Shown here: piece by piece, positions 1-64,000 of the stretch
How the letters are laid out: each line of letters opens with the position of its first letter
Position numbering within the stretch: the stretch's first letter is position 1
The notes under the pieces: model-generated
Database searches by the model: none
What the model was told of the DNA's origin: nothing
Seen by the model: the letters and a program-made list of their open reading frames with translations, nothing else
Made by a program: the position numbers and the translations under genes
Virus record (IMG/VR): IMGVR_UViG_3300035212_003113
Location: 248,001-312,000 of that record
Length of the DNA: 64,000 nt
Strand: one strand, 5' to 3'

Positions 1-1460
1 CAGGCCGCGGTTGACGCAGAGGCTGCTCGTGCAGCTGCCGCAGAGGCAGCTCTGGCTGACGATATTGCCGCAGAACAGGCTGCTCGTATTGCTGGTGATG
101 CAGCACTCGCCGCAGATCTTGATACTGAAGAGGCTCGCGCCCTCGCCGCAGAGGCAGATCTTGCTGCAGATATTACTGCAGAAGAGAACGCTCGCCAGGC
201 CGCAGATCTTGCTGAAACCGCTGCCCGTATTGCTGGTGACGAGAGCCTTCAGGCGGCTCTGACGAGTGAGATAAATGATCGCCTTGCCGCAGACCTTGCT
301 GTTCAGGCCGACCTGACCTCCGAGGTTAGCCGTGCTCTTGCTGCAGAAGCCGCAATTCAGGCAGAAGTTGATGCAGAAGAGGTAGCCCGTGCTGCCGGTG
401 ACGCACAGCTGACGTCTGATCTCGCTGACGAGGTTTCCCGTGCAACCGCTGCAGAGACCGCTCTCCAGGGCGAGATCGACGCAGAGGAGCTTGCTCGCGC
501 TGCTGCTGATACCGCTCTTGAGGCAGATATCGCAGCAGAAGAGGTACGCGCTCTGGCTGCGGAGGCAGCTCTACAGAGCGACCTCTCGGACGAGACCGCT
601 GCCCGCATTGCTGGTGACGCAACACTGACTGCAGACCTGTCTGCAGAAGTCGTTCGTGCAACGGCTGCAGAGGCCGGCCTACAGAGCCAGATCAGCAGCA
701 TTATCTCGAACGTGGATCCTGCGGCACTCGACTCCCTTACGGAGATCGTTGACGCATTCCAGGGTGCAGATGGTTATATTCTAGATTCGCTCGCTGCGCT
801 TTCAAGCGGCACGAACTCTGCTCTCCAGGCAGAGATTGTTCGCGCAACTGCGGCAGAAGTTGCCCTGCAGGCAGCTATCGATGCAGAGGCTGCAGCTCGC
901 GCAGCAGATGTTGACGCAGAAGAGGCCCGTGCTCTTGCGGCAGAAGTTGCCCTCCAGGCAGCCATTGATGCCGAGGCAGTAGCCCGCGCCGCTGACGTTG
1001 ATGCAGAGGAAGTTCGTGCCCTTGCTGCAGAGGCAGCACTGGCAGCCGATATTGCCACGGAAACTGCTCGTGCCACAGCGGCCGAGGCGGTTCTGACGGC
1101 AGATCTCGCTACAGAGGTTGCTCGCGCCACGGCAGCCGAAGGCGTTCTGACGTCAAATCTTAACTCCGAGATTGCTCGCGCTCTTGCTGCAGAGGATGCA
1201 CTCGACGCGGCAATCGCTGCCGAGACTGCTCGTGCAACGGCAGCAGAAGGCACGCTGACCGCCAATCTAAATAGCGAAATTATACGCGCCACGGCCGCCG
1301 AGCTGGCTCTTGATAATGCAATAGATGCAGAGGCAGCCGAGCGCGCAGCGCAGGACGGTTATCTTGCTGCAGATATTGCCGCAGAGGAGGCTCGTGCTCT
1401 GGCTGCTGAGGCCGCAGAGGCAGCTGCCCGCGCCGCCGCTGACGACGCGCTCGATGCTCG
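1..1460 (+). repeat. Degenerate 54-nt and 33-nt (18-aa and 11-aa) coding tandem repeats
   Basis: Examples: EVSRALAAEAAIQAEVDA, EEVARAAGDAQLTSDLAD, ETARATAAEAVLTADLAT, and short units such as EAAARAADVDA. Confidence 0.85.
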
Positions 1461-2439
1461 CCTTGACGGCATGGAGTCTGAGCGTAGCCAGATGGTACTG
1501 TTTGAGACGGCACCACAGGTTTATGCAGACGGTTCGCCTGGCTCGATTGATCCGATTGATGTCTCGCGTCTTCTGTTGTCGCCACCGCAGTCGCCTGTTC
1601 GCAATGGCTGGTATTTCCGCAACGCGGTAGCTAGCTCGAAGATCAACTGGTACCTGTTCGACGGTCTTGCGAATCCGGTAAAGGTCGGCAGCACGGCTGC
1701 GCCTGACCTTAATGGCTATATGGTCGTCACTGTTGACGGCAATGGTCTTTCGACCGGTCAAAACGTTCCAGTCTCTGGCCGTCCTTGGTTCTCGATGTAC
1801 GCAGGCACAAATATTGCTGCATTCCTGAATCGCGTAACCTTCCAGGTTCCATCGACAACCTCTCTCCCGGCCAAGACAAAGGTGATTCTTTACTTTGGTC
1901 AGGATCCGGGTGCCACGGTATATCCCGCCGATCAGACTCTGCAGCGCATTGCAATGACCTCTGTTTCTACCTCGGGTTCGCCTACGGCCGGAACGCAGGT
2001 GTTCTCTGTGGCAATAAACACGAATAGCGCCTCATCTGTTGATGCGGTCAAGATGGCTGTGGAGACGGCCGGCTTCTGGTCGTCCCCGGCTTCGCCGACG
2101 GCGACTAGCACCCGCTTCCACCGCCAGCTTTCGCTGCAGATTTCGGATCGCGTCACCCCGATCCAGTCTGTTTCGGTAAACAGCGACGTTCTCTGGCTGA
2201 CTGATGTTGTATTGGCGAATGCAACGTCCTCTACCCTGACCGTAACGCTGCCGCATGCAGCAATGCATAATGGTCGCCAGATCACGGTAAAGAAGACAGA
2301 CAGCAGTGCCAACAAGGTAATTGTAAAAGCTGTCTCTGGTACGATTGACGGAACTGCTGCCAGCACCGGCAAGCAGATTTTCCTGCAGTACGAGTCGCTC
2401 ACGGTCGTCTCAGACGGCTCGAACTGGCACGTACTCTGA
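1..2439 (+). CDS. Long Ala-rich coiled-coil fibre protein, 5'-truncated, with a globular middle domain and a small C-terminal beta domain
   Basis: Frame 1 is open from base 1 to the TGA at 2437-2439, so the track's start at 712 is only an internal GTG. It has about 25 E-x-x-(A)R-x-x-A-[ED] repeats of 18 or 11 aa, a DPAALDSLTEIVDAF motif, and a C-terminal VTLP..GRQITVKKTD..TIDG..YESLTVVSDGSNW domain typical of phage fibres. Confidence 0.8.
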   Translation, partial: QAAVDAEAARAAAAEAALADDIAAEQAARIAGDAALAADLDTEEARALAAEADLAADITAEENARQAADLAETAARIAGDESLQAALTSEINDRLAADLAVQADLTSEVSRALAAEAAIQAEVDAEEVARAAGDAQLTSDLADEVSRATAAETALQGEIDAEELARAAADTALEADIAAEEVRALAAEAALQSDLSDETAARIAGDATLTADLSAEVVRATAAEAGLQSQISSIISNVDPAALDSLTEIVDAFQGADGYILDSLAALSSGTNSALQAEIVRATAAEVALQAAIDAEAAARAADVDAEEARALAAEVALQAAIDAEAVARAADVDAEEVRALAAEAALAADIATETARATAAEAVLTADLATEVARATAAEGVLTSNLNSEIARALAAEDALDAAIAAETARATAAEGTLTANLNSEIIRATAAELALDNAIDAEAAERAAQDGYLAADIAAEEARALAAEAAEAAARAAADDALDARLDGMESERSQMVLFETAPQVYADGSPGSIDPIDVSRLLLSPPQSPVRNGWYFRNAVASSKINWYLFDGLANPVKVGSTAAPDLNGYMVVTVDGNGLSTGQNVPVSGRPWFSMYAGTNIAAFLNRVTFQVPSTTSLPAKTKVILYFGQDPGATVYPADQTLQRIAMTSVSTSGSPTAGTQVFSVAINTNSASSVDAVKMAVETAGFWSSPASPTATSTRFHRQLSLQISDRVTPIQSVSVNSDVLWLTDVVLANATSSTLTVTLPHAAMHNGRQITVKKTDSSANKVIVKAVSGTIDGTAASTGKQIFLQYESLTVVSDGSNWHVL

Positions 2440-2458
2440 TAATTAGCTAAATAGAATG

Positions 2459-2500
2459 TAAGCCCGGTTTCAGAGATGAAGCCGGGCTTATATCTTTCTA
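2459..2500 (+). terminator. Intrinsic terminator
   Basis: TAAGCCCGGTTTCA-GAGA-TGAAGCCGGGCTTA forms a 14-bp stem with one G:U pair and a GNRA loop, followed by TATCTTTCT, 20 nt after a double stop. Confidence 0.8.
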
Positions 2501-2521
2501 TCAAAAAATCGGGGGTTCTGC

Positions 2522-3808
2522 ATGACATTCCGCCCACACTCAGACAAGCTAAAGGCCCAGGATAGTAATCAGGTCATTAGCATTCCCAGCCTGCCAGAAG
2601 GGCGCGTACTAGTAAGAGCTGGAAGGATAATTTCAACAATCCTTGTTGGTCCAGATCAGATAGCTTTAAGCGGATTTCCGCTGCCTACCAGTGATACCCA
2701 GCTGTCTACAAAGCAGTACGTAGACGACGCAATATCTGACGCAATCGAGGGCACTATACTCGATGATATTGCATTCCTAAAGCTGGACGGCACACGTCCA
2801 ATGATGGGCGATTTAAATCTTGATGGATACAGGTTAAAGAATCTTCAGAATCCTGTAGAGATGCAGGATGCGGCGACAAAGTACTACGTAGAGACATTTG
2901 CCACCAATCGCCACCTAAGCAATCTTTGTCCCGGCACTGCGGTGAATCAGTGGCTTATTCCGGATGCAAATCTGACTCAGTCACTTGGTGCTCAGCAGGG
3001 CACATATGGTTCTGAGACGCCTAAGAACTGGGCAGCAGTATTTTCGCATGAATTTATTTCAGCTGGCACTGATCAGCTATATCTGGCATCGTGCTCTCCG
3101 GACATGGAGCCGGACTCTGCCGGCAGAGACGTCGTAATTACTGCAGACGGAGCAGGACTACTGGCCGGCACGGATGGTGGCGACATCAGACTGGAGACGG
3201 CAGCCGTATCCGGAGGCGGTGTTCGCGGTTCAGTGTTGCTTAATGCGGCCCGGCTTGATCTTAACCTTGTTAAGATAACAAGTCTTGCAAATCCGACCGA
3301 TCCAAAGGACGCTGCCAATAAAGAGTACGTAGATGACAAGATAGATTCTATGATGGCTGCCTCTGTGTCAGAGGGAGTCCTCAGTATATATGCTCCAGAC
3401 GGTTACACCGGTTCGATTTCTATATTCGGAAGTCAGCTAAGCCTAAATGGCGCGCCAATAACAAATGTGGCCGCTCCTACTGCGCCAAGCGATGTCGCAA
3501 CAAAAGAGTACGTAGATAGCCTTGCGCGGCTAAATGTCGTTACCAAGGCAGAGGACTATTTGGCTATTACGTCGGATAGGATAATTCTAGTCGACACTGC
3601 CACGAGCGATGTTAATATTGATCTTCCGTCCGCAGTCGGGCAATCTGGACTAGCAATATACATTAAAAGAATATCAGATGGCTTGAACAAGGCATACATA
3701 AATGCTCAGTTGGGTCAGACAATAGATGGTGATGGCTTTATTACGGTGCACTTGCAATGGGAGTCGCATACTCTTGTTTCTAATGGCGCAAACTGGTACG
3801 TGATGTGA
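2522..3808 (+). CDS. Fibre/collar-type structural protein with KxYVD repeats
   Basis: Repeats QLSTKQYVD, DAATKYYVE, DAANKEYVD and DVATKEYVD, each after P-x-x-x-x-D-like turns. It has the same C-terminal LP..IKR..TIDG..WESHTLVSNGANW domain as the upstream gene. Confidence 0.7.
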   Translation: MTFRPHSDKLKAQDSNQVISIPSLPEGRVLVRAGRIISTILVGPDQIALSGFPLPTSDTQLSTKQYVDDAISDAIEGTILDDIAFLKLDGTRPMMGDLNLDGYRLKNLQNPVEMQDAATKYYVETFATNRHLSNLCPGTAVNQWLIPDANLTQSLGAQQGTYGSETPKNWAAVFSHEFISAGTDQLYLASCSPDMEPDSAGRDVVITADGAGLLAGTDGGDIRLETAAVSGGGVRGSVLLNAARLDLNLVKITSLANPTDPKDAANKEYVDDKIDSMMAASVSEGVLSIYAPDGYTGSISIFGSQLSLNGAPITNVAAPTAPSDVATKEYVDSLARLNVVTKAEDYLAITSDRIILVDTATSDVNIDLPSAVGQSGLAIYIKRISDGLNKAYINAQLGQTIDGDGFITVHLQWESHTLVSNGANWYVM

Positions 3809-3814
3809 GGAAAA

Positions 3815-6800
3815 ATGCTGCCGATTTATACGCCCCTGCCAGAAGATGGCTATTGCGACACTCCGTATGATGGTCCAGATTTAATTCCGGGGGATGGATA
3901 CGTCGCCGCTCCAGCGCAGGCATCGTACGTCGTTCTTGCGCCATATCCAGCTCTGCCTAACGAGAGGGTTCTGCAGGCAGGAGACGGCGTAACGATCATA
4001 GATACCGGTCCAGATGGCACCGTAACAATAAGCGCCGGGCCATATGTCGGCGACATCACTGCCTCGACCCCGCTTGCCGTCACCGGTACTGATACAAAAA
4101 ACATATCCCTGACCGGCATAGTGCCTGTCCATCATGGTGGGACTGGTCACTTCTCTTATCTAGTAGGGGATCTGCTTGTAGCAGATAGCACCAATTCTTT
4201 TCAGAAGCTGCCTGCAGGGGACGACGGCTACGTTCTGATTGCATCTGGACCAGAGTCTCTGCCGACGTGGGGAAAGCTGGATATAGGCGGCTACGCAGAA
4301 GGCATTTTACCTGTGTCAAAAGGCGGCACCGGCACTGACAGCCTCGCCGCTTCTGGTATTTTAACTGTTAATTCTGCGGGGGATACGCTTGTATCTGTTA
4401 TCGGAAATACAAGTGGCCAGCACTTGGTGTGGACAGGGTCTGCATGGGAGCCGGAGGCGGTTGTAACCGGCGTTTCGGAGGTGACTGCTGCTGCACCAAT
4501 CACCTCGTCTGGCGGCACTAGTCCCGAAATAGGTCTGCAGAACAGCGGGGCGATTGCCGGCTCTTATGGCGGCGCCGCCAGTATACCAGTTATATCTGTA
4601 ACAGCAAAAGGGCTTGTATCTTCCATCACTGAGCAGGAAGCAGAGATCGATCTGACTGCAAATGTCACTGGAGTTTTGCCAGTATCAAGCGGTGGTACAA
4701 ATGCCACCGCCCTTGTTCCGCGCGGGGTGCTGCTCTCAAATCTTGACGGCTCTGCGGTTGTTTCAGTTCAAGGAATTTCAGAAGATGATCAGCTTGTGTG
4801 GGACGGCTTTGAATGGAAGCCGCGAGCATTTACGGGTCTTCTCGGTATAACAGGCATTCACCCAATAAATGTATCTGACGGTTATGTCGCCGAGGTATCG
4901 CTTGAGGATAGCGGAGTCGAAGCAGGAACATACGGTGGTACGGCAAGTTCAGCAGTTATTAGCGTAGACGCAAAGGGTATCGTTACGTCTGTTTCAAACG
5001 TTCCGATTACTGCTAGCCCAGGCGGTGTTGCAGGTGGCTCTCTAACGGGCCTATATCCAAATCCCGAGTTGCGTGACGGCTCGGTGTCCGAAGGCAAGAT
5101 CCTTGATGGAGCAGTTACTCCTCAGAAGCTCGCATCTACCGGCGTGATAGCTGGCACATATGGCAGCACAGATCCTGACTTCATTTTTTTAAATTCATTT
5201 CAGGTTAACACAAAAGGCCAGCTGACATCTGCAGAGCAGGCACCGCTTATCGCAGATGGCCTGCCTATAAAAGGCCAGGTACAGGGCATTATTGGTGCCA
5301 CTATTGCAGCATTAGCTGGAGATTTAGCCGGAGATCTGAGAGACTCTTTTGTAGTTGGCCTGGCTGGGCAAGACCTCGATCAGACGCTTCCCGGTGGCGA
5401 GGATTGGATTCTGGCGTGGGAGACCTATGATCCTGCCCCAGAAGAGCCGGATGCGCCACCTTCTGCAGATTATGATATATCGGTAGACGTTGGCCGGAAC
5501 ATGGTTTTCTCTACTTTTGGAGCAGCACTCCCGAGCTTTTCTAGAATTAGATTTGGTCTCCGCCCTGTGGAGCCGCTTGAGCCGCCAAGTCAGTTGCCAT
5601 CGCCCGTTGTTGGCGGAGTAGATTATTGGACGGTCGCAGGGAGCAGCTCTGGAAATCTAGTGGCATCAAGCCTTCAAAATGCAAAAGACGGTCATTTTAT
5701 AACATTTGCGTCAGAAGGTCTAAATGCCTACATAGAGTATTATCCGAGGACAGAGAGATCCCCTGCGATGGGTCGCTGGACCCCGAAAGATATTGCGCTC
5801 AAGCCGCTGGTTCCGGCTCCGACCGGTACCTATGGGTCCGTTGGCTCAATTCCAGTGATTACTGTAGATGATCGCGGCCGCACGACATCAGTATCCGTAA
5901 CATCTGATATCAGCGCATCACAGCTACAAGGTCATGCTATTTCGAGTGCTGCTCCCACTAACGGCCTAGCTCTTATGTGGGATGGTTATACTGATCAGTG
6001 GACTCCGTCCCCCGTCTCTCCCGCCCCGCTTTCTCCAAATCCAGAGGGCACGTACGGAGCAGGCAGCAGCATACCTGTTATAACTGTCAATGATCGTGGG
6101 CAGATAACGGCTGTCGCGCCTACCACTGTTAGCGGCGGCGACCTGGATGGGTCGTCGGGCTCAGTAAAGGTTGTTGGCCTGCAAGGAAATCCGGTCTCGT
6201 CTCTTAGTCCTGGTGGCGGACAAGTGCTGCTCTGGGACTCGACAGAGTGGATTCCGGCCACAGTCGGATCTCTTACGCCGTTTGTGCCAAGCCCTGATGG
6301 TTATTATGGCTCAAGCACAAGTGTTTCACAGATTACCGTAGATGAGTACGGCAGAATATCCGCAGTCGAGTCAGTAGCAATAGACATAAGCGGCATGCCG
6401 GTCGGGGGTCACGCCTCTGGAACGGTTGGGAATATCTCTATTTCTGTTGGAGGCGAGGTAACAGGTGATGTAGCAGATATACAGATACCGGTTGGTGGCG
6501 ACGTTGCCGGCCCGATATCTGATGCAACAGTTAGCGGTATACAGGGAGTAGGTGTTTCCGCAACCGCTCCTACTCCGGGTCAAGTTCTATATTTCAATGG
6601 CTCAGAATGGGTTCCTACTTCGACAACAGGCGGAGCACCTGTAGACTCGCAGTTTATAGTGGTATCGGCAGACGGCATTCTCGTAAACGAGCGCGTCCTG
6701 TCAGGCGGCACAAATATAACAATAACGGATAACGGCGCAGGGGCCTCACTCGAACTAGGGCTGAGTGAACTGCTTACCAGTACGACGGAGATTCCACCGG

Positions 6801-8149
6801 GTGGTGAGGCGTACGATAGACCCGGCACATACGGAGATGCAAATCGAGTCCCGCGCATAACGGTAGATATAAATGGCAGAATCACAGGAATTACGCAAGG
6901 AGTGCTGGAGTTAGGTGGCGATCTAGATGGCATAAATCTTGTTTCACCAACACCGCTGTCGCCACCAACTCTTAATCATACAACCATTATTAAGATTCAA
7001 GGTCGTACCGTAAGTGTTCCAGGGATTCCGTCACTTGGGCCCGATCCTGTCTCTGCAGACAGCGTCTTTACATGGAATGGCAGTGCCTGGGTGGCCAGGC
7101 TGGTGGATACAATACAGGGGCGCTCTGTCTCTGCAGCTGCTCCTGCTCTAGGCGACGGTCTTATGTGGGACGGCACTCAATGGGCGCCATACCAGTTGGC
7201 TGGCGCCGGAGATGTGTCCGGCCCTGATGGTGCAACAAATAACAGGATTTCGCTTTTTGATGGAGCATCCGGCAAGCTAATTAAGCAGTCGCTCGTCGGC
7301 ATAGATAGCTCGGGCAATGTCACAGGCGTTCGCACCCTGGCGGCCAGTCTTGATATATCTACTTCTGCAGATATTCATGCAGGAGCAGGTCTTTACGGAG
7401 TAACGCTTAATGTGACAGGATTGTCAACGCTTGCTTCTGTGGGCGCCTCATCAGTAACCACTGCATCGCTGACAGTAAATACTAGCGCAAACATAACGAA
7501 TGCTACGATTACAGGGACTTTTACCGGCGGCGGCACTTTCTCTGGATCTATATCTAGCGCAACAATAGGCTCATCTACTGCTGCTTCTCATGGCTCACGA
7601 CATGCCCCTGGTGGCCTTGATGCACTGGCTACTGCAGCACCACTGCATGGAATTGGCGCAGGCAATACGGAAGGCACTGCCACAAGCTTTGCTCGCAGTG
7701 ATCACGACCATACAATTCGTTCTGGCCTGACTAATCTAACAATCGGTGATATCGGAGATGGCCAATTCCTTAAGCGAGTTGACACAGAAATTGTCGGTGC
7801 CGCATCAGGTGCAGTCAAGGTATTGACGGGTAATTTTGTAGGCGAGTTGACGTCGACGCTGGACGGCAGCTCTCGCTGGTATCCGCCGAGCTTTGTACGC
7901 ATTCTTCGCGTATGGGCTTCGCTAGGCGAGTCTGCCGCAGGAGTCACTGAGTTTGATGTATTGAAAGGCAGCACGGGCACGCCAATCACTATTCTTCCTG
8001 CTCACCTGCAGATCGTTGCTGGCGAGCACAGGTCTGCGGATCTGCTGCTGTCTACCCCTGTGGATTTGAATATTTCAGAGTACATAACGATCTCTCTTGT
8101 TGCCGCAAATGGCGGAAGCAACGCAGTTGTTTTCATAGAATACGAATAA
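3815..8149 (+). CDS. Large modular Gly/Ser/Thr-rich tail-fibre-like protein (1444 aa)
   Basis: GAGG SD at about 3807. Seven G(T/S/Y)YG...IPVITVD.xGxI-type motifs, multiple L-x-W-[DN]-G-x-x-W hairpins and LPVxxGGTG repeats, all characteristic of phage fibres. Confidence 0.75.
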   Translation: MLPIYTPLPEDGYCDTPYDGPDLIPGDGYVAAPAQASYVVLAPYPALPNERVLQAGDGVTIIDTGPDGTVTISAGPYVGDITASTPLAVTGTDTKNISLTGIVPVHHGGTGHFSYLVGDLLVADSTNSFQKLPAGDDGYVLIASGPESLPTWGKLDIGGYAEGILPVSKGGTGTDSLAASGILTVNSAGDTLVSVIGNTSGQHLVWTGSAWEPEAVVTGVSEVTAAAPITSSGGTSPEIGLQNSGAIAGSYGGAASIPVISVTAKGLVSSITEQEAEIDLTANVTGVLPVSSGGTNATALVPRGVLLSNLDGSAVVSVQGISEDDQLVWDGFEWKPRAFTGLLGITGIHPINVSDGYVAEVSLEDSGVEAGTYGGTASSAVISVDAKGIVTSVSNVPITASPGGVAGGSLTGLYPNPELRDGSVSEGKILDGAVTPQKLASTGVIAGTYGSTDPDFIFLNSFQVNTKGQLTSAEQAPLIADGLPIKGQVQGIIGATIAALAGDLAGDLRDSFVVGLAGQDLDQTLPGGEDWILAWETYDPAPEEPDAPPSADYDISVDVGRNMVFSTFGAALPSFSRIRFGLRPVEPLEPPSQLPSPVVGGVDYWTVAGSSSGNLVASSLQNAKDGHFITFASEGLNAYIEYYPRTERSPAMGRWTPKDIALKPLVPAPTGTYGSVGSIPVITVDDRGRTTSVSVTSDISASQLQGHAISSAAPTNGLALMWDGYTDQWTPSPVSPAPLSPNPEGTYGAGSSIPVITVNDRGQITAVAPTTVSGGDLDGSSGSVKVVGLQGNPVSSLSPGGGQVLLWDSTEWIPATVGSLTPFVPSPDGYYGSSTSVSQITVDEYGRISAVESVAIDISGMPVGGHASGTVGNISISVGGEVTGDVADIQIPVGGDVAGPISDATVSGIQGVGVSATAPTPGQVLYFNGSEWVPTSTTGGAPVDSQFIVVSADGILVNERVLSGGTNITITDNGAGASLELGLSELLTSTTEIPPGGEAYDRPGTYGDANRVPRITVDINGRITGITQGVLELGGDLDGINLVSPTPLSPPTLNHTTIIKIQGRTVSVPGIPSLGPDPVSADSVFTWNGSAWVARLVDTIQGRSVSAAAPALGDGLMWDGTQWAPYQLAGAGDVSGPDGATNNRISLFDGASGKLIKQSLVGIDSSGNVTGVRTLAASLDISTSADIHAGAGLYGVTLNVTGLSTLASVGASSVTTASLTVNTSANITNATITGTFTGGGTFSGSISSATIGSSTAASHGSRHAPGGLDALATAAPLHGIGAGNTEGTATSFARSDHDHTIRSGLTNLTIGDIGDGQFLKRVDTEIVGAASGAVKVLTGNFVGELTSTLDGSSRWYPPSFVRILRVWASLGESAAGVTEFDVLKGSTGTPITILPAHLQIVAGEHRSADLLLSTPVDLNISEYITISLVAANGGSNAVVFIEYE

Positions 8150-8214
8150 GCACGTAGTAAAATACGCGGCTATATGCAGCGATAACAAAATCCCCGCACT
8201 CGCCAGGAGGGGCC

Positions 8215-9015
8215 ATGAAGAGAGTAAATCTGGCATTCTCAGGCTCTGGGCAGCTTTATCCTGCTTTTGTCGGCGTCCTCATGTGTCTAAAGGACCGCGG
8301 GTATTCTATCGCAGAAATAAGCGCTACTTCTGGCGGAGCAATAATCGCAGCAGCATTCGCGTCTGGTTTTGAGCCTGGCATAGAGCTAATATCTCTTATC
8401 AAGTCTACACTGCCTATTAAGAACAGGCTCTTTGATTTTTCATTGCGCTCACTTCTGCGTAGATGGGGCCTGATTAAAGGTGATAGGATTGAGGAGAAAT
8501 TCCGGAAGCATTTCTGTGCACGTCTGTCAGATTGCAAGGTTCCTCTTCATATAACTGCATCAAATATTTCTGCTCGCCGAGCACGTGTGATTAGCTCTGC
8601 AGCAGATCCTGACTTCAGCACAGCCCGCGCCGTACGCGCCTCGATCTCGCTTCCCTTTATATTCGCCCCGGTCGTTATAGACGGGGACATCTATGTAGAT
8701 GGTGGTTGGTTGATGAACTTGCCATGCGAGGTATTTAAAAATGATTTGCCGGTGCTTGCATTCAGGTTCAAGAACAGAAACGCAGTCAGTAGCAGTATCA
8801 AGAGCGCAGCGAAGTACGTGGGAGCACTACTGGAGGCAGTGATTGATGGCGATCCAGAGAGATTGCCGCGCGAGCCTATAAGTGTCATAGATATAGCCAC
8901 TAGACACAGCACTTTGTCATTTAATGTAAGTGATCGCGATGTCGACGAGATGATCCGCGAGGGCTATATCTCTACAGCAGAGTGGTTGGATAAAAATGAA
9001 GGCAAAGTCCAATAA
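8215..9015 (+). CDS. Patatin-like phospholipase
   Basis: Gly-rich loop FSGSGQLYPAFVG, nucleophile elbow ATSGG (G-x-S-x-G variant), RASISLPFIF and YVDGG catalytic Asp motif; AGGAGG SD upstream. Confidence 0.9.
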   Translation: MKRVNLAFSGSGQLYPAFVGVLMCLKDRGYSIAEISATSGGAIIAAAFASGFEPGIELISLIKSTLPIKNRLFDFSLRSLLRRWGLIKGDRIEEKFRKHFCARLSDCKVPLHITASNISARRARVISSAADPDFSTARAVRASISLPFIFAPVVIDGDIYVDGGWLMNLPCEVFKNDLPVLAFRFKNRNAVSSSIKSAAKYVGALLEAVIDGDPERLPREPISVIDIATRHSTLSFNVSDRDVDEMIREGYISTAEWLDKNEGKVQ

Positions 9016-9283
9016 ATGCGAGATATGCGACCTGGCCGAGGCACCTGTTCTCCATGTGCATCATATAATTCCGCGCCATGATCCGCGCTCGACAGAGCAC
9101 CTTAACAATCTTGTTACTGTATGTGCAAATTGCCATCATATGATTCATCGCACTCGCATAATTTGCGAGGGATGGTACAATACGAGCTCAGGGCGTCGTT
9201 TCTTTTGGAGGCGAGCAGGAGAGGAACCAAAGGTGGCCCAGGGAGTTGTACTATATATAGATGGTCGAGTAGAGATCGGCTAA
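8996..9283 (+). CDS. Small HNH endonuclease
   Basis: CEIC...HVHHIIP...NLVTVCANCH pattern. Confidence 0.88.
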   Translation: MKAKSNKCEICDLAEAPVLHVHHIIPRHDPRSTEHLNNLVTVCANCHHMIHRTRIICEGWYNTSSGRRFFWRRAGEEPKVAQGVVLYIDGRVEIG

Positions 9284-9362
9284 ATCAATTATTGCAATAG
9301 CAATAATAAAGATGTAATCGTAGACGAATCGGACAGTCCCGATTGGATAGGAGAGGAAGAAA

Positions 9363-9659
9363 ATGGAAGACAATAAGAAAAATCCTGTTGATCGTTTTCT
9401 CGAGCGCTCGGATCTTGGAGAGCTTGAGAGCAGCATCGCGGCTCGTCTTGTTAATGGTAAACAGCAGCTTGATGAAACCCAGGCCACTCTACAGCGCCTG
9501 CGTGACGAGCAACTTAAAATCGAGCAGCGCTTTGTTGGTCTGTCGCACCAAGTAAAGGCGATGGCTGACCTTGCTGCCGAGCTACAGACTCGTCACGAGA
9601 GCAAGTTTGCTCAGACAAACGAAGTAGTTGCTGCGCAGGCAACTGCTAATGCCGGCTGA
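9363..9659 (+). CDS. Hypothetical coiled-coil protein
   Basis: GAGGAAG SD; heptad-like QLDETQATLQRLRDEQLKIEQRF segment. Confidence 0.65.
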   Translation: MEDNKKNPVDRFLERSDLGELESSIAARLVNGKQQLDETQATLQRLRDEQLKIEQRFVGLSHQVKAMADLAAELQTRHESKFAQTNEVVAAQATANAG

Positions 9660-9674
9660 GGCAGGCGGGAACAG

Positions 9675-9953
9675 ATGAAGTACACCGGAGAAGTCGTTAA
9701 ATTTAAAGATCGCCAGGGCAGCTTTGGCTTTATTCGGACCGATGGTTCGAATCCAACAGATATTTTCTTTTATTACAAATATCTGTTGATGCCTGGATAC
9801 AAGACGGTTTCTCCGGGCACCCGCGTTGAATTCGAACTCGGAGAGAATCATCGCGGCAAGATGGCGATTAAAATTCGCATTATCAGCTTGCCCGATGGCT
9901 CCATTCCAGAGTACAGCTTGCAAGAGGATGTTGACAGCGATGGCCGAGAATAA
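9675..9953 (+). CDS. Cold-shock domain (CSD) nucleic-acid-binding protein
   Basis: YTGEVVKF..GSFGFI (RNP1-like), DIFFYY (RNP2-like), GYKTVSPGTRVEFELGENHRGKMAIKI follow the CspA fold pattern. Confidence 0.88.
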   Translation: MKYTGEVVKFKDRQGSFGFIRTDGSNPTDIFFYYKYLLMPGYKTVSPGTRVEFELGENHRGKMAIKIRIISLPDGSIPEYSLQEDVDSDGRE

Positions 9954-10383
9954 GATCACCAAACCAGTCATTCTGTATAATCCAACTTCAAAGCCAGTTT
10001 TTGTGCGAGATCTCGATCTCAAGGTAAAGGCTGGCGAAACTCTTGATGTGTTTGGGTATAGCAAGAAGATAACTGACAATATGGTTATTGCCTCTGCCGA
10101 GCGGGGCTCGCTGCGCGATGCCCTTGTTTCTGGATCGGTTATATTCGTTGACTCGACAACTGCCCGTCCGGCAGCTACGCGATTCACGGAGTCAACGCGG
10201 CCGATCTCGCGCCGTCAGCTGTTGGCCCCCGTATCAAAAGGCGCTTCTTCTAACTTTATAGATCGCCTGCAGCAGGACTTCTCGTCGCGCGTATTGACCG
10301 CGCCAGAGCAGGAAGTTGCCAAGAATACAGAGCAGCTTATCAACTCTGTAGATTTCGAAGGCTTCGACGATCCACTGGAATAA
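9940..10383 (+). CDS. Hypothetical protein, possibly virion-associated
   Basis: ATG at 9940 has a GAGG SD at about 9924, so it is preferred over the track's start at 9826. Sequence begins MAENKITKPVILYNPTSKPVFVRDL. Confidence 0.6.
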   Translation: MAENKITKPVILYNPTSKPVFVRDLDLKVKAGETLDVFGYSKKITDNMVIASAERGSLRDALVSGSVIFVDSTTARPAATRFTESTRPISRRQLLAPVSKGASSNFIDRLQQDFSSRVLTAPEQEVAKNTEQLINSVDFEGFDDPLE

Positions 10384-10439
10384 TTCACTATTATTTGGCA
10401 AGCAGAGAGTAGCTAGCATTCCAAATAAGCGGTGACAAA

Positions 10440-11327
10440 TTGACTCAAATCTTTTACAAAAGAGCTGCCATACCACCTGGCGGCACTATTCGCTTGGAAG
10501 TGCAATTCAGGGACTCTGCGGGCCTTGCCCGCGATACCGATCAATTTCCACAAATAGAAATCGCAAACAGCGCCGGCCTTGTTGTCCGCACTGCTTCCAA
10601 TTTTGGCGTTCGCCGACTCTCAGAGGGGCGTTATCGACTACAGTACGAGGTTCCGGATGGTTACGCCGATGGTGTCTGGAAAGATACGTGGTCTGCGACC
10701 CTTGACGGCTTTGCGAATATAGCCCGATTTGACTTCAACGTCATAAGCCAGGGCACAATTACTGCTACGGGTGACACGGTAACATCTCCTGAGATGAAGA
10801 TTGGCGATATCCCAAAGATCAACTTTACCCAGGAAGAGATTTTTGGCATAAATATGCTTATGCAGAAGCTCCGCTTCCGACTGAGAAATACGCAACGTAA
10901 GCCAGACGGAACGCGTTGCGATATTCTTTCCATAGAGGACATGGAGTCTTTTATATGGCTTGCGCTAAGCGAGTTCAATGCAACTCCTACGTTCACGGCA
11001 TATACGTTCGCAGATCCGTCGATTTATACGATTTTCTCTGACCTCATCGTAGAGGGCGCATACCTTAAGTCGCTGCCCAGCCTGATACCGGCCGAAGTGG
11101 GTCGCGAGTGGGTGGTTACGGACGACGGCATTTCAGTTACGCCTGCATCCGTTAGTGGCGCACTTAATAATATCTTATCAGCACTGTATTCTGAATATCG
11201 TGCGAAGCTAAAAGAGGCCAAGCGCAATCATCGTCCAGCTCCACTGGGCATGGGCGCCGGTCAGCTTGCAGTGGCGCATCCGACATTCCGCCGCCTGCGT
11301 AACATTAGATATACTGGTCAGTTCTAG
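10440..11327 (+). CDS. Neck/head-tail adaptor protein (T4 gp13-like C-terminus) with an N-terminal Ig-like domain
   Basis: N-terminal beta-sandwich pattern (IRLEVQFRD..GRYRLQYEVP..WKDTW). Helical C-terminal half with LRFRLRN..MESFIWLALSEFN..DDGISV..YSEYRAKLKEAK. TTG start; position in the neck cluster. Confidence 0.6.
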   Translation: MTQIFYKRAAIPPGGTIRLEVQFRDSAGLARDTDQFPQIEIANSAGLVVRTASNFGVRRLSEGRYRLQYEVPDGYADGVWKDTWSATLDGFANIARFDFNVISQGTITATGDTVTSPEMKIGDIPKINFTQEEIFGINMLMQKLRFRLRNTQRKPDGTRCDILSIEDMESFIWLALSEFNATPTFTAYTFADPSIYTIFSDLIVEGAYLKSLPSLIPAEVGREWVVTDDGISVTPASVSGALNNILSALYSEYRAKLKEAKRNHRPAPLGMGAGQLAVAHPTFRRLRNIRYTGQF

Positions 11328-11336
11328 GAGTAAAAA

Positions 11337-11603
11337 ATGGCAATTGTTCAAACAGGAGATAGGAATCACCAGCACTTTTCGGCATCTGCCGGCGATACAG
11401 TGGTTTTTACCCGTCCAGTGGTCAATATCATTATCACGGCAGCAGCGGGCGGCTGTACACTAGACTTTGACGGCTCTGCCGCAGAGGATGGAGTACCTCC
11501 TATGGCGCTGGCATCCGGCACCCACCAGCTTATTAATATTTTGGTAAAGAAGATAGTGGTAGGCGGAAGTGGTAGCATCACCGGCGTTGGAGTTTGCACC
11601 TAA
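11337..11603 (+). CDS. Small beta-rich hypothetical structural protein
   Basis: Strong AGGAG SD; 88 aa rich in Gly, Val and Thr. Confidence 0.6.
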   Translation: MAIVQTGDRNHQHFSASAGDTVVFTRPVVNIIITAAAGGCTLDFDGSAAEDGVPPMALASGTHQLINILVKKIVVGGSGSITGVGVCT

Positions 11604-12079
11604 TGAGCCTGGAACCCAGTTCTATAATAACAGAATTACTTTCAGTCGAGAATGGTATCTTGGCTGGGGGCTGGGTTCTTGCTGGCTACCTGTTGCTGCG
11701 CTTTTTCTCTAAAAAGGATGCGCAGACAGGCCTTGTCGAGTCAATGGGCCGCGAGCACGCCGTAGAGCTAAAGACTTTGCGCGAGTCTCATTCTGATGAG
11801 ATAAAGGCACTGCGTTCAGCCCATGCAGAGGAAATTAAGTCGCTGCGCGAAGCCCAGGATGATCGCATTAACGAGATTGAAGATGAACTGGGCAAGCGCC
11901 TGCATGAGGCGACTGCAAAGATAAATGATCTAAACGCCGCACATATCCAGATAATAACTGAAATGGCTGACAAACGGATCGGAGATCTGAAGTCAGTAAC
12001 AGAAGATTATAATGCCATGGCAGAATCCGTTAGAATAGCCCTAGAGAAGATCGCGGCCGGCTTTAGCCGAAAGCGATAG
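11603..12079 (+). CDS. Single-pass membrane protein with coiled coil (holin-like candidate)
   Basis: ATG overlaps the upstream TAA (TAATG). Transmembrane segment ILAGGWVLAGYLLLRFF is followed by a long charged heptad region. Confidence 0.55.
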   Translation: MSLEPSSIITELLSVENGILAGGWVLAGYLLLRFFSKKDAQTGLVESMGREHAVELKTLRESHSDEIKALRSAHAEEIKSLREAQDDRINEIEDELGKRLHEATAKINDLNAAHIQIITEMADKRIGDLKSVTEDYNAMAESVRIALEKIAAGFSRKR

Positions 12080-12094
12080 GCGAGGATCAATTAT

Positions 12095-12304
12095 ATGGCG
12101 AACAAAGGCAGCCCTATGGCCAACCGCGACTCGCGTCGCGAAAAACTCAAAAAGATTCGTGAGCAGGTCGTCGCTATGGATGACTGCGAAGAGCTACAAG
12201 AGCCCGAACCAGATGGCTGCTGCCTTGCCGAAGAGCTAAGTAGGATCAGAGATCTCATACGAAAGAGGAACGATGAAGCTATTCTTGCGACATGCACAAA
12301 ATGA
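12095..12304 (+). CDS. Small charged hypothetical protein
   Basis: GAGG SD at 12082; 69-aa ORF filling the gap between neighbouring genes. Confidence 0.5.
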   Translation: MANKGSPMANRDSRREKLKKIREQVVAMDDCEELQEPEPDGCCLAEELSRIRDLIRKRNDEAILATCTK

Positions 12305-12770
12305 TGCGATCAGTCGCATCCTCGCAAAAATAATAGACTTCCTAAAAGGATCGCAGGCGGTTCGCGGTATGTTTAGTCACTACCGGGTTCCGCTCGAGCG
12401 CATTCATGATGTAGATATTCGCTTCACAGAGCTGCCAGTGAGCGCGAAGACAAAAGATGAGATAATCTACATAAATAACAAGTTCCTAGAAGACTCTGAC
12501 TTCTCAGAAGAGATGCATTATATCGTCCACGAGATGTGTCACTGGCTGCAGCAGCGCTGTGATGATCCGTATGATCGCTTTCCGAAGGAGGGCACAGATT
12601 ATCTAGATATGCCTTCTGAATGGGAGGCGTTCATGTACCAGGCGCATTTTATGCGTGAATTTTATGGTGACGGCAGGGCAGAGGAGTATGTTGACGACCT
12701 GCTTGACTTCCATGAAATCGAGGGCGAGGAGCGCAAGAAAAAGCGCGAGGCTCTACTTCTCGATACCTAA
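12273..12770 (+). CDS. Zn-dependent metallopeptidase-like protein
   Basis: HEMCH (HExxH) motif with a downstream ExxA-like third ligand (PSEWEAF); GAGG SD. Confidence 0.75.
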   Translation: MKLFLRHAQNDAISRILAKIIDFLKGSQAVRGMFSHYRVPLERIHDVDIRFTELPVSAKTKDEIIYINNKFLEDSDFSEEMHYIVHEMCHWLQQRCDDPYDRFPKEGTDYLDMPSEWEAFMYQAHFMREFYGDGRAEEYVDDLLDFHEIEGEERKKKREALLLDT

Positions 12771-12813
12771 TAATTTGTCAGATATAGGCTACAATAGCTA
12801 TATCTGAGGACAA

Positions 12814-14814
12814 ATGACGATAACCGCACCAGCATGGATTGATCCGCGGCGCCCCGGGCTTAGATCCGCACGACAGAATGTTGCGGATGGTGACGTCATT
12901 CTCCAGGTAACAGAGGCTCTGCCGAGTTTGCTAGACCTACAGGTCTATTATCTTGTTTACTTTGGCGAGACCGCCCTACCTGCTCGACCGTCTCTGATTT
13001 CAGGCAGTGTGCCGATCACAGTTCCCGCAAACATGGCTGGAGGCGACTGGCTATTTGCAGTTTCTGCTGCAAACGGCGCCGGCCTAATGGACTTTCCCGG
13101 TCTTTCTGATGTCGGCGATAATCTTTATGCTTTTCCAGATCCAGTAAACCTCGCAGCTCCGCTCGGTCCATCGGATACTAGTATTTCATTTTCTACTTCT
13201 GCCGGCTATCCTGTGGACGGCTACATTGTCATAGGGACCGAAATATTGCGTTATTCGGGTCTTTCTGGCGACATAGCATCGGTATCAGGAAGAGCTTTAA
13301 ATGGAACGGTTATCGCCTCTCATGCTGCCGGTGCTCAGGTAGAATTGTGGACAGGCGTAGAAGCTGTGTCGGCAGACGTGCGTAGCATTCCATCATGTGG
13401 CCTTGATATACCCAAGTGGATAAACCCAAATAAAGTCGGCCTTGAGCAGGCGATAGACGTGGGCGATGGTTACACTGTTATTCTGAAATGGGATTACGCC
13501 ACTATCCCCGTAGGCTTTAGTCCGCTATATTATCAGATTTTCAAATCAAATGACCTAAAGGACTTGTACGATAAGCCGCTGTATCTGACGACCGACAACG
13601 AGGCAACTCTTGCCGGGGTGACGCCAAAAGAAGGTTATTATTACGGCGTCCGGGCATCCTATTTTCTGTCGGATTTTACTGTTGCCGGAATGACCAGTAC
13701 TGGGCCTCTGTATGAGTTTCCTGCTGCGACACAGCTAGAGGAGAATCTTCTTCAGGGGAACCTGGGATCTGTCCAGGTTGCGACAACAGCGGGCTATCCT
13801 GACTCGGGCCTGTTGAAGCTGGGTCACGAAATAGTTCGCTACAGTTCTAGGACGCCGGATTCATTCTTGATTTCTGCTCGCGATGTATTTGCACTAGGCT
13901 GGCCAGAGGATCTTCCGATTGGCACAGAGATTCAGATGTTTCGCGGCGTTGACGATGGTGCGTCTTACTTCTGGAAACTAAATACGTCATGGGATGCTTA
14001 TGGTCTCAGTGCTCTGCCACTTGAGCCAGGAGACGGATACTGGGGCTTTGGATATCTACAGGATCCCGACGGCTATCGAAATTTCCCAGAGGCAGCTCAG
14101 AACGAGGATCACTCTATCCAAGAGGAGGATGCTGCGAACGCGGATCCTTTTGATTATTGCGGATTTCGGTCAAATGATCAGTCGCAGCTGCTGAGCGGCG
14201 ACTTCTGCGCGCCACGTAGCCCGCATGGCAGCGGCACGTACCACGGCAACTCTGCACTAGGACAGGGTGGCGGCATAGATCTCTTTGAAGGCAACATGGA
14301 GCGCCAGGAGATACTGCTTGGCATAACTGGCGAACCGTTTGTCCTGTTGCGCAGGAAGTGGACCGGCAAGGTCTGTCCGCGCCTTTCGCACAGAACAGAG
14401 CATCCAGAGGCTCGTTGCTCGCTCTGTCTAGGAACCTCTTTTGAAGGGGGTTATGATCGTTATATTCATACTCGCCGCCTGCGACCAGCAGAAGAAAACC
14501 CAAATGGATTCCTAGGAATACGCGTCTCTCCTTATCAGGATGAGCTTGAGCTGGTTGACTCACGAGGCTTCTCTACTGAAAAGACTGACTTGAGCGCCTG
14601 GACACTTGCTCTGCCTACGATAAGAGACCGAGATATTCTTATTAGGTACTCATTTGACTACGAGACCGGGCGCGTTAAAGAGGAGTTCCGCTACGAAGTA
14701 CTAACCGTGCGTCGCAATAGAATAGCACTGGGTAAAGACGGCGCCCAGCACCTCACGCTTAAGAGACTCAATCCAACGGAAGAAGTTTATAAATTTGTAG
14801 TTAATATTTTCTGA
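12814..14814 (+). CDS. Neck/head-closure protein (T4 gp14-like C-terminus) fused to FN3/Ig-like domains
   Basis: Two repeated N-terminal units (GYPxxGxxxxGxEIxRYS..R). C-terminal GEPFVLLRRKWTG.C...CSLCLGTSFEGGY...WTL..P.IRDRDILIR..RYEV..V.R..Q.L.L.RL is typical of head-closure proteins. Confidence 0.6.
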   Translation: MTITAPAWIDPRRPGLRSARQNVADGDVILQVTEALPSLLDLQVYYLVYFGETALPARPSLISGSVPITVPANMAGGDWLFAVSAANGAGLMDFPGLSDVGDNLYAFPDPVNLAAPLGPSDTSISFSTSAGYPVDGYIVIGTEILRYSGLSGDIASVSGRALNGTVIASHAAGAQVELWTGVEAVSADVRSIPSCGLDIPKWINPNKVGLEQAIDVGDGYTVILKWDYATIPVGFSPLYYQIFKSNDLKDLYDKPLYLTTDNEATLAGVTPKEGYYYGVRASYFLSDFTVAGMTSTGPLYEFPAATQLEENLLQGNLGSVQVATTAGYPDSGLLKLGHEIVRYSSRTPDSFLISARDVFALGWPEDLPIGTEIQMFRGVDDGASYFWKLNTSWDAYGLSALPLEPGDGYWGFGYLQDPDGYRNFPEAAQNEDHSIQEEDAANADPFDYCGFRSNDQSQLLSGDFCAPRSPHGSGTYHGNSALGQGGGIDLFEGNMERQEILLGITGEPFVLLRRKWTGKVCPRLSHRTEHPEARCSLCLGTSFEGGYDRYIHTRRLRPAEENPNGFLGIRVSPYQDELELVDSRGFSTEKTDLSAWTLALPTIRDRDILIRYSFDYETGRVKEEFRYEVLTVRRNRIALGKDGAQHLTLKRLNPTEEVYKFVVNIF

Positions 14815-14821
14815 GGACAAG

Positions 14822-17716
14822 ATGGCAACCAAATATCCTGATGGCATAGATAATACTACTTCTCTTCCGTATATAACAAACGGCACTTCTCCGATGGTGG
14901 CAGAAGATATCAATCGCCTGCGTGACGCGGTTGTTGCAGTAGAGACTGAGTTGGGTGCAGATCCTAGCGGTACGTTTACGTCGGTTGCTGCGCGTGTTGC
15001 CGCAAATGAGCAAGCAATATCAGAGTATGCGCGTTCAGAATTCCTCGTTCTTTCGCATGATGGGTATGTGTCACGCGAGCGTGTATTTATGCCATCCACG
15101 AACTTCGCCGCGACTGATGGCGGACCTGGCTTCAACTACGAGCTGGATCTCGCTGCAAACGTGGGTATAGGCACCGCTACTCCCGCCTCAGACTATAGCC
15201 TCACTCTTGATGGAAATGGAACAACGCGAATTGGCGGAGTAACGCTGCGTAACGCTGGAACGGATACGTTTTACGTAGGAAGCGCCACGGCATCGGATTC
15301 TGCAAATATAAGATTAATGAATCCAAATGCGGGCTATGTTGCCGTTGGAACCGACGGCACTGAGCGCCTTAGGATCACTAGCGCAGGAGACGTAGGTCTG
15401 GGCACAACCTCTCCTGCCGGCCGACTGCACGTATCTGGCGGGGATTTGCTGGTGGATACGGGAGATGTTGGAATAGGTACCGCGACACCTGCGGGCCGAC
15501 TGCACGTATCTGGCGGGGATTTGCTGGTGGATACGGGAGATGTTGGAATAGGTACCCTCGCGCCAAGCGAGCTGCTACATGTATCTGGCGGCAACCTGCT
15601 GCTCGAGAGCAGTGCCGGTGCAGGTGTACCGTACGCTATCATGAAAGGCACTCAGGGTGGGGTCCAGCTGTCCAGTAATAACAATATTGGCAAAATGGAT
15701 ATTTTGGATAGCACCGGTGCGGTAGTAATATCACTTCTGAATGACGGCGATAATCGCCTGGTTGGCGCGAATAATGCTAATTTTTCATTCTACACGAATA
15801 ATACCGAGAAGATGAGGCTTTCCGCTACAGGCGAACTGCTTATAAACACAGTGACAAATCCTGATTCGGCGCAGATGCATGTTTCTGGCGGAGGGATTAC
15901 GCACTCGTCGAGTCAGTTTAACGCCCGTCCTGGTTCTGGCGTTAACTACGAGTGGGTAAATCGAGATGGCGCGGGGCACACATGGTATGTCAATTCTGCT
16001 GCGACGCAGGCGATGACTATTGCCGGCACGGGGAATGTCGGCATAGGAACTGTCTCTCCTGCTGCACAGCTTTCGATAGGATCTTCTAGTCAATTCCGGG
16101 TTGACTCCAGTGGCGACATCGTTCGCATAAATGATGTGCCATATGCATTTCCAGCGGTCCAGGGCGTTGCTAGCAGTGCGCTGCGTAACGATGGCAGCGG
16201 AGACCTAAGCTGGTCTTTGGTGCAGGACACTGAGATCGTCGGAGGTCTGCAGACTGTTGCCGACATCACTGCCCGGGATGCAATCGCCGCCGCCCAGCGC
16301 AAAGAAGGTATGGTTGTCTATAGCCAGGCCGATGACCGTCATTTTGTCCTCGAGGGCGGCGTAACCAATAGCGACTGGAAGGAGCTGGGCGATGACAACC
16401 GGCTCGTAGGCGGCCTACAGACCGTTGCCAGTACTGCGGCCCGCGATGCTATTCCTGCGGCCCGGCGAAAAGAGGGCATGATCGTCTATAGTCAGGCAGA
16501 TGATCGTCACTTCGTACTGGAAGGCGGGCTGACAAATTCTAATTGGAAAGAGCTAGGTGACGACGGGCGCCTTGTAGGAGGCATGCGCGTTGTCTCAAGC
16601 CTCTCGACGATCCCTCTTGCTAACCAGAAAGTTGACATGCTGGTCATGCTGTCGACTACCAATACTGTTTATCGTCTAAATGCCACGTCTGCACCACCAA
16701 TCCCAGCAGCTAATTGGGTTAAATTGTTTACGGCTAATGGCGGCACAGACACTATCGCTGCACTTGCGCTAGATGAGCTCTCTGTCTCTGGCATTGTCCT
16801 GCGTCAGATAGAGGCGGTGCATGCCAGAGGGCTTAAGGGACGGCAGTCTTCTGTTGACTATGGGTCATCGCGGGTACACTGGGGTTTTGAGCTTATGCCT
16901 GCGATTGTCTCACTTCTTCCCGATTTTGCGCCGGCGGCAACACTTAAGCCTGGCTACGGCGTTTCTGCCGATGGCCTCAATGTAAATCTCTCGTTAGATG
17001 TCACAGCTGATATTACTGATCCGGCTAATTACCTACCCTCCTCATCGCCACCAGTTTCATATCCTGCAAGCATCTACGCATTTGTCGACTACGACCAACA
17101 GCTTCGCTTTTCCACAACACCGCCTGATCAGTTTGGCAGACCGGCGACTGCCGAAGCTGGTTATGCTATTGGTGAATATGTATACGTAGGTATGATGAGA
17201 CCAATAGCTGCGGTAGGAGGGGACTTTGATACAGTATGGGGGGCGTTCTCAGTGTCTCACCTTGGAAATGGCGTCCGAAAGCTCTACTTCGGCGACATTG
17301 GCGATCTGGCCGCTCCCAACGTGGTGCCAATGTTCGAGTCAGACACCAATACTATGGTGCCGACGTCAACGCAGACTACGAATCTCCTTGACGGTGTGAC
17401 GGCGACGGTATTTCCAACTTGCTCTGAGGTTGAGGCGGTGTTGTTTGGTCAGGCATCCCCTAGTATTACGACTGGCGAGTATCTAGGATATGTGCGCGGA
17501 CATGGAGTATGGCTATCCTGTTCGGCGTACCGGACTGCTTCTGTGAGAAGCATATGGGAGCAAACCATCGTCGTAACACTTGCTACCAGCGAATCTCAAC
17601 TAACACTTGATAATGCTGTGCCGGCAAATCCAGGCAACTACACATTCTTATTCCTCAGCTGGGTGCGGGCCGCCATTGAGAACGTGAACCAGCCGGTTCC
17701 TCTCAAGAACCCGTAA
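14822..17716 (+). CDS. Fibre protein with GNVGIGT-type shaft repeats
   Basis: Repeated G[DN]VGIGTxxPxxxLHVxG units, three 56-aa GGL..RDAI..RKEGM repeats, and an N-terminal KYP.xIDxxxxLP domain. Confidence 0.75.
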   Translation: MATKYPDGIDNTTSLPYITNGTSPMVAEDINRLRDAVVAVETELGADPSGTFTSVAARVAANEQAISEYARSEFLVLSHDGYVSRERVFMPSTNFAATDGGPGFNYELDLAANVGIGTATPASDYSLTLDGNGTTRIGGVTLRNAGTDTFYVGSATASDSANIRLMNPNAGYVAVGTDGTERLRITSAGDVGLGTTSPAGRLHVSGGDLLVDTGDVGIGTATPAGRLHVSGGDLLVDTGDVGIGTLAPSELLHVSGGNLLLESSAGAGVPYAIMKGTQGGVQLSSNNNIGKMDILDSTGAVVISLLNDGDNRLVGANNANFSFYTNNTEKMRLSATGELLINTVTNPDSAQMHVSGGGITHSSSQFNARPGSGVNYEWVNRDGAGHTWYVNSAATQAMTIAGTGNVGIGTVSPAAQLSIGSSSQFRVDSSGDIVRINDVPYAFPAVQGVASSALRNDGSGDLSWSLVQDTEIVGGLQTVADITARDAIAAAQRKEGMVVYSQADDRHFVLEGGVTNSDWKELGDDNRLVGGLQTVASTAARDAIPAARRKEGMIVYSQADDRHFVLEGGLTNSNWKELGDDGRLVGGMRVVSSLSTIPLANQKVDMLVMLSTTNTVYRLNATSAPPIPAANWVKLFTANGGTDTIAALALDELSVSGIVLRQIEAVHARGLKGRQSSVDYGSSRVHWGFELMPAIVSLLPDFAPAATLKPGYGVSADGLNVNLSLDVTADITDPANYLPSSSPPVSYPASIYAFVDYDQQLRFSTTPPDQFGRPATAEAGYAIGEYVYVGMMRPIAAVGGDFDTVWGAFSVSHLGNGVRKLYFGDIGDLAAPNVVPMFESDTNTMVPTSTQTTNLLDGVTATVFPTCSEVEAVLFGQASPSITTGEYLGYVRGHGVWLSCSAYRTASVRSIWEQTIVVTLATSESQLTLDNAVPANPGNYTFLFLSWVRAAIENVNQPVPLKNP
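15419..15556 (+). repeat. Exact 63-nt direct repeat with a 75-nt period
   Basis: GGCCGACTGCACGTATCTGGCGGGGATTTGCTGGTGGATACGGGAGATGTTGGAATAGGTACC at 15419-15481 and 15494-15556. Confidence 0.92.
16235..16725 (+). repeat. Three coding repeats with a 168-nt (56-aa) period
   Basis: Units start at 16235, 16403 and 16571: IVGGLQTV..RDAI..RKEGMVVYSQADDRHFVLEGG..NSDWKELGDD. The third copy is diverged. Confidence 0.88.
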
Positions 17717-17858
17717 GGACCCAATAACCGCTTGCGATTTCTCCGGCGCCTTGATCTAGCTGATCTACCTGTCCTGAGCAGTGATGCCTCTGCGGTTAGT
17801 GGCAATATGTGGTAAAAATAGCGGCGCCCCAGCCTATGAATTTTAAGCGAAATTCTTT

Positions 17859-19142
17859 ATGCCGAAAAAAACAATCTTCCAAAGGCGCCCCAAGTCGATG
17901 GTCGCAATAAATAAAAAGCTCTGGGCCTCTTGTCAGGCATGGGCCAAGCGAACGTATGATGTGCATCCAAGCGCTTATTCTAATTCTGCCGCAGTAAAGA
18001 GGTATAATAAGATGGGCGGTAAGTGGCGCAAGCCGGCGGCTAAAATGAAGAAAAAAGCGGAAGAACTAAAGTTAAACATAAAAGAATCGGACATCGTGCC
18101 TCCTTTTAACAAAGAAGAGGCCCAGCTGCTTGTTGAGCGCATGGGTATCGATTTGGAGGAGATGGGCGTCACACTAGGCGAGTTTCTCAAAGGACTTAAC
18201 GTAGAGCTCGAGCACGAGTTTTTGACGCACCGCGATCCATCGGATACAGCACTCATCGCAATTGACCATCTTCATGAAGATCCCGAGTATTATACTAAGT
18301 TGCATAAAATGGAGAGCGGATCTGCAGACGCAAAAGACGGTCGTGCGCCCAGTATGACCATGAAAGACGAGCTGGAGTTGGCGAGTCGTCTTTTTGGCGT
18401 AGAGCGCCATGAAGTAGTTGACAGGCTGCACGAAATGCTTGAGGATGACTCTCATGTAAAGGTAGCAAAGCCATTGGGCGGTCTTGGGTACTGGCATAAA
18501 AAAGAGAAGTGGGTCGACATCTCTAGAAAAGACAAATCCGGCAAGCATCCGCCATGCGGGCGATCCGATGCCTCAAAAGGCGGCAAACCGCGCTGCAGGC
18601 CTGTCTCTGAGGCTGCTAAGCTATCTGCTGCGGAAAAGCGCTCGGAGTCCGATAAGAAGCGTCGCACAGAGCGTACACAAAAGCGCAAAGGTAAAAAGCC
18701 GCATATGGTTAAGTTTGACTACATGAAGAAAAAATCCGAGGAAAATATGAGCTTTAAGAAGATCGCAGCAGACCTAACGGCAATTGCCGAATCCGTAGAC
18801 TCCAAGGGCAACGAGGCCGCCGCTCGCGCCGTAGACGAGCTTGCGCTACGCCTTGTCTCGATTTCTTCTGAGCTTGCTGCAGTGCGACCAGAGCCGCGCA
18901 ACGACGCGCCCGTATCAGGTCTTGTCGTGAATGACGGCCATTCCATCTCAAAGTATGAGACCGCTGACGCGCTGGAGCGTGCCGTTGCTCGCAAGGAGAT
19001 GCGTCCAGCTCAGGTGGTCGCAGCTTTGTCGGATGCGCTTTATAATTCTGGCAATCTTTCGATGCAGGCAGAATTTGCCGCCGCCGGAAAGACCCTTCCT
19101 GCTGCGCTGAAGATCGCCAAGGTTGCTGGTCTAATTCGTTAA
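17859..19142 (+). CDS. Basic composite protein with DUF5872-like and DUF5661-like segments
   Basis: HPSAYSNSAAVKRYNKMGGKW and GLGYWHKKEKWVDIS..CGR..PRCRP resemble DUF5872-type phage proteins; GLNVELEHE..IAIDHLHEDPEYYTKL resembles DUF5661. Recognised from memory, not searched. Confidence 0.6.
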   Translation: MPKKTIFQRRPKSMVAINKKLWASCQAWAKRTYDVHPSAYSNSAAVKRYNKMGGKWRKPAAKMKKKAEELKLNIKESDIVPPFNKEEAQLLVERMGIDLEEMGVTLGEFLKGLNVELEHEFLTHRDPSDTALIAIDHLHEDPEYYTKLHKMESGSADAKDGRAPSMTMKDELELASRLFGVERHEVVDRLHEMLEDDSHVKVAKPLGGLGYWHKKEKWVDISRKDKSGKHPPCGRSDASKGGKPRCRPVSEAAKLSAAEKRSESDKKRRTERTQKRKGKKPHMVKFDYMKKKSEENMSFKKIAADLTAIAESVDSKGNEAAARAVDELALRLVSISSELAAVRPEPRNDAPVSGLVVNDGHSISKYETADALERAVARKEMRPAQVVAALSDALYNSGNLSMQAEFAAAGKTLPAALKIAKVAGLIR

Positions 19143-19169
19143 GATATACGGATTTTGCCATTATATGGC

Positions 19170-20168
19170 ATGAGAAAGTATATCCCGCATGCAGTTGCGG
19201 CTGTACTGGCAGCTGCACTACTATTCTTTGGTTTCACAATATTTCAGCTTCGGGGCGAGCTTGATGCTACCAGGCAAGCACTTGATGCTCAGCAAGGCCA
19301 GATAACTGGCCAGAAAAGCGAACTCCAGCGTGCAGACGTGAAGCTGGGTTTGGCAGAATCTGATCTTGTGTCTAGGGATGCTATAATATCAAGATATAAG
19401 AAAGATGTTCAAGACTTAAACATCCAGATTGGCAAGCTAAAGGGTGGTGGCCGTCCCAAGCCTACGTCTGCCGACAGCGGAACAGTAGTTGTTGGCGGAA
19501 CTACCGGCGGCACTGGCACGGTAACAGTTGTTCCACAGGAACCTGTCGCCCCAGGCGAGGCAGCTCCGCTGGTAACAGCTTATTCCTGGTCTGATAACTC
19601 TAGCCGCTTTCACCTTGTTGACCCAGATATAGGAAATCCAGGAGACGAGACTTTTACGTATAAGCTAAAGATTCGGGTAAACGGCTACATCCTCGAGGAC
19701 GAAACCGGCCGAATTCGAGGTCGCCAAGTGGTTGCAAGAGAGCTAATAGAAAAGCGAATGCCGGACGGCACTGTTCGTGTTGAAGAAGGACCACCGCTGC
19801 CAATTGAAGACAATATCTACCAGTACTCGCTGCCAAAGCCCGAGAAAAAGCTTTTTGACGTATTCCGTCTGCGTGGCTATGCGCTATTTGATACATCGCT
19901 TAATCCTGGGTTCGGTGTCGAGCTACTCAACGTCGGGCGATATTTTGATTACGTCAACATAGGACTGGGACCATTTGCTTCTATAGAGGTCTCCGATTTG
20001 CCTAATTCTTTGCAATCAAGCTTGCTGGGACTGGGCCTTCAGTATACCCTTGCTCCGCCGGCAATTTCGACCAATATTGGAATAGGATTGGGAATCGCCA
20101 CCCCAGCTGACGACCTATTTGGTAGGTTTCAGATAACCGGAAATGTAATATTCTATCTTACCAACTGA
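19170..20168 (+). CDS. Membrane-anchored coiled-coil protein with a C-terminal beta-barrel-like region (spanin candidate)
   Basis: MRKY followed by a transmembrane segment (AVAAVLAAALLFFGFTIF), about 70 aa of coiled coil, and C-terminal alternating Gly/hydrophobic strands. ATG 19170 is preferred over TTG 19155. Confidence 0.55.
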   Translation: MRKYIPHAVAAVLAAALLFFGFTIFQLRGELDATRQALDAQQGQITGQKSELQRADVKLGLAESDLVSRDAIISRYKKDVQDLNIQIGKLKGGGRPKPTSADSGTVVVGGTTGGTGTVTVVPQEPVAPGEAAPLVTAYSWSDNSSRFHLVDPDIGNPGDETFTYKLKIRVNGYILEDETGRIRGRQVVARELIEKRMPDGTVRVEEGPPLPIEDNIYQYSLPKPEKKLFDVFRLRGYALFDTSLNPGFGVELLNVGRYFDYVNIGLGPFASIEVSDLPNSLQSSLLGLGLQYTLAPPAISTNIGIGLGIATPADDLFGRFQITGNVIFYLTN

Positions 20169-20175
20169 GTGAAAA

Positions 20176-23100
20176 ATGTCTAAGTTCCCGAACGAGATAG
20201 ATACCGATGCCGAACTGCCAAGTGTTATTGACGGCTCTACCGAGATTGCGGGAGAGGTAATAAATGCACACAAGGACGCTCTGCTTGCGATTGAGCGCAC
20301 GCTCGGCACCGATCCACAGGGCAGTGCTGCTAGTCTAGCTGACCGCCTTGATGTCAGTATAAATGCAGACGGCACTCTTAATTCGACAGCAATTGCCGCT
20401 GCATGGCTACTCTCGTCACCAATAACAAATGCGCATGTCAGCTCCGCCGCTGCGATTGATGAGTCCAAGATAAACTTGGATGTGCCGACCGCGCTACTAC
20501 AAGACCAGATAACAGACCTGACGATAGATGTGGAGGCGTTGCAGGGCTCAGTAGCGGCAGAGGTCGCTCAGCTAGCTGGTCATATCACTGGTACAGATGA
20601 TCGGCATATTGCGCAGCACATAATTGTTTCACCATCAGTTGCATCTGGTAGTAATGTGCAAACTGCACTGCAGAACGCTTATACTGCGCTTAACGATCAT
20701 ATATCTGATCCAGTAGGTGCTCACGATGCAGATGCAGTATCCTATTCTCCCTCTCCTGGCTCAAACCTAACTGCCTCAAGTGTTGGAGGCGCGCTAGATG
20801 AGATCGATTCTAATTTCATTAATCGCGTCAACAGACATCTGGATACGGCTCATTCAAACGGTGTGTCATCCGATGGATATGTTTACCTGGGTGGTCAGGG
20901 CGCAGTCAACGCAGCATCGCTTGCAACAGTGCCTTTTCAACCACTAGGTGGACAGCCCCGCATAAAAATAGGCGGAATAAATCACGCCACGTTGATTTCT
21001 CGCGGCGCAAATCCAGCCGGGCTTGGCTCTACGGCATCTGCCGTTGTAGTTGACTACTCTGATGGTTATTCGCTTTACACTGTCGATGTAACCGGCCTTA
21101 ACTCAGTGCCGTATCCAACTGGCAGCGAAAATCGCTTGCGCGGAGTTGTCTCTAAGTTTAACGAGGCCTTTAGGACTGCAGGCGCTCTTGTGACAGCTTT
21201 CCAATATCAGAATGAAGTTGTCCTTCAGCATAATACTCCAGACGGGTATATCGTTGTGCGCGCGCCGTCCATAGCATCTGCGGCAGATGTGCTCGGATTT
21301 TCTGCTGTAGTCGGGCAGGAGGTGCAGCCTATTTCGCACCTCATCTCGGTTACAGATGGAATTCCACTTGATGCATGGACGCCACTTGCATCAGGACCCA
21401 TCACTCTCTCGGGCTCATCTGTTTCACTTGTTTTGTCTGCTGCTGTTGCCGTCGGCTCGCTGCTGCACATAGTGTCTCATACCGCCCTTGGTGCAGGAAC
21501 GTATCAGGTGGTTGCAGCTGTTGGTACAAGCGTGACGCTTAACCGCCCGGTTCCTGCCGGAACATTCTCGTACTCTGTGTTTCCAGACTCACTAGGACTG
21601 GGAGCCATCTCGTCTGGTACCACGTACGAGGTATTTGTTAATTCTAGCGGCGTGCCGAGTGCCTATTCGCGTGCAAATATAACTATTTCGCAAATAAGTG
21701 GCGTTCGCATTTCCGAATGCCGCCTTCAGCCTGGCACCTATACGCTTTCGCTAACAGGCACCGGCTCAAATCGGTCTGCTTTCTTGAGCAGCGGAACCTC
21801 TACAGGCCGCGCAGCCACTCTTGCGCAAGGCTATCTTGGCCAGCTAGTGCTCGAAGCTCCACTTGGACTTGGGACGGCGACACTTGATGTTGTTTCACTG
21901 TCTCCATCTTCGCCTGCGACCGACACGTTTGTGGTCACCGAGTCCGCTGAAAATGATGATCTGCAACTTATTTGCAGTTACTGGTCCAATGGCTCTGTGG
22001 CAGAGTTTCCAACTGATGCGCGGAATCTCGGACTTGTTAATTCAGCTGCACTAGCAACAGACGTATTCACCCGTAGTCTGGCCGCATTTCCAAGTAATCG
22101 TATAAACGGTTTTGTCTCGGGCGGCGCTCCTGCCGGTGCAGGCAGTTCCTCTCTGCAAATGCCTGCATCGAAGGTCATGATTGGTGGCGTAATTAAGAGC
22201 CTTCCTGCCGCAACCATAGACTTTGCCGGTATCCCAGTTGCATACGGCACCTATAATCTTTATATAGATCTTGCAGGGTCTCTCCGACTCGGTCTCGAGT
22301 CTGGGACTGGTACATCTCTCAGCAGTATTCTTGTGCGCGGAGAGGTGCCGGTGGCCAGAGTGGTGCATACTGGTTTGCTAGACATAACAGATATTCGCCT
22401 GTTCTCGCTACCAGTGCCGCCAAGTGATCGTCTGTTGGTCGCCGGTAGTCCGGGAACTTATCACTGCTCTGGTATTGCAGGCGCCCTGCTTGTTGCCGAG
22501 GCCGGTGGATTTCGCAAGGTCGTCATGCAAGGTGACCAGAGCGTGACGTCTGACGTAGTCATTCCGCCTAATATAGGCGTAGAAGGACCTGCTGCCCTGA
22601 CATGTCGTACACTTTCTCTTGGCGCCAGCTCAGCGATTACTGTGTCAGATATCACCACTACGGTGACAACGCCAACTGTAGTTGGTGTATCTGCTCTAGA
22701 CACAGGAACAATAGATGCGAAGAACATAACTACTCGCTCTGTGTCGCTGTCAGAGTACTCGTCGCTTCGATTTCTCAGCTGCTCGCTAACGGGATCAAGC
22801 GGATCAGGCATAGTGACGCTTAGCATCTCTGGAGCAGGAGTTTCTATTGCTGGCGCAGCACCTGGCGCAACCTTGTCGTTTGCATCAGGCGGCACGGCAT
22901 CTGTTGCTGCTGTGTCCGATCTCCGGATCGCAGACCTTTCAGCTGTATTTGACTCTGCACAATTTGACTGGATGGCTATATCTGGAGTGTGTGACCGGAT
23001 CGTTTTTGACGGCTTATCGATGCAGCGATCTGGCTCAATATCTGCTGCGCAGATTGGAACGCACAGCGCTGTATCTAACACAGGGACGATTTCAAACATA

Positions 23101-24840
23101 GTGATGCGCGACTGCTCATTTGCAGAGTGCGGAAAAATTCTCAGCAACGCAGGCACAATCGAGTTCGTTTCTATGTCCGGTTGCTCTGGTAGTAACTTTG
23201 GCGGTTTGCTGAGGTCCGCATCATCGGCCGCTGTTTCAGGCGCGGCCCTGTCTGAGTTCTATGGGTATCGTCTATACGGCAACGTATTGGAAATGTCTGG
23301 CACGGCAAACGTGACTCTGAGCGACTCTGTATTCTATGGCACTTTTGGTGCGTCACAGACCCGTGCACGTGCATTTTATTCTACAGATGCCACGGCTACA
23401 CCATCCTCTGTCAGTGCCACGATAAGCAAGTGCACTTTTTCCGGCATAGCTTTCGAGGATTACTTCATCGCGGCCACAGGCCTTCTTCTGGCCTCATCTG
23501 TGCGACTAGATATTTCGGACTGTGCTTTCTCTGGTATCAGCTCAAGCATTTCTCAGTCAAACCGAGCATCGGCAGCCGGAAATCTTATCTATTGGAATTC
23601 CGACGCACGTCTGCGCATATCTGGATGCAGCATGCTATCATGTGCCTTTAAGATTGCCATGGGCTATAATTTCGAGCTATCTGGTAATGCTATAGAGATA
23701 AGTGCTTCGGCGACAGAGCGTCAGTTATTTAATATTAGCAAGTCTATTCCCGCTACTGATCCGGCATATTTGCGCCCGCTTGCAAAACTAGATGAAAATA
23801 GTATTGCTGTTGATGGCCTGAGCCTTGTGCAGCTAAGCTCCGTCTCACTAAACGGCAATAGTATCGCTGCGGATCGATTTATATTTGATTATGGCGTATC
23901 AGACTCGCCGCTGCCACTGGCTGCCGGATACGCTGTCTCAGGCAACTCTTTTGAGAGTACAGATGCAACAGCAGGGACCGCATTTGTGATTTATCCCGGC
24001 TATATCGCTGATTCCAATAAGTTTTATGGCCAGAGCACAGGCAATCTTCTGACTCTTGGCACTCTTTCTTCTGGTACAGGCTTTCTGAAATTCACGAATA
24101 ATGCATGCAGCTACCTTCCGCCCTCTCCCGCCCAAGCGATCCTGTCAATTGACGATGGGCCTCTGTCAGGCGTAAAATACTTGCTTAGTAGCAACATTAT
24201 ACAACTGGCAGATCCAGCTGGCAGCGCAGTAGACAATGCAATACAGATTGCTCCGAATAACGTTGTTTGCTCGCAGAACTATATAGTTGGCGACAGCATT
24301 ACCGGTGTAATATTCCGCGCCGTTGGTTCTGGCCAAAGTGGCTGCAGAATGACTGAGAACGTCATTTCTGGCGGCACTGCTGACGGCACAGATTTGCCAT
24401 CCGATACAAATACATTTGAAAATAATCGCGGAATAGCAAACACGTATTCGTTAAGTCCGTTTGGCACACTGCTATCCGACCCAGCAGATTGGACCTCATC
24501 TGGTACCGAAATAAGCTCTTCTGCGAACGGCGCCGTGGCATGGATCCGTATAGATACCCCTGCAGGCGAACTTTTGGAAGTGGCCGGCGGCTTTGACTTT
24601 AGCGCAGTCTCGGGATCAGTGACTCTTCAGCTGTACACCGTTTCTTCGACATCTACTGCATCGACTCTTGTTGGCAGCGCTACCCTGACGCCAACATCAA
24701 TAGGTTATGCATCGGCAAGTATAATACCTAGCACGGCTCCTTTTATAGGACCGCTAAAAACTGCAGCTCTCAAGATAACGAGAAATGCCGGCAGTGCCAC
24801 TGTAAAACTAGGAAATATCAGGGCGGTAGTTAAACTATGA
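20176..24840 (+). CDS. Giant tail fibre/tailspike with a right-handed beta-helix region (1554 aa)
   Basis: N-terminal SKFP.EID..LP docking domain. The C-terminal half has pectin-lyase-like rungs with Cys/Asn ladders (RDCSFAECG, SKCTFSG, SDCAFSG, LSGNAI, LNGNSI, VSGNSF). Confidence 0.7.
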   Translation: MSKFPNEIDTDAELPSVIDGSTEIAGEVINAHKDALLAIERTLGTDPQGSAASLADRLDVSINADGTLNSTAIAAAWLLSSPITNAHVSSAAAIDESKINLDVPTALLQDQITDLTIDVEALQGSVAAEVAQLAGHITGTDDRHIAQHIIVSPSVASGSNVQTALQNAYTALNDHISDPVGAHDADAVSYSPSPGSNLTASSVGGALDEIDSNFINRVNRHLDTAHSNGVSSDGYVYLGGQGAVNAASLATVPFQPLGGQPRIKIGGINHATLISRGANPAGLGSTASAVVVDYSDGYSLYTVDVTGLNSVPYPTGSENRLRGVVSKFNEAFRTAGALVTAFQYQNEVVLQHNTPDGYIVVRAPSIASAADVLGFSAVVGQEVQPISHLISVTDGIPLDAWTPLASGPITLSGSSVSLVLSAAVAVGSLLHIVSHTALGAGTYQVVAAVGTSVTLNRPVPAGTFSYSVFPDSLGLGAISSGTTYEVFVNSSGVPSAYSRANITISQISGVRISECRLQPGTYTLSLTGTGSNRSAFLSSGTSTGRAATLAQGYLGQLVLEAPLGLGTATLDVVSLSPSSPATDTFVVTESAENDDLQLICSYWSNGSVAEFPTDARNLGLVNSAALATDVFTRSLAAFPSNRINGFVSGGAPAGAGSSSLQMPASKVMIGGVIKSLPAATIDFAGIPVAYGTYNLYIDLAGSLRLGLESGTGTSLSSILVRGEVPVARVVHTGLLDITDIRLFSLPVPPSDRLLVAGSPGTYHCSGIAGALLVAEAGGFRKVVMQGDQSVTSDVVIPPNIGVEGPAALTCRTLSLGASSAITVSDITTTVTTPTVVGVSALDTGTIDAKNITTRSVSLSEYSSLRFLSCSLTGSSGSGIVTLSISGAGVSIAGAAPGATLSFASGGTASVAAVSDLRIADLSAVFDSAQFDWMAISGVCDRIVFDGLSMQRSGSISAAQIGTHSAVSNTGTISNIVMRDCSFAECGKILSNAGTIEFVSMSGCSGSNFGGLLRSASSAAVSGAALSEFYGYRLYGNVLEMSGTANVTLSDSVFYGTFGASQTRARAFYSTDATATPSSVSATISKCTFSGIAFEDYFIAATGLLLASSVRLDISDCAFSGISSSISQSNRASAAGNLIYWNSDARLRISGCSMLSCAFKIAMGYNFELSGNAIEISASATERQLFNISKSIPATDPAYLRPLAKLDENSIAVDGLSLVQLSSVSLNGNSIAADRFIFDYGVSDSPLPLAAGYAVSGNSFESTDATAGTAFVIYPGYIADSNKFYGQSTGNLLTLGTLSSGTGFLKFTNNACSYLPPSPAQAILSIDDGPLSGVKYLLSSNIIQLADPAGSAVDNAIQIAPNNVVCSQNYIVGDSITGVIFRAVGSGQSGCRMTENVISGGTADGTDLPSDTNTFENNRGIANTYSLSPFGTLLSDPADWTSSGTEISSSANGAVAWIRIDTPAGELLEVAGGFDFSAVSGSVTLQLYTVSSTSTASTLVGSATLTPTSIGYASASIIPSTAPFIGPLKTAALKITRNAGSATVKLGNIRAVVKL

Positions 24841-27800
24841 GCAAATACCCAGCAAATCTAGATGACGATTCTTCGCTACCATCTGTTATAGATGGCTCGA
24901 CAGAGATAAGCGGCGAAGTAATCAATGCTCTAAAAGATGCCGTACTGGCAGTCCAGCGTGCTATTGGTGCGGACCCTCAGGGTGTCCTTGCTGACCTAGT
25001 CACAAGGCTTGCCGTGTCCATCAATGACGACGGCACCCTTAAGTCTAGCGCACTGGTTGTTGCCGCTATAGTGAATGGCCAGATTGCAGCAGCAGCAGGT
25101 ATCGAGGAGTCTAAACTTGCCCTCGATTTCTCCACGCAATTCCTGCGCGATCAGATAACATCAAATGACATAGATATCCAGGCTCTCCAGGCAGGCCTGG
25201 CGCAACTTATTGCTGACTTCTCCAGTCATCATCTAAGCGGTGCTTTTCCGCATGACTCTGAGCAGATTCTGCTCGATTCTGACTTCCCAGCATCTACACC
25301 GCCGTGGCTGACCGGTATAGTCGGCACGACCGTCGCTGACGCTATACGCGAGCTGGCCGATGCACTTGCTTCACACACCTCTCCATCAGCAGTGGCCGCT
25401 CATCAAGCGTCCAGTATATCTGTCTCTGCGACGTTTAGCCACATCACTGCCAACAATGTCCAGGATGCACTTGAGCAACTAGAGTCTCAGCGCAGCACTG
25501 AGCTGGAGCGCCACCTAGATGATGCGCACTCAAATGGCATCTCTGCATGGGAAAATGATCCCATGGGCTGGAATCGCAATTTGCAGCTGTATCCTGTCTC
25601 CGGCACCACTGCTGCGACAGTGATATCTCGCTACGTCATCGATTTTGGCTCGGATGCACTCGCTTCTTTCAGGGTTGCTCGTGGAGAGGTACTCGTATTT
25701 AATGACGAGGCCTACGTAATCTCTGATGTTGGTCCGCGTACAGGTACAGGCTCAAAGCCCACTCTCGACGGCACCCAGCTAGAGCTCTTTAGGCCACTGC
25801 CGGTGTCCTCCGGAGTTATACAGGCAGCGATCTTTGGCAGATCAAGTGTATCAAATCTAAAGGTAGCTCTGGCCGCTACTGCATTTCCTGGTACAGCGAC
25901 TGCTGATACCGTTCTCCTGGCACGGCCGAATGCTGCAAAGGCAGTTAGCCTCGGGCTGAAGCCGCTTTTCATCGACTCGCTGTGCGAGTTGCATCTTGAG
26001 GTTTCTACCGGCACTGCGACAAGTAAAGCAGTAGTGATTGACAATCTGCACCTTGATAGAACAGGGACCTTGGCAGTGACAAAGGTTAGCGCTGCCAGTG
26101 TTGCAGATAGAATTAATTATGTTTTGTGTAGTGCTGCAGAGGGCAACTTTATACCTGCTGCTGCGTATGTCATAGGCAGCGAGATTGCAATAGTACATAA
26201 TTGGTCTGACTCTGCAGATTACTGGCTCAAGATAACAGGCACGACCGCGGCTGCGGCTCGTGGCGCCGAGCTATGTGGCTTTGGCAGTAATGGTGCTGGC
26301 CTAGTTGGGTTCCGCAGCTATCCGAGCATAACTGGTAGATTCTCGGTAAATGGCATAACGCATCAGGATTTCGCCTCGTACTATGCTGGCGCTGCATCTA
26401 TATCCGGTAACACTATCGACATAGGTACTCCCACTGCTCCGCTTGGCATTCTTCCTGGTCATGTTGTACACGTTATAACTGCTAGTACGCACCCAGAGAT
26501 CGGTTCATACCAAATAACTGCAGTTGGCCCAAATACCGTTCAAATCGGCGTAGCCTTGACAGCAACTGCGACAGGAGTAGTCAGAATAGATGCCTCTTCA
26601 GTTTCGCTCGCCGATCTAGATGGCTCACCGAATGCGATAATAAGCGAGATTTTCGTTGATCGCGATGGCTTTACTGGTGCATTTACTCGAGCTTCTGCGC
26701 AGGAAGGTATTTCCGGCGCTGAGCTGATTGACATCTCAGACTCTCGCCTGGCTGGCACCGAGACGTTGCTGGGCACCTCTCCATCTGCAGGACAGGTTGC
26801 ACTGCAATTCAGTGGCGCTGCCGACTCTAATAAGCGCACACTACGGACCAGTCTCGCCGGTCGCACTCGCATCTATGATCGGACCGGCATGTCATGGGCT
26901 GACTTCGCACTAACCGGTGCCCTTGGCACTGGCAGTACGCAACTGCAATTCTTTGATCATACGGATGAAGAGGAGTTGTTGGAAATTGCCGCCGTTCGCT
27001 TCTTTGATCGCAGGGTGCGCTCAGTAAGCGACAAGCGTCTTTTTGGTAGCCTTGGTCTAGACGAGCTGCGAGAGGACGTCACACAGGCATACGTGGAGAC
27101 GCCACTTGCCGAGTTGCGCAGCAGCGGTGTTGTTCGTGGATTTAGTATCCTGGCTGACAACATTGATGGACCTAGTGTATCGCCCAACTATCCCGCAGGC
27201 ACCCTCATGGTGCTTCTGGATGGCGGCGTCGCCTATGTAGATGGTGTCCGTGTCGAGCAGACGTCTCAGTACGCTGCAATTCCGCCTGTTGATGGTACTT
27301 ATTTTGTATGCATCAACGTAGGCGGAATGTTTCAGGTAATAAGCGACACGGACTTTTCGCTTGCCGAGATAATTGAAGGCCTTGCAGGCTCACTTGTGCC
27401 GTTGCTTTCAGTTGAACGAACCGCGACTCCACAAATCGAGAGCACTGTCGTCGCGTACAATATCGCTAATATTGACGAGCGCATAGATGCAGTACTTGAC
27501 CTGACAAATAACTTTGTCGGCAACTTCTCAACAATAGCGGCAGCAATAGCATACCTAAATGCATATCCTTTTGAAGAGCGCTCACGACTTCGAATCGTTA
27601 GTCGTCGCGCGTCGGACAATATTTCGATTGCCGGCCTCACTGCGCCTGTGTCAATCAGTGTAGATGGCTACCTAGGACAGATCTCCGTATCATCTGACTG
27701 CGCGGTTAGCTCTGATACGTTTGCTGGGCGCGCGGAGCCGCATGTCACTACACTCGTGGTCAATACAGAGAGATTTGTCGCTAATAATCTGATACTCAGC

Positions 27801-30800
27801 TCGGTCAATATCGATCTCGCTGGAATTAGTGGCGGCTCATATGTATTTGAAAATTGCGAATTCCTAGAGGGTGCCTCGATATCTGTGGCCGGATCATTTG
27901 GACTCGGCTCACTCGTATTCAAGAATTGCAGCAGCCGAGGCGGCACATTTGCGCTACAGTGCAGTACTACTGACGGTTCTATAAAGATCTCTGGCTGCAG
28001 CTTTTCTGCGACACCGGCCACGTCTTCGTCGGCTCACGGCGGCTCAATCAGTATCACTGCAGCTTCATGTAGTGTCGAGGACACCAGCCTGGTGGGCGTT
28101 GGCTTCACATGGGGCGGCAGCGGCACAGAGTTCGGTCTCGCGGTATCTAATCTAGAAATAACCGATGTCTCGGTAACATCTGCAAGAAGCGGCTTCACAT
28201 GCGCATCTGGTCATGCGATGATAAACGATCTTCGCGTGCGTCGGTCGTATCGCCAATCTGGCTCAATAGTCGATCTAGGGCAGACAGTTACTTCGCGGAT
28301 TGCGGGTCTGCTTATAGATACCTGCGAAGTGCAGTTTACTGTAGGCGTCGCCTCGCTACTGCGCGGTGGTGGCGAGTCAGTGCTGGATGGAGCGGTTGTA
28401 TCAGAGCTAAGCATGCCTGCTCCTGCATCAACCGATCCACATATTGCGATACCGAATGTATTTGGTTTCCTGTATGATGGCCCCGAGATCATATCCATTG
28501 TCGCAGACAATATTTCGGAATCGGTCGGAGTCGGATCGTCGAGCACGAGTGGTGCAGACGGCATAACAGGCTCATCTGCTGAGTCGTCACTTCAGCCTGG
28601 CATCTCTGGCCTAAGTATAAGCGCGAGCGATCTTCCCCTTGGATCTGGTTATGTACTAAGCGGCAACACCATTTCTGGATATCTTGCTGGCCAGAGCGTC
28701 CTGGTTCCTTCGGTATCTGGACTGGCTGATAGAGGACTGCTGCAGTCACATGTTAACCAGTCAGGCATTCTTGCTGTGTCGTATCGAGTTCAGAAGCGCC
28801 CCGATGTTTCTGATCCGGTTGACGTAGGCTTTATAAAAATTGTAGATGTTTCTGACGATCATCCTCTAACGCCGTCTACAGGTTCATTCTCTACTGGCTA
28901 TCAGTTGACCTATTCGGGTGGCGAGTTATCATGGGCGCTTGGCGAGCCGGTCACACCAGTGCTGAGTACTACGCATCGACTTTATACGTCTGACTACAGT
29001 GGTTGGATTGATGTGTACATTTCTTCGGCGCCTACTGGCAGTGGCACCGACCTGTACCGCGTATTGCCTTCTGTGAGAGATGCAGGCAAGCTGCTTCTTG
29101 GTCACTACTGGTGGGATGGGGCTGCCGTACTAGGCACGCCTGTGGACAAGAGGTACTTTGGGAATGTCGCAGGTAATAGCCTTGCTGATAGCGCTCGGGC
29201 CCCGGAGCTCCTATCGACCGCTGATACTCGTGGCGCTAGCATATTTTCCGGAGGCCTGACGGTTACTGATTCTGGCATAGGCCTCAATGCAGTTAGAATG
29301 TATGGGCCAATGACTGCATATGTCGATGGTCGTCGTTTTGCCGTGCCACTGAGGGTCGGAACAGACAGCGTCAACAGTGGTCGTGGTGGTTACGGCGGCA
29401 TAACAATGCCGGGTGCAGACAACTATATCTATGTAGATTCTTCTGGCGTGCTACTCATTGATGCCTTAGCATGGCCTACTGCGGTGCATGCCAAGGTCGC
29501 GAGAGTGCAGGTCTCGGGCGGCGCAGTTACAAGTATAGATGACTTTAGGGAGTCTTCTGTTTTCTTAACGTCCGGATTATCAGAAGAGTGGCGCATAAGT
29601 GCAACTCCTTCTGCGCTTGGAATAAACTCCAATGCCATTGGAATCCAGAAGACGCTTAACATAGCCAATCTCGGCTTAACCACTCTTAATCTTGGCTCAG
29701 GTACAGGGGCATCGACTGTTGCCATCAATAGTGCCGTGGCCACCGTATCGCCTAGGCTTGATACTAATGGAGGGATTGGGATATCTAGTGGCAATACGCT
29801 TAATATAGGAAATGTTTCCAATATAACATCTGCCGGTGGAATAAATATTGGTACACTGAATGCAACAGGCTACATAACTCTCGGAAGAGATGACTATCTT
29901 ACTCCTGCTATATCGCTGTATTCTGCTGGGAATGCTATCGTATCAAAAGGAGGCCCGGTTTTGATTGGGTCTTTCGCAGAGGGACTGGACAGTTCTCTCA
30001 TATATCAGTACACGTATAGCGATGATGGTGGCACTGAGGTCATAATGCAGTCGCCCGCTCCTGGCTCTGCGGATGATACAAAGATCTCGAATGCGATATC
30101 CAGAGGTTCGACATCCGCCAGTATAGCGATGACCATACCAAACGGTGGTTCTGCAAGCAGCCTAGCCATGGAGGCCAACTACATCTCACTTGAAGGCTCT
30201 ACAGGTGGCGTAAGCATAGTAGGAGACATGAGTATATCAGGAGATATACTTGGTAATCTTGATGTACAGCAGGACCTTTTCGTTGGAGATGACTTAATAG
30301 TAAGTGACAATGCTAGAATTGTCGGAGACCTTAAGCTGGAACCAGATCCGACGAACGGCGTCATCTGGAGGTACGTAAGTGTGCCGACTGTGCCTGCTCA
30401 CTATATAGCTCAAGTGGATTTCCCTGGGGCAGAAACTGATCTACCTTCGAGCCCTTTTGATTTTAAAGATGAGTTTGGTAGCTTTAATAGTGCTGCTGCA
30501 GGATATATCGGCATAGTGGATATAACCAGATTTTTGGGAGAATTTCCTCATATCAGGCAGATAGAAGTAAGTGTCGAGAAACTAAATGTGACTGGAGGTG
30601 AGAACTTCAGAATGGCACTTATAAATGAATTCGGACAGAAGCTTGGGATTGCCACAGGTGGTACCGTTACTGTCTCAATTACAGGGGCTTCTGCTGCTGG
30701 CTGGTTCTCAAATGGCACTTATCAAACGTACATAGGGTATGAAGATCCTATGACAGTGGGTACTTCATATGAGGCAACAATTACGTACAATGTCACTGAT

Positions 30801-31007
30801 TTTACAGAAGGAACAGGGCTAGGGAATTTGATCCTCACAAGAGATTTTGTCACATCGGCTCTGTATGGTTCTAATCCGTCCAAAAAAGTTTATCTTGCAT
30901 GGAGGGCTAAAGACGGGGCAGCTAACAATCAATGGCTGATAAATTACATTAGATTAAAGGTAGGAAACTATAATCTAAATTCTGCACTTAGTATAACGTC
31001 TTTCTAG
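24837..31007 (+). CDS. Giant tail fibre/tailspike paralog (2056 aa)
   Basis: ATGA overlap with the upstream gene. N-terminus is clearly homologous to the upstream gene (MSKYP.NLD..LPSVIDGSTEISGEVINA.KDA); has a beta-helix-like middle and a beta-rich tip. Confidence 0.7.
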   Translation: MSKYPANLDDDSSLPSVIDGSTEISGEVINALKDAVLAVQRAIGADPQGVLADLVTRLAVSINDDGTLKSSALVVAAIVNGQIAAAAGIEESKLALDFSTQFLRDQITSNDIDIQALQAGLAQLIADFSSHHLSGAFPHDSEQILLDSDFPASTPPWLTGIVGTTVADAIRELADALASHTSPSAVAAHQASSISVSATFSHITANNVQDALEQLESQRSTELERHLDDAHSNGISAWENDPMGWNRNLQLYPVSGTTAATVISRYVIDFGSDALASFRVARGEVLVFNDEAYVISDVGPRTGTGSKPTLDGTQLELFRPLPVSSGVIQAAIFGRSSVSNLKVALAATAFPGTATADTVLLARPNAAKAVSLGLKPLFIDSLCELHLEVSTGTATSKAVVIDNLHLDRTGTLAVTKVSAASVADRINYVLCSAAEGNFIPAAAYVIGSEIAIVHNWSDSADYWLKITGTTAAAARGAELCGFGSNGAGLVGFRSYPSITGRFSVNGITHQDFASYYAGAASISGNTIDIGTPTAPLGILPGHVVHVITASTHPEIGSYQITAVGPNTVQIGVALTATATGVVRIDASSVSLADLDGSPNAIISEIFVDRDGFTGAFTRASAQEGISGAELIDISDSRLAGTETLLGTSPSAGQVALQFSGAADSNKRTLRTSLAGRTRIYDRTGMSWADFALTGALGTGSTQLQFFDHTDEEELLEIAAVRFFDRRVRSVSDKRLFGSLGLDELREDVTQAYVETPLAELRSSGVVRGFSILADNIDGPSVSPNYPAGTLMVLLDGGVAYVDGVRVEQTSQYAAIPPVDGTYFVCINVGGMFQVISDTDFSLAEIIEGLAGSLVPLLSVERTATPQIESTVVAYNIANIDERIDAVLDLTNNFVGNFSTIAAAIAYLNAYPFEERSRLRIVSRRASDNISIAGLTAPVSISVDGYLGQISVSSDCAVSSDTFAGRAEPHVTTLVVNTERFVANNLILSSVNIDLAGISGGSYVFENCEFLEGASISVAGSFGLGSLVFKNCSSRGGTFALQCSTTDGSIKISGCSFSATPATSSSAHGGSISITAASCSVEDTSLVGVGFTWGGSGTEFGLAVSNLEITDVSVTSARSGFTCASGHAMINDLRVRRSYRQSGSIVDLGQTVTSRIAGLLIDTCEVQFTVGVASLLRGGGESVLDGAVVSELSMPAPASTDPHIAIPNVFGFLYDGPEIISIVADNISESVGVGSSSTSGADGITGSSAESSLQPGISGLSISASDLPLGSGYVLSGNTISGYLAGQSVLVPSVSGLADRGLLQSHVNQSGILAVSYRVQKRPDVSDPVDVGFIKIVDVSDDHPLTPSTGSFSTGYQLTYSGGELSWALGEPVTPVLSTTHRLYTSDYSGWIDVYISSAPTGSGTDLYRVLPSVRDAGKLLLGHYWWDGAAVLGTPVDKRYFGNVAGNSLADSARAPELLSTADTRGASIFSGGLTVTDSGIGLNAVRMYGPMTAYVDGRRFAVPLRVGTDSVNSGRGGYGGITMPGADNYIYVDSSGVLLIDALAWPTAVHAKVARVQVSGGAVTSIDDFRESSVFLTSGLSEEWRISATPSALGINSNAIGIQKTLNIANLGLTTLNLGSGTGASTVAINSAVATVSPRLDTNGGIGISSGNTLNIGNVSNITSAGGINIGTLNATGYITLGRDDYLTPAISLYSAGNAIVSKGGPVLIGSFAEGLDSSLIYQYTYSDDGGTEVIMQSPAPGSADDTKISNAISRGSTSASIAMTIPNGGSASSLAMEANYISLEGSTGGVSIVGDMSISGDILGNLDVQQDLFVGDDLIVSDNARIVGDLKLEPDPTNGVIWRYVSVPTVPAHYIAQVDFPGAETDLPSSPFDFKDEFGSFNSAAAGYIGIVDITRFLGEFPHIRQIEVSVEKLNVTGGENFRMALINEFGQKLGIATGGTVTVSITGASAAGWFSNGTYQTYIGYEDPMTVGTSYEATITYNVTDFTEGTGLGNLILTRDFVTSALYGSNPSKKVYLAWRAKDGAANNQWLINYIRLKVGNYNLNSALSITSF

Positions 31008-31016
31008 GAGTAAGCA

Positions 31017-31694
31017 ATGTCCGAGTCAAGTAAAACTGCCATAGATATAGTTTATGATATTCCAGATGATCTCTCTCTGATTCAGGCTAAAATGGCAGCA
31101 ATCGAATCAAAGATAGTGTTCCTAGATCAGAAATTAAACATGATTCTAAGTGCAGTATCTAGAGCAGCAGCTGAAAAAGCTGACCCAGAGCAGGTGCTTG
31201 GAAAAGATGCATCTGCCGCAGGCACAAGTTCTGAAGATTCTGAAGTAATGGAAATCCGCCCGCAGCAGCAGCAGCAGCAACAGCCACAGTCACAGCCTTT
31301 TAGCTTTGACCGAAAGCCAGAAAAGCTCCCAGAAGGCCCCGCACTAACTCTTCCCGCAAAAGTGCCCGAAGGGATCCGTATCCCGGCCAAGGACATCGAT
31401 CCTATGCCGCAAAACGCAATCCATTCTGAGCCCGTGCCGGAGAAGCAGACATCCACTCTTATTCGTGGCCGCCTAAAGGAGCGCGAAGGCTCTTCTATCG
31501 CAGCGGTTGACGTCAAGATTTTTGATGAAAAGAGCGTAATGGTCAAGAAGACCAAGACTGCCGCAACTGGCGAGTGGATTGCCATGTTGCCGCCCGGCGA
31601 ATATACAGCGGAATTTACAAAACCCGGCCAAAAACCACTATTTAAACCAATAAGTGTGGTATCAGGAAAGAAGGAACTCGAAATACTAATCTAA
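31017..31694 (+). CDS. Hypothetical protein: N-terminal coiled coil, Pro/Gln linker, C-terminal prealbumin-like (carboxypeptidase-regulatory-like) beta domain
   Basis: AGGAG SD; C-terminal IRGRLK..VDVKIFD..TKTAATGEWIAMLPPGEYTAEFTKPG pattern. Confidence 0.55.
   Translation: MSESSKTAIDIVYDIPDDLSLIQAKMAAIESKIVFLDQKLNMILSAVSRAAAEKADPEQVLGKDASAAGTSSEDSEVMEIRPQQQQQQQPQSQPFSFDRKPEKLPEGPALTLPAKVPEGIRIPAKDIDPMPQNAIHSEPVPEKQTSTLIRGRLKEREGSSIAAVDVKIFDEKSVMVKKTKTAATGEWIAMLPPGEYTAEFTKPGQKPLFKPISVVSGKKELEILI
31263..31283 (+). repeat. (CAG)5-CAA-CAG poly-Gln tract
   Basis: Read directly; encodes Q7. Confidence 0.9.
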
Positions 31695-32749
31695 TGCGCG
31701 GAACAACTGGCTTTATAGCGAACTCTGATATCTATGTTCTGGACAAGATTGTCCAGAATACTGCTATGGAGGCAGGCAGAAATCTGCTTATAGATCAGTT
31801 GCGTGAAGGTTTTGCCCGTGATCGCATGTATCGCTGGGTTCCGGATGACTGGGGTTTTGGAAAGACTCCTCCTGCAGCTGGTCTAGGCCCTGATGCAGGC
31901 ATGAATGATGACACCACCACGCGCCTTTATATAGGCGCGCAGTACAAGAATGCCGGATCATTCCTACCTGCTATAATAGTCAAGCAGAATTCAATACAGT
32001 ACAAGCCTGTCTCAATAAATCAAAACAAATGGGACTTTGAGTACGGGCATGTGCCGGTAATGGACGAGTCTGGCCAGGTAGAGTATATTCGCTCGCCCGT
32101 GGCCTACAGCTTTGTGGGTCTGTGGGAGAGCAGTTACGAGATAAAGATATTGTCACGAAGCCTAGTGGATACAACGCGGCTTCATGATATCATTATGATA
32201 ATGCTCACGTCAACTTTCCGCTACACTCTTCAGCAAAGCGGGCTCTTTATAAAAGAGATTCGCGGTGGCGGCGAGCAGGCAGAGACATATGGCTCAAATG
32301 ACCCGTATTACTTCTCTACGATAACACTTGATACGATCTCAGAGTTCCGCCGCAGGATCCCGATATCTAGCGCCATTGAGCGCATCCAGGTCTGTCTGGA
32401 TATGGACATAATTGAGACCGATCTCCCGCCTGCGTCTACTGCGCGTATCGCAGTAGAGCCAGCCGGCGACTTCAGAGTGTATTTTGGAGCAGAGAGCTTC
32501 TCACTGCTTAACGCTACCAATATAGAATCCTTGCCATTTTATCTACAAGCGACGCCAGCCGGGCAATACAGCTTTACTGTTGATCCCGGCCAGTTTGCTT
32601 TCTTTGCTGCACCTGCCCGTGACTCAGTAGTCTTCTCCGTGGGCTACTTTACTGAGATAGGCAGTGTTATCAGCGAAGGTATCCTTTATAGTGTCTACAG
32701 ATCCAACGTTCCCGGCCTCGGGACGATATCTTTCGAGGTGAGTTTATAA
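31694..32749 (+). CDS. Tail terminator/completion protein (T4 gp15-like) with a C-terminal extension
   Basis: Lies immediately before the sheath gene; pattern IGAQY..FLPAIIVK..WESSYEIKILSRS..LHDIIMIML..YFSTITLDTISEFR. Confidence 0.55.
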   Translation: MRGTTGFIANSDIYVLDKIVQNTAMEAGRNLLIDQLREGFARDRMYRWVPDDWGFGKTPPAAGLGPDAGMNDDTTTRLYIGAQYKNAGSFLPAIIVKQNSIQYKPVSINQNKWDFEYGHVPVMDESGQVEYIRSPVAYSFVGLWESSYEIKILSRSLVDTTRLHDIIMIMLTSTFRYTLQQSGLFIKEIRGGGEQAETYGSNDPYYFSTITLDTISEFRRRIPISSAIERIQVCLDMDIIETDLPPASTARIAVEPAGDFRVYFGAESFSLLNATNIESLPFYLQATPAGQYSFTVDPGQFAFFAAPARDSVVFSVGYFTEIGSVISEGILYSVYRSNVPGLGTISFEVSL

Positions 32750-32849
32750 CATCTTGCAATAAATAAAAATCTACTCGAGATAATCGGTGTACCGATCAAT
32801 TAATGTTTTTTTAACAGGCTAGAGCTGAACCAGCACTTTGGGGTCTTTA

Positions 32850-35411
32850 ATGGCAAATATTCCAGGAATCAATACTCGCGTCCGCCCCGGCGTTTTCGTC
32901 AGACAGAGAGTTCGCACCAATACCGTCAGCATTGCTGGCGGTCTGCGCACTACCCTCATCATGGGCGAGGGCCGCGCAGAGGAGACTCTTGCGTTCCAGG
33001 CCCGCGGTGGCGGCCTCGACGGCGTAAATCCCGACTTCAGCGGCAATACAAATGCTCCGGATGGCCGTCACTTCCAGATCTCCCAGATTGATCTAGTTCC
33101 GAATCGTACCGATATTCGCAAGAATGGCGTTGCTCTGCGCGTACTGGAGCAATCAATCACTGCAGGCGCATTTGACTCGCGCTATGACGTTCGTGTTGAC
33201 CCGCTAACTGGCCGCGTTCAGCTCCAGGGCGCTAGCCTCCAGGACTTCGGAACAGAGAGCGGCCTACCAGTCTATTACAAGCGTTTTGCCTCGAACTCGG
33301 GTAACGGAACCCTTGATGTCTCGACTACCTCGCTTCTCAGCACGAATGCACAGCCAGAGACCTGGACCGTGCGCTGCACTGCTGTTTCAAAGGACGGCAC
33401 CGGCACGATAATCCCTGGTCGTGCTCTTTTCTCGGTAACCGGTTCGGTAACCGGCGCTGTTCGTGATACGGCTGGCGACCAGATTCGCTGGAAGTCAGAC
33501 GGCAATTCGTACAGCAACGGCGTTCTGCAGTTCTCGATCACCGAGGGCAGCCAGCCATTCAACGTTGGTGATAAGTTCGTCGTCACTGTTAATAGCGGCG
33601 TACTTGTAACCGGCGACAGCCTTGACGCTGTTTATATCGCAAATTCTTTTGTAAACGATCCTCAGGAATTCTTCTCTCCTACCGATCTGTACGCGAAGCA
33701 CGGCCAGCCCAGCGAAGACAACACTCTTGCTCTCGGCGCTGCCATGGCATTTGAGAACGGCGCAGCTTCTGTAGTTGCGCTACAGTGCAAGCCACCGGTT
33801 CCGCGTCAGACCTCAGAGCTGCTTATGGCAGCTGACAATCCCCTTAGCATAGAGGTCGAGGGCGCAACTGGTAACGAGGACATGGAGGATTGCATTTTCG
33901 CAATCAATGGCGGCGGCACCCCCGACACCGACTCCAAGATCAATGTTTTTGTAGTCAACCCGGACGGCAGCGAAGAGCAGATCCGTACGCTTGACAAGGC
34001 AGAGTTCTATGACCCAGCCAATGGCGACTCGATGCTCGCGGTCTACACGAACTTCTCCGCAGTAGCTACAAACTCCTACACGGCAGTCATGCTGCTTGAG
34101 ATGCTCCAGGAGGGCACCGACGGCTATGTCTATGACCTAGGCGGCGACACGTTCTTCCAGACAACCACGGGCGTATTCTCGGCCAGCGATGTTGGCAACT
34201 TCATCGATATCTTCGATGCTGGCGCAACCAACACCTTTGGTCGCTACGAGATCCTAGATGTTGGCGACGGCTACGGCGCGACCGGAATTGTCAAGGTGCT
34301 GCTGAATACGTCTGTTACCGGCTCAGTTGCCCAGAGTGGCAGCGATCTGCGCTGGTTCCTGCTCAACAGTGACACCGAGAGCAGCTCGGCATACTTCTGC
34401 CTGAGCGATGACATTGTTGACCTGCACCTCACGGCTGGCAAGGGCCTCCGCATTCAGTACGTAGACGTTGACGATGCAGATTATTTTGACACGAATTGGC
34501 TGCAGGGTTACCAGGCTGCCGAGCAGGTAGACGTACAGTTTGTTGTCCCTCTCCCCCGTCAGGCTATTAGCAATATCTTTGCCGCTGGCAAAGCACACGT
34601 TCTTTCTCAGAGCACGATTCTGAATGCTCAGGAGCGCATCCTGATCTGCGGTGCAATCAATGGTCTGGTACCAGAGAATCTGACTGGCGCCGAAGATGCA
34701 GCAGTTGAAAATATCGGCATCTTCGAGGGCATCCAGGGCGATGATCCGCAGGAAGTGCTAGACGGCGACATCGAAGATCTTGCCAACTACTCGGTACTTG
34801 ATGCATTCGGCGACACGCAGCGCGTCATCTATGTCGGCCCCGACCAGATTGTTCGTAATCTCGGTGCCGCAGGCAATACCGTTCTCTCGGGCTACTTCAT
34901 GGCTCCGGCTCTTTCCGGCTACCTGAGCGCCAAGTCGTTTGTTGCAGAGCCTGCCACAAATAAGACTCTTGCTGGCTTCTCTATCCCGCGTTCACGTTCG
35001 TATCGCCCAAGCGTCGTAAACAGCCTTATTGCTGCAGGCGTATGCTTGCTAGAGCCGGTTGCTGGTGGTGGCCGCATTGTTCATGGTATTACGACTGCTT
35101 CCTCGGGCGCAGCTGAAGACGAAGAAATCTCGATTGTAGAAGTTCGCGACTACGTCGTACGCGTTCTGCGAAATGGCCTGCGCAGCTTTGTCGGCCGTAT
35201 CAATTCACCAACAATTCTACAGGAGCTTTCTGCTGCTGTTGACAAGATCATGCGCGCAATGGAGACACAGGGACTTATAACGGGCTATGCCGACATTGTC
35301 GTCTCAATTAATCCCACAGATGCGCGTCAGGTAGATATCGGCGTTCGCGCATTCCCAGCGGGTCCGCTAAACTACGTGTTTGCCGATATAGAATTCACGC
35401 TAGGCGGCTGA
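32850..35411 (+). CDS. Contractile tail sheath protein with insertion domains
   Basis: N-terminal RPGVFVR; C-terminal LIAAGVCLLE..RIVHGITT..EISIVEVRDYV..FVGR..VDIGVRAFPAGPLNYVFADIEF is the sheath C-terminal signature. ATG 32850 is preferred over TTG 32838. Confidence 0.9.
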   Translation: MANIPGINTRVRPGVFVRQRVRTNTVSIAGGLRTTLIMGEGRAEETLAFQARGGGLDGVNPDFSGNTNAPDGRHFQISQIDLVPNRTDIRKNGVALRVLEQSITAGAFDSRYDVRVDPLTGRVQLQGASLQDFGTESGLPVYYKRFASNSGNGTLDVSTTSLLSTNAQPETWTVRCTAVSKDGTGTIIPGRALFSVTGSVTGAVRDTAGDQIRWKSDGNSYSNGVLQFSITEGSQPFNVGDKFVVTVNSGVLVTGDSLDAVYIANSFVNDPQEFFSPTDLYAKHGQPSEDNTLALGAAMAFENGAASVVALQCKPPVPRQTSELLMAADNPLSIEVEGATGNEDMEDCIFAINGGGTPDTDSKINVFVVNPDGSEEQIRTLDKAEFYDPANGDSMLAVYTNFSAVATNSYTAVMLLEMLQEGTDGYVYDLGGDTFFQTTTGVFSASDVGNFIDIFDAGATNTFGRYEILDVGDGYGATGIVKVLLNTSVTGSVAQSGSDLRWFLLNSDTESSSAYFCLSDDIVDLHLTAGKGLRIQYVDVDDADYFDTNWLQGYQAAEQVDVQFVVPLPRQAISNIFAAGKAHVLSQSTILNAQERILICGAINGLVPENLTGAEDAAVENIGIFEGIQGDDPQEVLDGDIEDLANYSVLDAFGDTQRVIYVGPDQIVRNLGAAGNTVLSGYFMAPALSGYLSAKSFVAEPATNKTLAGFSIPRSRSYRPSVVNSLIAAGVCLLEPVAGGGRIVHGITTASSGAAEDEEISIVEVRDYVVRVLRNGLRSFVGRINSPTILQELSAAVDKIMRAMETQGLITGYADIVVSINPTDARQVDIGVRAFPAGPLNYVFADIEFTLGG

Positions 35412-35432
35412 TAGAGTTTTTAGGAGTTAATA

Positions 35433-36107
35433 ATGGGCTACCCCTATACTGGATCATCTACAACATCGGCTACCAGCACCGGCCTATCTACACAGATAAT
35501 TGTGAAGGTAGACGGCGTCGCTGTCGGCGGTATTCAGACAATGAATATCGACCAACGCCGTGACGTACAGAGAATAACGGAAGTTGGCACAGACGGCACA
35601 ATCGAGCTTGTTCCGCGCAGCGCGACGACCTTTGAGCTAACGATTGATCGCATTTACTTTGATCGCAAGACGATCACAGAGGCTCTAAACCGCCAGTTTA
35701 TCAACATTCAGTCACAGCGTTACCCGTTCGATATCTACGTCTACGACATGCATAATGTGACCGCTGCGAGCGTATCGTCAGCTGCCGGTGGCGAAGCAGA
35801 TACCGGTGCATTTGACGTGGCTCCTAATGCAACCGCAGGTATCATGGTAACTGTGTACGAGAATTGCTGGATTACGAGCAAGCGTGAGTCGTACACGACC
35901 AGCGACTACGTTATTACCCAGAACGTAGCTGTTGCTGCCGAGTTCTGTCACACGTTCATGGACAACGCTAATACAAGCGTTGCAGACGCCCGCGGTCCAG
36001 CTCTTGATGATAGCGAAGAGGGCAAGCTGCGCAAGCTCGAGCGCCTCGTTGACCGCGCTCGTCCGGGCAGCCTTGACGCCCGTGGCGTTGGCGGCGTAGT
36101 ATTCTGA
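35433..36107 (+). CDS. Tail tube protein
   Basis: Follows the sheath gene; strong AGGAG SD; IIVKVDGVAVGGIQ..RITEVG..ELVP..ELTIDRI..VYENCWI pattern; terminator downstream. Confidence 0.8.
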   Translation: MGYPYTGSSTTSATSTGLSTQIIVKVDGVAVGGIQTMNIDQRRDVQRITEVGTDGTIELVPRSATTFELTIDRIYFDRKTITEALNRQFINIQSQRYPFDIYVYDMHNVTAASVSSAAGGEADTGAFDVAPNATAGIMVTVYENCWITSKRESYTTSDYVITQNVAVAAEFCHTFMDNANTSVADARGPALDDSEEGKLRKLERLVDRARPGSLDARGVGGVVF

Positions 36108-36129
36108 ATCTGACAGTTAAATACTGAGG

Positions 36130-36160
36130 AAAAGGCCCGCTTATAGCGGGCTCTTTTCGT
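36130..36160 (+). terminator. Intrinsic terminator after the tube gene
   Basis: AAAAG-GCCCGCT-TAT-AGCGGGC-TCTTTT: GC-rich stem with a U-tract, and an A-tract upstream. Confidence 0.85.
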
Positions 36161-36200
36161 TGTAACTGTACTAGGCCAATAAGGCAAAAAGAGGAGTAAA

Positions 36201-36857
36201 GTGGAAAAGAATAAACCAGGCAAAACGCCATTCATTCATCCGAGCTTAGCGTCGGCAAATACCCCAAATCCAACACCGGCTCAGCGCGGCAAGTCGCGCA
36301 TCGCCCCAGGTGCAGCGCGCGGCGTAGTCATCGAGCACGAGGCTCCACCAGAAACCGCTTCTTCGCGTTCGTCTATTCCGCCAGAGCTACTAGTGTCTCC
36401 GCCACAGCAGGAACCAGATGCTCCTACGGGGGAAGCTGCAAAGATTGAGCAGCGCAAGCATGATGTGATCAACAGGCTATTGCTATTTACCCAACCTATG
36501 TACAAGACCGTGGAGCTAGGCGGCATGCAGTTCCGTTTCAAGGTTATGACTCCTTCGGACACAGCACACGTCATCAAGATCTTTAATGCCATGCCAGAGG
36601 ACGAGCAGACGCTTATGCGCAACCGCATCCTGAATCTGGCTGCCGCTCTCATCGATGTAGACGGCGTATCACTTGAGTCGATTTACAAGGGCACGCTTTC
36701 ACGAGACGTTGTACTGATGCGCTACTCAGAGCTGATGAAGTGGAGTAATCCTGTGCTTAACGGCGTGCTCGCTGCGCATGATAAGCTGCTAGAGGATATG
36801 AAGCAGGAGTATCTGCCGGATTTTCTCAAGCAGCCGAAAAAGGAGAGCACCGGCTGA
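36201..36857 (+). CDS. Tail assembly chaperone (lambda G analog)
   Basis: Lies between tube and tape measure genes; GAGGAG SD with GTG start; pattern FRFKVMT..RILNLAAALIDVDG..W..PVLNGVL. Confidence 0.75.
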   Translation: MEKNKPGKTPFIHPSLASANTPNPTPAQRGKSRIAPGAARGVVIEHEAPPETASSRSSIPPELLVSPPQQEPDAPTGEAAKIEQRKHDVINRLLLFTQPMYKTVELGGMQFRFKVMTPSDTAHVIKIFNAMPEDEQTLMRNRILNLAAALIDVDGVSLESIYKGTLSRDVVLMRYSELMKWSNPVLNGVLAAHDKLLEDMKQEYLPDFLKQPKKESTG

Positions 36858-36881
36858 TTTGGCAGATGAGTAAAGCTCTCC
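36805..36881 (+). other. Putative programmed -1 ribosomal frameshift signal
   Basis: Internal AGGAG at 36805-09; slippery G GAT TTT at 36818-24; stem 1 CAGCCG 36831-36 / CGGCTG 36851-56; stem 2 GGAGAGC 36842-48 / GCTCTCC 36875-81. Confidence 0.75.
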
Positions 36882-37162
36882 ACAAGCACCCATGGGAGTT
36901 GGGGATTGAAACAATGTCCCCGCTCCTTCTTGCTTGGTACAGGTCCAATATAGACAGAGATGCCAAAGAACAGGCAGATGATTATATAGCAATAGCGGAG
37001 TATTTAGCTAGCTTCTCGAACCCAAAGGCCGTAGAGCAGGTACAAAGCGCTCGTCGGCGCCCCAAAGAAGAAACAAGCGAAGGTATGCTGCGGACTCTGC
37101 GTGCAATCTCCGGCAAGCATCTGACCGACGAGCAAATCAAAAAGAACATTACTCAGAAGTAG
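36866..37162 (+). CDS. Second tail chaperone segment (lambda T analog), probably expressed mainly as a frameshift fusion
   Basis: In the -1 frame relative to the upstream gene and open back to 36785; no properly spaced SD before ATG 36866; directly precedes the tape measure gene. Confidence 0.7.
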   Translation: MSKALHKHPWELGIETMSPLLLAWYRSNIDRDAKEQADDYIAIAEYLASFSNPKAVEQVQSARRRPKEETSEGMLRTLRAISGKHLTDEQIKKNITQK

Positions 37163-37169
37163 GCGATAA

Positions 37170-39314
37170 GTGGACGACATTAGCCTTGAAAATATTCAAA
37201 AGCTGCTTTCTCAGTCTGGTAATTCCGATACCAAGGTTGACGATGGCACTTTGAACAAGCTAAAAGATTGGGCCAACAAGGCGTCTAAGCTACTAACGGG
37301 CATGGGCTTTGATTCGTCAGAGATGAAGAATAAGATTACGGATGCCCTTGTCTCAGCGGGCAAAAAAGGCATCAGCGGCATCAATGAGCTTCTGAAGAGT
37401 ACGATTGGTCAGGGCTTTACCGTAGACACTGTTTATAATATGCTCGGCCTTGATACTTTCAAGGCTGATGCAGAAAATACTCTTGGTGCCTTAAAGGGCG
37501 TGCTACAGGATACTGGTATAATTCCAATAGAACTTTCACTTGACTCTGCCGAGGTTCAAGTAGAAAAACTGAAGGAAATGATAGGGAAAGGCGGTCTCAG
37601 CAAGCTGGCCATATCTTTTGGCGCAACCAAGCTCGCTGACCAGTTGCGCACGGTAAGGACACAATACACCGAGCCACTAACCAAGGATCTGGATGATTTA
37701 AGAATTACAGCAGGCGCTATTTTTGCAGTGAGGTCAAATCCATTCGGGGCGATTCGTGAAGATGTGACCGCGAGCACAGAATCTCTTAAGGTTTTTCAGC
37801 AAAAGTTTGCCAGAGAGGCCATTGCCTTGCAGTTCAGTCTAGGTATCGATGCTACTGACGCCAAGCGAGAGCTGCAGAGTGTCTACGCTGGGCTTGATGA
37901 TTCTCTTAGGCAGTTGTCTGGATTCTCTATAAAGAGTGGTGATCAAAACATTGAGGGTGCTGAGGCGGTAGTTGTCGCTGCGAAGGCAATTGGAGTCGAG
38001 GTACAAGAAATCACAGGCGATATAAATGAGATGACTTCTCGCTTTGGGCTTTCTGGAGAGCAGGCCGCCGAGAGAATAATGACTATAGGTAAGGCATCTG
38101 CCGCCTCTGGTCTTAGCATGAGGGCCTTCAAAGATCTTGTTATGGACAGCGCCGGTCAGTTTGGCAGCTTTGGAGATGCCACAGAGGAGTCTGCCGCACT
38201 GCTTGAGCGCTTTACAAAGAACGCCAGCCGTGAGCGCATGAAGGCCGTAACTGATGCATTCAAGGGCGTTGCTAGCGGAATAGCAGGTATGACGGATGAG
38301 ATGAAAGCATTCGTCTCTATGGGTACCGAACTTTCTGGTGGCGGCGGTGCAATTGAGTCCATAGTGCGCTTAGAAGAGGCCATGCAGTCTGGTGACAAAG
38401 ATGCTCTTCAGGGCATTTTTGATGAGACGATGGCCAGGATCGAGGAGCTCACGGGCTCGCCGCTCATGACCATGCAGGAGGCCGTTTCGTCCGGCCAAGA
38501 AAGTACATTTTATCAGCAGGCTGCTCTTGCAAAGCAATTCGGCTTCGCAGGAAACCGGGCGCAAGCGAGCGACGTATTCTCTGCATACCGAACAGGCACA
38601 GTTGACATAGGTGATATCAAAGACCGCCAGATGCCAGCTGATCTTGGTACGCAGGCTAGAGAGAAGATGGCCGGTCAGATGGGTGCCGGCGAGATGGCTG
38701 AGAACTTGCTGCGCGGAGTAGCTGCTCAGCAAAAATTCAATGCTCTCTGGGCAGATACGACAACCTCTTTCATGGCCCAGACACAGGATCTTGGTAAAAA
38801 GTTAGTGGACATAACTGGTCAATTTACTAAAGCTGAGGACATAATCTCTGCATACGTTAGTGATCCTAAGTTAAAGCAGGCTGCGGCTGGCAAAGATGTA
38901 CCCAAGGGCACTACTCGAGAGACTGCAGCCTCTGCCATGGAGGCTCAGGGGACGGCAGGGGTAGGTAGGACTGGAACGATGACAGAGGCGCAGGCCTATG
39001 CAGGTGTCGTAATAGATGCTTCGCGTTTTGAGGCCGGGCTCGTGGCAGGCATTACTCCTGCTGTCAGCGCATCTATAGCTGCTGCAACCGCTGCTATTAC
39101 AGAAACAGTGATAAAGAACGCCTCAAATGCTGCTGCGGGCGGGGCTGCAGGTGTCATCCCCGCTGCTGCCGTAGTTGGTGCTAATCAGCCACCCGTCAAT
39201 ATCCAGGTAGAGGTAACCGTCAAAGGAAGCGATCTAAAAGACATGATCGAAGTCAAGGCTAAGCCAATCGCTGCCCAAGCGGCGCGCTGGTCTGCCGGCA
39301 TGCCCAATCCGTAA
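37170..39314 (+). CDS. Tape measure protein
   Basis: 714 aa, predominantly helical and Ala/Gly/Glu-rich, following the chaperones; GTG start. Confidence 0.75.
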   Translation: MDDISLENIQKLLSQSGNSDTKVDDGTLNKLKDWANKASKLLTGMGFDSSEMKNKITDALVSAGKKGISGINELLKSTIGQGFTVDTVYNMLGLDTFKADAENTLGALKGVLQDTGIIPIELSLDSAEVQVEKLKEMIGKGGLSKLAISFGATKLADQLRTVRTQYTEPLTKDLDDLRITAGAIFAVRSNPFGAIREDVTASTESLKVFQQKFAREAIALQFSLGIDATDAKRELQSVYAGLDDSLRQLSGFSIKSGDQNIEGAEAVVVAAKAIGVEVQEITGDINEMTSRFGLSGEQAAERIMTIGKASAASGLSMRAFKDLVMDSAGQFGSFGDATEESAALLERFTKNASRERMKAVTDAFKGVASGIAGMTDEMKAFVSMGTELSGGGGAIESIVRLEEAMQSGDKDALQGIFDETMARIEELTGSPLMTMQEAVSSGQESTFYQQAALAKQFGFAGNRAQASDVFSAYRTGTVDIGDIKDRQMPADLGTQAREKMAGQMGAGEMAENLLRGVAAQQKFNALWADTTTSFMAQTQDLGKKLVDITGQFTKAEDIISAYVSDPKLKQAAAGKDVPKGTTRETAASAMEAQGTAGVGRTGTMTEAQAYAGVVIDASRFEAGLVAGITPAVSASIAAATAAITETVIKNASNAAAGGAAGVIPAAAVVGANQPPVNIQVEVTVKGSDLKDMIEVKAKPIAAQAARWSAGMPNP

Positions 39315-39324
39315 AAACTAACAC

Positions 39325-40191
39325 ATGGTAGACAATAAAAGATTCCTAATAAACAAGACCGGTCTCACTGCAGCCTATCGCACGCAGCGTGACGTAATCA
39401 TATGGCGTACGCCTGGTCTTGGTTTTATAGAGATGTACATAAATCCGCAACAGGTACGCATCTCGCAGCGCAAGGTCTCCACGTCTACTCGCACTAAAGC
39501 AGGTTTTGTCTACCAGTATGCTGGTGAAGATTTGACAACTATCGCTATAGATGGCACAACCGGCAGCGCTGGTATAGAAGGCATAAATCTTCTTGAGAAA
39601 GTGTATCGTGCCGAGCAGATAAGATTTGAGCAGATTGCTTCTACTACAGAGACACAGCAAGCCCTTGGTAATGCAGGTTCTTCAATAGGCTCCGCCTTTA
39701 CGAGTGCATTTGGCTCACCTAATTCAAATTCGCCAGTAGATATTTTTGGCTCTGTCTTAGAGTTCGGTAGCAATCTTATTGGAGCCGATCCTTTTGAGCA
39801 GCCGTATCCAACTCTAGCAACTCTTGCATCAGCAGTAGAGATGAACTACCAGGGCGTTACATATCGTGGTTATTTTACTGAGTTTTCTTATACGGAAAGC
39901 GCTCAGAGTCCGGGTCTATTTGACTACAACATATCTTTCACATCTTACGCAAAGAGTGGCGAGCGTCTTAACTTTATGCCATGGCACAGGCGCCCTGATG
40001 GTCAATCCAACAGCGACAGACTGGATAATTTCAGTATCTCTGATGTGACTGATCCAAATGCCCCTCCAGAAACAGATGCTAATTCTGGTGCTCCTCCTGT
40101 CGATACTTCTGGAATCCAGAAGGCTCTTGCTGGCAGAAAGTTAATCGGCATTGGCGCGTTTACCGGAGAGGACTTGACCGATAATGAATAG
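39325..40191 (+). CDS. Tail tube initiator / baseplate organiser
   Basis: MYINPQQVRISQRK..RTKAG..QYAGEDLTTIAIDGTTG..YRGYFTEFSYTESA..FDYNISF pattern, directly after the tape measure gene. Confidence 0.65.
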   Translation: MVDNKRFLINKTGLTAAYRTQRDVIIWRTPGLGFIEMYINPQQVRISQRKVSTSTRTKAGFVYQYAGEDLTTIAIDGTTGSAGIEGINLLEKVYRAEQIRFEQIASTTETQQALGNAGSSIGSAFTSAFGSPNSNSPVDIFGSVLEFGSNLIGADPFEQPYPTLATLASAVEMNYQGVTYRGYFTEFSYTESAQSPGLFDYNISFTSYAKSGERLNFMPWHRRPDGQSNSDRLDNFSISDVTDPNAPPETDANSGAPPVDTSGIQKALAGRKLIGIGAFTGEDLTDNE

Positions 40192-40221
40192 ACTGCTGTA
40201 GCGCGGCGGTAAGGAACAGGC

Positions 40222-43200
40222 ATGGCCATTTTAACAGGTACTGCAAGAAATAGATTCGCTGGGTTTTCAGAATCAAATGCTATGGGTGCATCTGATGGCA
40301 CGAAGGGCATTACCGATGGCGTTCTCGGCTTTTTTGAGTCACTCGCACAGCATGCCGATCAGTTTCAGCCATCCTTTACAGAAGACGGCTTCTATGAAAG
40401 CCCAGCTATAGTCGCGCCCGGTGTGCGCCCAACATCAGAGAAAATCCCTTCTCAGCGCCGCCATATTACTCAGAGGCCCAAGGCCACTGTTTTTATCAAG
40501 AAGAAGCAATTTGGTTCTCTTGCTAGTAATAATGAACTGCGCATGCTTGATGAGGATGAGAAGCTATACTTGCGCTGCGTAAAAGCACTATTCCGTCGCA
40601 AGTGCGAAGAGATGGCGTTTCACGAGAGCCTTGTCAACATCTCTTCGATATATGAAACCAGCGGATTTCTTCTTACGGATGATCTGCTCGATAGCTCGCT
40701 TGATTATGTGATCAATGTTGTTGGCTCGCTATCCGGAGCGAGTGATATAATCTCTTCTATTGGCTCAAGCTCTTTTCTTGGCTCCCAGATGGGATTTGAA
40801 GATCGCTTTCTTTCATTCATGCAAGGCCTTTATAGAGCAAAGCAGCGCAGTCAGCGCAGTCGTGCGTCCGCATTTACGCGCTGGGTAGATGACCCAGCAG
40901 AGCCGGATTATGCAGGACTGGGGCCTGGCACCGGCACGATTGAGCTAAACATGGTAAGCTCACTCAGCTCTTCGTGCGGCCTTAATGACGGCAGCTCATC
41001 CCTAGAGATAGAGGATCCGTATCAACTAATGCTTATTACGGCCGCAGATATCGAGAATGCACTGTATATTGCAACTTCGCGTTCATATCAGATATCCAGA
41101 TTCTATGATGCGACTGCCTCTTTCCGACTCGCGATTGCACAGAATGCAGACCGCCGTCTCAATTTCCTGCGCCAGAAGCGCGGCGAGAAAGAGATATCCT
41201 TTGAGTTTGTTGAGAATGACACCGGAGAGATGCAGCCAACTGCGACTCTTGGATATGTAGATGCGGCCAAACTAAAGTATTACCAGTGGGTCGGCGGCAT
41301 CTTGAGTGCTGATGACAAGGAGGAAGCAACAGGGGTCGGTCTTAACGCTGAAGATATAGTTCTTGTCAATCAGATTGTCTCTAATCTCCGGCAGTATCGT
41401 GATGCGACCACGATCCCTCCTGCTCAGCCAGGCCTAAATGCATCTGAATCCGATCTTCGCAGGCTTTCTAAACTACGCGATAAGATGCGCAGAGACTTCC
41501 TGGGTCAGCACGTTATACAGCCAATGGATCAGATAACGCTATTCGCGAATAGTAATACATACGACGTCACGCCGGTGGGGGGCATAGTAGATGTATTGAG
41601 TGGTGCCTCTGCACGCTTAACCGATACGCTTGATCCGCAACTCATTGAGCAGGAGCGGGCCGACATTCTTGGCTCCAATAGCGGCACTGATCCGCTCAGT
41701 TTTGCCAATGATCTTGGTCTCGCCGCGCTCTATAATTCTATCCGCAAAAAGAATATATTTAGAGACGACGGCGCCTGCATATTCTCTGGCTTAGCAGAGC
41801 AGATCTCTGATAGGTATGACTCATCTGGCGGTACGTTCAAGGTTAGCGTATCTTGTCAATCGAACCTGCAATACCTACAGGTAAGCCGATACACATTCAA
41901 GCCTGACCTCAATAATACACTAGGAGCTGTTAATGATCCGCTTACGCCTTTTAATTTAGACGCGGCGGTCGACCCTGCCAGCGGTCTGATTATAGCAGAT
42001 AAGTTTGAGCTAAGTGACAAAAACAAAGAACGCCTTGATTTCCTGCGCATTGCCTCTGGGCCTCTTGTCTCTAAGAAGCTAAGAGGCATAGACGATATAC
42101 TCTCTGATAAGCGCAATGGCTTGGCCATAATCTCTCACACGCCTGGACTTGCATACAAGTGGAAAGAAGGCATTATTTCTGTTGCTCTTGATGCTCCAGG
42201 CGGTGGCGGTAATCCTGGTGGTATCTCGTCTCTTAGGCAGCCGTTTGCAAAGCTTGATGCGGCAAACATTGCCAGTATACTCATTACTGGGCAGCCATAT
42301 GATTACGCTACCTTTCTAGAGGGCGTCTCAAAGGTCAGTGGTACATCATCGAACCCCACCAATCTTGCTAGAGATTTTTTCAATTATCTGTTCGAGTATA
42401 CCGACAGGGTGAAGAAATACTATGGCAATTTTATACCAGCCAAGGACCGCACTCTAGACAAAGACTCTGTGATGGCATATTACCAAGCCAAGAATGCTCT
42501 AACAGCTCTAAACACAAGAGCAAACCGACTTATAACAAAGTTAAATGAGCTGAGCCGGCAACAGAAGGTCGGACAGGGTACTTCTACTGATCAGCAGAAA
42601 CTTCAGGACGAGATAATCCGCATCTCATCAGAGATATCTGAGCTTCAGACCAAGGCTCTGCCTAGCGGCGTACAGCTTTCTTTAGAGGGAAATAATGCTT
42701 TCCTGTCTGTAGATGCTATCGACAGGGTTCAGGCAGATCGGGAGATACTGTACAAGACCAAGCGCAAACCCGAAGACGTACGATTCAACAAGGACAAGAA
42801 TTACTTTATTGTGTCCTCTGACTACGACACCGAGTTTATCATACAGGCATTTGCTGCGAGCCTCGGCAATTTCTCTATGTACGATGCAGAATACAGCTCT
42901 CCGCTTGAAACGATTCGGGCAGCAGTCAGCGCTCTGCAGCTCGAGTTCTTTGCTGATCCAGATGGAAACCTTGTATTGCGCCCGCCGCGCTATAATCGTA
43001 CACCACTTAGTCTGATGCTGGACATGATCCGGAGAATGCCTCCTGGTCAGGGCTCCATGTTGCCAGCATTCGTTAGAAATGTCCTGGCATCGCGGACCAA
43101 TAGCCTAAAAGATGCGATCTTCAAGAACGAGCTTAACATTGCCAAAGATCTTTATTCAATTGGTCTTTCAGAAAGCGAAGTCTCTGGCAATGAGGGCAGC

Positions 43201-44961
43201 GTTTTTCCGTTTATAACTCGCTCTTCTGGCAATGCTTCTGGCGCAGTAAGCTCGCCATTTCAGCTGAATGAGACTGCAGTAATTTCCGAGATGGAGCGTG
43301 TCTTCTCTCCTGGTACAGGCGGCAGCATTACATCTAGCTTTGTATTCGGTCCTGCATCAAGAGTGAAGACGATAGACCGAGTGGTTGCAAATAAGGAGAA
43401 TGAGAATGCAGACGTGCAGCAGCGCCTCACAGACGTCATTATCGCAATTCGCAGCTTAGCCGGAGAGTCGGTGAGCGATGTGCTTGTTAGCAAGGCAGAA
43501 ACAGAGGCAAAGGCAGCTCTCGCAAAGTTAAAGCTAGATAATATCCGCGGTCTTGTGGCTGCTAAACTTACCTCGATATCCGGCCATTTAAATGACCGGA
43601 GAACGCTACTCCGGTCTCTTTATGACACCATAAAGAGAGAGAGTGCTGGCGCTGTATCACCGCTTGAACAAGTAGGTGCCTCTGCGCTCGCAGCCATGGG
43701 AACTGACTTCCAGTCTGCTATTGGTATCTTCGGAAGCATGTCCGGCGCATCTTTGCCGCCAGTATTAGAGAATCTAGTTGAAAATGATTTAACAAATACA
43801 GATGGACCAGGAAGTGCAAAACGCTTTATCATAAATGATGCAGTGGTTATATCTGGTAGCTTTTCACATCGGCCTCCTGAGTACAATCAAGTATCAGTAA
43901 CAGGCGCCTTGGACTTTATATCTCCTGAAGCCAGCGGTACAATCGGTGAGCTACCTGCGCTCACTGCAGTTGCTACAGATTTCGACTCGTGGCGACAGTA
44001 CGGCTTTAGAGACAACTCTCCAATCCGTCGTCCAGATATGACTTCTGCGGAGACTCAGTGCGCGCCTTATGCTTCTCTAATGCTTGCAACTCAGCGCAAG
44101 AAGATTCACTCTGGCCGCATCACAGTCATTGGTAACGAGTATTATCGTCCAGGCGATAACGTATATCTTTCGTATCGCAATATGATTTATTATGTTACGA
44201 ACGTCAGCCACAATTTAAGCCTAAATGATGGTAGCTTTACTACTGAGCTTGATCTGGCTTATGGCAGACCTCCTGGCGAAATCATTCCGACGCCTCTTGA
44301 TATAATCGGTGCTGCGCCGAGCGGTGCTTCTTTCTTAACCAAAAAGTATCGTATGGCAAATTCTCAGGACCGCGCATCTACTCAGACTGCAAAAGGTCCG
44401 ACAATACTTAATCTAGGAACTTTTCACATTTCTCCGGCACTTAGACAAAGAGTTGGCACAACACGTCCTACAGAGCTGATGAGCACAATAGTTAAAGCCA
44501 ATGGATCAGAGCTAGATAATGTAGTGCTAAAGGCTCGAGCCCGCGTACTAGCATCTCCTACTCAGGCAGGAAAAAGTGCAAAGATAGAAGTAAGGGGATA
44601 TTATATCTCGGCAGAAGGTGATGTTCAAAAATCTGCCGTTGATACATGTTCCGGAATGATCTCCAGACTTATTGCCGAAAGGTTATCAGGTGGCGGAGCA
44701 CCTCCTGTTTCAAAAACAACAGACGATGGTTCACGATCCACGGGTCAAGCTCAGGCAACCAGTAGCCCCGGCGCGAACAGCCCGATTGCAGTCAGTCATA
44801 GGGTTATAGATATATCTGCTGATTTTAGCGATGAAGAGCGGTTGCAGATGCCATTCCCATCCGAAGATGCATGGCTTTCTGCTTCGCCAGTAAAGGTATC
44901 AGAGACCAAGACGATAGATTTGCCTGTAAATGCATTTGACATAGTCTTTGTTATAACCTAA
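40222..44961 (+). CDS. Baseplate hub (gp27/GpD-like) with very large insertions
   Basis: LEFFADPDGNLVLRPPRY; YNQVSVTG; YGFR; GRITVIGNEYYRPGDNVY..YYVTNVSHN..FTTELDL match hub signatures. Confidence 0.75.
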   Translation: MAILTGTARNRFAGFSESNAMGASDGTKGITDGVLGFFESLAQHADQFQPSFTEDGFYESPAIVAPGVRPTSEKIPSQRRHITQRPKATVFIKKKQFGSLASNNELRMLDEDEKLYLRCVKALFRRKCEEMAFHESLVNISSIYETSGFLLTDDLLDSSLDYVINVVGSLSGASDIISSIGSSSFLGSQMGFEDRFLSFMQGLYRAKQRSQRSRASAFTRWVDDPAEPDYAGLGPGTGTIELNMVSSLSSSCGLNDGSSSLEIEDPYQLMLITAADIENALYIATSRSYQISRFYDATASFRLAIAQNADRRLNFLRQKRGEKEISFEFVENDTGEMQPTATLGYVDAAKLKYYQWVGGILSADDKEEATGVGLNAEDIVLVNQIVSNLRQYRDATTIPPAQPGLNASESDLRRLSKLRDKMRRDFLGQHVIQPMDQITLFANSNTYDVTPVGGIVDVLSGASARLTDTLDPQLIEQERADILGSNSGTDPLSFANDLGLAALYNSIRKKNIFRDDGACIFSGLAEQISDRYDSSGGTFKVSVSCQSNLQYLQVSRYTFKPDLNNTLGAVNDPLTPFNLDAAVDPASGLIIADKFELSDKNKERLDFLRIASGPLVSKKLRGIDDILSDKRNGLAIISHTPGLAYKWKEGIISVALDAPGGGGNPGGISSLRQPFAKLDAANIASILITGQPYDYATFLEGVSKVSGTSSNPTNLARDFFNYLFEYTDRVKKYYGNFIPAKDRTLDKDSVMAYYQAKNALTALNTRANRLITKLNELSRQQKVGQGTSTDQQKLQDEIIRISSEISELQTKALPSGVQLSLEGNNAFLSVDAIDRVQADREILYKTKRKPEDVRFNKDKNYFIVSSDYDTEFIIQAFAASLGNFSMYDAEYSSPLETIRAAVSALQLEFFADPDGNLVLRPPRYNRTPLSLMLDMIRRMPPGQGSMLPAFVRNVLASRTNSLKDAIFKNELNIAKDLYSIGLSESEVSGNEGSVFPFITRSSGNASGAVSSPFQLNETAVISEMERVFSPGTGGSITSSFVFGPASRVKTIDRVVANKENENADVQQRLTDVIIAIRSLAGESVSDVLVSKAETEAKAALAKLKLDNIRGLVAAKLTSISGHLNDRRTLLRSLYDTIKRESAGAVSPLEQVGASALAAMGTDFQSAIGIFGSMSGASLPPVLENLVENDLTNTDGPGSAKRFIINDAVVISGSFSHRPPEYNQVSVTGALDFISPEASGTIGELPALTAVATDFDSWRQYGFRDNSPIRRPDMTSAETQCAPYASLMLATQRKKIHSGRITVIGNEYYRPGDNVYLSYRNMIYYVTNVSHNLSLNDGSFTTELDLAYGRPPGEIIPTPLDIIGAAPSGASFLTKKYRMANSQDRASTQTAKGPTILNLGTFHISPALRQRVGTTRPTELMSTIVKANGSELDNVVLKARARVLASPTQAGKSAKIEVRGYYISAEGDVQKSAVDTCSGMISRLIAERLSGGGAPPVSKTTDDGSRSTGQAQATSSPGANSPIAVSHRVIDISADFSDEERLQMPFPSEDAWLSASPVKVSETKTIDLPVNAFDIVFVIT

Positions 44962-44962
44962 T

Positions 44963-47092
44963 ATGCCAAATCATCTCGACATTATTCCGAATATACTGCG
45001 CATAGCCACGATAGAAGAGGTGGCTGTTTCGCCTGGTGCGGCATTACCCTCCGTATGTACGATTAAATTTGATGATGCAGAAAGAACGGCAGAGGCATTC
45101 TTGCCTCATCCGGCAGGAGTTGGAGACCAGGGTCTTTTTATAGTGCCGAAAAAAGGCACCAGAGTTCTGGTTGGTCGTGGCGACAGCAACCGATTTTTCA
45201 TAGTATCATATTACACCGGTCCTTTTCTGAATTCTATTTCAGGTCAGTCACGCCTTGGATCGCTGTCTGTCAAGTCGTCGCCACCACCGCTATCTTCAAC
45301 TCCCGGCGAAGTGATAATAAACGGCAGTCGCGGGGCTTACTCGAAGTACGGAGTAGACGGAGAGATACTAAGCAAATTTGGTGATACTGGCTCGATATCA
45401 CTGAGCCCGAGTGCCACCATAGGGAAATATGCCAAGGGGGCGTACACAAGTCTTTCATCCGGATATCATGTATCCGGAGAAGTGCGGCGCGAGAGCGAGC
45501 CAACCGAATTCTGGAAGACCAAGGAGCGACTAGCTGGCACCGACTTTGATGGCGCGTTGCGCCCTATTGGTCGCGACCCTACGCTTCCTATTTCTTCTTA
45601 TACAAGCGGTCCAAATATTCACCGCAATCCTCCATTTGTAGAGCAGCGAAGTGTTGTGTACGAGTATGCCCGTGATTACTTAGTCAATGACGCAGCGATA
45701 GAAAAAAATCTTTATAAAGAGGCAAATCCAAGCCTTGGCATTAGTGACCTAAAGTTAGAGCGCCAAGGTAGCAGGACCGATGCATTTGGGATCGGGCCTT
45801 TACAATACAATGTCCTATCTGAAACCCTGTTGGGTACAGCGGTTGACGTTTACAAAAATATACTCGACCTAAATCGCAATCCAATTGCCCCTGAGCCAGG
45901 CGCATCTACTCCTGATCAACAGATATCTGCACAGTATGATGCTCTACGCCGCAGCATAAAATTTCATTTCGAGCTGAACTCGAGAAAAGCTACGGACAGC
46001 ATCACACTGGACTCAGACAATCCTGTATTTAGCGGTGGGCCGACTGGCTACCTTGCTGATCACTCTCGATGGAGTATCGATGTTGATGCCGAAGGTCAGA
46101 CGAAGATAAACATTCCGGCGTCTTCGTCAACTGGCAACATACCGGTTCACTCTAGATATGTGTCATCGTCTTTTTTGGCAACTGTTTCAGAGTCTGACTC
46201 TGACTTATCTAAGACTCATTACATGGTACGCAATCCTGGTAGCAGGGATTCCCTAAGCAGTAATAACTCTGAAGAGCTACGCAAAGATATTGTCCATTAT
46301 AACTATTCGAGCACATCTACGGAGAGCGGCGTCGAGATAGACGACAAGAATAGTCCAAAGTCGCAGAATACTCGCGCATTCCGATGGACAATGCCGCATC
46401 ATGACCCGGCCCTCTGGGATATTCTTAATCTAAAAACGCGTATTAGTGCTCTACCACACTGGTATCCAGATGGATCAGGCGTAAGCTCTGAGCAAAGCTA
46501 TCTTGGGCTGCTGGGCCGGCCAGTAATCCCAACCGGAGCTCTTACCAACTCTGCATCTGGCTATGTGTCATCCAATGGCATATATGTAAGCCCTAATGCA
46601 GGTGGCCGCAGTGTTAGCCTTAATCTCGACGGCAGTCTGGAAATGGCACTTGGTGCTGATCAGGCTAGCGGCAAATCTGCTATTATTGATGCGGCGGGAT
46701 CGCTAATCGCGCGCGTCGGCAAGGATTCTTCTTCGAATTCAATCGTATTGGCTGCAGATGGCGACACTACGCTTGTAGTTGGTGCAAGCAGCAAGAGCGG
46801 AGATGCCATAAGGATTCCAGGCGGGAACCTAAAGATATTTGTTCAGAATGCTGAAGGTGGTACCGCTGCCATAGAGATAATTGACGGAAACGTGCACATC
46901 AAGAGTGCTCCTAATAAGAATATCGTATTCGAGAGCTCTAGCAATATAATCTTAAGTGCAGGCCATAATGTGCTTATCAATGGCGAGCGCATCGGCTTCT
47001 ACGGCAAATATGAGAGCGATGGCAGCAAGGTCTATGGCGGCAAGGCAGGCGTAGGCGAGCGCCAGATGGTTCGTAATGGTCAGGTGATATAA
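44963..47092 (+). CDS. Baseplate central spike (gp5/gpV-like)
   Basis: N-terminal OB-fold pattern (ATIEEV..FLPHP..FIVPKKGTRVLVG) and C-terminal beta-helix/prism rungs (SVSLNLDGSLEMALG, IIDAAGSLIARVG, IVFESSSNIILSAG). Confidence 0.72.
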   Translation: MPNHLDIIPNILRIATIEEVAVSPGAALPSVCTIKFDDAERTAEAFLPHPAGVGDQGLFIVPKKGTRVLVGRGDSNRFFIVSYYTGPFLNSISGQSRLGSLSVKSSPPPLSSTPGEVIINGSRGAYSKYGVDGEILSKFGDTGSISLSPSATIGKYAKGAYTSLSSGYHVSGEVRRESEPTEFWKTKERLAGTDFDGALRPIGRDPTLPISSYTSGPNIHRNPPFVEQRSVVYEYARDYLVNDAAIEKNLYKEANPSLGISDLKLERQGSRTDAFGIGPLQYNVLSETLLGTAVDVYKNILDLNRNPIAPEPGASTPDQQISAQYDALRRSIKFHFELNSRKATDSITLDSDNPVFSGGPTGYLADHSRWSIDVDAEGQTKINIPASSSTGNIPVHSRYVSSSFLATVSESDSDLSKTHYMVRNPGSRDSLSSNNSEELRKDIVHYNYSSTSTESGVEIDDKNSPKSQNTRAFRWTMPHHDPALWDILNLKTRISALPHWYPDGSGVSSEQSYLGLLGRPVIPTGALTNSASGYVSSNGIYVSPNAGGRSVSLNLDGSLEMALGADQASGKSAIIDAAGSLIARVGKDSSSNSIVLAADGDTTLVVGASSKSGDAIRIPGGNLKIFVQNAEGGTAAIEIIDGNVHIKSAPNKNIVFESSSNIILSAGHNVLINGERIGFYGKYESDGSKVYGGKAGVGERQMVRNGQVI

Positions 47093-49218
47093 TGGCTGTT
47101 AATCCACTAGATGTAGCGCAGTGCCTGACGTCCGATGACCCGGTCAATCCAAGCGAGACCATGGCTCTGCTCATAAGCACACTGGGGCCTCTTCTGCCAG
47201 GTGCTGGTATACCGTATAATCCTGACATCCCTCAGATCGATGGCGTTATAGGCTCTAGTGCAAATTACGTCCTAAAGCTTCCTGGCGGAATAACGACTCC
47301 AAACATATCTGTTCCTGGAGCGACCAATATACTTGAGTTCTTGCAACCGCTACTAAATGTCATAAGCACTGCCCTTATTGTTCTTGGTCCAATAAAGGTT
47401 TTGATCGATATAATTGTTGCGATAATAAATGTCTTCTGTGCTTTCCCAAATCCAGCTAAGATGGCTGCGGCTATTATTCAGCTCATCACTGCGATGGCAT
47501 CTCTTGCCACGCTATTTCCAATAGCCGCTGCACTTGTACTACTCATAGAGCTGCTTAAGACCATCATAATGATACTTTCAGCAATACTGCTGATAATTGT
47601 ACCAAAGATTGAGCTTATAATACGAAATGCGGAAACGATACAGACGGCTTTCAGTGGCGATGAGACAGCCGTCAAAGGAGCTTCAGACAAGATCTGCGGT
47701 CTTGTGCAGGATGCATTAAATGACCTAGGCATCCTTTCACCTATAAATTCTTTGCTTTCGCTCATAGCTGCATTTGCTGGACTAGCTTCTCCTGCGCTTT
47801 GTTCGTCCGCATGCTGTGATGATTGTCCAAAAATAGTCAGAAATCCCCCAGAAGGGCGCCTCAAGTACCTTGATACTCAGGATGATGGTGCGACATTCCG
47901 CGTGGAGTTAATAGATGCGACTTATTCTGAGAACCTAAACAGTAACGCGCAGCCATTTGCAGAAGTCGGAACATCAATTCCTTTCTTCAGGGCTATTGAG
48001 CAGGCAGTTCCAATCCTTGCGCTAAACTATGCAGATACTTCGCCAAGTGAGCCGGCAGGCTCTTTTGTGGAGGATATTGGTCGCAAGCAGTATATCGATG
48101 CCTTTAGGGTCATGATTAATAAACGACTTGGTCAAGCAAACGTGTCTACTGTTACAGGAAGCTATGGCGCAGTAATTGCGTACAGCAGTCCACACGGATT
48201 TATGGCTGGCCAAGAGGTATACTTTCTTGGGTCATCATTTTCAGGCTTCGGTGTGGTAGAGTCTTTGATAAGCCCAACTACGATTATCGCAAAAATGCAA
48301 AATCTGGCCACTACTACGGTTACTGTACCAGTGGGAAACCTTGTTACTCATGGGATATATAGCGTAGCTTCGATGATTCGTGGTGGAATAGAGAATAATT
48401 TTAATCCAATTATGGCACTGAAACTTATTCCTGGCTCAAGTCGGCTGTCATCTGCAGAGACGAATTATATAATGGTTGTTGACGAAAATTCTGTAACCGA
48501 TCTCACCTCCGGCTGTAGAATTGACGTAGAAAGCGCCGTTAATGATTATAATTCTACAATAGGAAATGTACCTGGTAACGATGGAGTTCCTGCCTCGCCG
48601 TACACCGGTTCTTTGAGCGAGCTCCTTGGCGTTGATGTTGCTTCACTTACTCTGGATAACGTTGATGCGCTAAAGGCTGCAATTCAGGCTCGCCTGATTA
48701 CTCCTCTGCTTCCCCCTGGTGACATTATATCTCTTGTCAGAGCAGACTTAGATAAAATGGGCAAGCTGCTCGAAAGAGCGATGTGCGTTTCTGTTAGCGC
48801 AACTAACAGTATCTTCACCTCTTCTGCACAGGCTCTTGATATTTCATCTGAGCAGAAGATCCTGCTAACATTTCAGCCTCGCAGCATTGGAGTAAATGGT
48901 GGCAAGCCGATTATGGCCGGTATGCCGTCTACGATAGATGTGCGCGGCATCTTTACCGCTACGCATGGTACGCTTTCGGACGTACAGTTTGATTCCGAAA
49001 CAGGCACCTATACTGCAGAGTTAGTATCCACGTCTGCAGGTACCGCAGAAGTTCGCGCGTACTTTCTTACGGCAGATGTCTGCTCAAGTCCTGCTCAGGA
49101 CGCACCGCGTCTTGGCTTTCCTCCCAAGGTCTTGGAAGTAAGATTCATCGAGGGCAATCTGCGCCCACGGCGCCAGGGCAGACAGTACCTACCATCTGCT
49201 GGCGGCAGGAGACGGTGA
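47092..49218 (+). CDS. Unknown protein with a long hydrophobic helical N-terminus and a C-terminal Ig-like domain
   Basis: About 100 aa rich in Ile/Leu/Ala; Cys cluster CSSACCDDCP; C-terminal FTATHGTLSDV..GTYTAELVSTSAGTAEVRAY resembles invasin/Big domains. Confidence 0.6.
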   Translation: MAVNPLDVAQCLTSDDPVNPSETMALLISTLGPLLPGAGIPYNPDIPQIDGVIGSSANYVLKLPGGITTPNISVPGATNILEFLQPLLNVISTALIVLGPIKVLIDIIVAIINVFCAFPNPAKMAAAIIQLITAMASLATLFPIAAALVLLIELLKTIIMILSAILLIIVPKIELIIRNAETIQTAFSGDETAVKGASDKICGLVQDALNDLGILSPINSLLSLIAAFAGLASPALCSSACCDDCPKIVRNPPEGRLKYLDTQDDGATFRVELIDATYSENLNSNAQPFAEVGTSIPFFRAIEQAVPILALNYADTSPSEPAGSFVEDIGRKQYIDAFRVMINKRLGQANVSTVTGSYGAVIAYSSPHGFMAGQEVYFLGSSFSGFGVVESLISPTTIIAKMQNLATTTVTVPVGNLVTHGIYSVASMIRGGIENNFNPIMALKLIPGSSRLSSAETNYIMVVDENSVTDLTSGCRIDVESAVNDYNSTIGNVPGNDGVPASPYTGSLSELLGVDVASLTLDNVDALKAAIQARLITPLLPPGDIISLVRADLDKMGKLLERAMCVSVSATNSIFTSSAQALDISSEQKILLTFQPRSIGVNGGKPIMAGMPSTIDVRGIFTATHGTLSDVQFDSETGTYTAELVSTSAGTAEVRAYFLTADVCSSPAQDAPRLGFPPKVLEVRFIEGNLRPRRQGRQYLPSAGGRRR

Positions 49219-50765
49219 TGACAAATAAGACCGATACTGCGTCGAACTCTGCGTTCCTAAGTGCCGAAGTTGACGCTTCGAAGATATTTGAATCTCTTGT
49301 GCAGATATCAAATGGACTGCGCTCTTCTGATCCTGTAACAAAAGGCAGGATTCCTCGTGCAGATGAAAAGCTGGACTCAAAAGATGGCGAGTCGCTTTTT
49401 AACGCTTTCCTGCGCGCAATTGGCATGCCAGCTGTTCGCGATGACGAGTCGCTAGGCAAGGATATAAATAATGAGCAGAAGAGCCAGGATGGCACGCTCA
49501 ATTACTTTCAGTATGCAGATATAGGACTGAATGCAGATGATGTAGCAAAGGTTATTCAACGCGAGCAGGCGCTGGCTGCGAACAGGCCCATCGATTACCA
49601 GGCCACTCCTGATAAGGCTAATGTCTTAAGCGGACTTCAATTTATGCTATCCCCCCCTGCTCCTGATGCCGGAGTCAAAGGAGAAGGAGGTCGTCGATCT
49701 ATTTTTCCGCTTGTTGCATGTGGTGACGTCACGGTATATCCTCTTTCGAACAGAACAAAGCCAATGTTTGGTAATTCTGGCGACCCTAATGGTTATGTGC
49801 AACAGCGCTGTTTCCTTGAATTCATATTGATCACAAAGTTCGCTGCAAAGCAAACTGAAATTAGCTCTGAGTTGCGAGAAGCAATAAAAGTAAAACTACT
49901 TAGTATCGGCGTAGCCGAAGGCTCAAATGCTCCTGATCCTCGTGCCAATGAAAAACAGGCCATAATTGGAAATCTGGGCAATGAAGAGGTATTTTCTCTT
50001 CGAGTTATTCAAAAGCTATTTCAGGCACTGGAGGCCTCTGCAATTGATTATGCAGAGTCTAAAAAACTTGTTCGTAGCTATATGCAAGATGTGACCTATG
50101 TGCCAGTGTTCAATGGTCGTTCGCCATTTGTGCGCCAGGGTAATTTTGAAATATCATATGAAGAAATAATCAAATTTCTTGATGAAAATGACCCAAATAA
50201 GAAAATTGAGCTAGGTCTGGACAAGAAACCACGTCTTGATGCCGCGATAGATAGTTTAGATCTTGAAAAAACGCAGTCAGAGCAGTTTTTTGACATCTTT
50301 ATTCCGGCGGCCAACAAACCAGAGGATGATATAGATTTTCTTCTCGGCGCCGGCAGCGGTGAGGCGTTTGGAACTGGAACTTTCGAAGACATAGTGGTCT
50401 CAATCTGCACGCTGGACAGAAATAGGGTGGACGAAGAGATCAAATCCAAAAAGTCCGAGATGACTCGTATTCGAGCTGAGCTAGAGTTGCTGCGCAGCAA
50501 GCTGGATATATATTCAGGATATACCTACGGTCTCTCAATATTTGATTTTTTAGCAATAATACTCTCTTTGTATATATTGCCGCAATCAACTATAAGCGAG
50601 TTGGTGAATGCTGAAGGCAGGAATAGGTTTTTCGAAACAAGGGGCAGCTTTCCTTCAACAGGACTTTCTGCATCAGCTGAGCGCAAAAAATTCGAAGAAA
50701 CCGTAACCCAAGTCCTCAATATAGCTAGGGCAGCATTCGATAAGGCTGAGAAGGGTTCCAAGTAA
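49218..50765 (+). CDS. Hypothetical helical protein in the baseplate cluster
   Basis: ATG overlaps the upstream TGA; AGGAG SD; coiled-coil segment RVDEEIKSKKSEMTRIRAELELLRSKL. Confidence 0.6.
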   Translation: MTNKTDTASNSAFLSAEVDASKIFESLVQISNGLRSSDPVTKGRIPRADEKLDSKDGESLFNAFLRAIGMPAVRDDESLGKDINNEQKSQDGTLNYFQYADIGLNADDVAKVIQREQALAANRPIDYQATPDKANVLSGLQFMLSPPAPDAGVKGEGGRRSIFPLVACGDVTVYPLSNRTKPMFGNSGDPNGYVQQRCFLEFILITKFAAKQTEISSELREAIKVKLLSIGVAEGSNAPDPRANEKQAIIGNLGNEEVFSLRVIQKLFQALEASAIDYAESKKLVRSYMQDVTYVPVFNGRSPFVRQGNFEISYEEIIKFLDENDPNKKIELGLDKKPRLDAAIDSLDLEKTQSEQFFDIFIPAANKPEDDIDFLLGAGSGEAFGTGTFEDIVVSICTLDRNRVDEEIKSKKSEMTRIRAELELLRSKLDIYSGYTYGLSIFDFLAIILSLYILPQSTISELVNAEGRNRFFETRGSFPSTGLSASAERKKFEETVTQVLNIARAAFDKAEKGSK

Positions 50766-50767
50766 AA

Positions 50768-51196
50768 ATGAGCTTTGACTTCAAACTTGCAAATGGTACT
50801 TTTTCGCTAGGCCCCGATGGAGACATCCAGCGCGCATATGGCCAGGAAAAGCTATCGCAGGACGTGGTCAAGATAATTGCCACTGCCGTAGGGACAAATC
50901 TGTTACATAAGTGGTATGGCTCATCAATACCGGATAATCTTGTAGGATCTGGCCTAAATCGGCAGTTCCTGGAGGCCGAGATCATCCGTAGTATCGGCTA
51001 TAGCCTGCAGAATCTCAAGGCCCTGCAGGAGCAGCAGGAGCGGGCTGGCCAAATATTGCTTCCAAGTGAGGCGATCAGGTCTGTCGAGGATATAAGTATC
51101 CTGCCAACTAATGATCCCCGAGCAATAGGAATTGTAATAGCAATTCGTACGCGATCAGGCAAAATTGCCCAAGAGACGCTCGCACTCCGGATTTAA
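50768..51196 (+). CDS. Baseplate wedge / sheath initiator (T4 gp25 / P2 W-like)
   Basis: 142 aa; KLSQDVVKII.T..G..H.WYGS..EI.RS..AIRSVEDISI pattern; located just before the J-like gene. Confidence 0.8.
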   Translation: MSFDFKLANGTFSLGPDGDIQRAYGQEKLSQDVVKIIATAVGTNLLHKWYGSSIPDNLVGSGLNRQFLEAEIIRSIGYSLQNLKALQEQQERAGQILLPSEAIRSVEDISILPTNDPRAIGIVIAIRTRSGKIAQETLALRI

Positions 51197-51205
51197 AGGT
51201 GAATC

Positions 51206-54200
51206 GTGGCCAGAATTAAGTCACTAGAAGAGATTGTGCTGTCAATGCTTGACTTCATCCGACTGGCACAGCCGGATGCAAACCTGAATCCCGGCAGCGT
51301 AATTCGCGATACCATGGTTGATATGCCTGCGACTGCCATTTCCCAGCTCTATGATGAGTTGCGAGCAGCATCAGGCTTTCAGGCCATACTTGCAGCGACC
51401 GGTTCTGAGCTCGACAAGATTGCAAGAAACTACAGCATCTCCCGCAACACTGGCAGCCCAGCCCGTGGCGTTGCTGTCCTTACTACAAACAATTTAGAAG
51501 CCAATATTTCGATACCAAATGGCACTTTTTTTATCTCGAGAAATGGCCAGAAGTTCCGCACCCTAAGTGACACCCTTATGGATGCCGCTAGGCCGAATAT
51601 CTATCGCTCTAATGCGGTCCGGCTGGCCAATGACCTGCAAATGATTGGCATTCTCGACCAGTTCGCCGTAGAGGTGAGCGTACAGGCCATTTCGCCAGGG
51701 GTTGCTGGTAGAATAAGCAAGTACCAGCTACTAAGCCATGGTATCCCCGGCATATCGAATATAACAAACATCTCTTCTTTCACCGGCGGCAGCAGTATAG
51801 AATCAGATGATCAGTTCCGAAACAGAATCTTGTCTATATTCCGCGGAGCAAATACCGGTACCGAGACCGCTTACCTTGGCGCCGTAAATGCCGACAATCG
51901 GGTTATCTCTAGCGCAGTAATAGGCCCAGGAAATCCACTCATGACTCGTGACGGGACCGTTACTGTCGAAGACGAGTACGGCAATATTACGATAATCAGC
52001 AGCGGTACCGGTGGCAAGGCAGATATACTTGTCCAGGGATCTGAGATCCTGCGTAATACAGAATCATTTATCTTCAATGACCGCTCTGGTACAGAGAACC
52101 CATCTGATCCGATAAACGATCAGGTCCTAGGTCTGCGTGGAGAGGACTCTGATTTAGACATGGCTCAGCGCCGTCGCAATGCCGTAGAATCTGGATCATT
52201 TCCGTATCAGCCAGTTGATTCAGTAGTAACGCTATCTGGCAGCCTTTCTGGAGCCAACTTTGTTCAGGCGTACATAGACGAGGCAGGAGTCGAGCGCGGC
52301 AACTTTAAACTAATCAAGGACGATGGCGCATTTCGTGGCAGTCCATTCGGCTTTGACAGGCTTCACTTTATATCTAACGAGATCGATCTTCAGAGTGAGC
52401 AGGTATCAAAGCCGCAGCTCGGCAGCAAAGATCCTCTTAACTTCACCGACGTAACTCACATCGACTCCATCTTCCAAAATATTTCAGTAGTACGAGAAGT
52501 TGCCACTACCGACCCAGTAAATCGTCAGTTTGTGACTGTGCGCCATACGCCTGTGCTTGCTGTTGACCGAGTAACTAACGCAACCACTGGTGAGCGCTAC
52601 CGCATAATCTCTCAGAACCCTGATGGCACTGGTACTCTCAATACAACCGGACGCATACAGATCGCCGGAGCAACCTTGCCACGCAGCACTGATATTATCG
52701 AAGTCAGTTATACTTGGCAGGCGCAGTTTGATAAATATGTCGATTACGATAATCTCATGGATGCTAATCGATCACGAACGGCAATAGATAGCGTTGACTG
52801 GGGTTATTCGGCACGCGTAGAGCTAGAGGAGACCGCCACTGTTTATTCTATAGCAGACGGTTATCATGTGCTGACCACGTATCCGATTAATCGTGTGACG
52901 AATGTCTACACCTATACTCGCGAGACAGTAAACCGCTCTGGCGGCAAGCTAATCCTTGCTGAGTCTATACTGGACATTCTATCTGTCCTGGATGCAGACG
53001 GCAGGGAAGTGTTCTTTACTGCTGCTGGGAATGGCAGTTTCTCCGGTTCTTCTATAACTCTCCCCACTGACTCGCTCCTACTAGAGGGAGAGCCGGCCAC
53101 GGTTACCTATAATACGACTGATGTCTTCAGCCCAGACAACGAGGATCTTGGTAGCTTTACCGGAAACAAGATACTGCTGTCAAGCGATATCGGCATCTCT
53201 ACTCCTGTTCTAGTAGACTATGTTGCTGCTCACCAGGAGTTGCTCCCGAATACTGCCCTATCCAGCCTGCCGGCATTTGGAGTAGAAAACGAATGGTCGG
53301 CTAACGGAATTATCTCTGGCGAACAGCCAACGCTATTTTCCTGGTCGGCCGGTCAGCGCACCGCTGTACAGGTGTTGGCTCCTACGCATCTGCGCATGCT
53401 AGTTAGCAATACCTCTTCTTCTGGCCGTCTGCTCATTCGCGGTCTTGCTTGGAAACGCATAGAGTCCACTTTTGTGAGCACCAACGAGGGACTGACACTA
53501 GATCTGTCCCAGGTTATCAGGCAGCAGCTCGGCACTCTGCCCACGGGTGCCTTCCTGGCCTCGGTCGACTCTCTTGAAAGCGTTGTTGTAGAGAATGGCG
53601 CAGCAACATCGGTAAATTTTCAGTATGATCTACAGAACTACGAGCTGCAGACCGCCATCTGGGATCGAGGTGCGATAGAGAATACATCTCTGCTGCCTAC
53701 CGCATTCTCCCTGCCAAGTACTTCTGCAAATGCAGCTGTCGAGCCCATAAGCGGCACTGGCCTGCGAGTATCTTTCTCTATAATTTACCCGATCATAGAG
53801 AGACTGACTGTTTCTGCCGCTGGCGAGCAGATAACCGAGAACAAGTTCGTGTTTGTCGAGGAGATCCGGATAGACTCTGGCTTTAGAAATCTCTCAAATG
53901 TTGTTGCTGGCAATATTACTATATCGGCACTTAATCAGCCATCAACAAATTCACAGTATTTTGTTAACTACTCGTACAAAGCTCCTAAAGAGGGCGAGCG
54001 CATAACCGTTGTCTACAACTATGATTCGCTAATGGCCGAGCTCACTGCAGCTGTCGAGACGGTACGTCCAATTGGCGGAGACATACTGGTTCGCAAGAAG
54101 GATTCGGTTGATCTTTATACGGAAGTAGAGGTCACTCCGCTACCAACATTCACTGGATCGACCTCAACCCTGCAGAGCACCGTCTCGCAGCGCATTACTG

Positions 54201-54403
54201 ACTTTATAAATGGACAGACAGCTGGCTCGACAATAGATGCTAGCGATATAATTAACGCAGTCTACGTAATAGCAGGTGTAGATCGCGTAATCATAAATAA
54301 ATTTAATACTGAGGATGTTGTTGCTATAAAGAAGAGCATAGTTGGCCGCGATGATAAATTCTTTGTCGCTCGCTCTGTTGTAGTAAATATCGTGAATAGG
54401 TGA
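51206..54403 (+). CDS. Baseplate J/gp6-like wedge protein with a large insertion
   Basis: NLNPGSVIRD..GSELDKIARNYSISR..A.G..EVSVQA..G..FTGGSSIESDDQFRNRI; C-terminal VRPIGGDILV..SDIINAVYVIAGVDRV. Confidence 0.88.
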   Translation: MARIKSLEEIVLSMLDFIRLAQPDANLNPGSVIRDTMVDMPATAISQLYDELRAASGFQAILAATGSELDKIARNYSISRNTGSPARGVAVLTTNNLEANISIPNGTFFISRNGQKFRTLSDTLMDAARPNIYRSNAVRLANDLQMIGILDQFAVEVSVQAISPGVAGRISKYQLLSHGIPGISNITNISSFTGGSSIESDDQFRNRILSIFRGANTGTETAYLGAVNADNRVISSAVIGPGNPLMTRDGTVTVEDEYGNITIISSGTGGKADILVQGSEILRNTESFIFNDRSGTENPSDPINDQVLGLRGEDSDLDMAQRRRNAVESGSFPYQPVDSVVTLSGSLSGANFVQAYIDEAGVERGNFKLIKDDGAFRGSPFGFDRLHFISNEIDLQSEQVSKPQLGSKDPLNFTDVTHIDSIFQNISVVREVATTDPVNRQFVTVRHTPVLAVDRVTNATTGERYRIISQNPDGTGTLNTTGRIQIAGATLPRSTDIIEVSYTWQAQFDKYVDYDNLMDANRSRTAIDSVDWGYSARVELEETATVYSIADGYHVLTTYPINRVTNVYTYTRETVNRSGGKLILAESILDILSVLDADGREVFFTAAGNGSFSGSSITLPTDSLLLEGEPATVTYNTTDVFSPDNEDLGSFTGNKILLSSDIGISTPVLVDYVAAHQELLPNTALSSLPAFGVENEWSANGIISGEQPTLFSWSAGQRTAVQVLAPTHLRMLVSNTSSSGRLLIRGLAWKRIESTFVSTNEGLTLDLSQVIRQQLGTLPTGAFLASVDSLESVVVENGAATSVNFQYDLQNYELQTAIWDRGAIENTSLLPTAFSLPSTSANAAVEPISGTGLRVSFSIIYPIIERLTVSAAGEQITENKFVFVEEIRIDSGFRNLSNVVAGNITISALNQPSTNSQYFVNYSYKAPKEGERITVVYNYDSLMAELTAAVETVRPIGGDILVRKKDSVDLYTEVEVTPLPTFTGSTSTLQSTVSQRITDFINGQTAGSTIDASDIINAVYVIAGVDRVIINKFNTEDVVAIKKSIVGRDDKFFVARSVVVNIVNR

Positions 54404-54407
54404 ACCG

Positions 54408-57400
54408 ATGTTTAGAGCAACGGAAATTTCTGTACGCGGCTATGATTCTATCCAGATCGCATTTAGCGACTTCCCGTCCGATGATATAACTCCGGATAAT
54501 TTTTCAATAGTCAGCAACTTCGCGAGTGAGGCGCCGCTACAGGTCCACTCTCTGCAGATTACCAAGAAGGTAATCACGCTGTATCATTCGCTCTCCTCTC
54601 CGCTGGTCAGCTACACCCTGATAATGCAGGACACTGCTTTTCGTTCGTTCGTTTCGCAGTCAGGAGAGCCGCTGCAGATCGACGGCAGCGCTAACAAATT
54701 TATTTTCATTGGGCCAGAGTCGCCAAACGGCATACGCGACAACATGCTCGATTATCTGACAAGCGTATACGATGGCTTCGAGAACAATCTGCTGCACAAG
54801 CATGTGTCTGGTCTGGCCGAGCAGCTGCTTTCGGCACGCACTGCAATAAGACAAAAATCCAACTCCGTTTACTTGGAAGAGGTGGTCCAGGATCAGCTCA
54901 TTTCACGCGGATCTCATAATTCTGATCGTCTGCCGGACGAAGGTGCATTCCAGGTAGATCGGGTCTCTGCAAGGGTCACAGGAGATGCGCTAACCTCGTC
55001 GAGCTTTTTATTTTCAAAAGCAACCGTGGATTCTTTCTCTGCATTTCCAGAGTACAACAACCCAACGCTGTCCTCTTTTCCCAGCATACCCTACTCTCTG
55101 CAGCAGGTGGTTGCGACAGAGATAGTTTCTAATTCTGAGAGAATAAGCAACAGCTTTTCTGGGCTAACGCTGAGCCTTTCAAAAGAGAATATTACGCAAG
55201 TCATCTCTGTTGTTCTACGTAGCGGTGGGACGAGCTATCCATACGACATCACTACGTATCCGATTGGATTACTTAGCAACCGGTATGATACTGCTTTCTC
55301 GTACAGCAACCTATCTCTGCAGAGCAATCAATTTCGCCTGGATCCGGCTGCTGTCCAGTCTGGTCACATTCCAGAGCCCGTGCCGAGCGACGAATGGTAC
55401 GTAACATACGCATATAAAGACCTTGGCAGATTGCCTGATTTTGCTTCAGTGGAAGTGTACGAAGTGAAGACGCAGGTTCGCGAACGAACGCCTGCTGTAT
55501 CCAATGTCTTTTCTCTTCAGAAGTTTCCAATTGTTTGGCCTGACGGTTCGCCAGCAGCCGCAGGAGCAGTAGAATTCTTGAATCCGCTAGCATCTGGTAG
55601 CGCACCAGCATTCGGCTCGACACATCCCGCATTCTTGGATGAAATCCCGTTTGACAGACTTTTGCCTCCAGCAAATCCAGGTGAATTCGCAGTAGATTAT
55701 ACAACTGGCCAGGTTCTTGTCTACGGTGAGGCCCTCGGTGGGCTAGGTACAGGTTCTTTTCCTCCTGTTGCAAGCTACTCATACCGCAGAACGTACTCTG
55801 GCGGTACTGATTATATCGTCGACCCGGAGTCAAGTGACATTGTTGCTGCCGTTGGCCGGGGTCTTGATGGTCGCCAGGTCTATCTTGACGTCAAGCATGA
55901 ACAGGTCTATGTACCAGGCGTAGATTATGTTGCCGAGACCCATAATGAAGCTCTGAATGAGTACATAGACAATCGACTTTTTGGAAATTCACGGATACAA
56001 ACGCTGTACGCCCCTATCACTGATGTGTTTCGCGTTTTTAACGAGACTACTGGTGAAACCTATAATGTAGACTACTACAGTCGCCATGAGATCAGCATAT
56101 CCGGCTCTCAGTTACCTCGTCGCCAGAATATCTATACAGAAGGTGCCCGCTTTAAGCAAGTGCTGCGCGAAGAGCTCTATATATCGTCAATTGCACGAGA
56201 TCTTGGTGCCGAGTGCGTATTTTCAGTGAGCCTCCAGAACTTTCCTGTGATGGCAGCCAGCCTTCCACAGATAGGCTCAGCGACAAATACTTCATTTGCC
56301 CCCGACTCTGCTCTGCTACTTGCAGAATACTATTTTGATGGTGATCTTCAGTCGCTTTCAGACAACCTTGATAAACTCCAATCTGTTGGTGATTACGTCG
56401 TAGACTACAGCGCTGGAATACTATACTTCCGAGCGCCAACTGACTCGGACTTTTTCGTAGGCACTGTTAACTATTTGTGCGGGGCAATTCAACCATCTAA
56501 TTCTCAGATAACCTCTGTAGACGTAATGCGCTATTCGGCCACCCCTACCAGTGAACCACTTCGCACAGTTGATCACAGTAGCTTCACTGCCACAGAAATA
56601 ATGCCTGCAGAGCTGCTGGCCTCATCTGAGCGCTTCCTCGGAGGCAATACCGGCAATCCGGTGTTATTCGGTACTCGTCAATGGGGGCGCCTTGCAAGTT
56701 GGCAGGTAGGCAGTGACATACTACATGTCGCAGATGCGCTTTTCACTGCAGATGTAGCAGATGGCAATCATTTTGTTCAGTTTGAAGATGAATCCCAGCG
56801 TCAGATTCTACAGTATATTGCACCGACCATTGTACGGGTAGATCTTCCGTTTACCGATAACGATGCAGACGTCGCATGGGTACTTCTGGACACGGATCTT
56901 GCTGACGGATACACTGTAGCAACAACCTATGAAGCACGAGATGTTCGGGGCGTATATCTACTTAGTGAGATAAACGACCCTCTGTCGCCGGTGCCAGTTT
57001 CAGTTGCAACAAATTACTGGGACAGATCTGTTGATCGAATCTCTGGAAATCAGCTCATATTTAATAATTCGCTTGCTAAGGCGCTGCCAGTCGGATCTGC
57101 GCTTGTTATCGATTACGACTTTGGCAACCTCTTTGTTGATTATGAATTTGTTATAGATAAACTACGTGTTGATTACGAGTGGGGAGATAATCAGATCCGC
57201 TGGCTGACCGCACTACCTGTTGGCACTGACTACTACTGCACCTATCGCTATGGTGCAATGCGCCGTGAACTGCTTGAAAATTTCGCAGTAATGCTTGGCC
57301 TGCCAGAGCTGCTAAATGCAGACCTAGATATGAACCGCGAGACTATTCGCGACTTGACTAGGGCTGCGATGACAGTCTTTGCCGGCGGACCAACGCTGCG

Positions 57401-58997
57401 ATCTATGCAGCAGATGGGACAGATTCCCACGCTTATAAAGCCTACCATAAACGAGCTCACCTTTGGTGAGTGGACGCTTGGGCGAGATAATTTGTTTCCT
57501 GCGCCACCTGCTGTTGTTGGCACCACTGCATTCGGTCCTGGTCGATGGGGCTCTGGTCTTGATACTAGCTCTTGCCACATAGAGATGCCTGCTGAAAAGA
57601 TAATCAGTCATCGCAACGGTTCCTTTTTCTGCAAAATTCGACCACTGTGGGCCGGTATAAATAACAACTCCCCGTTTACCATGGATGTGGACGTTCCAGC
57701 GGACGAGATTTGGATTGGCGCTGCTGGTTTTCATCCTGATGCGGTTCCTTTTAATCTTGATCTTGATCAGGTCCAGAATGTATCGGGTCGTCCATACCAG
57801 CTGGGCTCTCGTCGCGGTTTATTTGTTTGGTTTGATCCTGATGAGAAGCGCTGGCAGGTCACATTCTGTGGCACAAGCGGAGAGACCGCAGTTGGGATAA
57901 TAGAGTCGGCCGGCAAAGCAGTATACGTTCAGGATGGATATGTAAACGCATATCTTGACACTGAGATTACTGACACCAGGACTTCCTCCGGGTCTATCAT
58001 TGAATTCTCGTTTTTGATCGATTCTGAGGATACTGGCGGCACAGAGCTTGCTAGCGAATACACTGATGAGACAGGTGCTGTTGTAGTGGACCCTATCTAT
58101 ACAGATTCACTTGTATTTGTCTCATCTGCTCCTAACTACATATTTGATACAGGTACCGAAAGACGCTCCAGGATCTCACTTTATCGGGATGAATGGGGCT
58201 ACCTTACTCTCTGTGCGATTGACGCCAGCGGACGTCGCCACTGGCGAGTTAGCGCCGATATACGGTCATGGGAGCCTGGCGACGTACACAGTGTGGGCGC
58301 GTCGTGGATGATGAACAGTCCCGAGGGCAGGGATGAGATGCACCTATTTATAGATGGACAAGAAGTACCAAATATCTATAGATTTAACAGCCCATTTGTA
58401 CCTGGCAGTCTTTTCAGGTCTGTTGCCGTGGAGCAAATGGCCGCAGCAACCCGGCCGGTAATTGCGATAGCCGATGGTATAACGGTCGATGGCTCTGATA
58501 CGGTATCTTCTGCTGGCACCGACTTCTCAGTACTCGGTATTTTACCAGGCGATACGCTAACTATTCTGGAAGATACAAATGATGGGCTAGGGAGTCCTTA
58601 TACCATTCTGGCTGTTTCTGGTGGCGAGCTAGTGCTCGACTCACCTATGACGCTGAGTCTGTCTTCGGTAAAATTTTCATTAAATTCGCAATCTTACGTG
58701 GTTACTGCTAGTAATGAATCGGGGTTTTCTGTTGCTGTTGGCGGTACGGAGTTAGTTGGGCCGACTGGGGACGAACCGCAGTACTCCATTACCCGCTCCG
58801 GCGGTAACTATATATTGACGGTTTACGATGGGCTGCAGATAGGCGATTTCATTGAAGTTCGTACTCTTGGACTATCCGTGTCCCGGGCACTTTCGATTGC
58901 CATGGTTCCTGGCGAGGGCGGAGTGCCTGCTTCCTATATACTGACAGAAGATGGCGATATACTGATCACAGAGTCGGGTGATCTAATCACATTGTAG
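54408..58997 (+). CDS. Large baseplate wedge protein (gp7/P2 I-like core) with Ig-like and LamG-like domains
   Basis: LLENFAVMLG..RETIR..GPTLRSM pattern; GSFFCKIRPLW and VHSVGASW..MHLFIDGQEV LamG-like strands; follows the J-like gene. Confidence 0.6.
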   Translation: MFRATEISVRGYDSIQIAFSDFPSDDITPDNFSIVSNFASEAPLQVHSLQITKKVITLYHSLSSPLVSYTLIMQDTAFRSFVSQSGEPLQIDGSANKFIFIGPESPNGIRDNMLDYLTSVYDGFENNLLHKHVSGLAEQLLSARTAIRQKSNSVYLEEVVQDQLISRGSHNSDRLPDEGAFQVDRVSARVTGDALTSSSFLFSKATVDSFSAFPEYNNPTLSSFPSIPYSLQQVVATEIVSNSERISNSFSGLTLSLSKENITQVISVVLRSGGTSYPYDITTYPIGLLSNRYDTAFSYSNLSLQSNQFRLDPAAVQSGHIPEPVPSDEWYVTYAYKDLGRLPDFASVEVYEVKTQVRERTPAVSNVFSLQKFPIVWPDGSPAAAGAVEFLNPLASGSAPAFGSTHPAFLDEIPFDRLLPPANPGEFAVDYTTGQVLVYGEALGGLGTGSFPPVASYSYRRTYSGGTDYIVDPESSDIVAAVGRGLDGRQVYLDVKHEQVYVPGVDYVAETHNEALNEYIDNRLFGNSRIQTLYAPITDVFRVFNETTGETYNVDYYSRHEISISGSQLPRRQNIYTEGARFKQVLREELYISSIARDLGAECVFSVSLQNFPVMAASLPQIGSATNTSFAPDSALLLAEYYFDGDLQSLSDNLDKLQSVGDYVVDYSAGILYFRAPTDSDFFVGTVNYLCGAIQPSNSQITSVDVMRYSATPTSEPLRTVDHSSFTATEIMPAELLASSERFLGGNTGNPVLFGTRQWGRLASWQVGSDILHVADALFTADVADGNHFVQFEDESQRQILQYIAPTIVRVDLPFTDNDADVAWVLLDTDLADGYTVATTYEARDVRGVYLLSEINDPLSPVPVSVATNYWDRSVDRISGNQLIFNNSLAKALPVGSALVIDYDFGNLFVDYEFVIDKLRVDYEWGDNQIRWLTALPVGTDYYCTYRYGAMRRELLENFAVMLGLPELLNADLDMNRETIRDLTRAAMTVFAGGPTLRSMQQMGQIPTLIKPTINELTFGEWTLGRDNLFPAPPAVVGTTAFGPGRWGSGLDTSSCHIEMPAEKIISHRNGSFFCKIRPLWAGINNNSPFTMDVDVPADEIWIGAAGFHPDAVPFNLDLDQVQNVSGRPYQLGSRRGLFVWFDPDEKRWQVTFCGTSGETAVGIIESAGKAVYVQDGYVNAYLDTEITDTRTSSGSIIEFSFLIDSEDTGGTELASEYTDETGAVVVDPIYTDSLVFVSSAPNYIFDTGTERRSRISLYRDEWGYLTLCAIDASGRRHWRVSADIRSWEPGDVHSVGASWMMNSPEGRDEMHLFIDGQEVPNIYRFNSPFVPGSLFRSVAVEQMAAATRPVIAIADGITVDGSDTVSSAGTDFSVLGILPGDTLTILEDTNDGLGSPYTILAVSGGELVLDSPMTLSLSSVKFSLNSQSYVVTASNESGFSVAVGGTELVGPTGDEPQYSITRSGGNYILTVYDGLQIGDFIEVRTLGLSVSRALSIAMVPGEGGVPASYILTEDGDILITESGDLITL

Positions 58998-59026
58998 TTG
59001 CATTATCAATACTTGTTTGAGGGTTT

Positions 59027-59671
59027 ATGGCAAATAAGCGCATTAGTGAGCTAGATCTATCGGGTGGGCTTGCATCTGACGACTTGCTTGTAGTGGTTGA
59101 TACCGGTACTGGCGAGACTCAAAAGGCGAGCCTTTCGCAAGCTCTGGACTATATTGCAGATAATCTTTCTACGGGCGATGTTACTGGTACGGGTAATGCG
59201 GGCAATGTGGCATTATGGACTGGTGCGTCCACTTTGTCATACGATGCTAATTTATACTGGGATGGCGCGAATGATCGACTAGGCATGGGTACGGCGATGC
59301 CTGCTACAGCACTTGACGTCGTTGGTACAATCACGGCATCGGCTGGAGTTGTATCTCCAATTCAGACTAATGCACAGTCAGCTTCTTACGTACTGGCTCT
59401 ATCCGATGCATCTAAAATTGTTGAAGTTGCTGTGTCCTCGCCATCTACTGCTACGATAACAGTTCCTCTAGACAGCAGCGTTGCCTTTCCAATCGGTACA
59501 CAAATAATTGTATCACAAACTGGTACAGGTGCTGTTGACATTGCTGGTGAAGTAGGCGTTACAATTGATTATCGCAGTGGACTGGGGCTAGATCTTAATG
59601 GTCAGTGGGCTGCCGCTACACTGATTAAGCGCGCAGCTGACACCTGGATGCTGTTTGGTGATCTAGTATGA
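59027..59671 (+). CDS. Short fibre/adaptor protein
   Basis: MANKRISEL..DDLLVVVD..ETQK N-terminus; C-terminal NAQSASYVLALSD..TITVP..VAFPIGTQI..GQWAAATLIKRAADTWMLFGDL domain common in phage fibres. Confidence 0.7.
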   Translation: MANKRISELDLSGGLASDDLLVVVDTGTGETQKASLSQALDYIADNLSTGDVTGTGNAGNVALWTGASTLSYDANLYWDGANDRLGMGTAMPATALDVVGTITASAGVVSPIQTNAQSASYVLALSDASKIVEVAVSSPSTATITVPLDSSVAFPIGTQIIVSQTGTGAVDIAGEVGVTIDYRSGLGLDLNGQWAAATLIKRAADTWMLFGDLV

Positions 59672-60078
59672 TCACGCCTGCTGTTTTAGGAACCATTGCA
59701 GTAAGGCGCGCAATCTTCTCAGGTACTCCATTGGAGTCATTTGAGTACGCTGGCGTCTGGCCGGGAACTCTCAGTGACCCTGCATATCCCGATACCTTTA
59801 CTGGCTTCTTGTCGCCTTCCAACGCGACGCCACTGGAGTCGTTTGAGTACGCGGGCAACTGGCCTGGGACAATCTCCGACCCTGCATATCCCTCAACGTT
59901 CACCGGCTTCGCCACGCCGTCAGACACGACGCCGTTAGAATCATTTGAGTATGTGGGCGGCTGGCCGGGAGCTCTCAACGACCCTGCGTATCCCGATACC
60001 TTTACTGGTTTCTTGTCGCCGTCAGATGCGACACCGCTGGAGTCTTTTGAGGCCGCAGGGAGCTGGCCGGGGACCTGA
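59668..60078 (+). CDS. Small tandem-repeat protein (34-aa units)
   Basis: ATGA overlap with the upstream gene; three complete and one partial TPLESFEYxGxWPGxxxDPAYPxTFTGFxxPSxx units. Confidence 0.75.
   Translation: MITPAVLGTIAVRRAIFSGTPLESFEYAGVWPGTLSDPAYPDTFTGFLSPSNATPLESFEYAGNWPGTISDPAYPSTFTGFATPSDTTPLESFEYVGGWPGALNDPAYPDTFTGFLSPSDATPLESFEAAGSWPGT
59725..60075 (+). repeat. Tandem coding repeat with a 102-nt period
   Basis: Units start at 59725, 59827, 59929 and 60031; differences are mostly synonymous. Confidence 0.92.
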
Positions 60079-60122
60079 TATCAACTGATGTACGGAATAC
60101 GCAGACGTACTAGGAGGCTACG

Positions 60123-60800
60123 ATGTCTTTTGCAGATTGGACTTTTGTAACAAACGGGCTTGCCAGTAACGCGGAGCCTTATGCTCCGAGCGGTGTGATA
60201 CCTGCGCCTAGCATCGCGTCAGGTTCGTATGCCCGAATCATAAACGGAGATGGAAGCTCGTCGTCTTACGCTGGTTTCGTGCCATCGAACGCATCATTTA
60301 CCGGCGTTCCGGCGACGAAGGCGATTCGTATTCAAGCGTTCATCCGCTTGAACGGGAGCGTCGGGCAGTTTCTTATGGCTGCAAAATACACCCCGGCTGG
60401 TTTCAATAGTATTAGCGGCTACGCGCTAGGCACAAACAGATCATCTGCCCCTTCTTTGTTTTTTAGAACCCCTGGCAGCCAGACAACATTGATAAACAGC
60501 ATTTCTATCGATGTTTGGTACAGCTTCCGCATGACGGTGTATCCCATTTCTCCGACGGTAGACCGCATAATCTGCGAGCAAGAGTCTTCTCCGGGGAGCG
60601 GTGTATGGTCATCAACATTCGCAGACGGCAATGGAGATATCACCATTGACCAAAGCATTACTCCTTCGCAGTACGTCGCATGGGGAGGATCGACGAACAA
60701 TGGTGTATTTGGCGCAGGCGGCTACCTCGGTAGCCCCGGAAACACCATCATTGATATGATGCAAGTGTCGTTGGCAACAGTGCCTGTGCCAATTCCGTGA
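60123..60800 (+). CDS. Concanavalin/lectin-like beta-sandwich protein
   Basis: GGAGG SD; AIRIQAFIRL..WYSFRMTVY..IIDMMQVS strand pattern typical of jelly-roll lectin domains. Confidence 0.55.
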   Translation: MSFADWTFVTNGLASNAEPYAPSGVIPAPSIASGSYARIINGDGSSSSYAGFVPSNASFTGVPATKAIRIQAFIRLNGSVGQFLMAAKYTPAGFNSISGYALGTNRSSAPSLFFRTPGSQTTLINSISIDVWYSFRMTVYPISPTVDRIICEQESSPGSGVWSSTFADGNGDITIDQSITPSQYVAWGGSTNNGVFGAGGYLGSPGNTIIDMMQVSLATVPVPIP

Positions 60801-61159
60801 TACTCTGATGAGTATGTTGTCCGGCCCTGGCTACAGCCTGCTTGCTATCTAGCCAAGGGAGCTGTTATTGAGTATGGGTCACTTGTTCGCCCAAAGTGCG
60901 CTTACTCTCCCAGATCGACATCGGCATATAGCTCGGTACCGAGTGCAGCTCCAAATAGTGATTTTTATTTCTAGTGGGCTGCCTACCTGAGATCTTTACC
61001 AGTTTTTGACTAAACTTTATTACTAGGCCAATGGCCTTGTAATGGCCTAATAGGCCATGCAAATGTAATAATAAACAGACAACTCATGAGAGCATGCTGC
61101 CACTAGTCATGCAAGCAAATACTTGGTTATTACTCGAATCGGAATAACCAGAGGTAGAC

Positions 61160-63121
61160 GTGATAGGACCTAATCAATTAGCTATTCGAGCCGCGCCGCC
61201 TATTGACCTGCAGTCAATAGACTGTTATCGCGTTATTCTTGAGAAGAAAGCAGTATTCTCAGGCACTTCATTTGATTTTGGAACAGGCTCCTTTTCAGGC
61301 TCCGGGCCAATTTTTGGAACATTCGCGGCACTGCCTCAGCCATCAAACAGCATAAATGGCAAAAAACTAGTAATTACTCTGGATGGCACAAATCTGGGTA
61401 TCGGCAGTCATACGGTTACTATAACCGGAACCTCATATAGCTCGGCAACCACAGAGACGATCACCTTTGCCTCATCCGGTGTACAGCAGACTGTCGAATT
61501 CTGGAAAACAATTGATTCAATAGATATTTCGGTAGAAGTAGACGATCCAGTGTATCCAGCTGCCGCCATTCAGATTGTCGAGGCAGTACCGCTCACCCAG
61601 TCTGAAAATGATGGGATTAATGCCGAAGTCTATTCCTATGATAACGGCGTCATTACGTTCCGCATTGCAGGTACAGATAACGACTTTATACTTTCCTCTG
61701 GATATTATCTTCTTGACTATCCATCGCCTATTTCTATTCAGATGGCTGACAAAGGCCGTCTTATTATAGGCGCAGATGTCTCCGGCGTATATCGCGGTGA
61801 GGCAATTATCGAGGCACCATCTTTTTATTCTTCGACTCTAGAAGATGTGCGCATAGGCGAGAGCAGTGATATCCTTAATCAAACCCTGCTTCATAATTCT
61901 CCATTCCCTCCGGCTAAGATGCCAGAGGCGACCCTGCTCCTCGATTTTGATGAGCACGTAAAGGATATAACAGGAATCTATCCAGCATTCCTCAGTCAAT
62001 TCAAAACCGCATCCAGATCCCTGAACTCTGCCTTTGAAGATGCACTTTATGTTGATCGCAGGATCGTACTGGATAATGCTAGAGAGCTAGTAGGTCCGCG
62101 GCGTGGTACAATAGAATTTTTTCTATCGCCGCTTTTAGATACATACTATGATGAGAACGAATACAGATTCATCATGGATATTACGTCTCTTAAAAGCATT
62201 GATACCGTTAGCACAACCTCTAATACCATTATACTGCCATTTAAAGCCAGAAGCGTAAACCGCGTATACCTAAAAGGCGATGACACGCGAGAAAATCTTC
62301 TTGGACCGCGTAGTCTGCTTTCCGATGGACGTACCATTCGTCTGCCAAGCAGGCTGCCTGCTCAAAGAACAGCTGTTACCGTAGAATACACGCCAATAGA
62401 CTTCGAGGGTGATCGCATATCGCTTTATCTCGACGGCTACAACAATGTTAATTTTGCTATAACGGCCAACAATATTACTCGGGTGATCTCTAGAGAGATC
62501 GACTGGAAGCGAGACAGCTGGCATCGTATAATGGCCACTTGGGATGTTTCAAACATAGACAACTTCGACCAGATGCGGCTATTCCTTGATGGCACAGAAA
62601 ATAACATAGTTACGTGGGGCAGTCCCGGCTTTATCTGGGGGGGCGGACATGTATGGGGAACATCTGCCACAGGTGTAACCGGCAGCCAGGCCTTAATTGA
62701 CGATATAAACCTAGTTGACGAGTTCAGTGTAATAAATATTGGCTCTGATTTTTCTGGCTCGCAGCAATATTTGATGAAAATGGATAACTTAAGATTTAGC
62801 TCTATTGCTCGCCAGCCTGTGCGCATTGGTGCGCTTGATTATGACTTAGTATGGAATGACAACCTAGGTGCAGTATCTCCTGTTATACCCGATGCTTTTA
62901 CAAAAGGTTTATTTGACTTCAATCGATCTGACTCTGAGAGCGACCGCTTGGCAAATCTTATCAGCACAGAGGGCTCGCTGTATTCAATCGGCGTAGAGAT
63001 TGATGACGGATTTAACAAAATACTTTCGTCTGAGCGCAGTCGAGAGGCCCTGCTAAGCATCTATCAAAAAATAAAGCCGGCACATATGCGCCTGTTCTCA
63101 AAGTTTAAGCAAGAGATCTGA
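61160..63121 (+). CDS. Baseplate-region protein with LamG-like domains
   Basis: GAGG SD with GTG start; GTIEFFLSP..RISLYLD..SWHRIMATW..MRLFLDG..MDNLRFSS LamG pattern; ends KIKPAHMRL as in wedge-type proteins. Confidence 0.6.
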   Translation: MIGPNQLAIRAAPPIDLQSIDCYRVILEKKAVFSGTSFDFGTGSFSGSGPIFGTFAALPQPSNSINGKKLVITLDGTNLGIGSHTVTITGTSYSSATTETITFASSGVQQTVEFWKTIDSIDISVEVDDPVYPAAAIQIVEAVPLTQSENDGINAEVYSYDNGVITFRIAGTDNDFILSSGYYLLDYPSPISIQMADKGRLIIGADVSGVYRGEAIIEAPSFYSSTLEDVRIGESSDILNQTLLHNSPFPPAKMPEATLLLDFDEHVKDITGIYPAFLSQFKTASRSLNSAFEDALYVDRRIVLDNARELVGPRRGTIEFFLSPLLDTYYDENEYRFIMDITSLKSIDTVSTTSNTIILPFKARSVNRVYLKGDDTRENLLGPRSLLSDGRTIRLPSRLPAQRTAVTVEYTPIDFEGDRISLYLDGYNNVNFAITANNITRVISREIDWKRDSWHRIMATWDVSNIDNFDQMRLFLDGTENNIVTWGSPGFIWGGGHVWGTSATGVTGSQALIDDINLVDEFSVINIGSDFSGSQQYLMKMDNLRFSSIARQPVRIGALDYDLVWNDNLGAVSPVIPDAFTKGLFDFNRSDSESDRLANLISTEGSLYSIGVEIDDGFNKILSSERSREALLSIYQKIKPAHMRLFSKFKQEI

Positions 63122-63130
63122 GGAAATAAA

Positions 63131-64000
63131 ATGACTCAAAAACGCCCGCATTGGTTTGATTTTCAGAAGGTCACTACAAATGATCTTAAGGCAGAGCAGG
63201 ATGCTTGGCTTAGCGCCGTAGGCGGTGCCACTACCGGTGCATCAGGGACTGGCGTTCAGCTTGATAGTCCGCTAGAATCAGTTGTACTCGACACAGGAAG
63301 CCTAAATACTACCCAATCGGCGTGGGTAGCTACAGATTCTTTTGACGGTCGTGGCGTTCTGCTGGAAGAGTACGCCTGCAAGGATATCGTAAATGGCAAT
63401 CAAATTTCGGTAACGCTTACGGACACAGCCGTTAGCGAGCGCGTTCCGCTGATACTAACTGTTATTGGAACGGATTTTGATGATAATCCATATTACGAAC
63501 ATGTGCGTTGCCCGGTAAATGGACGCTATCATACGTATGGCCACTTTAAGATTGTCAAGAATATAATGTTTCAAAACATGTTTGGCAATACCGATGCGCG
63601 GATTGACGGTCGCGGTTGCCTAGCACTTGGTGCTAATGGTGGTCGCGCAGTTGTGTCAGAGGCCAGCTCAATGCTGCCAGCTGCAGATACAATTGTTGAA
63701 TCACAGTCCAAAACGCCTGACATTGTTTTTGCTGACTACAAGCTATACGATAGCGGCAAGACGCTTGATCAGGTGCTTGCTGAATCACTTGGATCAGAAT
63801 ACAGCGTAGATCAGCTTAACGTCAATACATCTATTTCTGAAACAAAACTTTTTAGTGCCGGCGCCTCTTCCGAGGTTACATATGGTCAGAAATTCAGGAT
63901 GCGTGGTAACAATATCCAGAAGATCCAGCTGCTGCTTGCACTGGACTCTGGATCTTCTTGGTCTGGAGAGATTGCGGTAGGGCTTAAAAAGCTACTTAAC
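63131..64000 (+). CDS. Baseplate/fibre-attachment protein, 3'-truncated (absent from the supplied track)
   Basis: GAGGA SD; frame is open from ATG 63131 to the window end: MTQKRPHWFDFQKVTTNDLKAEQ..., resembling the N-terminal 'F.D.Q..T..DL..EQ' motif of contractile-tail proteins. Confidence 0.65.
   Translation, partial: MTQKRPHWFDFQKVTTNDLKAEQDAWLSAVGGATTGASGTGVQLDSPLESVVLDTGSLNTTQSAWVATDSFDGRGVLLEEYACKDIVNGNQISVTLTDTAVSERVPLILTVIGTDFDDNPYYEHVRCPVNGRYHTYGHFKIVKNIMFQNMFGNTDARIDGRGCLALGANGGRAVVSEASSMLPAADTIVESQSKTPDIVFADYKLYDSGKTLDQVLAESLGSEYSVDQLNVNTSISETKLFSAGASSEVTYGQKFRMRGNNIQKIQLLLALDSGSSWSGEIAVGLKKLLN

What the first reader, a model, noticed from the sequence alone, without database searches (positions are those of the whole stretch)
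769..62440. A DGY tripeptide recurs 26 times across 12 virion proteins
Manual counts by gene start: 1 (2), 2522 (2), 3815 (6), 10440 (1), 12814 (4), 14822 (1), 20176 (3), 24837 (1), 32850 (2), 51206 (1), 54408 (2), 61160 (1). Contexts recur (PDGY x5, ADGY x3, DVGDGY x2, PGDGY x2) and codons vary, so any selection is on the protein. I saw none in the tube, chaperones, tape measure, hub, spike, patatin or peptidase. With eyeballed frequencies (D~6%, G~9%, Y~3%) only a few would be expected in about 20,000 residues. Inference: a shared short linear motif on exposed turns of outer virion proteins, such as a modification site (Tyr phosphorylation, glycosylation, cross-link), a binding site for a decoration protein or chaperone, or a metal site. 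I know of no described function for it.
Basis: partly seen in the sequence, partly recalled or inferred. Interest (0 to 1): 0.65.

Follow-up and report, generated by a model that had tools for sequence, protein, structure and literature searches.

The report
Tail-surface DGY motif, candidate glycosylation sequon
The tripeptide Asp-Gly-Tyr is 7 to 20 times too common on the outer tail proteins of a large group of uncultured giant phages, whose tail genes end at a sugar-transferase gene in every relative that could be checked, so it looks like an undescribed tag for decorating phage tails.

Summary
Confirmed and extended. The window (bases 248,001-312,000 of a 371,675-bp jumbo phage) holds exactly the 26 in-frame DGY listed. 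The iid expectation is 3.5 and the Markov expectation 7.1-7.9. DGY is the most over-represented tripeptide seen. DGF, NGY, DGW and the five other orders of D, G, Y are at expectation. Mixed codons and frame specificity put the selection on the protein. The excess is confined to outer tail proteins (fibres, neck FN3 protein, sheath outer domains, baseplate periphery): 46 against about 5 there, 11 against 11.4 in the rest of the genome, none in the head module. T4, RaK2, phiKZ and G lack it. It is clade-wide: 556 against 64.5 in 80 related loci (29-56% GC). Modelled sites sit at loop-to-strand junctions. Some are conserved and many turn over. Where DGY is absent, Tyr is replaced by Ser/Asp/Thr, not Phe. 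A GT4 glycosyltransferase, often a whole glycosyltransferase island, closes the tail module in 10 of 10 informative relatives. DGY is 15.7-fold enriched in the 10 kb upstream of it and 0.8-fold downstream. Best reading (inferred, about 0.4): a tyrosine O-glycosylation sequon of the tail surface. Main rival: a lineage-specific turn idiom.

The parts
1..2439 (+). 3' part of a 1003-aa tail-fibre paralog (starts before the window); DGY codons at nt 769-777 and 1354-1362
   Evidence: The first site lies in the repeat unit shared with the fibre paralogs at genome 244-250 kb and with relatives G001/G002. The second lies in a coiled-coil-like A/E/R-rich repeat.
2522..3808 (+). 428-aa tail-fibre protein; DGY at nt 2822-2830 and 3398-3406
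   Evidence: Residue 101 falls inside the match to Pfam Phage_T7_tail and several PHROG tail-fibre families. Relatives have DGY in the same motif frame.
3815..8149 (+). 1444-aa fibre-like protein; six DGY at nt 3845, 3893, 4223, 4877, 5981 and 6296 (each +8)
   Evidence: Six of its 7 GY dipeptides are DGY. In orthologs P0015 (78% identity) and P0017 (59%), three sites are kept in both, two in one, one is unique, and P0017 has four of its own. Distant domain homologs have none.
10440..11327 (+). 295-aa protein of unknown role; DGY at nt 10656-10664
   Evidence: The site is kept in the orthologs of G001 and G002.
12814..14814 (+). 666-aa neck/tail-terminator-like protein with N-terminal Ig/FN3-like domains; DGY at nt 13216, 13465, 14032 and 14068 (each +8)
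   Evidence: Conservation in 13 orthologs: residue 419 in 13/13, 407 in 11/13, 135 in 10/13, 218 in 5/13. In the model (pLDDT 84.5), D135 is the last coil residue before strand 136-140, residues 218-220 lie in the hairpin loop between strands 210-215 and 222-226, Y421 precedes strand 422-424, and 407-409 are coil at low confidence.
14822..17716 (+). 964-aa tail-fibre-like protein; DGY at nt 15059-15067
   Evidence: PHROG tail-fibre and tail-protein families match.
20176..24840 (+). 1554-aa structural protein; DGY at nt 20872, 21061 and 21241 (each +8)
   Evidence: Residue 356 is kept in the G001 ortholog fragment. Residues 233 and 294-296 have DGY at matching places in the more distant relative L056.
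24837..31007 (+). 2056-aa structural protein, N-terminus paralogous to the previous one; DGY at nt 27663-27671
32838..35411 (+). Tail sheath (857 aa from the TTG start); DGY at nt 34119-34127 and 34266-34274, both in the non-conserved middle part
   Evidence: In 84 aligned sheath homologs these two columns hold DGY in 52 and 57 sequences. All 20 DGY columns lie between reference residues 69 and 497, and none lies in the conserved C-terminal core.
51206..54403 (+). Baseplate J-like protein (1065 aa); DGY at nt 52856-52864, outside the J domain
54408..58997 (+). 1529-aa baseplate-periphery or fibre protein; DGY at nt 56904-56912 and 57933-57941
   Evidence: The context at residue 833 resembles that of the site in ORF 51206.
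61160..63121 (+). 653-aa distal tail protein; DGY at nt 62432-62440

Best explanation
SHOWN. DGY is a real motif selected at the protein level. It is confined to the externally placed tail proteins of this jumbo phage: fibres, a neck protein with Ig/FN3-like domains, the outer domains of the sheath and the baseplate periphery. The same holds across a large clade of uncultured jumbo phages. In the one modelled protein the sites lie where a loop runs into a beta-strand. A few sites are strongly conserved, while many others appear and disappear between orthologs and the number per protein is kept. At sites that lack the motif, the Tyr position holds small polar residues, as expected of a surface position.

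INFERRED. This is how a sequon behaves. I propose that DGY is the acceptor motif of a tail-specific post-translational modification, most likely O-glycosylation of the tyrosine hydroxyl. Asp at -2 would serve as the recognition determinant, and Gly at -1 would give the enzyme access at the turn. The candidate writer is the GT4-family glycosyltransferase encoded 25 nt after the last tail gene (genome 313,990-315,153, about 2 kb beyond the window's end). Its orthologs close the tail gene module in every clade genome that could be checked. In several of those genomes it is followed by more glycosyltransferases and sugar-modifying enzymes.

The enzyme would act in the cytoplasm on tail proteins made late in infection, giving the tail a sugar coat. 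What the coat does (protection, adhesion) is not addressed by any result here.
For: Enrichment and its limits:
- Window: 26 against 3.5 iid and 7.1-7.9 Markov.
- Genome tail blocks: 46 against about 5. Rest of the genome: 11 against 11.4. Head module: 0.
- The signal is specific to the coding frame.
- Strict chemistry: NGY, EGY, DGF, DGW and all other orders of D, G, Y are at expectation.
- Not a general property of phage tails: T4, RaK2, phiKZ and phage G lack it.
- Not a host-proteome bias: the other contigs of the Bacteroidia MAG hold 3 against 7.6.

Clade-wide, and independent of base composition:
- G001 12 against 1.4 and G002 23 against 2.5.
- L054 12 against 0.56 and L056 17 against 1.08.
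- A 29% GC contig holds 13 against 1.75 in its tail region.
- 80 loci around sheath homologs hold 556 against 64.5.

Sequon-like turnover:
- In 62 neck-protein homologs there are 241 DGY against 12.1, spread over 61 alignment columns. The columns used by 3 or fewer sequences still hold 72 sites, 6 times the expectation. Twenty-one control tripeptides give 0.55-1.9.
- The sheath family has 211 against 12.1 in 20 columns, all outside the conserved core.

Surface behaviour:
- The Tyr of DGY is replaced by S/D/E/T/N. Other Tyr columns go to Phe in 24-48% of replacements.
- Modelled sites lie at loop-to-strand junctions.

Writer candidate:
- The GT4 gene was found and typed.
- Orthologs lie 29-37 kb downstream of the sheath gene in 10 of 10 informative genomes.
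- In the five genomes whose GT region was read it lies beside, or up to three genes after, the ortholog of the last tail protein, and DGY nearly vanishes beyond it (one ORF with 1 and one with 2).
- In 60 loci, the 10 kb upstream of the GT hold 674 against 42.8 and the 10 kb downstream hold 23 against 28.4.
- GT2, GT47, nucleotide-sugar transferase, methyltransferase and DegT aminotransferase genes follow it in G004, G006, G007 and G008.
- No ortholog was found in the four control phages that lack the enrichment.
- Three complete genomes with GT islands lack a ThyA-type hydroxymethylase, which speaks against glycosylation of hydroxymethyl bases in DNA as the island's task.
- By NCBIfam naming, GT4 includes the cytoplasmic protein O-glycosyltransferases SdgA/SdgB and GtfA.
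- O-linkage of sugars to tyrosine is established in bacterial S-layer proteins (PMC2943079).
Against: - No modification has been observed. The link between motif and enzyme is synteny plus co-occurrence within one clade, so it is phylogenetically confounded.
- Tyrosine O-glycosylation is rare. The known bacterial cases use membrane oligosaccharyltransferases, not soluble GT4 enzymes.
- The glycosyltransferase lies at the border between the tail and replication modules. It could serve another purpose, such as DNA modification by another route or modification of the host envelope.
- This genome itself does carry a ThyA-family gene.
- The most divergent DGY-rich contig, G003:C1 (171,750 bp and possibly incomplete), has no ortholog of the GT4. 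It has only three GT2 genes at its end.
- Non-tail proteins show no avoidance of DGY (11 against 11.4).
- Some conserved columns tolerate DGF or DGV, which hints that part of the signal is structural.
Confidence: 0.4

Rival explanations
1. Lineage-specific structural idiom. An Asp-Gly turn followed by a tyrosine that starts the next beta-strand is a favoured way to build hairpins in the beta-rich tail proteins of this clade. It spread through module shuffling and parallel substitution, and no trans-acting reader is involved.
For: Modelled sites lie at loop-to-strand junctions. The residue after Tyr is V/I/L/M/F in 59% of sites, and PDG is also enriched. Several contexts are variants of known fibre frames, such as the T7-fibre N-terminal motif and a VDxxGR-type hairpin. 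At some conserved sheath columns DGY alternates with DGV, and DGF becomes common among the more distant sheath homologs. T4 and RaK2 show a mild general excess of about 2-fold over iid.
Against: Hairpin physics is universal, yet T4, RaK2, phiKZ and G show at most 1.1-1.5 times the Markov expectation. The structurally equivalent NGY, DGF and DGW are not enriched. Replacement of the Tyr by Ser/Asp/Thr rather than Phe does not fit a packing role. The motif also occurs in helical, coiled-coil-like repeats. Sites keep arising at new columns at 6 times expectation.
Confidence: 0.3
2. Non-covalent docking motif. The exposed Asp/Tyr pair is a weak binding site repeated over the tail surface. It could bind an assembly chaperone, a decoration protein or other fibres in a branched fibre network, or it could bind host surface glycans or cations during reversible adsorption.
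For: The distribution is exterior and tail-only, with many copies per protein and positional turnover. Sites are enriched in the first tenth of the proteins, including a conserved site at residue 26 (residue 30 in one) of three fibre paralogs and residues 11 and 27 of the 1444-aa fibre, which fits a role in attachment. The genome carries at least ten fibre paralogs.
Against: A three-residue motif in very different structural settings (hairpins, helices, Pro-rich N-termini) is unlikely to form one kind of binding pocket. Nearly no site lies in the last 30% of the proteins, where receptor-binding tips usually are. No partner has been identified. This reading does not explain the conserved glycosyltransferase at the end of the module.
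Confidence: 0.2
3. Artefact of composition, paralogy or multiple testing, or a DNA-level signal read through the coding frame.
For: Some sites outside and at the edge of the window are copies of the same repeat units in fibre paralogs.
Against: DGY ranks first among all tripeptides seen, and the result is significant after Bonferroni correction. It survives per-protein Markov expectations, collapsing of similar contexts and permutation controls. It was replicated in independent genomes not used to find it, from 29 to 56% GC. The nucleotide pattern is enriched only in the coding frame, and codons are mixed, including GGA and GGG.
Confidence: 0.01

Closest known systems
Glycosylation sequons, in particular the Bacteroidota general O-glycosylation motif D-(S/T)-(A/I/L/V/M/T) (my own knowledge of the literature, not looked up here)
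   Same: Both are three-residue motifs with an Asp and a hydroxyl-bearing acceptor followed by a hydrophobic residue. Both occur many times per protein at exposed sites and show positional turnover. Some relatives of this phage are binned with Bacteroidia or Bacteroidota.
   Different: Here the acceptor would be Tyr, not Ser/Thr, and Gly stands between Asp and the acceptor. The Bacteroidota system works on exported proteins outside the cytoplasm, whereas phage tail proteins are made and assembled in the cytoplasm. No glycan has been shown here.
Virion glycosylation of mycobacteriophages (Freeman et al. 2023, as summarised in PMC12619734)
   Same: Phage-encoded glycosyltransferases lie next to structural genes, and the virion surface is the proposed target.
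   Different: In mycobacteriophages the glycans sit at the C-termini of the capsid and tail-tube subunits. Here the motif is absent from the head module and the tube region and is nearly absent from the last 30% of proteins. No defined tripeptide sequon is mentioned in that summary.
SdgA/SdgB and GtfA: GT4-type cytoplasmic protein O-glycosyltransferases of Gram-positive adhesins (named by NCBIfam; mechanism from my own knowledge)
   Same: They belong to the same enzyme superfamily (GT4). They act in the cytoplasm on surface-destined proteins at short repeated motifs that pair an acidic residue with a hydroxyl residue (Ser-Asp repeats).
   Different: All matches are far below the family cut-offs and show generic GT4 similarity only. 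In those systems the acceptor is Ser in long low-complexity repeats, not a Tyr at scattered turns.
Tyrosine O-glycosylation of bacterial S-layer proteins (PMC2943079)
   Same: It shows that sugar-Tyr O-linkages exist in prokaryotes on self-assembling surface proteins, at several sites per protein.
   Different: The glycan is transferred en bloc by a membrane oligosaccharyltransferase during secretion. No consensus motif is given in the paper.
Type I turn with G1 bulge ('x-P-D-G-x' hairpins) and Asx turns (textbook structural motifs, my own knowledge)
   Same: Asp-Gly occupies the turn, often preceded by Pro/Ala/Ser/Gly, with a strand following directly.
   Different: Those motifs have no requirement for Tyr and accept Asn. 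They should be equally common in the tails of other phages, and they are not.

Membership tests
Protein glycosylation sequon | Short motif containing a chemically suitable acceptor residue | tested here: met
   Tyr is strictly required. DGF, DGW, DGH and DGV are at expectation in the window, in the 62-member neck-protein family and in the 84 closer sheath homologs. Among more distant sheath homologs DGF becomes common.
Protein glycosylation sequon | Sites on exposed parts of target proteins, with positional turnover and a maintained count | tested here: met
   61 alignment columns in one family and 20 in another. Sporadic columns hold 6 times the expectation. Polar residues replace the Tyr. 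Sheath sites lie only in the non-core region. Exposure is inferred, not measured.
Protein glycosylation sequon | A cognate transferase encoded with, or co-occurring with, the targets | tested here: inconclusive
   A GT4 gene lies at the 3' end of the tail module in G000 and in 10 of 10 informative relatives, and further GT genes follow in four of them. It is absent from four control phages. It was also not found in the DGY-rich fragment G003:C1. Its acceptor is unknown.
Protein glycosylation sequon | A covalent glycan demonstrated on the acceptor | not testable with these tools
   This needs mass spectrometry of virions or of co-expressed proteins.
Bacteroidota O-glycosylation motif D-(S/T)-(A/I/L/V/M/T) | Asp directly followed by Ser/Thr and then a hydrophobic residue, on exported proteins | tested here: not met
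   The motif is D-G-Y. The targets are cytoplasmically assembled tail proteins.
Mycobacteriophage-type virion glycosylation | Glycans at the C-termini of capsid and tail-tube subunits | tested here: not met
   There is no DGY in the head module or in the ORFs between sheath and baseplate, and nearly none in the last 30% of proteins.
Generic beta-turn motif (type I + G1 bulge, Asx turn) | Location at a turn that leads into a beta-strand | tested here: met
   In the AlphaFold2 secondary structure, three of the four sites of the 666-aa protein directly precede or open a strand. Flanking residues show a strand-like pattern.
Generic beta-turn motif (type I + G1 bulge, Asx turn) | Universal occurrence in beta-rich proteins, and tolerance of Asn for Asp and of other aromatics for Tyr | tested here: not met
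   T4, RaK2, phiKZ and G are at 1.1-1.5 times Markov or less. NGY, DGF and DGW are not enriched.
DxDxDG calcium-binding loop (EF-hand-like) | Acidic residues at -2 and -4 from the Asp of DG | tested here: not met
   Of the 26 contexts, one has Asp at -2 and one has Asp at -4. None has both.
Tyrosine phosphorylation site | A protein kinase available in the phage | tested here: not met
   There is no Pkinase (PF00069) match in the complete genome. Other kinase families and host kinases were not tested.

The most novel reading that the evidence does not exclude
DGY is the acceptor sequon of a phage-encoded, cytoplasmic protein-tyrosine O-glycosylation system. This system coats the tails (fibres, neck, sheath surface, baseplate rim) of a whole clade of environmental jumbo phages. 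The gain and loss of sites between relatives would then reflect ongoing selection on a 'glycan coat', as on the envelope proteins of animal viruses. It would be the first defined sequon for phage virion glycosylation and the first Tyr-directed soluble GT4 enzyme.
Probability: 0.35. Interest if true: 0.9.

Novelty: new variant of a known kind. Interest (0 to 1): 0.8.

Why it matters
If the motif marks a modification, it gives a sequence-level handle on phage virion glycosylation. Targets could be predicted from sequence in hundreds of uncultured jumbo phage genomes. The enzyme-substrate pair could be tested in E. coli without culturing the phage. A Tyr-directed three-residue sequon would also be a compact tag for glyco-engineering.

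Even if the motif turns out to be structural or a docking site, the signal is unusually clean. A tripeptide enriched 10- to 20-fold, limited to one functional class of proteins and to one viral clade, can be used to recognise outer tail proteins in genomes where homology searches find nothing. It also poses a clear question about what selects it.

Tried and rejected
- DNA-level motif: rejected. The pattern is frame-specific and the codons are mixed.
- Paralogy or repeat copies as the sole cause: rejected. 23 context clusters remain, and the result was replicated in non-homologous proteins and in other genomes.
- General property of phage tail proteins: rejected with T4, RaK2, phiKZ and phage G.
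- Host-proteome bias: rejected for the Bacteroidia MAG.
- Calcium-loop pattern: rejected.
- Pkinase-family protein kinase: none in the genome. GT2: none in this genome.
- Literature: no paper on a DGY motif in phages, and 'Asp-Gly-Tyr' gave only unrelated hits. One paper on Tyr glycosylation (PMC4397588) was not held.
- PDB sequence searches with the 1444-aa and 1529-aa proteins gave nothing useful. The profile hit to 'Pizza' propeller designs is a short, low-scoring repeat match that I did not interpret.
- The first structure model, from 13 sequences, was poor beyond residue 390. I repeated it with 62 sequences.
- A dipeptide-preserving shuffle script returned no answer. I replaced it with analytic per-protein expectations.
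- A single-sequence search for close relatives of the glycosyltransferase in IMG/VR found none. The alignment-based search did find them.
- Complex prediction on the glycosyltransferase with residues 1-45 of the 1444-aa fibre gave no verdict, so it is no evidence either way.
- The terminator and promoter scan around the glycosyltransferase gene was not decisive.
- The reads tools were not used. No other genetic code was needed.

Full report
WHAT THE WINDOW IS. The window is bases 248,001-312,000 of a complete 371,675-bp virus record with direct terminal repeats. All long ORFs lie on the + strand. They form the tail module of a myovirus-type jumbo phage:
- fibre paralogs (1-2439, 2522-3808, 3815-8149, 14822-17716)
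- a patatin-like phospholipase (8215-9015)
- a 666-aa protein (12814-14814) whose C-terminal domain has a neck/tail-terminator fold (phage 812 neck, Z 10.8, rmsd 4.2 over 144 residues) behind Ig- and FN3-like domains
- the sheath (32838-35411)
- a tube initiator (39325-40191), a sheath initiator (50768-51196) and a Baseplate-J protein (51206-54403)
No cultured phage is close. The best sheath match is Bacillus phage G at 29% identity over the C-terminal quarter.

THE OBSERVATION. The iid expectation is 3.48. A first-order Markov expectation is 7.13 pooled, or 7.86 when computed per protein and summed. Both Markov figures are inflated, because the DGY sites themselves add to the DG and GY counts. 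DGY is the most over-represented tripeptide seen under either model (p 1e-14 and 4e-8; about 3e-4 after Bonferroni correction for 8,000 tripeptides). The next best tripeptides have p near 1e-3. The five other orders of the same three residues occur 1-4 times each. One third of all GY dipeptides in the window are preceded by Asp, although Asp makes up 6.5% of residues.

PROTEIN LEVEL, NOT DNA LEVEL. Thirteen different 9-mers encode the 26 sites, and all four Gly codons are used. GAYGGNTAY occurs 57 times in the coding frame of the genome and 1-9 times in each of the other five frame and strand classes.

NOT EXPLAINED BY REPEAT COPIES. The genome holds a family of fibre paralogs, and some sites are copies of shared repeat units. 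These include an N-terminal site at residue 26 (30 in one) of three paralogs, a unit repeated within and between fibres, and a coiled-coil-like A/E/R-rich unit. A deliberately permissive clustering of the 33-residue contexts still leaves 23 clusters for the 31 sites of ORFs that overlap the window (p 9e-6 against the Markov expectation).

WHERE IT IS AND IS NOT. Over the whole genome the excess is confined to two blocks:
- The tail block at 235-314 kb has 39 DGY against 4.2 iid.
- A second fibre block at 142-157 kb, on the minus strand, has 7 against 0.86.
- The remaining 84,436 residues have 11 against 11.4.
The head and packaging module (terminase, portal, protease-bearing protein; 209-235 kb) has none. 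Inside the window, the ORFs between the sheath and the baseplate have none. Along the proteins, sites favour the first tenth and almost avoid the last 30%. In the sheath family all DGY columns lie between reference residues 69 and 497, outside the conserved C-terminal core. The carriers are therefore the outward-facing parts of the tail, not 'the virion' as a whole.

NOT A GENERAL PROPERTY OF PHAGE TAILS OR OF THE HOST.
- T4 has 17 against 8.2 iid and 11.2 Markov. RaK2 has 34 against 19 and 27. phiKZ has 19 against 13.7 and 18. Their proteins of 400 aa or more are at expectation.
- The tail module of phage G, the nearest cultured relative, has 3 against 2.15.
- In a Bacteroidia MAG that carries a related phage contig, the other contigs have 3 against 7.6.

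CLADE-WIDE. Every relative I could reach shows the excess.
- Two IMG/VR fragments at about 71% protein identity have 12 against 1.4 and 23 against 2.5.
- A fibre locus from ENA has 12 against 0.56, and a relative at about 51% identity has 17 against 1.08.
- A 171,750-bp contig of 29% GC has 13 against 1.75 in its tail region and about the expected number elsewhere.
- Eighty IMG/VR loci around sheath homologs (29.5-56% GC) hold 556 against 64.5, with 74 of 80 at three times expectation or more. YGD is 69 and NGY is 35.
- IMG/VR holds at least 298 sheath relatives, on contigs of up to 459 kb among the 80 kept.

CONSERVATION AND TURNOVER.
- In 13 orthologs of the 666-aa protein (50-100% identity), the window's four sites are kept in 13, 11, 10 and 5 sequences. 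Seven further columns carry DGY in some members, and each protein has 3-5.
- A profile search of 1.84 billion cluster representatives found 1,157 relatives.
- In 62 near-full-length members there are 241 DGY against 12.1 expected, in 61 alignment columns. The 50 columns used by three or fewer sequences hold 72 sites, six times the total expectation. Twenty-one control tripeptides give 0.55-1.9 by the same measure.
- The 1444-aa fibre shows the same pattern. Orthologs carry 5 and 7 DGY, of which four are unique to one. Nearly every GY in them is a DGY. Eleven distant homologs of its central domain carry none.
- Sheaths carry 2-5 each. In the block of 42 homologs at 45-53% identity, 127 of 166 GY dipeptides are DGY.

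STRUCTURAL SETTING. The 62-sequence model of the 666-aa protein has a mean pLDDT of 84.5.
- D135 is the last coil residue before strand 136-140.
- Residues 218-220 lie in the hairpin loop between strands 210-215 and 222-226.
- Y421 directly precedes strand 422-424.
- Residues 407-409 are coil in a low-confidence stretch.
Across 46 sites, the residue after Tyr is V/I/L/M/F in 59%. The residue before Asp is small in 48%. Position -4 is hydrophobic in 50%. In close orthologs that lack the motif at an aligned column, the Tyr position holds S, D, E, T or N (61-100% polar or small). Other Tyr columns are replaced mainly by Phe (39-48%). In the sheath family the figures are 5% Phe at DGY columns against 24% at other Tyr columns. 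This is the behaviour of a surface residue.

THE LEAD TO A MECHANISM. A GT4-family glycosyltransferase (387 aa; Pfam Glyco_trans_1_4 and Glycos_transf_1, both above cut-off) starts 25 nt after the last tail gene, at genome 313,990, about 2 kb beyond the window.
- Its orthologs lie 29-37 kb downstream of the sheath gene in 10 of 10 clade genomes with enough sequence. The eleventh contig ends about where the gene would be.
- In five genomes inspected in detail it follows the ortholog of the last tail protein (5-10 DGY each), either directly or after one to three other genes. Beyond it only two ORFs carry any DGY, one with 1 and one with 2.
- In 60 IMG/VR loci retrieved with the glycosyltransferase alone, the 10 kb upstream hold 674 DGY against 42.8 (15.7-fold) and the 10 kb downstream hold 23 against 28.4. 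Fifty-four loci have five or more upstream, and none has five downstream. The six loci without upstream DGY are partial matches to more distant GT4 genes.
- In G004, G006, G007 and G008 the GT4 gene is followed by GT2 genes. G006 also has a GT47-like gene, a nucleotide-sugar transferase, a methyltransferase and a DegT-type sugar aminotransferase. G004 to G006 carry a fused double GT4.
- The four control phages without the DGY excess have no ortholog.
- Three complete genomes with such islands lack any ThyA-type hydroxymethylase. This speaks against the best-known alternative task for phage glycosyltransferase clusters, glycosylation of hydroxymethylated bases. This genome does have a ThyA-family gene.

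INTERPRETATION. Several properties are those of a sequon: a strict three-residue motif with a hydroxyl acceptor, scattered over exposed turns of one class of proteins, with a maintained count and shifting positions. Its carriers end at a conserved glycosyltransferase gene. I therefore rank tyrosine O-glycosylation of the tail surface first, at about 0.4. That the motif is real and selected is near certain. Every mechanistic step is inferred.

The main rival, at about 0.3, is a lineage-specific turn idiom. It fits the loop-to-strand position and the DGV and DGF alternatives seen among sheath homologs. It does not explain the restriction to one clade, the failure of NGY and DGF to follow, or the polar replacements.

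A non-covalent docking role, at about 0.2, fits the N-terminal bias and the many fibre paralogs. It has no identified partner.

Three points count against my first choice:
- The association with the enzyme is confounded by shared ancestry.
- The DGY-rich contig G003:C1 shows no GT4 ortholog in its 171,750 bp.
- Soluble Tyr-directed glycosyltransferases are not an established class.

COMPARISON WITH WHAT IS KNOWN. I found no paper that describes the motif.
- Phage virion glycosylation is known from mycobacteriophages, but at the C-termini of capsid and tube proteins.
- Tyr-linked glycans are known from S-layers, but they are made by membrane oligosaccharyltransferases.
- GT4 protein glycosyltransferases are known for Ser-rich adhesins.
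- A recently named lineage of large aquatic phages with predicted Bacteroidota hosts has four glycosyltransferase orthogroups in its core genome (PMC12619734). I could not test whether this phage belongs to it.
I file the finding as a new variant of a known kind (protein glycosylation sequons and phage virion glycosylation). If no modification exists, the motif has no described counterpart.

Noticed in passing
window 8215-9015: A patatin-like phospholipase gene sits among the tail-fibre genes (Pfam E 5e-25). It is kept at the same place in relatives L054 and L056, which suggests a lipid-degrading enzyme linked to the tail module.
   Followed up: partly
L082:2991-4154 (genome 313,990-315,153, about 2 kb past the window end); paralog at L083:8004-9077: A GT4 glycosyltransferase starts 25 nt after the last tail gene. 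A second, divergent GT4 at 128 kb matches Pfam 'GT4-conflict'.
   Followed up: yes
L082:6858-8204 (genome 317,857-319,203): A tubulin/FtsZ-family gene with a TubZ-like C-terminal domain, followed by UvsW-like and DnaB-like helicases. The phage may position its DNA or a compartment with its own tubulin.
   Followed up: no
genome 240,099-240,935 (upstream of the window): A ThyA-family gene (E 6e-80) lies between fibre genes. It is absent from three complete relatives. I did not determine whether it is a thymidylate synthase or a hydroxymethylase.
   Followed up: no
P0008 (homolog of window 12814-14814): One homolog of the neck/FN3 protein is 1072 aa long and carries intein Pfam domains (Hint, LAGLIDADG, intein splicing). 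That is an intein in a tail structural gene.
   Followed up: no
window 12814-14814, residues 449-538: Five Cys are invariant in the 13 close orthologs (449, 465, 521, 535, 538). Four of them are nearly invariant in the 62-sequence family, next to the invariant site at 419-421. This may be a metal site. The stretches 446-456 and 466-485 are modelled at low confidence.
   Followed up: no
L082:2971-2990: An 8-bp GC-rich hairpin fills the gap between the stop of the last tail gene and the ATG of the glycosyltransferase. A second hairpin follows the glycosyltransferase stop (4192-4210).
   Followed up: no
genome 142,559-156,297 (minus strand): A second block of four ~1100-aa fibre paralogs lies about 100 kb away from the tail module on the other strand. 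Three of the four carry DGY (7 in all against 0.86 expected for the block).
   Followed up: partly
L166:7913-8815 and L166:16849-18183; L168:7801-9036: In relatives, a LAGLIDADG homing endonuclease sits between the tail genes and the glycosyltransferase. A protein made of DUF4379 treble-clef zinc-finger repeats lies inside the glycosyltransferase island.
   Followed up: no
window 31017-31694: A 225-aa protein just upstream of the sheath gene has a carboxypeptidase-regulatory-like (transthyretin-type) domain. It carries no DGY.
   Followed up: no
P0275 (sheath homolog, 463-kb contig): A sheath homolog from this phage clade is filed at NCBI under 'Candidatus Pacearchaeota archaeon'. It is probably a jumbo phage contig binned with an archaeal MAG.
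   Followed up: no

What the first reader, a model, noticed from the sequence alone, without database searches (positions are those of the whole stretch)
19170..20168. Candidate one-gene spanin with inverted topology: inner-membrane anchor, periplasmic coil, outer-membrane beta-barrel-like end
Seen: a positive N-terminus plus an uncleaved-looking transmembrane helix with no lipobox Cys; a coiled coil; a Gly/Thr/Pro linker; and a last ~100 aa of amphipathic strands (LRGYALFD, PGFGVEL, VNIGLGPFASIEV, LGLGLQYTL, NIGIGLGIAT, FQITGNVIFY). Established: known spanins are Rz/Rz1 pairs or u-spanins (T1 gp11: outer-membrane lipoprotein plus C-terminal inner-membrane helix). Inference: a third architecture that bridges both membranes, implying a diderm host. 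No Rz1-like lipoprotein was seen nearby.
Basis: partly seen in the sequence, partly recalled or inferred. Interest (0 to 1): 0.65.

Follow-up and report, generated by a model that had tools for sequence, protein, structure and literature searches.

The report
Single-chain spanin-like phage envelope protein
A jumbo lake-water phage encodes a protein with an inner-membrane anchor, a hinged coiled coil and an outer-membrane-barrel-like end, from an undescribed phage-only family that may break the host's outer membrane at lysis with one chain instead of the usual two; no function has been shown.

Summary
Window 19170-20168 (+) encodes a 332-aa protein with these parts:
- a basic tip and one N-terminal hydrophobic helix, with no lipobox
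- two heptad-repeat helices joined by a conserved Gly hinge
- a beta-rich middle domain holding a Gly/Thr/Pro spacer
- a charge-poor C-terminal ~100 aa of six period-2 strands

It belongs to a phage-only family of at least 107 clusters at 50% identity, absent from Pfam.

AlphaFold2 (68-sequence alignment, pLDDT 86.7) models the C-terminus as a six-stranded meander barrel. Its small/polar face is nearly invariant and its aliphatic face varies, as in outer-membrane barrels. Distant members end in ...FVVW or ...LYEF.

The N-terminal 100 aa of 10 of 10 diverse members weakly match Rz-like spanin PHROGs, but those profiles are unspecific. No Rz1-like lipoprotein gene lies in or beside the gene in 23 loci, and the complete 371.7-kb genome shows no canonical spanin. 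One short-form relative overlaps an Amidase_2 endolysin gene.

Against the reading: this gene sits among tail-fibre genes, the barrel has six strands, the best fold match is a soluble designed barrel, and the host is unknown.

Verdict: a one-chain, inverted-topology spanin analogue is the best reading (about 0.4) and is unproven.

The parts
19170..20168 (+). ORF of the candidate (332 aa plus stop). An alternative TTG start at 19155 would give 337 aa.
   Evidence: The M-P-x-Y-G extension is conserved in L001, L014 and L015.
19170..19190 (+). Short basic N-terminal tail (aa 1-7), predicted to be cytoplasmic.
   Evidence: Net N-terminal charge is +1 to +3 in most relatives.
19191..19250 (+). Single hydrophobic helix (aa 8-27), probably an uncleaved signal anchor (N-in, C-out).
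   Evidence: Hydropathy 2.30. No conserved small-x-small cleavage motif in alignment columns 20-30. The helix runs on into the coil in the model, pLDDT 85-96. No dedicated predictor was available.
19251..19346 (+). Coiled-coil segment 1 (aa 28-59).
   Evidence: Heptad periodicity; helix 5-59.
19347..19373 (+). Conserved hinge (aa 60-68), family motif L-G-[LIV]-A-x-S-x-L with G60 in 88% of members.
   Evidence: break in the helix at 60-68.
19374..19445 (+). Coiled-coil segment 2 (aa 69-92).
19458..19859 (+). Beta-rich middle domain (aa 97-230). Its long amphipathic strands have one hydrophobic and one charged face. It carries the family's most conserved motif (Y138, W140, D142, R146-F147, D151-P-D-I154, E160, E191).
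   Evidence: It is shared with short forms at hhalign probability 98.4%.
19509..19580 (+). Gly/Thr/Pro-rich spacer of variable length (aa 114-137) inside the middle domain.
   Evidence: Indels in this stretch in alignment A1; coil in the model.
19860..20165 (+). C-terminal domain (aa 231-332): six-stranded up-and-down beta-barrel. One face is aliphatic and variable; the other is Gly/Ser/Asn/Glu/Tyr and nearly invariant. Ends ...IFYLTN.
17859..19142 (+). Upstream neighbour: 427-aa DUF5661 protein, syntenic in close relatives.
20176..24840 (+). Downstream neighbour: 1554-aa tail-fibre-like protein. Its N-terminus is conserved, and it directly follows the family gene in 15 of 23 related loci; in one more a protease gene lies between them.

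Best explanation
The gene encodes a phage envelope protein that probably reaches from the inner to the outer membrane as one chain.

Inferred from sequence and model:
- An N-terminal signal-anchor helix stays in the inner membrane and the rest is exported.
- Two heptad-repeat helices separated by a conserved glycine hinge, a beta-rich domain and a flexible Gly/Thr/Pro spacer cross the periplasm.
- The charge-poor C-terminal six-stranded barrel has a conserved small/polar face and a variable aliphatic face. It sits in, or on, the outer membrane, alone or as part of an oligomeric barrel. Insertion would presumably go through the host's BAM machinery.

Inferred by analogy:
- Like the spanins, the protein would be held in check by the peptidoglycan mesh.
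- Once endolysin removes that mesh, the protein would fold at the hinge or cluster, pull the two membranes together and rupture the outer membrane. This would complete lysis without a separate Rz1-type lipoprotein.

Its topology is the reverse of the T1 gp11 unimolecular spanin.
For: 1. Architecture is confirmed and conserved in at least 107 representative clusters, nearly all 300-360 aa.
2. All 10 diverse N-terminal 100-aa fragments match Rz-like spanin PHROGs (89, 214, 739, 13, 1152, 9841, 2466). The matches run collinearly from the membrane helix through the coil, with E from 0.05 to 4.5e-6. Rz-like families were 4 of the 6 PHROGs that full-length members matched, and the only named ones. 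The layout of coil 1, hinge and coil 2 is that described for lambda Rz (PMC6139136).
3. In the C-domain, aliphatic residues alternate with Gly/Ser/Asn across the family. The small/polar face is nearly invariant (G249 99%, G265 99%, N302 97%, Y292 94%, E251 85%). The aliphatic face swaps freely among I, L, V and F.
4. The C-domain has 12.8% charged residues, against 28-33% in the coil and middle domain.
5. Structural neighbours of the C-domain include a designed transmembrane barrel (Z 5.5), Ail (4.5) and the OmpA membrane domain (4.4). In the ESM Atlas they include the OMP_b-brl, PagL and PorP_SprF families at TM about 0.6.
6. 28% of 96 full-length members end in W, Y or F, against 9% of this genome's ORFs. 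The C-domains of members ending ...FVVW are homologous to this one (hhalign 96.9%).
7. Short forms sharing the middle domain (hhalign 98.4%) end in GxxYxF-type termini, matching the beta-signal consensus in PMC10945584.
8. One short form overlaps the end of an Amidase_2 endolysin-type gene by 8 nt.
9. No lipobox ORF lies in or beside the gene in 23 loci.
10. In the complete genome there is no PF03245 hit, the only phrog_89 hit is this gene, and the one clear lipoprotein ORF sits beside ribonucleotide reductase genes.
11. The endolysin candidates of this phage are scattered and have no lysis partners beside them. A spanin gene away from them is therefore not odd.
12. In other clades the gene sits next to nuclease, primase or metabolic genes, so it is not tied to tail fibres.
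Against: - There is no functional evidence.
- In this phage, and in 16 of 23 loci, the gene lies next to a giant tail-fibre gene (directly upstream in 15), not next to lysis genes.
- The Rz-like PHROG matches are weak. phrog_89 also matches 13 of 14 control genomes, archaea included. The matches therefore show a shared layout, not proven homology.
- The model has six strands, and no known outer-membrane barrel has fewer than eight (my own knowledge).
- The best fold match (Z 8.5, rmsd 2.4 A over 80 residues) is BBn6, a water-soluble designed barrel.
- All matches to outer-membrane proteins are below Z 6 or are not significant.
- This protein ends ...FYLTN. Only 14% of members fit the strict beta-signal pattern.
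- I could not read the model's coordinates, so which face points inward rests on my volume estimate.
- The Amidase_2 neighbour is a single 1.4-kb contig of a distant short form.
- The host is unknown (lake-water metagenomes).
Confidence: 0.4

Rival explanations
1. An inner-membrane-anchored periplasmic protein whose C-terminal mini-barrel is soluble, with the aliphatic face forming its core. Its role would be something other than outer-membrane rupture. Examples are a T4 T/RI-type holin or lysis-timing factor, a superinfection-exclusion protein, or a peptidoglycan- or partner-binding factor acting through the conserved acidic/aromatic motif.
For: AlphaFold2 closes the domain confidently as a monomer (pLDDT about 95). 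The best match is the soluble designed barrel BBn6. Avidins and the fHbp barrel also match at Z about 4. The most conserved residues lie in the middle domain, not in the barrel. From my own knowledge, T4 holin gene t lies next to the tail-fibre genes, as this gene does.
Against: A soluble domain with 12.8% charged residues and an almost invariant Gly-rich outer face would be unusual. By my rough estimate, about 26 large aliphatic or aromatic side chains do not fit inside a barrel of six strands and shear number about 8 (radius about 6 A). Many relatives have outer-membrane-type C-termini. Pfam gave no match at E <= 0.1, so none to Phage_holin_T.
Confidence: 0.2
2. A tail-fibre-associated protein, either an assembly factor for the downstream giant fibre or a virion component. 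The hydrophobic N-terminus would serve oligomerisation or host-membrane insertion during infection.
For: The gene lies directly upstream of a fibre gene with a conserved N-terminus in 15 of 23 loci, and one gene away in another, spanning relatives down to about 25% identity. It sits inside a tightly packed late structural operon, with no promoter or terminator signal above chance.
Against: In other clades the gene lies beside SbcCD-like nuclease, primase or metabolic genes with no fibre gene nearby. A short form lies beside an endolysin-type gene. No PHROG tail or chaperone family matched full-length members. A membrane-type helix in 67 of 68 members is not a feature of known fibre chaperones (my own knowledge).
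Confidence: 0.12
3. A secreted outer-membrane protein whose N-terminal helix is a cleaved signal peptide. This would give a barrel with a periplasmic coiled-coil stalk, acting as a phage-made outer-membrane protein or an outer-membrane-to-wall tether (compare lambda Lom, or OmpM/SlpA-type proteins).
For: The C-domain is outer-membrane-like. A few relatives have small-x-small motifs or a Cys near the end of the hydrophobic segment, for example ...VAFA...LVGC...VLA-NS. From my own knowledge, lambda lom also lies among tail-fibre genes.
Against: The hydrophobic stretch is 19-24 residues long. It has no conserved cleavage motif or helix breaker, and it runs straight into the coil as one helix. The gene has the genome's own GC content and sits within an operon, so it does not look like an independently acquired gene.
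Confidence: 0.1

Closest known systems
Lambda Rz (i-spanin of the two-component spanin Rz/Rz1)
   Same: Type-II N-terminal membrane helix, then two periplasmic coiled-coil segments joined by a hinge (PMC6139136). Weak collinear matches to seven Rz-like PHROG families.
   Different: Twice as long, with about 240 extra C-terminal residues of beta structure. No embedded, overlapping or adjacent lipoprotein partner. No Cys. Not beside holin or endolysin genes in this phage. No PF03245 match.
T1 gp11 (unimolecular spanin)
   Same: A single chain proposed to hold both membranes, with a beta-rich periplasmic part (PMC6139136). The 186-189-aa short forms of the family are of similar size.
   Different: The topology is reversed. 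gp11 has an N-terminal lipoprotein signal for the outer membrane and a C-terminal membrane helix for the inner membrane. This protein has an N-terminal helix, no lipobox and no C-terminal hydrophobic helix. Its proposed outer-membrane hold is a beta-barrel, not a lipid anchor.
Small outer-membrane meander barrels (OmpA membrane domain, Ail/OmpX/Lom, PagL) and designed transmembrane barrels
   Same: Up-and-down barrel. Aliphatic residues alternate with small/polar ones. Low charge, with aromatic residues at strand ends. Weak fold matches at Z 4.4-5.5 and Atlas TM about 0.6.
   Different: Six strands rather than eight or more. No Pfam outer-membrane family match. No canonical terminal aromatic in this member. 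Preceded by an apparent uncleaved anchor rather than a signal peptide.
OmpM/SlpA-type tethers and trimeric autotransporters (from my own knowledge; not tested here)
   Same: A coiled-coil stalk followed by a C-terminal outer-membrane barrel, which is oligomeric in autotransporters.
   Different: Those proteins start with an SLH domain or a passenger domain plus a cleaved signal, not an inner-membrane anchor. They are cellular proteins, not phage lysis proteins. The trimer prediction here gave no answer.

Membership tests
Two-component spanin, i-spanin subunit (Rz-like) | N-terminal transmembrane helix with N-in, C-out topology | tested here: met
   Hydropathy 2.30 at residues 9-27, basic N-tip, single hydrophobic segment, helix in the model. 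The topology itself is inferred.
Two-component spanin, i-spanin subunit (Rz-like) | Periplasmic domain dominated by coiled-coil helices with a linker | tested here: met
   Heptad periodicity over 28-92 with a conserved Gly hinge at 60-68. However, coils make up only about 20% of this protein.
Two-component spanin, i-spanin subunit (Rz-like) | Cognate o-spanin lipoprotein gene embedded in, overlapping or adjacent to it | tested here: not met
   No lipobox ORF in the window or within 400 nt of the gene in 23 loci. The only exception is an unrelated 234-aa trypsin-like lipoprotein in L006.
Two-component spanin, i-spanin subunit (Rz-like) | Sequence membership in an Rz family (Pfam PF03245 or a PHROG Rz-like family) | tested here: inconclusive
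   No Pfam hit. PHROG hits occur in 10 of 10 members but are weak, with E from 0.05 to 4.5e-6. phrog_89 is unspecific in the controls.
Two-component spanin, i-spanin subunit (Rz-like) | Required for outer-membrane disruption at lysis | not testable with these tools
   Needs complementation or a knockout.
Unimolecular spanin (T1 gp11 type) | N-terminal lipoprotein signal with lipobox Cys | tested here: not met
   No Cys in the protein.
Unimolecular spanin (T1 gp11 type) | C-terminal transmembrane helix | tested here: not met
   Best 19-residue hydropathy outside the N-terminus is 1.06.
Unimolecular spanin (T1 gp11 type) | Beta-rich periplasmic domain | tested here: met
   Strands from residue 97 to 329.
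Outer-membrane beta-barrel protein | Even number of amphipathic strands with a dyad repeat and low charge | tested here: met
   Six strands; period-2 power 24-44; 12.8% charged residues.
Outer-membrane beta-barrel protein | At least eight strands in a monomeric barrel | tested here: not met
   The model has six strands. An oligomeric barrel could not be assessed, because the trimer prediction gave no answer.
Outer-membrane beta-barrel protein | C-terminal beta-signal ending in an aromatic residue | tested here: inconclusive
   This protein ends ...T-G-N-V-I-F-Y-L-T-N. The spacing of polar, turn, aromatic and hydrophobic residues fits, but Gly is replaced by Asn and the last residue is Asn. 28% of the family end in W, Y or F and 14% fit the strict motif.
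Outer-membrane beta-barrel protein | Cleavable Sec signal peptide | tested here: inconclusive
   No conserved cleavage motif, and the helix continues into the coil. No dedicated predictor was available.
Outer-membrane beta-barrel protein | Match to a curated outer-membrane family or a solved outer-membrane protein by sequence | tested here: not met
   No Pfam match. The best PDB sequence hit is a designed transmembrane barrel at E 0.28, which is not significant.
T4-type holin T | Match to Pfam Phage_holin_T | tested here: not met
   No Pfam family at E <= 0.1.

The most novel reading that the evidence does not exclude
A third spanin architecture. One polypeptide is anchored in the inner membrane by an N-terminal helix and in the outer membrane by its own beta-barrel. 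That barrel would be either a monomeric six-stranded transmembrane barrel, smaller than any known outer-membrane protein, or an oligomeric barrel built from six-strand units. It would be inserted by the host BAM machinery while still tethered to the inner membrane. The family is widespread in large freshwater phages.
Probability: 0.2. Interest if true: 0.85.

Novelty: new variant of a known kind. Interest (0 to 1): 0.64.

Why it matters
About 15% of phages of Gram-negative hosts have no recognisable spanin (bioRxiv 10.1101/515445, abstract seen). How they breach the outer membrane is largely open.

A phage-only family of more than 100 sequence clusters with this layout would:
- fill part of that gap
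- give annotators a new lysis-gene class for jumbo phages
- mark the hosts of those phages as having two membranes

It would also be the first case of a beta-barrel inserted into the outer membrane while the same chain stays fixed in the inner membrane. That raises a testable question for BAM biology and for membrane-fusion mechanisms. Even if the lysis role is wrong, the C-terminal six-stranded meander barrel is a fold its designers reported as rarely, if ever, seen in nature (PMC12478100).

Tried and rejected
- Trimer prediction of the full-length protein (complex prediction, 3 copies, alignment A2) scored 0.07 against a mark of 0.42. The verdict was 'no answer', so it counts neither for nor against oligomerisation.
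- A first AlphaFold2 run with only 13 sequences gave pLDDT 57.8 and was discarded.
- Foldseek against the PDB gave nothing at E <= 0.001.
- BFVD returned only uncharacterised phage proteins.
- The ESM Atlas fold search of the whole model gave TM <= 0.38 by query.
- Pfam on 68 members gave only coiled-coil noise.
- Pfam and PHROG scans of 10 neighbour proteins were empty, including the small membrane proteins upstream of the gene in some clades. The one exception was a trypsin-like protease.
- The 'phages' collection holds no relative of the protein.
- The nearest isolated phages by tail sheath are too remote to name a host: Bacillus phage G, a Tunturiibacter phage and an Eggerthella phage, at 25-29% identity over a quarter of the protein.
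- No prophage copies were found in 185,579 species genomes.
- Relatives cannot be drawn for a virus record.
- More contexts for the short forms were sought without success.
- tblastn with four endolysin-type queries found no endolysin within the flanks of the other related loci.
- A split, two-gene version of the family was considered. The 137-246-aa hits that begin inside the middle domain (P0044, P0061, P0098, P0119, P0047, P0104, P0105) have no signal sequence and look like truncated ORFs, so the idea was dropped.
- A Pro-rich 58-aa ORF at genome 59893-60069 was considered as an o-spanin. It was dropped because it has no canonical lipobox and no i-spanin neighbour.
- Read laying was not used, because no RNA run holds the sequence.

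Full report
**What is there.**

The window is part of a complete 371,675-bp virus record (window = genome 248001-312000). Its ends overlap by 127 bp, it is 51% GC, and it is classed as having direct terminal repeats. Nearly all genes in the window are on the + strand and form a myovirus structural block:
- a tail sheath at 32838-35411
- baseplate proteins at 50768-54403
- several giant fibre-like ORFs of 964 to 2056 aa

The sequence recurs in lake-water and river metagenomes from several studies. Genes in the genome use Shine-Dalgarno sites: 49% have one, against 17% background.

The candidate is the 332-aa ORF at 19170-20168. A TTG at 19155 would add five residues. These residues are conserved in three relatives, so the start is ambiguous.

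**Check of the observation.**

- The N-terminus is basic and is followed by one strongly hydrophobic 19-mer (hydropathy 2.30). There is no Cys and no second hydrophobic segment.
- The family hydropathy profile over residues 28-92 has a clear 3.5-residue period. A conserved motif L-G-[LIV]-A-x-S-x-L (G60 in 88% of members) splits the coil in two.
- With a 68-sequence alignment, AlphaFold2 gives pLDDT 86.7. It models helices 5-59 and 69-83, a beta-rich domain at 97-230 with a coil at 114-137 (the Gly/Thr/Pro stretch), and six strands between 235 and 329 at pLDDT about 95.
- The last about 100 residues have a strict period-2 pattern and only 12.8% charged residues, against 28-33% upstream.

**The family.**

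A word-based search found 12 relatives. A profile search of 1.84 billion representatives found 107, of which 47 had E <= 1e-30. Nearly all are 300-360 aa. Of 68 aligned members, 67 carry the N-terminal hydrophobic segment.

ESM Atlas neighbours are viral clusters without names. Pfam has no model for the family; only coiled-coil noise appears. The most conserved part is a middle-domain motif (Y138, W140, D142, R146-F147, D151-P-D-I154, E160, E191). What it binds is unexplained.

**N-terminal third: i-spanin-like.**

The PHROG families matched by full-length members are four Rz-like spanin families plus two unnamed ones. All ten diverse N-terminal fragments hit Rz-like families, collinearly from the membrane helix into the coil, with E from 0.05 down to 4.5e-6. 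The layout of anchor, coil 1, hinge and coil 2 is that described for lambda Rz (PMC6139136).

These matches are weak. phrog_89 also matches 13 of 14 control genomes. I therefore read them as a shared layout, not as demonstrated homology.

**C-terminal third: outer-membrane-barrel-like, not proven.**

Across the family one face of each strand is aliphatic and freely interchanging. The other face is small or polar and nearly invariant: G247, G249, E251, N263, G265, G287, G289, Y292, N302, G304, G306. That asymmetry is what a lipid-facing exterior and a tight lumen would give. It is the opposite of a soluble barrel, where the core is conserved and the surface varies.

By my rough estimate, about 26 large side chains would not fit inside a barrel of six strands and shear number about 8. 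This is inference, because I could not read the model's coordinates.

The best fold match is 9xzt, BBn6 (Z 8.5, rmsd 2.4 A over 80 residues). BBn6 is a soluble designed six-strand meander barrel that its authors call rarely if ever seen in nature (PMC12478100).

Weaker matches include a designed transmembrane barrel (Z 5.5), Ail (4.5) and the OmpA membrane domain (4.4), but also avidins and fHbp. Atlas neighbours of the domain include the OMP_b-brl, PagL and PorP_SprF families at TM about 0.6. The best PDB sequence hit is a designed transmembrane barrel, at a non-significant E of 0.28.

This protein ends ...IFYLTN. However, 28% of 96 full-length members end in W, Y or F, against 9% of this genome's ORFs. 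The C-domains of members ending ...FVVW are homologous to this one (hhalign 96.9%; sequences). The consensus beta-signal is given in PMC10945584, and only 14% of members fit it strictly.

**Context.**

In this phage and its close relatives the order is DUF5661 protein, this gene, then a roughly 1540-aa fibre. Over 23 related loci, 15 have the gene directly upstream of a fibre gene with a conserved N-terminus; in L006 a protease gene lies between them.

Other clades place the gene elsewhere:
- between an SbcCD-like nuclease and small genes (L009, L018-L021)
- after a primase gene (L047-L049)
- among metabolic genes (L051)

The link to fibres is therefore not universal.

Short forms of 186-189 aa share the middle domain (hhalign 98.4%), lack the coil and end in ...GVLYEF...GVEIEW or ...GIGVKF. 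One of them overlaps by 8 nt the end of an Amidase_2 gene (Pfam E 9e-22). That is an endolysin-then-spanin arrangement, but it is seen once, on a 1.4-kb contig.

**Is a canonical spanin present elsewhere?**

- No lipobox ORF lies in the window or near the gene in 23 loci.
- In the whole genome there is no PF03245 match.
- The only phrog_89 match is this gene.
- The one clear lipoprotein ORF (genome 334404-334862) follows ribonucleotide reductase genes.
- The endolysin candidates are scattered and have no holin or spanin beside them. They are a PF00959 lysozyme at 132104-132496, an Amidase_2 at 327797-328204 (-) and an M15-like peptidase with a signal sequence at 72018-72569. The last assignment comes from my reading of its motifs.

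My scan for spanins is crude, so their absence is suggestive only. A second complete phage carrying the family (G001, 187,750 bp) has two lipoprotein ORFs and a separate 154-aa anchor-plus-coil protein, none of them adjacent to one another.

**Conclusion.**

The best-supported reading is a single-chain, periplasm-spanning lysis protein: a functional analogue of spanins with topology opposite to T1 gp11. The architecture is shown by sequence and model. Placement in the two membranes and the lysis role are inferred.

It is not a member of the Rz/Rz1 family, because it has no partner lipoprotein. It is not a member of the gp11 family, because it has no lipobox and no C-terminal helix. It fails two tests for a canonical outer-membrane protein: strand number and a curated family match.

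Rivals remain open: a soluble periplasmic domain with another role, a fibre-associated factor, or a secreted outer-membrane protein. I put the main reading at about 0.4.

Noticed in passing
window 14822-17716 and 20176-24840; also L016, L022, L023, L025-L028, L030, L032, L035, L037: The giant fibre-like proteins share a conserved N-terminal module of about 40 aa (Y-P-x-x-[IL]-D-x-D-x-E-L-P... I-N-x-x-R-D-A-x-x-A-I-E), while the rest of each protein differs. This looks like a common baseplate-attachment adaptor on interchangeable fibres.
   Followed up: partly
window 17859-19142: The C-terminal part of the upstream 427-aa DUF5661 protein carries the motif (K-[IL]-A...L-D...G...A...D) that opens the stand-alone 171-200-aa proteins in the same upstream position in other clades (L011, L016, L023). 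No function is known. It may be a conserved partner of the candidate or of the fibre.
   Followed up: partly
genome G000:C1:67303-67524 (outside the window); L009 4964-5191, L018-L021: A 73-84-aa protein with one or two hydrophobic segments (motif ...S-R-K-L-L-V-W...) lies directly upstream of, and overlapping, the family gene in one clade. In this phage it is 200 kb away, after an RNA-ligase-like gene. Small upstream membrane proteins of unproven kinship (motif S-R-K-F or S-S-K-F) occur in L022, L026 and L027. It has no Pfam or PHROG match and could be a holin-like partner.
   Followed up: partly
window 8996-9283 and 9675-9953: An HNH endonuclease (PHROG E 5e-9) and a cold-shock-like protein (E 3e-8) sit inside the structural module.
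   Followed up: no
genome G000:C1:72018-72569 (outside the window): A 183-aa protein with an N-terminal signal-like segment and motifs that I read as an M15/VanY-type peptidase. It could be a secreted or membrane-tethered endolysin, alongside the PF00959 lysozyme and the Amidase_2 protein found elsewhere in the genome.
   Followed up: no
genome G000:C1:334404-334862 (outside the window): The only clear lipoprotein ORF of the phage (lipobox L-S-S-C, 152 aa), directly after ribonucleotide reductase genes. It is not o-spanin-like, and its role is unknown.
   Followed up: partly
L006 9046-9750: In a 289-kb relative, a 234-aa trypsin-like protease with a lipoprotein-type signal lies between the family gene and the fibre gene (Pfam Trypsin_2, E 2e-13).
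   Followed up: no
window 1-64000, whole genome: Stop-codon use among long ORFs is TGA 113, TAA 36, TAG 27. About 80% of the coding length in ORFs over 150 aa is on one strand. The assembly ends overlap by 127 bp, so the record is a complete circle or has terminal repeats.
   Followed up: partly

What the first reader, a model, noticed from the sequence alone, without database searches (positions are those of the whole stretch)
36785..37162. Complete -1 frameshift cassette with an H-type pseudoknot in the tail chaperone gene
Seen: in-frame G GAT TTT (36818-24); AGGAG 8 nt upstream; a 6-nt spacer; then stem 1 CAGCCG/CGGCTG (36831-36/36851-56) whose loop GGAGAGC (36842-48) is perfectly complementary to GCTCTCC (36875-81). 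The -1 frame is open from 36785 and reads SQAAEKGEHRLIWQ straight into the 36866 ORF, giving an approximately 320-aa fusion versus the 218-aa product. Established: G/GT frameshifting before tape measure genes is widespread (lambda GGGAAAG); GGAUUUU is the RCNMV slippery site; an upstream SD stimulates dnaX frameshifting. Having SD, slippery site and a eukaryotic-virus-style pseudoknot together in a large myophage is, to my knowledge, uncommon.
Basis: partly seen in the sequence, partly recalled or inferred. Interest (0 to 1): 0.75.

Follow-up and report, generated by a model that had tools for sequence, protein, structure and literature searches.

The report
Tail-chaperone -1 frameshift in jumbo phage
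A giant lake-water phage almost certainly makes a short and a long form of its tail-assembly helper protein by letting a fraction of ribosomes slip back one base on a run of U's, which is the well-known phage "G/GT" trick, here with an unusually weak slip site and a conserved but unproven RNA structure next to it.

Summary

Seventeen related loci (38-99.5% protein identity) give strong support for a programmed -1 frameshift.
- The downstream ORF is always in the -1 frame.
- Its ATG at 36866 is not conserved.
- Codon-position variation switches from frame 0 to frame -1 across the site.
- Three deep relatives have a -1-frame stop directly before the T run, which pins the shift there.

The conserved core is U_UUU (36821-24): GAT and TTT never vary, against 0 of 27 control codon columns.

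The RNA part is only partly supported.
- Synonymous-site diversity falls from about 36795 to 36890, which matches the cassette.
- Stem 1 (core 5 bp) is kept family-wide.
- Stem 2 exists only in the closer clade.
- No pair shows compensatory change.
- A nested fold is about as stable as the pseudoknot.
- The deep clade uses a different hairpin.

Verdict: a real but ordinary G/GT-type frameshift in an uncultivated 372-kb phage. The pseudoknot is plausible but unproven.

The parts
35433..36107 (+). tail tube gene (context)
   Evidence: It follows the sheath gene (32838-35411; PHROG tail sheath families and Pfam Phage_sheath_1C). It matches phrog_985 virion structural protein. The order is the same in all long relatives.
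36201..36857 (+). ORF A, the 218-aa 'G'-like tail assembly chaperone candidate (frame 0); stop UGA at 36855-57
   Evidence: It sits between tube and tape-measure-sized genes. It has 15 close and 57 representative homologs, none longer than 253 aa. It has no Pfam or PHROG match. Atlas look-alikes include Phage_TAC_5 and Phage_TAC_1 at 0.84-0.86, which is a lead only.
36805..36809 (+). SD-like AGGAG, 8 nt before G_GAT_TTT and 11 nt before U_UUU
   Evidence: It is present in the window and kept in the closer clade. The GAG codon at 36807 is GAG in 16 of 17 sequences, against 14/17 and 12/17 at other invariant Glu columns. The synonymous-diversity trough starts near 36795. It is absent in L008 and weak in L002. 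The phage's genes do use SD sequences.
   Evidence: TTT is found in 17/17 sequences, and GAT in 16/17 with GGT in the other, so the third base T is invariant. In contrast, 0 of 27 other invariant-residue codon columns have an invariant codon. T_TTT_TTA/G occurs in L002, L008, L019, L012 and L004. In L002, L008 and L019 a -1-frame TGA directly precedes the T run. L017 has G_GGT_TTT.
36831..36856 (+). stem 1 hairpin: CAGCCG 36831-36 paired with CGGCUG 36851-56, 14-nt loop
   Evidence: Its energy is -9.2 kcal/mol. The 5-bp core 36831-35/36852-56 pairs in 14-15 of 15 sequences and is the RNAalifold consensus. Four of six pairs never vary and none changes on both sides. The 3' arm is constrained by coding in two frames.
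36836..36842 (+). second candidate shift site G_AAA_AAG (A_AAG tetramer), in the loop of stem 1
   Evidence: It is in frame in the window and 9 other sequences. It is replaced by AAA GAG in five sequences and by AAA GCG, AAA ACG or AAG ACG in the deep clade. A_AAG is the most efficient tetramer in E. coli (PMC4066793).
36842..36881 (+). stem 2: GGAGAGC 36842-48 paired with GCUCUCC 36875-81 (pseudoknot with stem 1, or base of a nested hairpin)
   Evidence: The duplex energy is -11.6 kcal/mol. It has 7 bp in most of the closer clade, 5 bp in L004 and L012, and none in L002, L008 and L019. The four-fold sites 36877 (T in 11/11) and 36880 (C in 10, T in 1) are kept, against 2 of 46 such sites elsewhere in A and B.
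36824..37162 (+). -1-frame extension ('T' part, 112 aa) of the 320-aa fusion; includes the annotated 98-aa ORF 36866-37162
   Evidence: The -1 frame is open in all relatives from the T run on. Codon-position variation follows frame -1 from 36857, including the 19 codons before the conserved ATG at 36914. The ATG at 36866 is ATT, CTG or TTA in relatives. Neither 36866 nor 36914 has an SD.
36894..36927 (+). second conserved hairpin inside the T part, holding the conserved AUG 36914 at the 3' end of its loop (role unknown)
   Evidence: Its MFE is -13 to -25 kcal/mol with z from -1.1 to -6.4 in 13 relatives, and the arm sequences differ between clades.
37170..39314 (+). 714-aa tape-measure candidate (context)
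   Evidence: It is assigned by position. It is followed by 39325-40191, which matches Pfam PF23980 Phage_tail_tube_init at 30.2 bits, above the cut-off of 27. Relatives show the same order.

Best explanation
ORF A (36201-36857) and the ORF after it are the G and T parts of a lambda G/GT-type or P2 E/E+E'-type tail assembly chaperone pair in a 371,675-bp contractile-tailed phage from lake water.

Most ribosomes read A to its UGA at 36855-57 and release the 218-aa protein. A minority slip back one base while tRNA-Phe sits on UUU (36822-24) and re-pairs with UUU (36821-23). They then read UCU CAA GCA and onward in the -1 frame to 37162, giving a 320-aa fusion with the junction ..LPDF|SQAAEK...

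The site is a single-tRNA U_UUU tetramer. It derives from a canonical U_UUU_UUA/G heptamer that deep relatives still carry. A weak motif of this kind needs help, and the likely helpers are an RNA structure starting 6 nt downstream and perhaps the SD-like AGGAG upstream. The structure is stem 1, possibly locked into a pseudoknot by stem 2.

Shown by comparative data: the frame switch, its position, and nucleotide-level selection on the T run and on about 95 nt around it.

Inferred: the tRNA register, any role of the SD-like element, which fold forms, the efficiency, and the chaperone function of the proteins.
For: Gene order: sheath, tube, A, B, 714-aa protein, tail tube initiator. This order holds in the window and in all long relatives.

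Frame arrangement:
- B is in the -1 frame in every one of 17 loci, and no A homolog among 57 representatives exceeds 253 aa. The stop of A is therefore always kept.
- Mean pairwise difference by codon position is 0.20/0.08/0.55 in frame 0 up to 36784.
- It is still frame-0-like in 36785-36820.
- It is flat and low in 36825-56.
- It is 0.24/0.17/0.40 in frame -1 for 36857-36913, upstream of any conserved start.
- The ATG at 36866 is not conserved and has no SD.

Position of the shift:
- -1-frame stops occur upstream of the T run in many relatives, and directly before it in L002, L008 and L019. The shift must therefore lie between 36821 and 36857.
- TTT is found in 17/17 sequences and the preceding third-position T in 17/17. 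In contrast, 0 of 27 control columns have an invariant codon.
- Five sequences in four lineages carry canonical T_TTT_TTA/G. TTTTTTG is the P2 site (PMC3091744).
- A 99.5%-identical variant carries G_GGT_TTT.
- x-F-L close to the C-terminus is conserved across the wider family, with x being D, S, N, A, T or V.

Motif class: in E. coli, U_UUU is the third-best tetramer and works only with a strong downstream stimulator (PMC4066793).

RNA-level constraint:
- Synonymous diversity is 0.5-0.6 in A. It falls to about 0.3 from 36795, to 0 across 36819-56, and stays at 0.14-0.30 to about 36890.
- The four-fold sites in the stem 2 3' arm are kept.
- Deep relatives have a different stable hairpin, 6 nt after their heptamer, at -15.5 to -19 kcal/mol.
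Against: - There is no protein-level evidence.
- A and B have no Pfam or PHROG match, and the AlphaFold model (pLDDT 57) has no significant PDB match. The HK97 chaperone 2ob9 is only rank 26 at E 2.1. The chaperone identity therefore rests on synteny and the frameshift itself.
- In the window the heptamer is non-canonical in either register.
- Conservation in 36825-56 is also expected from coding in two frames.
- No compensatory base-pair change supports any of the three folds tested.
- The host and its tRNA and anti-SD properties are unknown.
Confidence: 0.8

Rival explanations
1. The full cassette exactly. G_GAU_UUU is the heptamer, and an H-type pseudoknot (stem 1 plus stem 2) acts as the stimulator together with the upstream SD.
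For: - All elements are present with canonical spacing.
- Joint chance expectation is low.
- Stem 2 3'-arm synonymous sites are unusually conserved, and the diversity trough ends just after 36881.
- The summed helix energies (-9.2 and -11.2 kcal/mol) are comparable with the nested MFE of -17.0.
- Loop lengths of 5, 2 and 18 nt are sterically feasible (inference).
- The lineage with a canonical heptamer (L004, L012) has the weakest stem 2.
- U_UUU needs a strong stimulator in E. coli.
Against: - No pair changes on both sides, and stem 2 is absent in the deep clade.
- The first G of the heptamer is not conserved.
- RNAfold prefers stem 2 plus an inner stem (36853-60 with 36864-71). That inner stem excludes stem 1 and pairs in 89% of cells.
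- The SD-like motif is explained in part by preferred codons CAG and GAG.
- The tools used cannot score pseudoknots.
Confidence: 0.3
2. In this phage most shifting happens at G_AAA_AAG (36836-42) by tRNA-Lys slippage, giving the junction ..QPKK|GEHR... The T run is then a relic, or a second and weaker site.
For: - A_AAG is by far the most efficient tetramer in E. coli (PMC4066793).
- The motif is in frame and lies inside the window where the shift must occur (36821-57).
- It is present in 10 of 17 sequences.
- P-site AAA to GAA re-pairing would keep two pairs plus a possible G-U pair (inference).
Against: - The motif is not conserved. It is AAA GAG in five sequences and has other codons in the deep clade.
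- The T run, in contrast, is invariant at synonymous sites.
- No SD-like element lies 10-14 nt upstream.
- No stable structure starts 5-9 nt downstream, and stem 2 would begin inside the ribosome.
Confidence: 0.12
3. There is no frameshift. B is translated on its own from ATG 36866 or from the conserved ATG 36914, and the frame overlap is incidental.
For: - Gene callers call an 82-aa ORF from the conserved ATG in relatives.
- A conserved hairpin around that ATG could regulate a start.
Against: - The ATG at 36866 is not conserved.
- Neither ATG has an SD at a working distance.
- The 19 codons before 36914 evolve as -1-frame coding sequence.
- The -1 frame is open back to the T run in all 17 loci, and selection acts on the T run.
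Confidence: 0.04
4. Transcriptional slippage on the T run (loss of one U in the mRNA), rather than ribosomal slippage, yields the fusion.
For: Homopolymer runs can cause polymerase slippage, and the deep relatives have six T's.
Against: The run is only four T's in the window and in most relatives. Bacterial polymerase slippage usually needs runs of about 8-9 or more (established knowledge; discussed in PMC5009743). No RNA data were available, because all runs found are DNA contigs.
Confidence: 0.02

Closest known systems
Phage lambda G/GT tail assembly chaperone frameshift, and the conserved frameshift of long-tailed dsDNA phages (Levin 1993; Xu, Hendrix and Duda 2004; reviewed in PMC5009743)
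   Same: - Two ORFs lie between the major tail/tube gene and the tape measure gene.
- The second is in the -1 frame without its own start.
[quoted passage not shown]
- Short and long products share an N-terminus.
- The arrangement is conserved despite low sequence similarity.
   Different: - Lambda uses G_GGA_AAG and needs no flanking stimulator, whereas here the site is a U_UUU tetramer with apparent RNA-level constraint around it.
- A is longer (218 aa) and has a conserved N-terminal peptide and a disordered linker.
- There is no detectable sequence or fold similarity to known chaperone families.
Phage P2 E / E+E' frameshift at TTTTTTG (PMC3091744, citing Christie 2002)
   Same: Both are contractile-tailed phages, and both shift -1 on a T run. 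L004 has exactly T_TTT_TTG, and L002, L008, L019 and L012 have T_TTT_TTA.
   Different: P2 and its relatives have no downstream hairpin. The window phage has lost the second half of the heptamer (T_TTT_CTC) and shows a conserved structured region.
IS3-type bacterial -1 frameshifting on a Z_ZZN tetramer with a downstream pseudoknot (PMC4066793)
   Same: Both involve single-tRNA slippage on a tetramer that is barely shifty alone and depends on a strong 3' stimulator a few nucleotides downstream. U_UUU and A_AAG are among the working tetramers.
   Different: - The gene context is different (transposase).
- The pseudoknot here is only predicted.
- Efficiency is unknown.
E. coli dnaX tripartite signal (upstream SD, A_AAA_AAG, downstream stem-loop)
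   Same: Both have the layout of an SD-like element about 10 nt upstream, a slip site, and a structure 6 nt downstream.
   Different: - The slip motif is different.
- The SD-like element here is only partly conserved and is confounded by coding.
- The comparison rests on recalled knowledge of dnaX and was not tested here.
Plant-virus G_GAU_UUU sites
   Same: The window and six relatives have the identical heptamer, and structured RNA lies downstream.
   Different: - Those are eukaryotic ribosomes and RNA viruses.
- The first G is not conserved in this phage family, so the resemblance is probably coincidental.

Membership tests
G/GT-type tail assembly chaperone frameshift (Xu, Hendrix and Duda 2004) | Two adjacent ORFs located between the major tail/tube gene and the tape measure gene | tested here: met
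   The order is sheath, tube, A, B, 714-aa protein, then a tail tube initiator (PF23980 at 30.2 bits). Relatives show the same order.
G/GT-type tail assembly chaperone frameshift (Xu, Hendrix and Duda 2004) | The second ORF overlaps the end of the first in the -1 frame and lacks its own conserved start and SD | tested here: met
   B is in the -1 frame in 17/17 loci. The ATG at 36866 is not conserved, there is no SD, and the coding signature extends upstream of the conserved ATG at 36914.
G/GT-type tail assembly chaperone frameshift (Xu, Hendrix and Duda 2004) | A slippery sequence in the overlap, conserved among relatives | tested here: met
   U_UUU is invariant at synonymous sites, against 0 of 27 controls. 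Canonical T_TTT_TTA/G occurs in five sequences.
G/GT-type tail assembly chaperone frameshift (Xu, Hendrix and Duda 2004) | Both products are made in a fixed ratio and both are needed for tail assembly | not testable with these tools
   No proteomic or genetic data exist. Only DNA contigs of lake metagenomes were found.
G/GT-type tail assembly chaperone frameshift (Xu, Hendrix and Duda 2004) | Sequence or fold similarity of the first ORF to known chaperone families (Pfam Phage_TAC_*) | tested here: not met
   None of 48 family members has a Pfam match and there is no PHROG match. The model has pLDDT 57 and no PDB match with E below 0.5. The only hint is weak Atlas feature look-alikes, TAC_5 and TAC_1 at 0.84-0.86. 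Known chaperones are very diverse, so this is weak evidence against membership.
H-type pseudoknot-stimulated -1 frameshift signal | Canonical X_XXY_YYZ heptamer | tested here: not met
   The window has G_GAU_UUU or U_UUU_CUC, so only the U_UUU tetramer qualifies. The canonical form occurs in relatives L002, L008, L019, L012 and L004, and in variant L017.
H-type pseudoknot-stimulated -1 frameshift signal | A structure starting 5-9 nt after the slip site | tested here: met
   The spacer to stem 1 is 6 nt in the window. The deep clade has a 6-nt spacer from U_UUU_UUA to a different hairpin.
H-type pseudoknot-stimulated -1 frameshift signal | Loop of stem 1 pairs with downstream sequence (stem 2), supported by covariation | tested here: inconclusive
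   A 7-bp complement is present. No pair changes on both sides, and the complement is absent in the deep clade. Synonymous sites of the 3' arm are conserved. A nested alternative is equally stable.
H-type pseudoknot-stimulated -1 frameshift signal | Frameshifting depends on both stems | not testable with these tools
   This needs reporter mutagenesis.
dnaX-like upstream SD stimulation | SD-like sequence about 10-14 nt 5' of the shift site, conserved beyond coding needs | tested here: inconclusive
   AGGAG lies 8 nt before G_GAU_UUU and 11 nt before U_UUU. GAG is found in 16/17 sequences, and the diversity trough starts near 36795. However, CAG and GAG are preferred codons, and the motif is absent in L008.

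The most novel reading that the evidence does not exclude
In this phage family the stimulatory RNA has been replaced while the slip site decayed. Deep lineages pair a canonical U_UUU_UUA with a simple interrupted hairpin. The window's clade reduced the site to a U_UUU tetramer and compensates with a tripartite signal of an SD-like element plus an H-type pseudoknot. That would be an arrangement not described for phage tail-chaperone frameshifts. A second conserved hairpin 70 nt downstream would be part of the same control.
Probability: 0.25. Interest if true: 0.55.

Novelty: new member of a known kind. Interest (0 to 1): 0.35.

Why it matters
The finding lets two unannotated ORFs of an uncultivated 372-kb freshwater phage be annotated as one frameshifted tail-chaperone gene pair. 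It also defines a small protein family (57 representatives) that current Pfam and PHROG models miss.

Mechanistically, it is a natural series in which a canonical heptamer, a bare tetramer and a one-base variant (G_GGU_UUU) sit in almost the same context with different downstream structures. That makes it a convenient system for testing how slip-site strength and stimulator strength trade off in bacteria.

It does not change what is known about G/GT frameshifting.

Tried and rejected
Searches that found nothing useful:
- Nucleotide and protein searches of GenBank phages with the region, with A, and with distant relatives P0039 and P0061 found nothing. The sheath's best known relative is Bacillus phage G, at 29% identity over its C-terminal 200 aa.
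- Rfam gave no match in 36600-37200.
- Pfam and PHROG gave nothing for A or B.
- The AlphaFold model of A was poor (pLDDT 57) and Foldseek against PDB gave nothing significant.

Attempts to get DNA of mid-distance relatives, to test the idea that x-F-L is encoded NNT TTT TTR:
- Single-protein scans of viral contigs found nothing.
- A degenerate DNA pattern recovered only the two contigs already known, plus chance hits.
- The genome-collection scan found nothing, and the metagenome scan found two loci.

Other dead ends:
- Laying contigs of four lake runs on the site gave only identical fragments and no variants. No usable RNA run was found: 23 of the 24 listed are DNA contigs and the one RNA-typed run (X24) holds 0.05 of the sampled words.
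- I considered the deep clade's hairpin as the family-wide structure and rejected it, because only 62% of cells pair and it fails in the window clade.
- I considered CUC as a hungry codon driving P-site slippage and did not pursue it. CTC makes up 15% of Leu codons in this genome, so it is neither rare nor dominant.
Full report
**What is in the sequence**

- ORF A runs 36201-36857 (218 aa).
- Its last codons read CCG GAT TTT CTC AAG CAG CCG AAA AAG GAG AGC ACC GGC TGA.
- G_GAT_TTT is in frame at 36818-24.
- AGGAG lies at 36805-09, 8 nt upstream.
- CAGCCG (36831-36) and CGGCTG (36851-56) are complementary, and the first follows a 6-nt spacer.
- GGAGAGC (36842-48), in the loop between them, is the exact complement of GCTCTCC (36875-81).
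- The next ORF (36866-37162) is in the -1 frame of A, and that frame is open from 36785.
- A shift at the T run gives 208 + 112 = 320 aa.

**Context**

The window is part of a complete 371,675-bp virus record with terminal repeats. It has 51% G+C and five tRNA genes. It was found in lake-water metagenomes.

The local gene order is as follows:
- a sheath gene (PHROG tail sheath; weak Pfam Phage_sheath_1C);
- a tube gene (phrog_985);
- A, then B;
- a 714-aa protein;
- a gene matching Pfam Phage_tail_tube_init above its cut-off.

This is the classical position of the tail assembly chaperone pair.

A and B themselves match nothing in Pfam or PHROGs, Rfam or GenBank phages. An AlphaFold model of A is poor (pLDDT 57) and has no significant PDB match. 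The HK97 chaperone appears only at rank 26 with E 2.1. ESM-Atlas feature look-alikes include Phage_TAC_5 and Phage_TAC_1 clusters at 0.84-0.86, which the tool itself rates as a lead only.

**Relatives**

A protein search found 15 homologs of A at 38-100% identity. Their DNA, together with loci from contig scans, gave 17 loci, of which 15 are distinct across the cassette. All keep the same gene order. The alignment from about 36456 to 36945 is free of gaps, so window coordinates can be used for every sequence.

**Is there a frameshift?**

Four independent lines say yes.

1. B is in the -1 frame in all loci. None of 57 representatives of the A family in 1.8 billion proteins is longer than 253 aa. 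The stop of A is therefore always kept and no natural in-frame fusion exists.

2. The ATG at 36866 is ATT, CTG or TTA in most relatives. Even so, the -1-frame peptide (..RLIW.x.SKALHKHPWE..) is conserved. Gene callers start B in relatives at a conserved ATG that corresponds to 36914, yet the 19 codons before it evolve as -1-frame coding sequence. Mean pairwise difference at codon positions 1/2/3 there is 0.24/0.17/0.40. Upstream of 36820 the pattern is that of frame 0 (0.20/0.08/0.55 and 0.34/0.14/0.54). Neither ATG has an SD, although 13 of 31 gene starts in the window do.

3. The -1 frame carries stop codons upstream of the T run in many relatives and none downstream of it. In the three deepest relatives (L002, L008, L019; 38-44% identity) a TGA sits immediately before TTTTTT. 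The shift must therefore happen between 36821 and 36857.

4. Within that interval only the T run is conserved.

**Which slip site?**

Phe is TTT in 17/17 sequences. The preceding codon is GAT in 16 and GGT in one, so its third base T is invariant.

As a control, I examined 27 other degenerate codon columns of A with an invariant amino acid. None has an invariant codon. Other Phe columns are mixed TTT/TTC and other Asp columns are mixed GAT/GAC.

The next codon makes a canonical heptamer in five sequences from four lineages:
- T_TTT_TTA in L002, L008, L019 and L012;
- T_TTT_TTG in L004, which is the P2 E/E+E' site (PMC3091744).

Eleven sequences, including the window, have T_TTT_CTC, and one has T_TTT_ATG.

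What is conserved is the tetramer U_UUU with UUU as the frame-0 codon.

In E. coli, Z_ZZN tetramers are barely shifty alone. With the IS3 pseudoknot they rank A_AAG >> U_UUC > U_UUU, at 0.26-5.6% (PMC4066793). That range fits the few-percent level typical of G/GT systems (PMC5009743).

Two further observations fit a T-run site.
- A metagenomic variant 99.5% identical over 2.2 kb differs at 36820 (A to G). This turns the site into the canonical G_GGU_UUU at the cost of Asp to Gly.
- In the wider family the motif x-F-L lies 1-13 residues before the C-terminus down to E about 1e-12, with x being D, S, N, A, T or V. That is what a requirement for NNT TTT TTR would produce. I could not obtain the DNA to test this.

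G_AAA_AAG (36836-42) is in frame and lies inside the permitted interval. A_AAG is the best bacterial tetramer. It is present in 10 of 17 sequences and is replaced by AAA GAG or other codons in the rest. It has no SD-like element at 10-14 nt and no structure at 5-9 nt. I regard it as a possible secondary site in this phage (about 0.12).

**RNA elements**

Synonymous-site diversity in the closer clade (11 sequences) behaves as follows:

| Region | Synonymous diversity |
|---|---|
| A, upstream of ~36795 | 0.5-0.6 |
| ~36795 to 36818 | about 0.3 |
| 36819-36856 | 0 |
| 36857 to ~36890 | 0.14-0.30 |
| from 36893 | 0.45-0.55 |

The stretch 36825-56 is coded in two frames, which alone would suppress variation. 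The flanks 36795-36820 and 36857-36890 are single-coded, so the trough there points to a nucleotide-level function.

The two four-fold sites inside the stem 2 3' arm are T in 11/11 (36877) and C in 10 with T in 1 (36880). Both are compatible with pairing. Only 2 of 46 four-fold sites elsewhere in A and B are that conserved.

The evidence against treating this as proof of the pseudoknot is as follows.
- Of the 13 proposed pairs, none shows a change on both sides, and four of six stem 1 pairs never vary.
- The stem 1 3' arm encodes Gly-stop in frame 0 and Arg-Leu in frame -1.
- Stem 2 is reduced to 5 bp in L004 and L012 and is absent in the deep clade.
- RNAfold's minimum-energy fold for 36825-85 uses stem 2 as the base of a nested hairpin. 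Its inner stem (36853-60 with 36864-71) excludes stem 1.
- That fold is -17.0 kcal/mol. Stem 1 alone is -9.2 and stem 2 alone is -11.2.
- The inner stem pairs in 89% of cells, with only one-sided changes.
- The nested fold starts 17 nt after the T run, which is too far for a classical stimulator. Stem 1 starts after 6 nt.

The deep clade instead has a different interrupted hairpin, CCCAAA.CGGCC / GGCUG.UUUGGG. It has 6 + 5 bp at -15.5 to -19 kcal/mol and starts exactly 6 nt after U_UUU_UUA. It does not form in the window clade.

Every lineage therefore has some stable structure at the right distance, but not the same one. This supports a stimulatory structure in general. It also suggests turnover of that structure, and it leaves the pseudoknot as one plausible form in the window's clade (about 0.3).

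By chance, a 7-nt loop complement within 60 nt occurs for about 3% of loops. A 6-bp hairpin at a 5-9 nt spacing occurs at about 2% of sites in this window.

The SD-like AGGAG is kept in the closer clade, with GAG in 16/17 sequences. It lies at a distance comparable to that in dnaX (recalled knowledge). However, it encodes Q/E-E with the genome's preferred codons (CAG 74%, GAG 63%). It is also missing in L008. The result is inconclusive.

**Comparison with known systems**

Functionally and by position, this is a G/GT-type chaperone frameshift (PMC5009743). It is closest to the P2 type through the T-run site.

It differs from lambda and P2 in lacking a full heptamer and in showing a conserved structured flank. 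For phage chaperone genes such a flank is described as rare (PMC3091744).

The mechanics resemble IS3-type tetramer-plus-structure signals (PMC4066793).

The identity of G_GAU_UUU with plant-virus sites (PMC4737148, PMC5009743) is probably coincidental, because its first base is not conserved.

**Verdict**

The frameshift is real with high confidence (0.8 for the T-run site, and higher for a frameshift somewhere in 36821-57). It is a new member of a well-known kind.

The complete cassette with a eukaryotic-virus-style pseudoknot is not established. The RNA-level constraint is real, but its fold is undecided.

Interest is moderate to low (0.35). The value lies in annotating a family that current models miss, and in a natural series of slip-site and structure variants that could be tested in a reporter.

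Noticed in passing
window 36894-36927: A second stable hairpin (GGGAG.UGGGGA paired with UCCCC.CUCC) lies inside the -1-frame T part, about 70 nt after the shift site. The conserved AUG at 36914 sits at the 3' end of its loop. It is present in all 13 relatives folded, at -13 to -25 kcal/mol with z from -1.1 to -6.4. The arm sequences differ between clades: GGAUCC/GGAUCC in L002 and L008, GCAGGGA/UCCCUGC in L019, and AGGAGAC/GUCUCCU in L004 and L012. Only frameshifted ribosomes cross it. Its role is unknown.
   Followed up: partly
L017:1383 (= window 36820): A metagenomic contig 99.5% identical over 2,228 nt has A to G at this position. This changes Asp207 to Gly and turns G_GAU_UUU into the canonical G_GGU_UUU. 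It is a single contig, so a sequencing error cannot be excluded.
   Followed up: partly
window 36836-36842: G_AAA_AAG is in frame in the loop of stem 1 and may be a second shift site. It is present in 10 of 17 relatives.
   Followed up: yes
proteins P0019-P0072 (family of ORF A): Across 57 representatives the motif x-F-L sits 1-13 residues from the C-terminus. The most distant members (P0059-P0072) lack it and instead end in (L/I/V)K(K/N), which would fit an A-run slip site. Their DNA could not be obtained.
   Followed up: partly
window 36201-36440 (N-terminal 80 residues of A): A has a conserved N-terminal peptide (..KTPFIHPSLA.. and ..AQRGKSRIAPGA..). A proline-rich, poorly conserved, low-confidence linker follows before the folded C-terminal domain. 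This is unlike the short lambda or P2 chaperones.
   Followed up: no
L002, L008, L019 (window-equivalent 36834-36863): The deep clade has its own interrupted hairpin, CCCAAA.CGGCC / GGCUG.UUUGGG. It starts 6 nt after U_UUU_UUA and shares its 3' arm with stem 1 of the window clade.
   Followed up: yes
window 32838-32852: The mechanical ORF for the sheath starts at TTG 32838. The sequence MANIPG.. suggests the real start is the ATG at 32850.
   Followed up: no
whole genome G000 (window = 248001-312000): The phage genome is complete at 371,675 bp, with direct terminal repeats and five tRNA genes (Thr, Met, Ser, Leu-UAA, Gln). Very large virion ORFs lie upstream of the tail module (1554 and 2056 aa at 20176-31007). 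Its sheath's nearest known relative is Bacillus phage G, at 29% identity over 200 aa.
   Followed up: no
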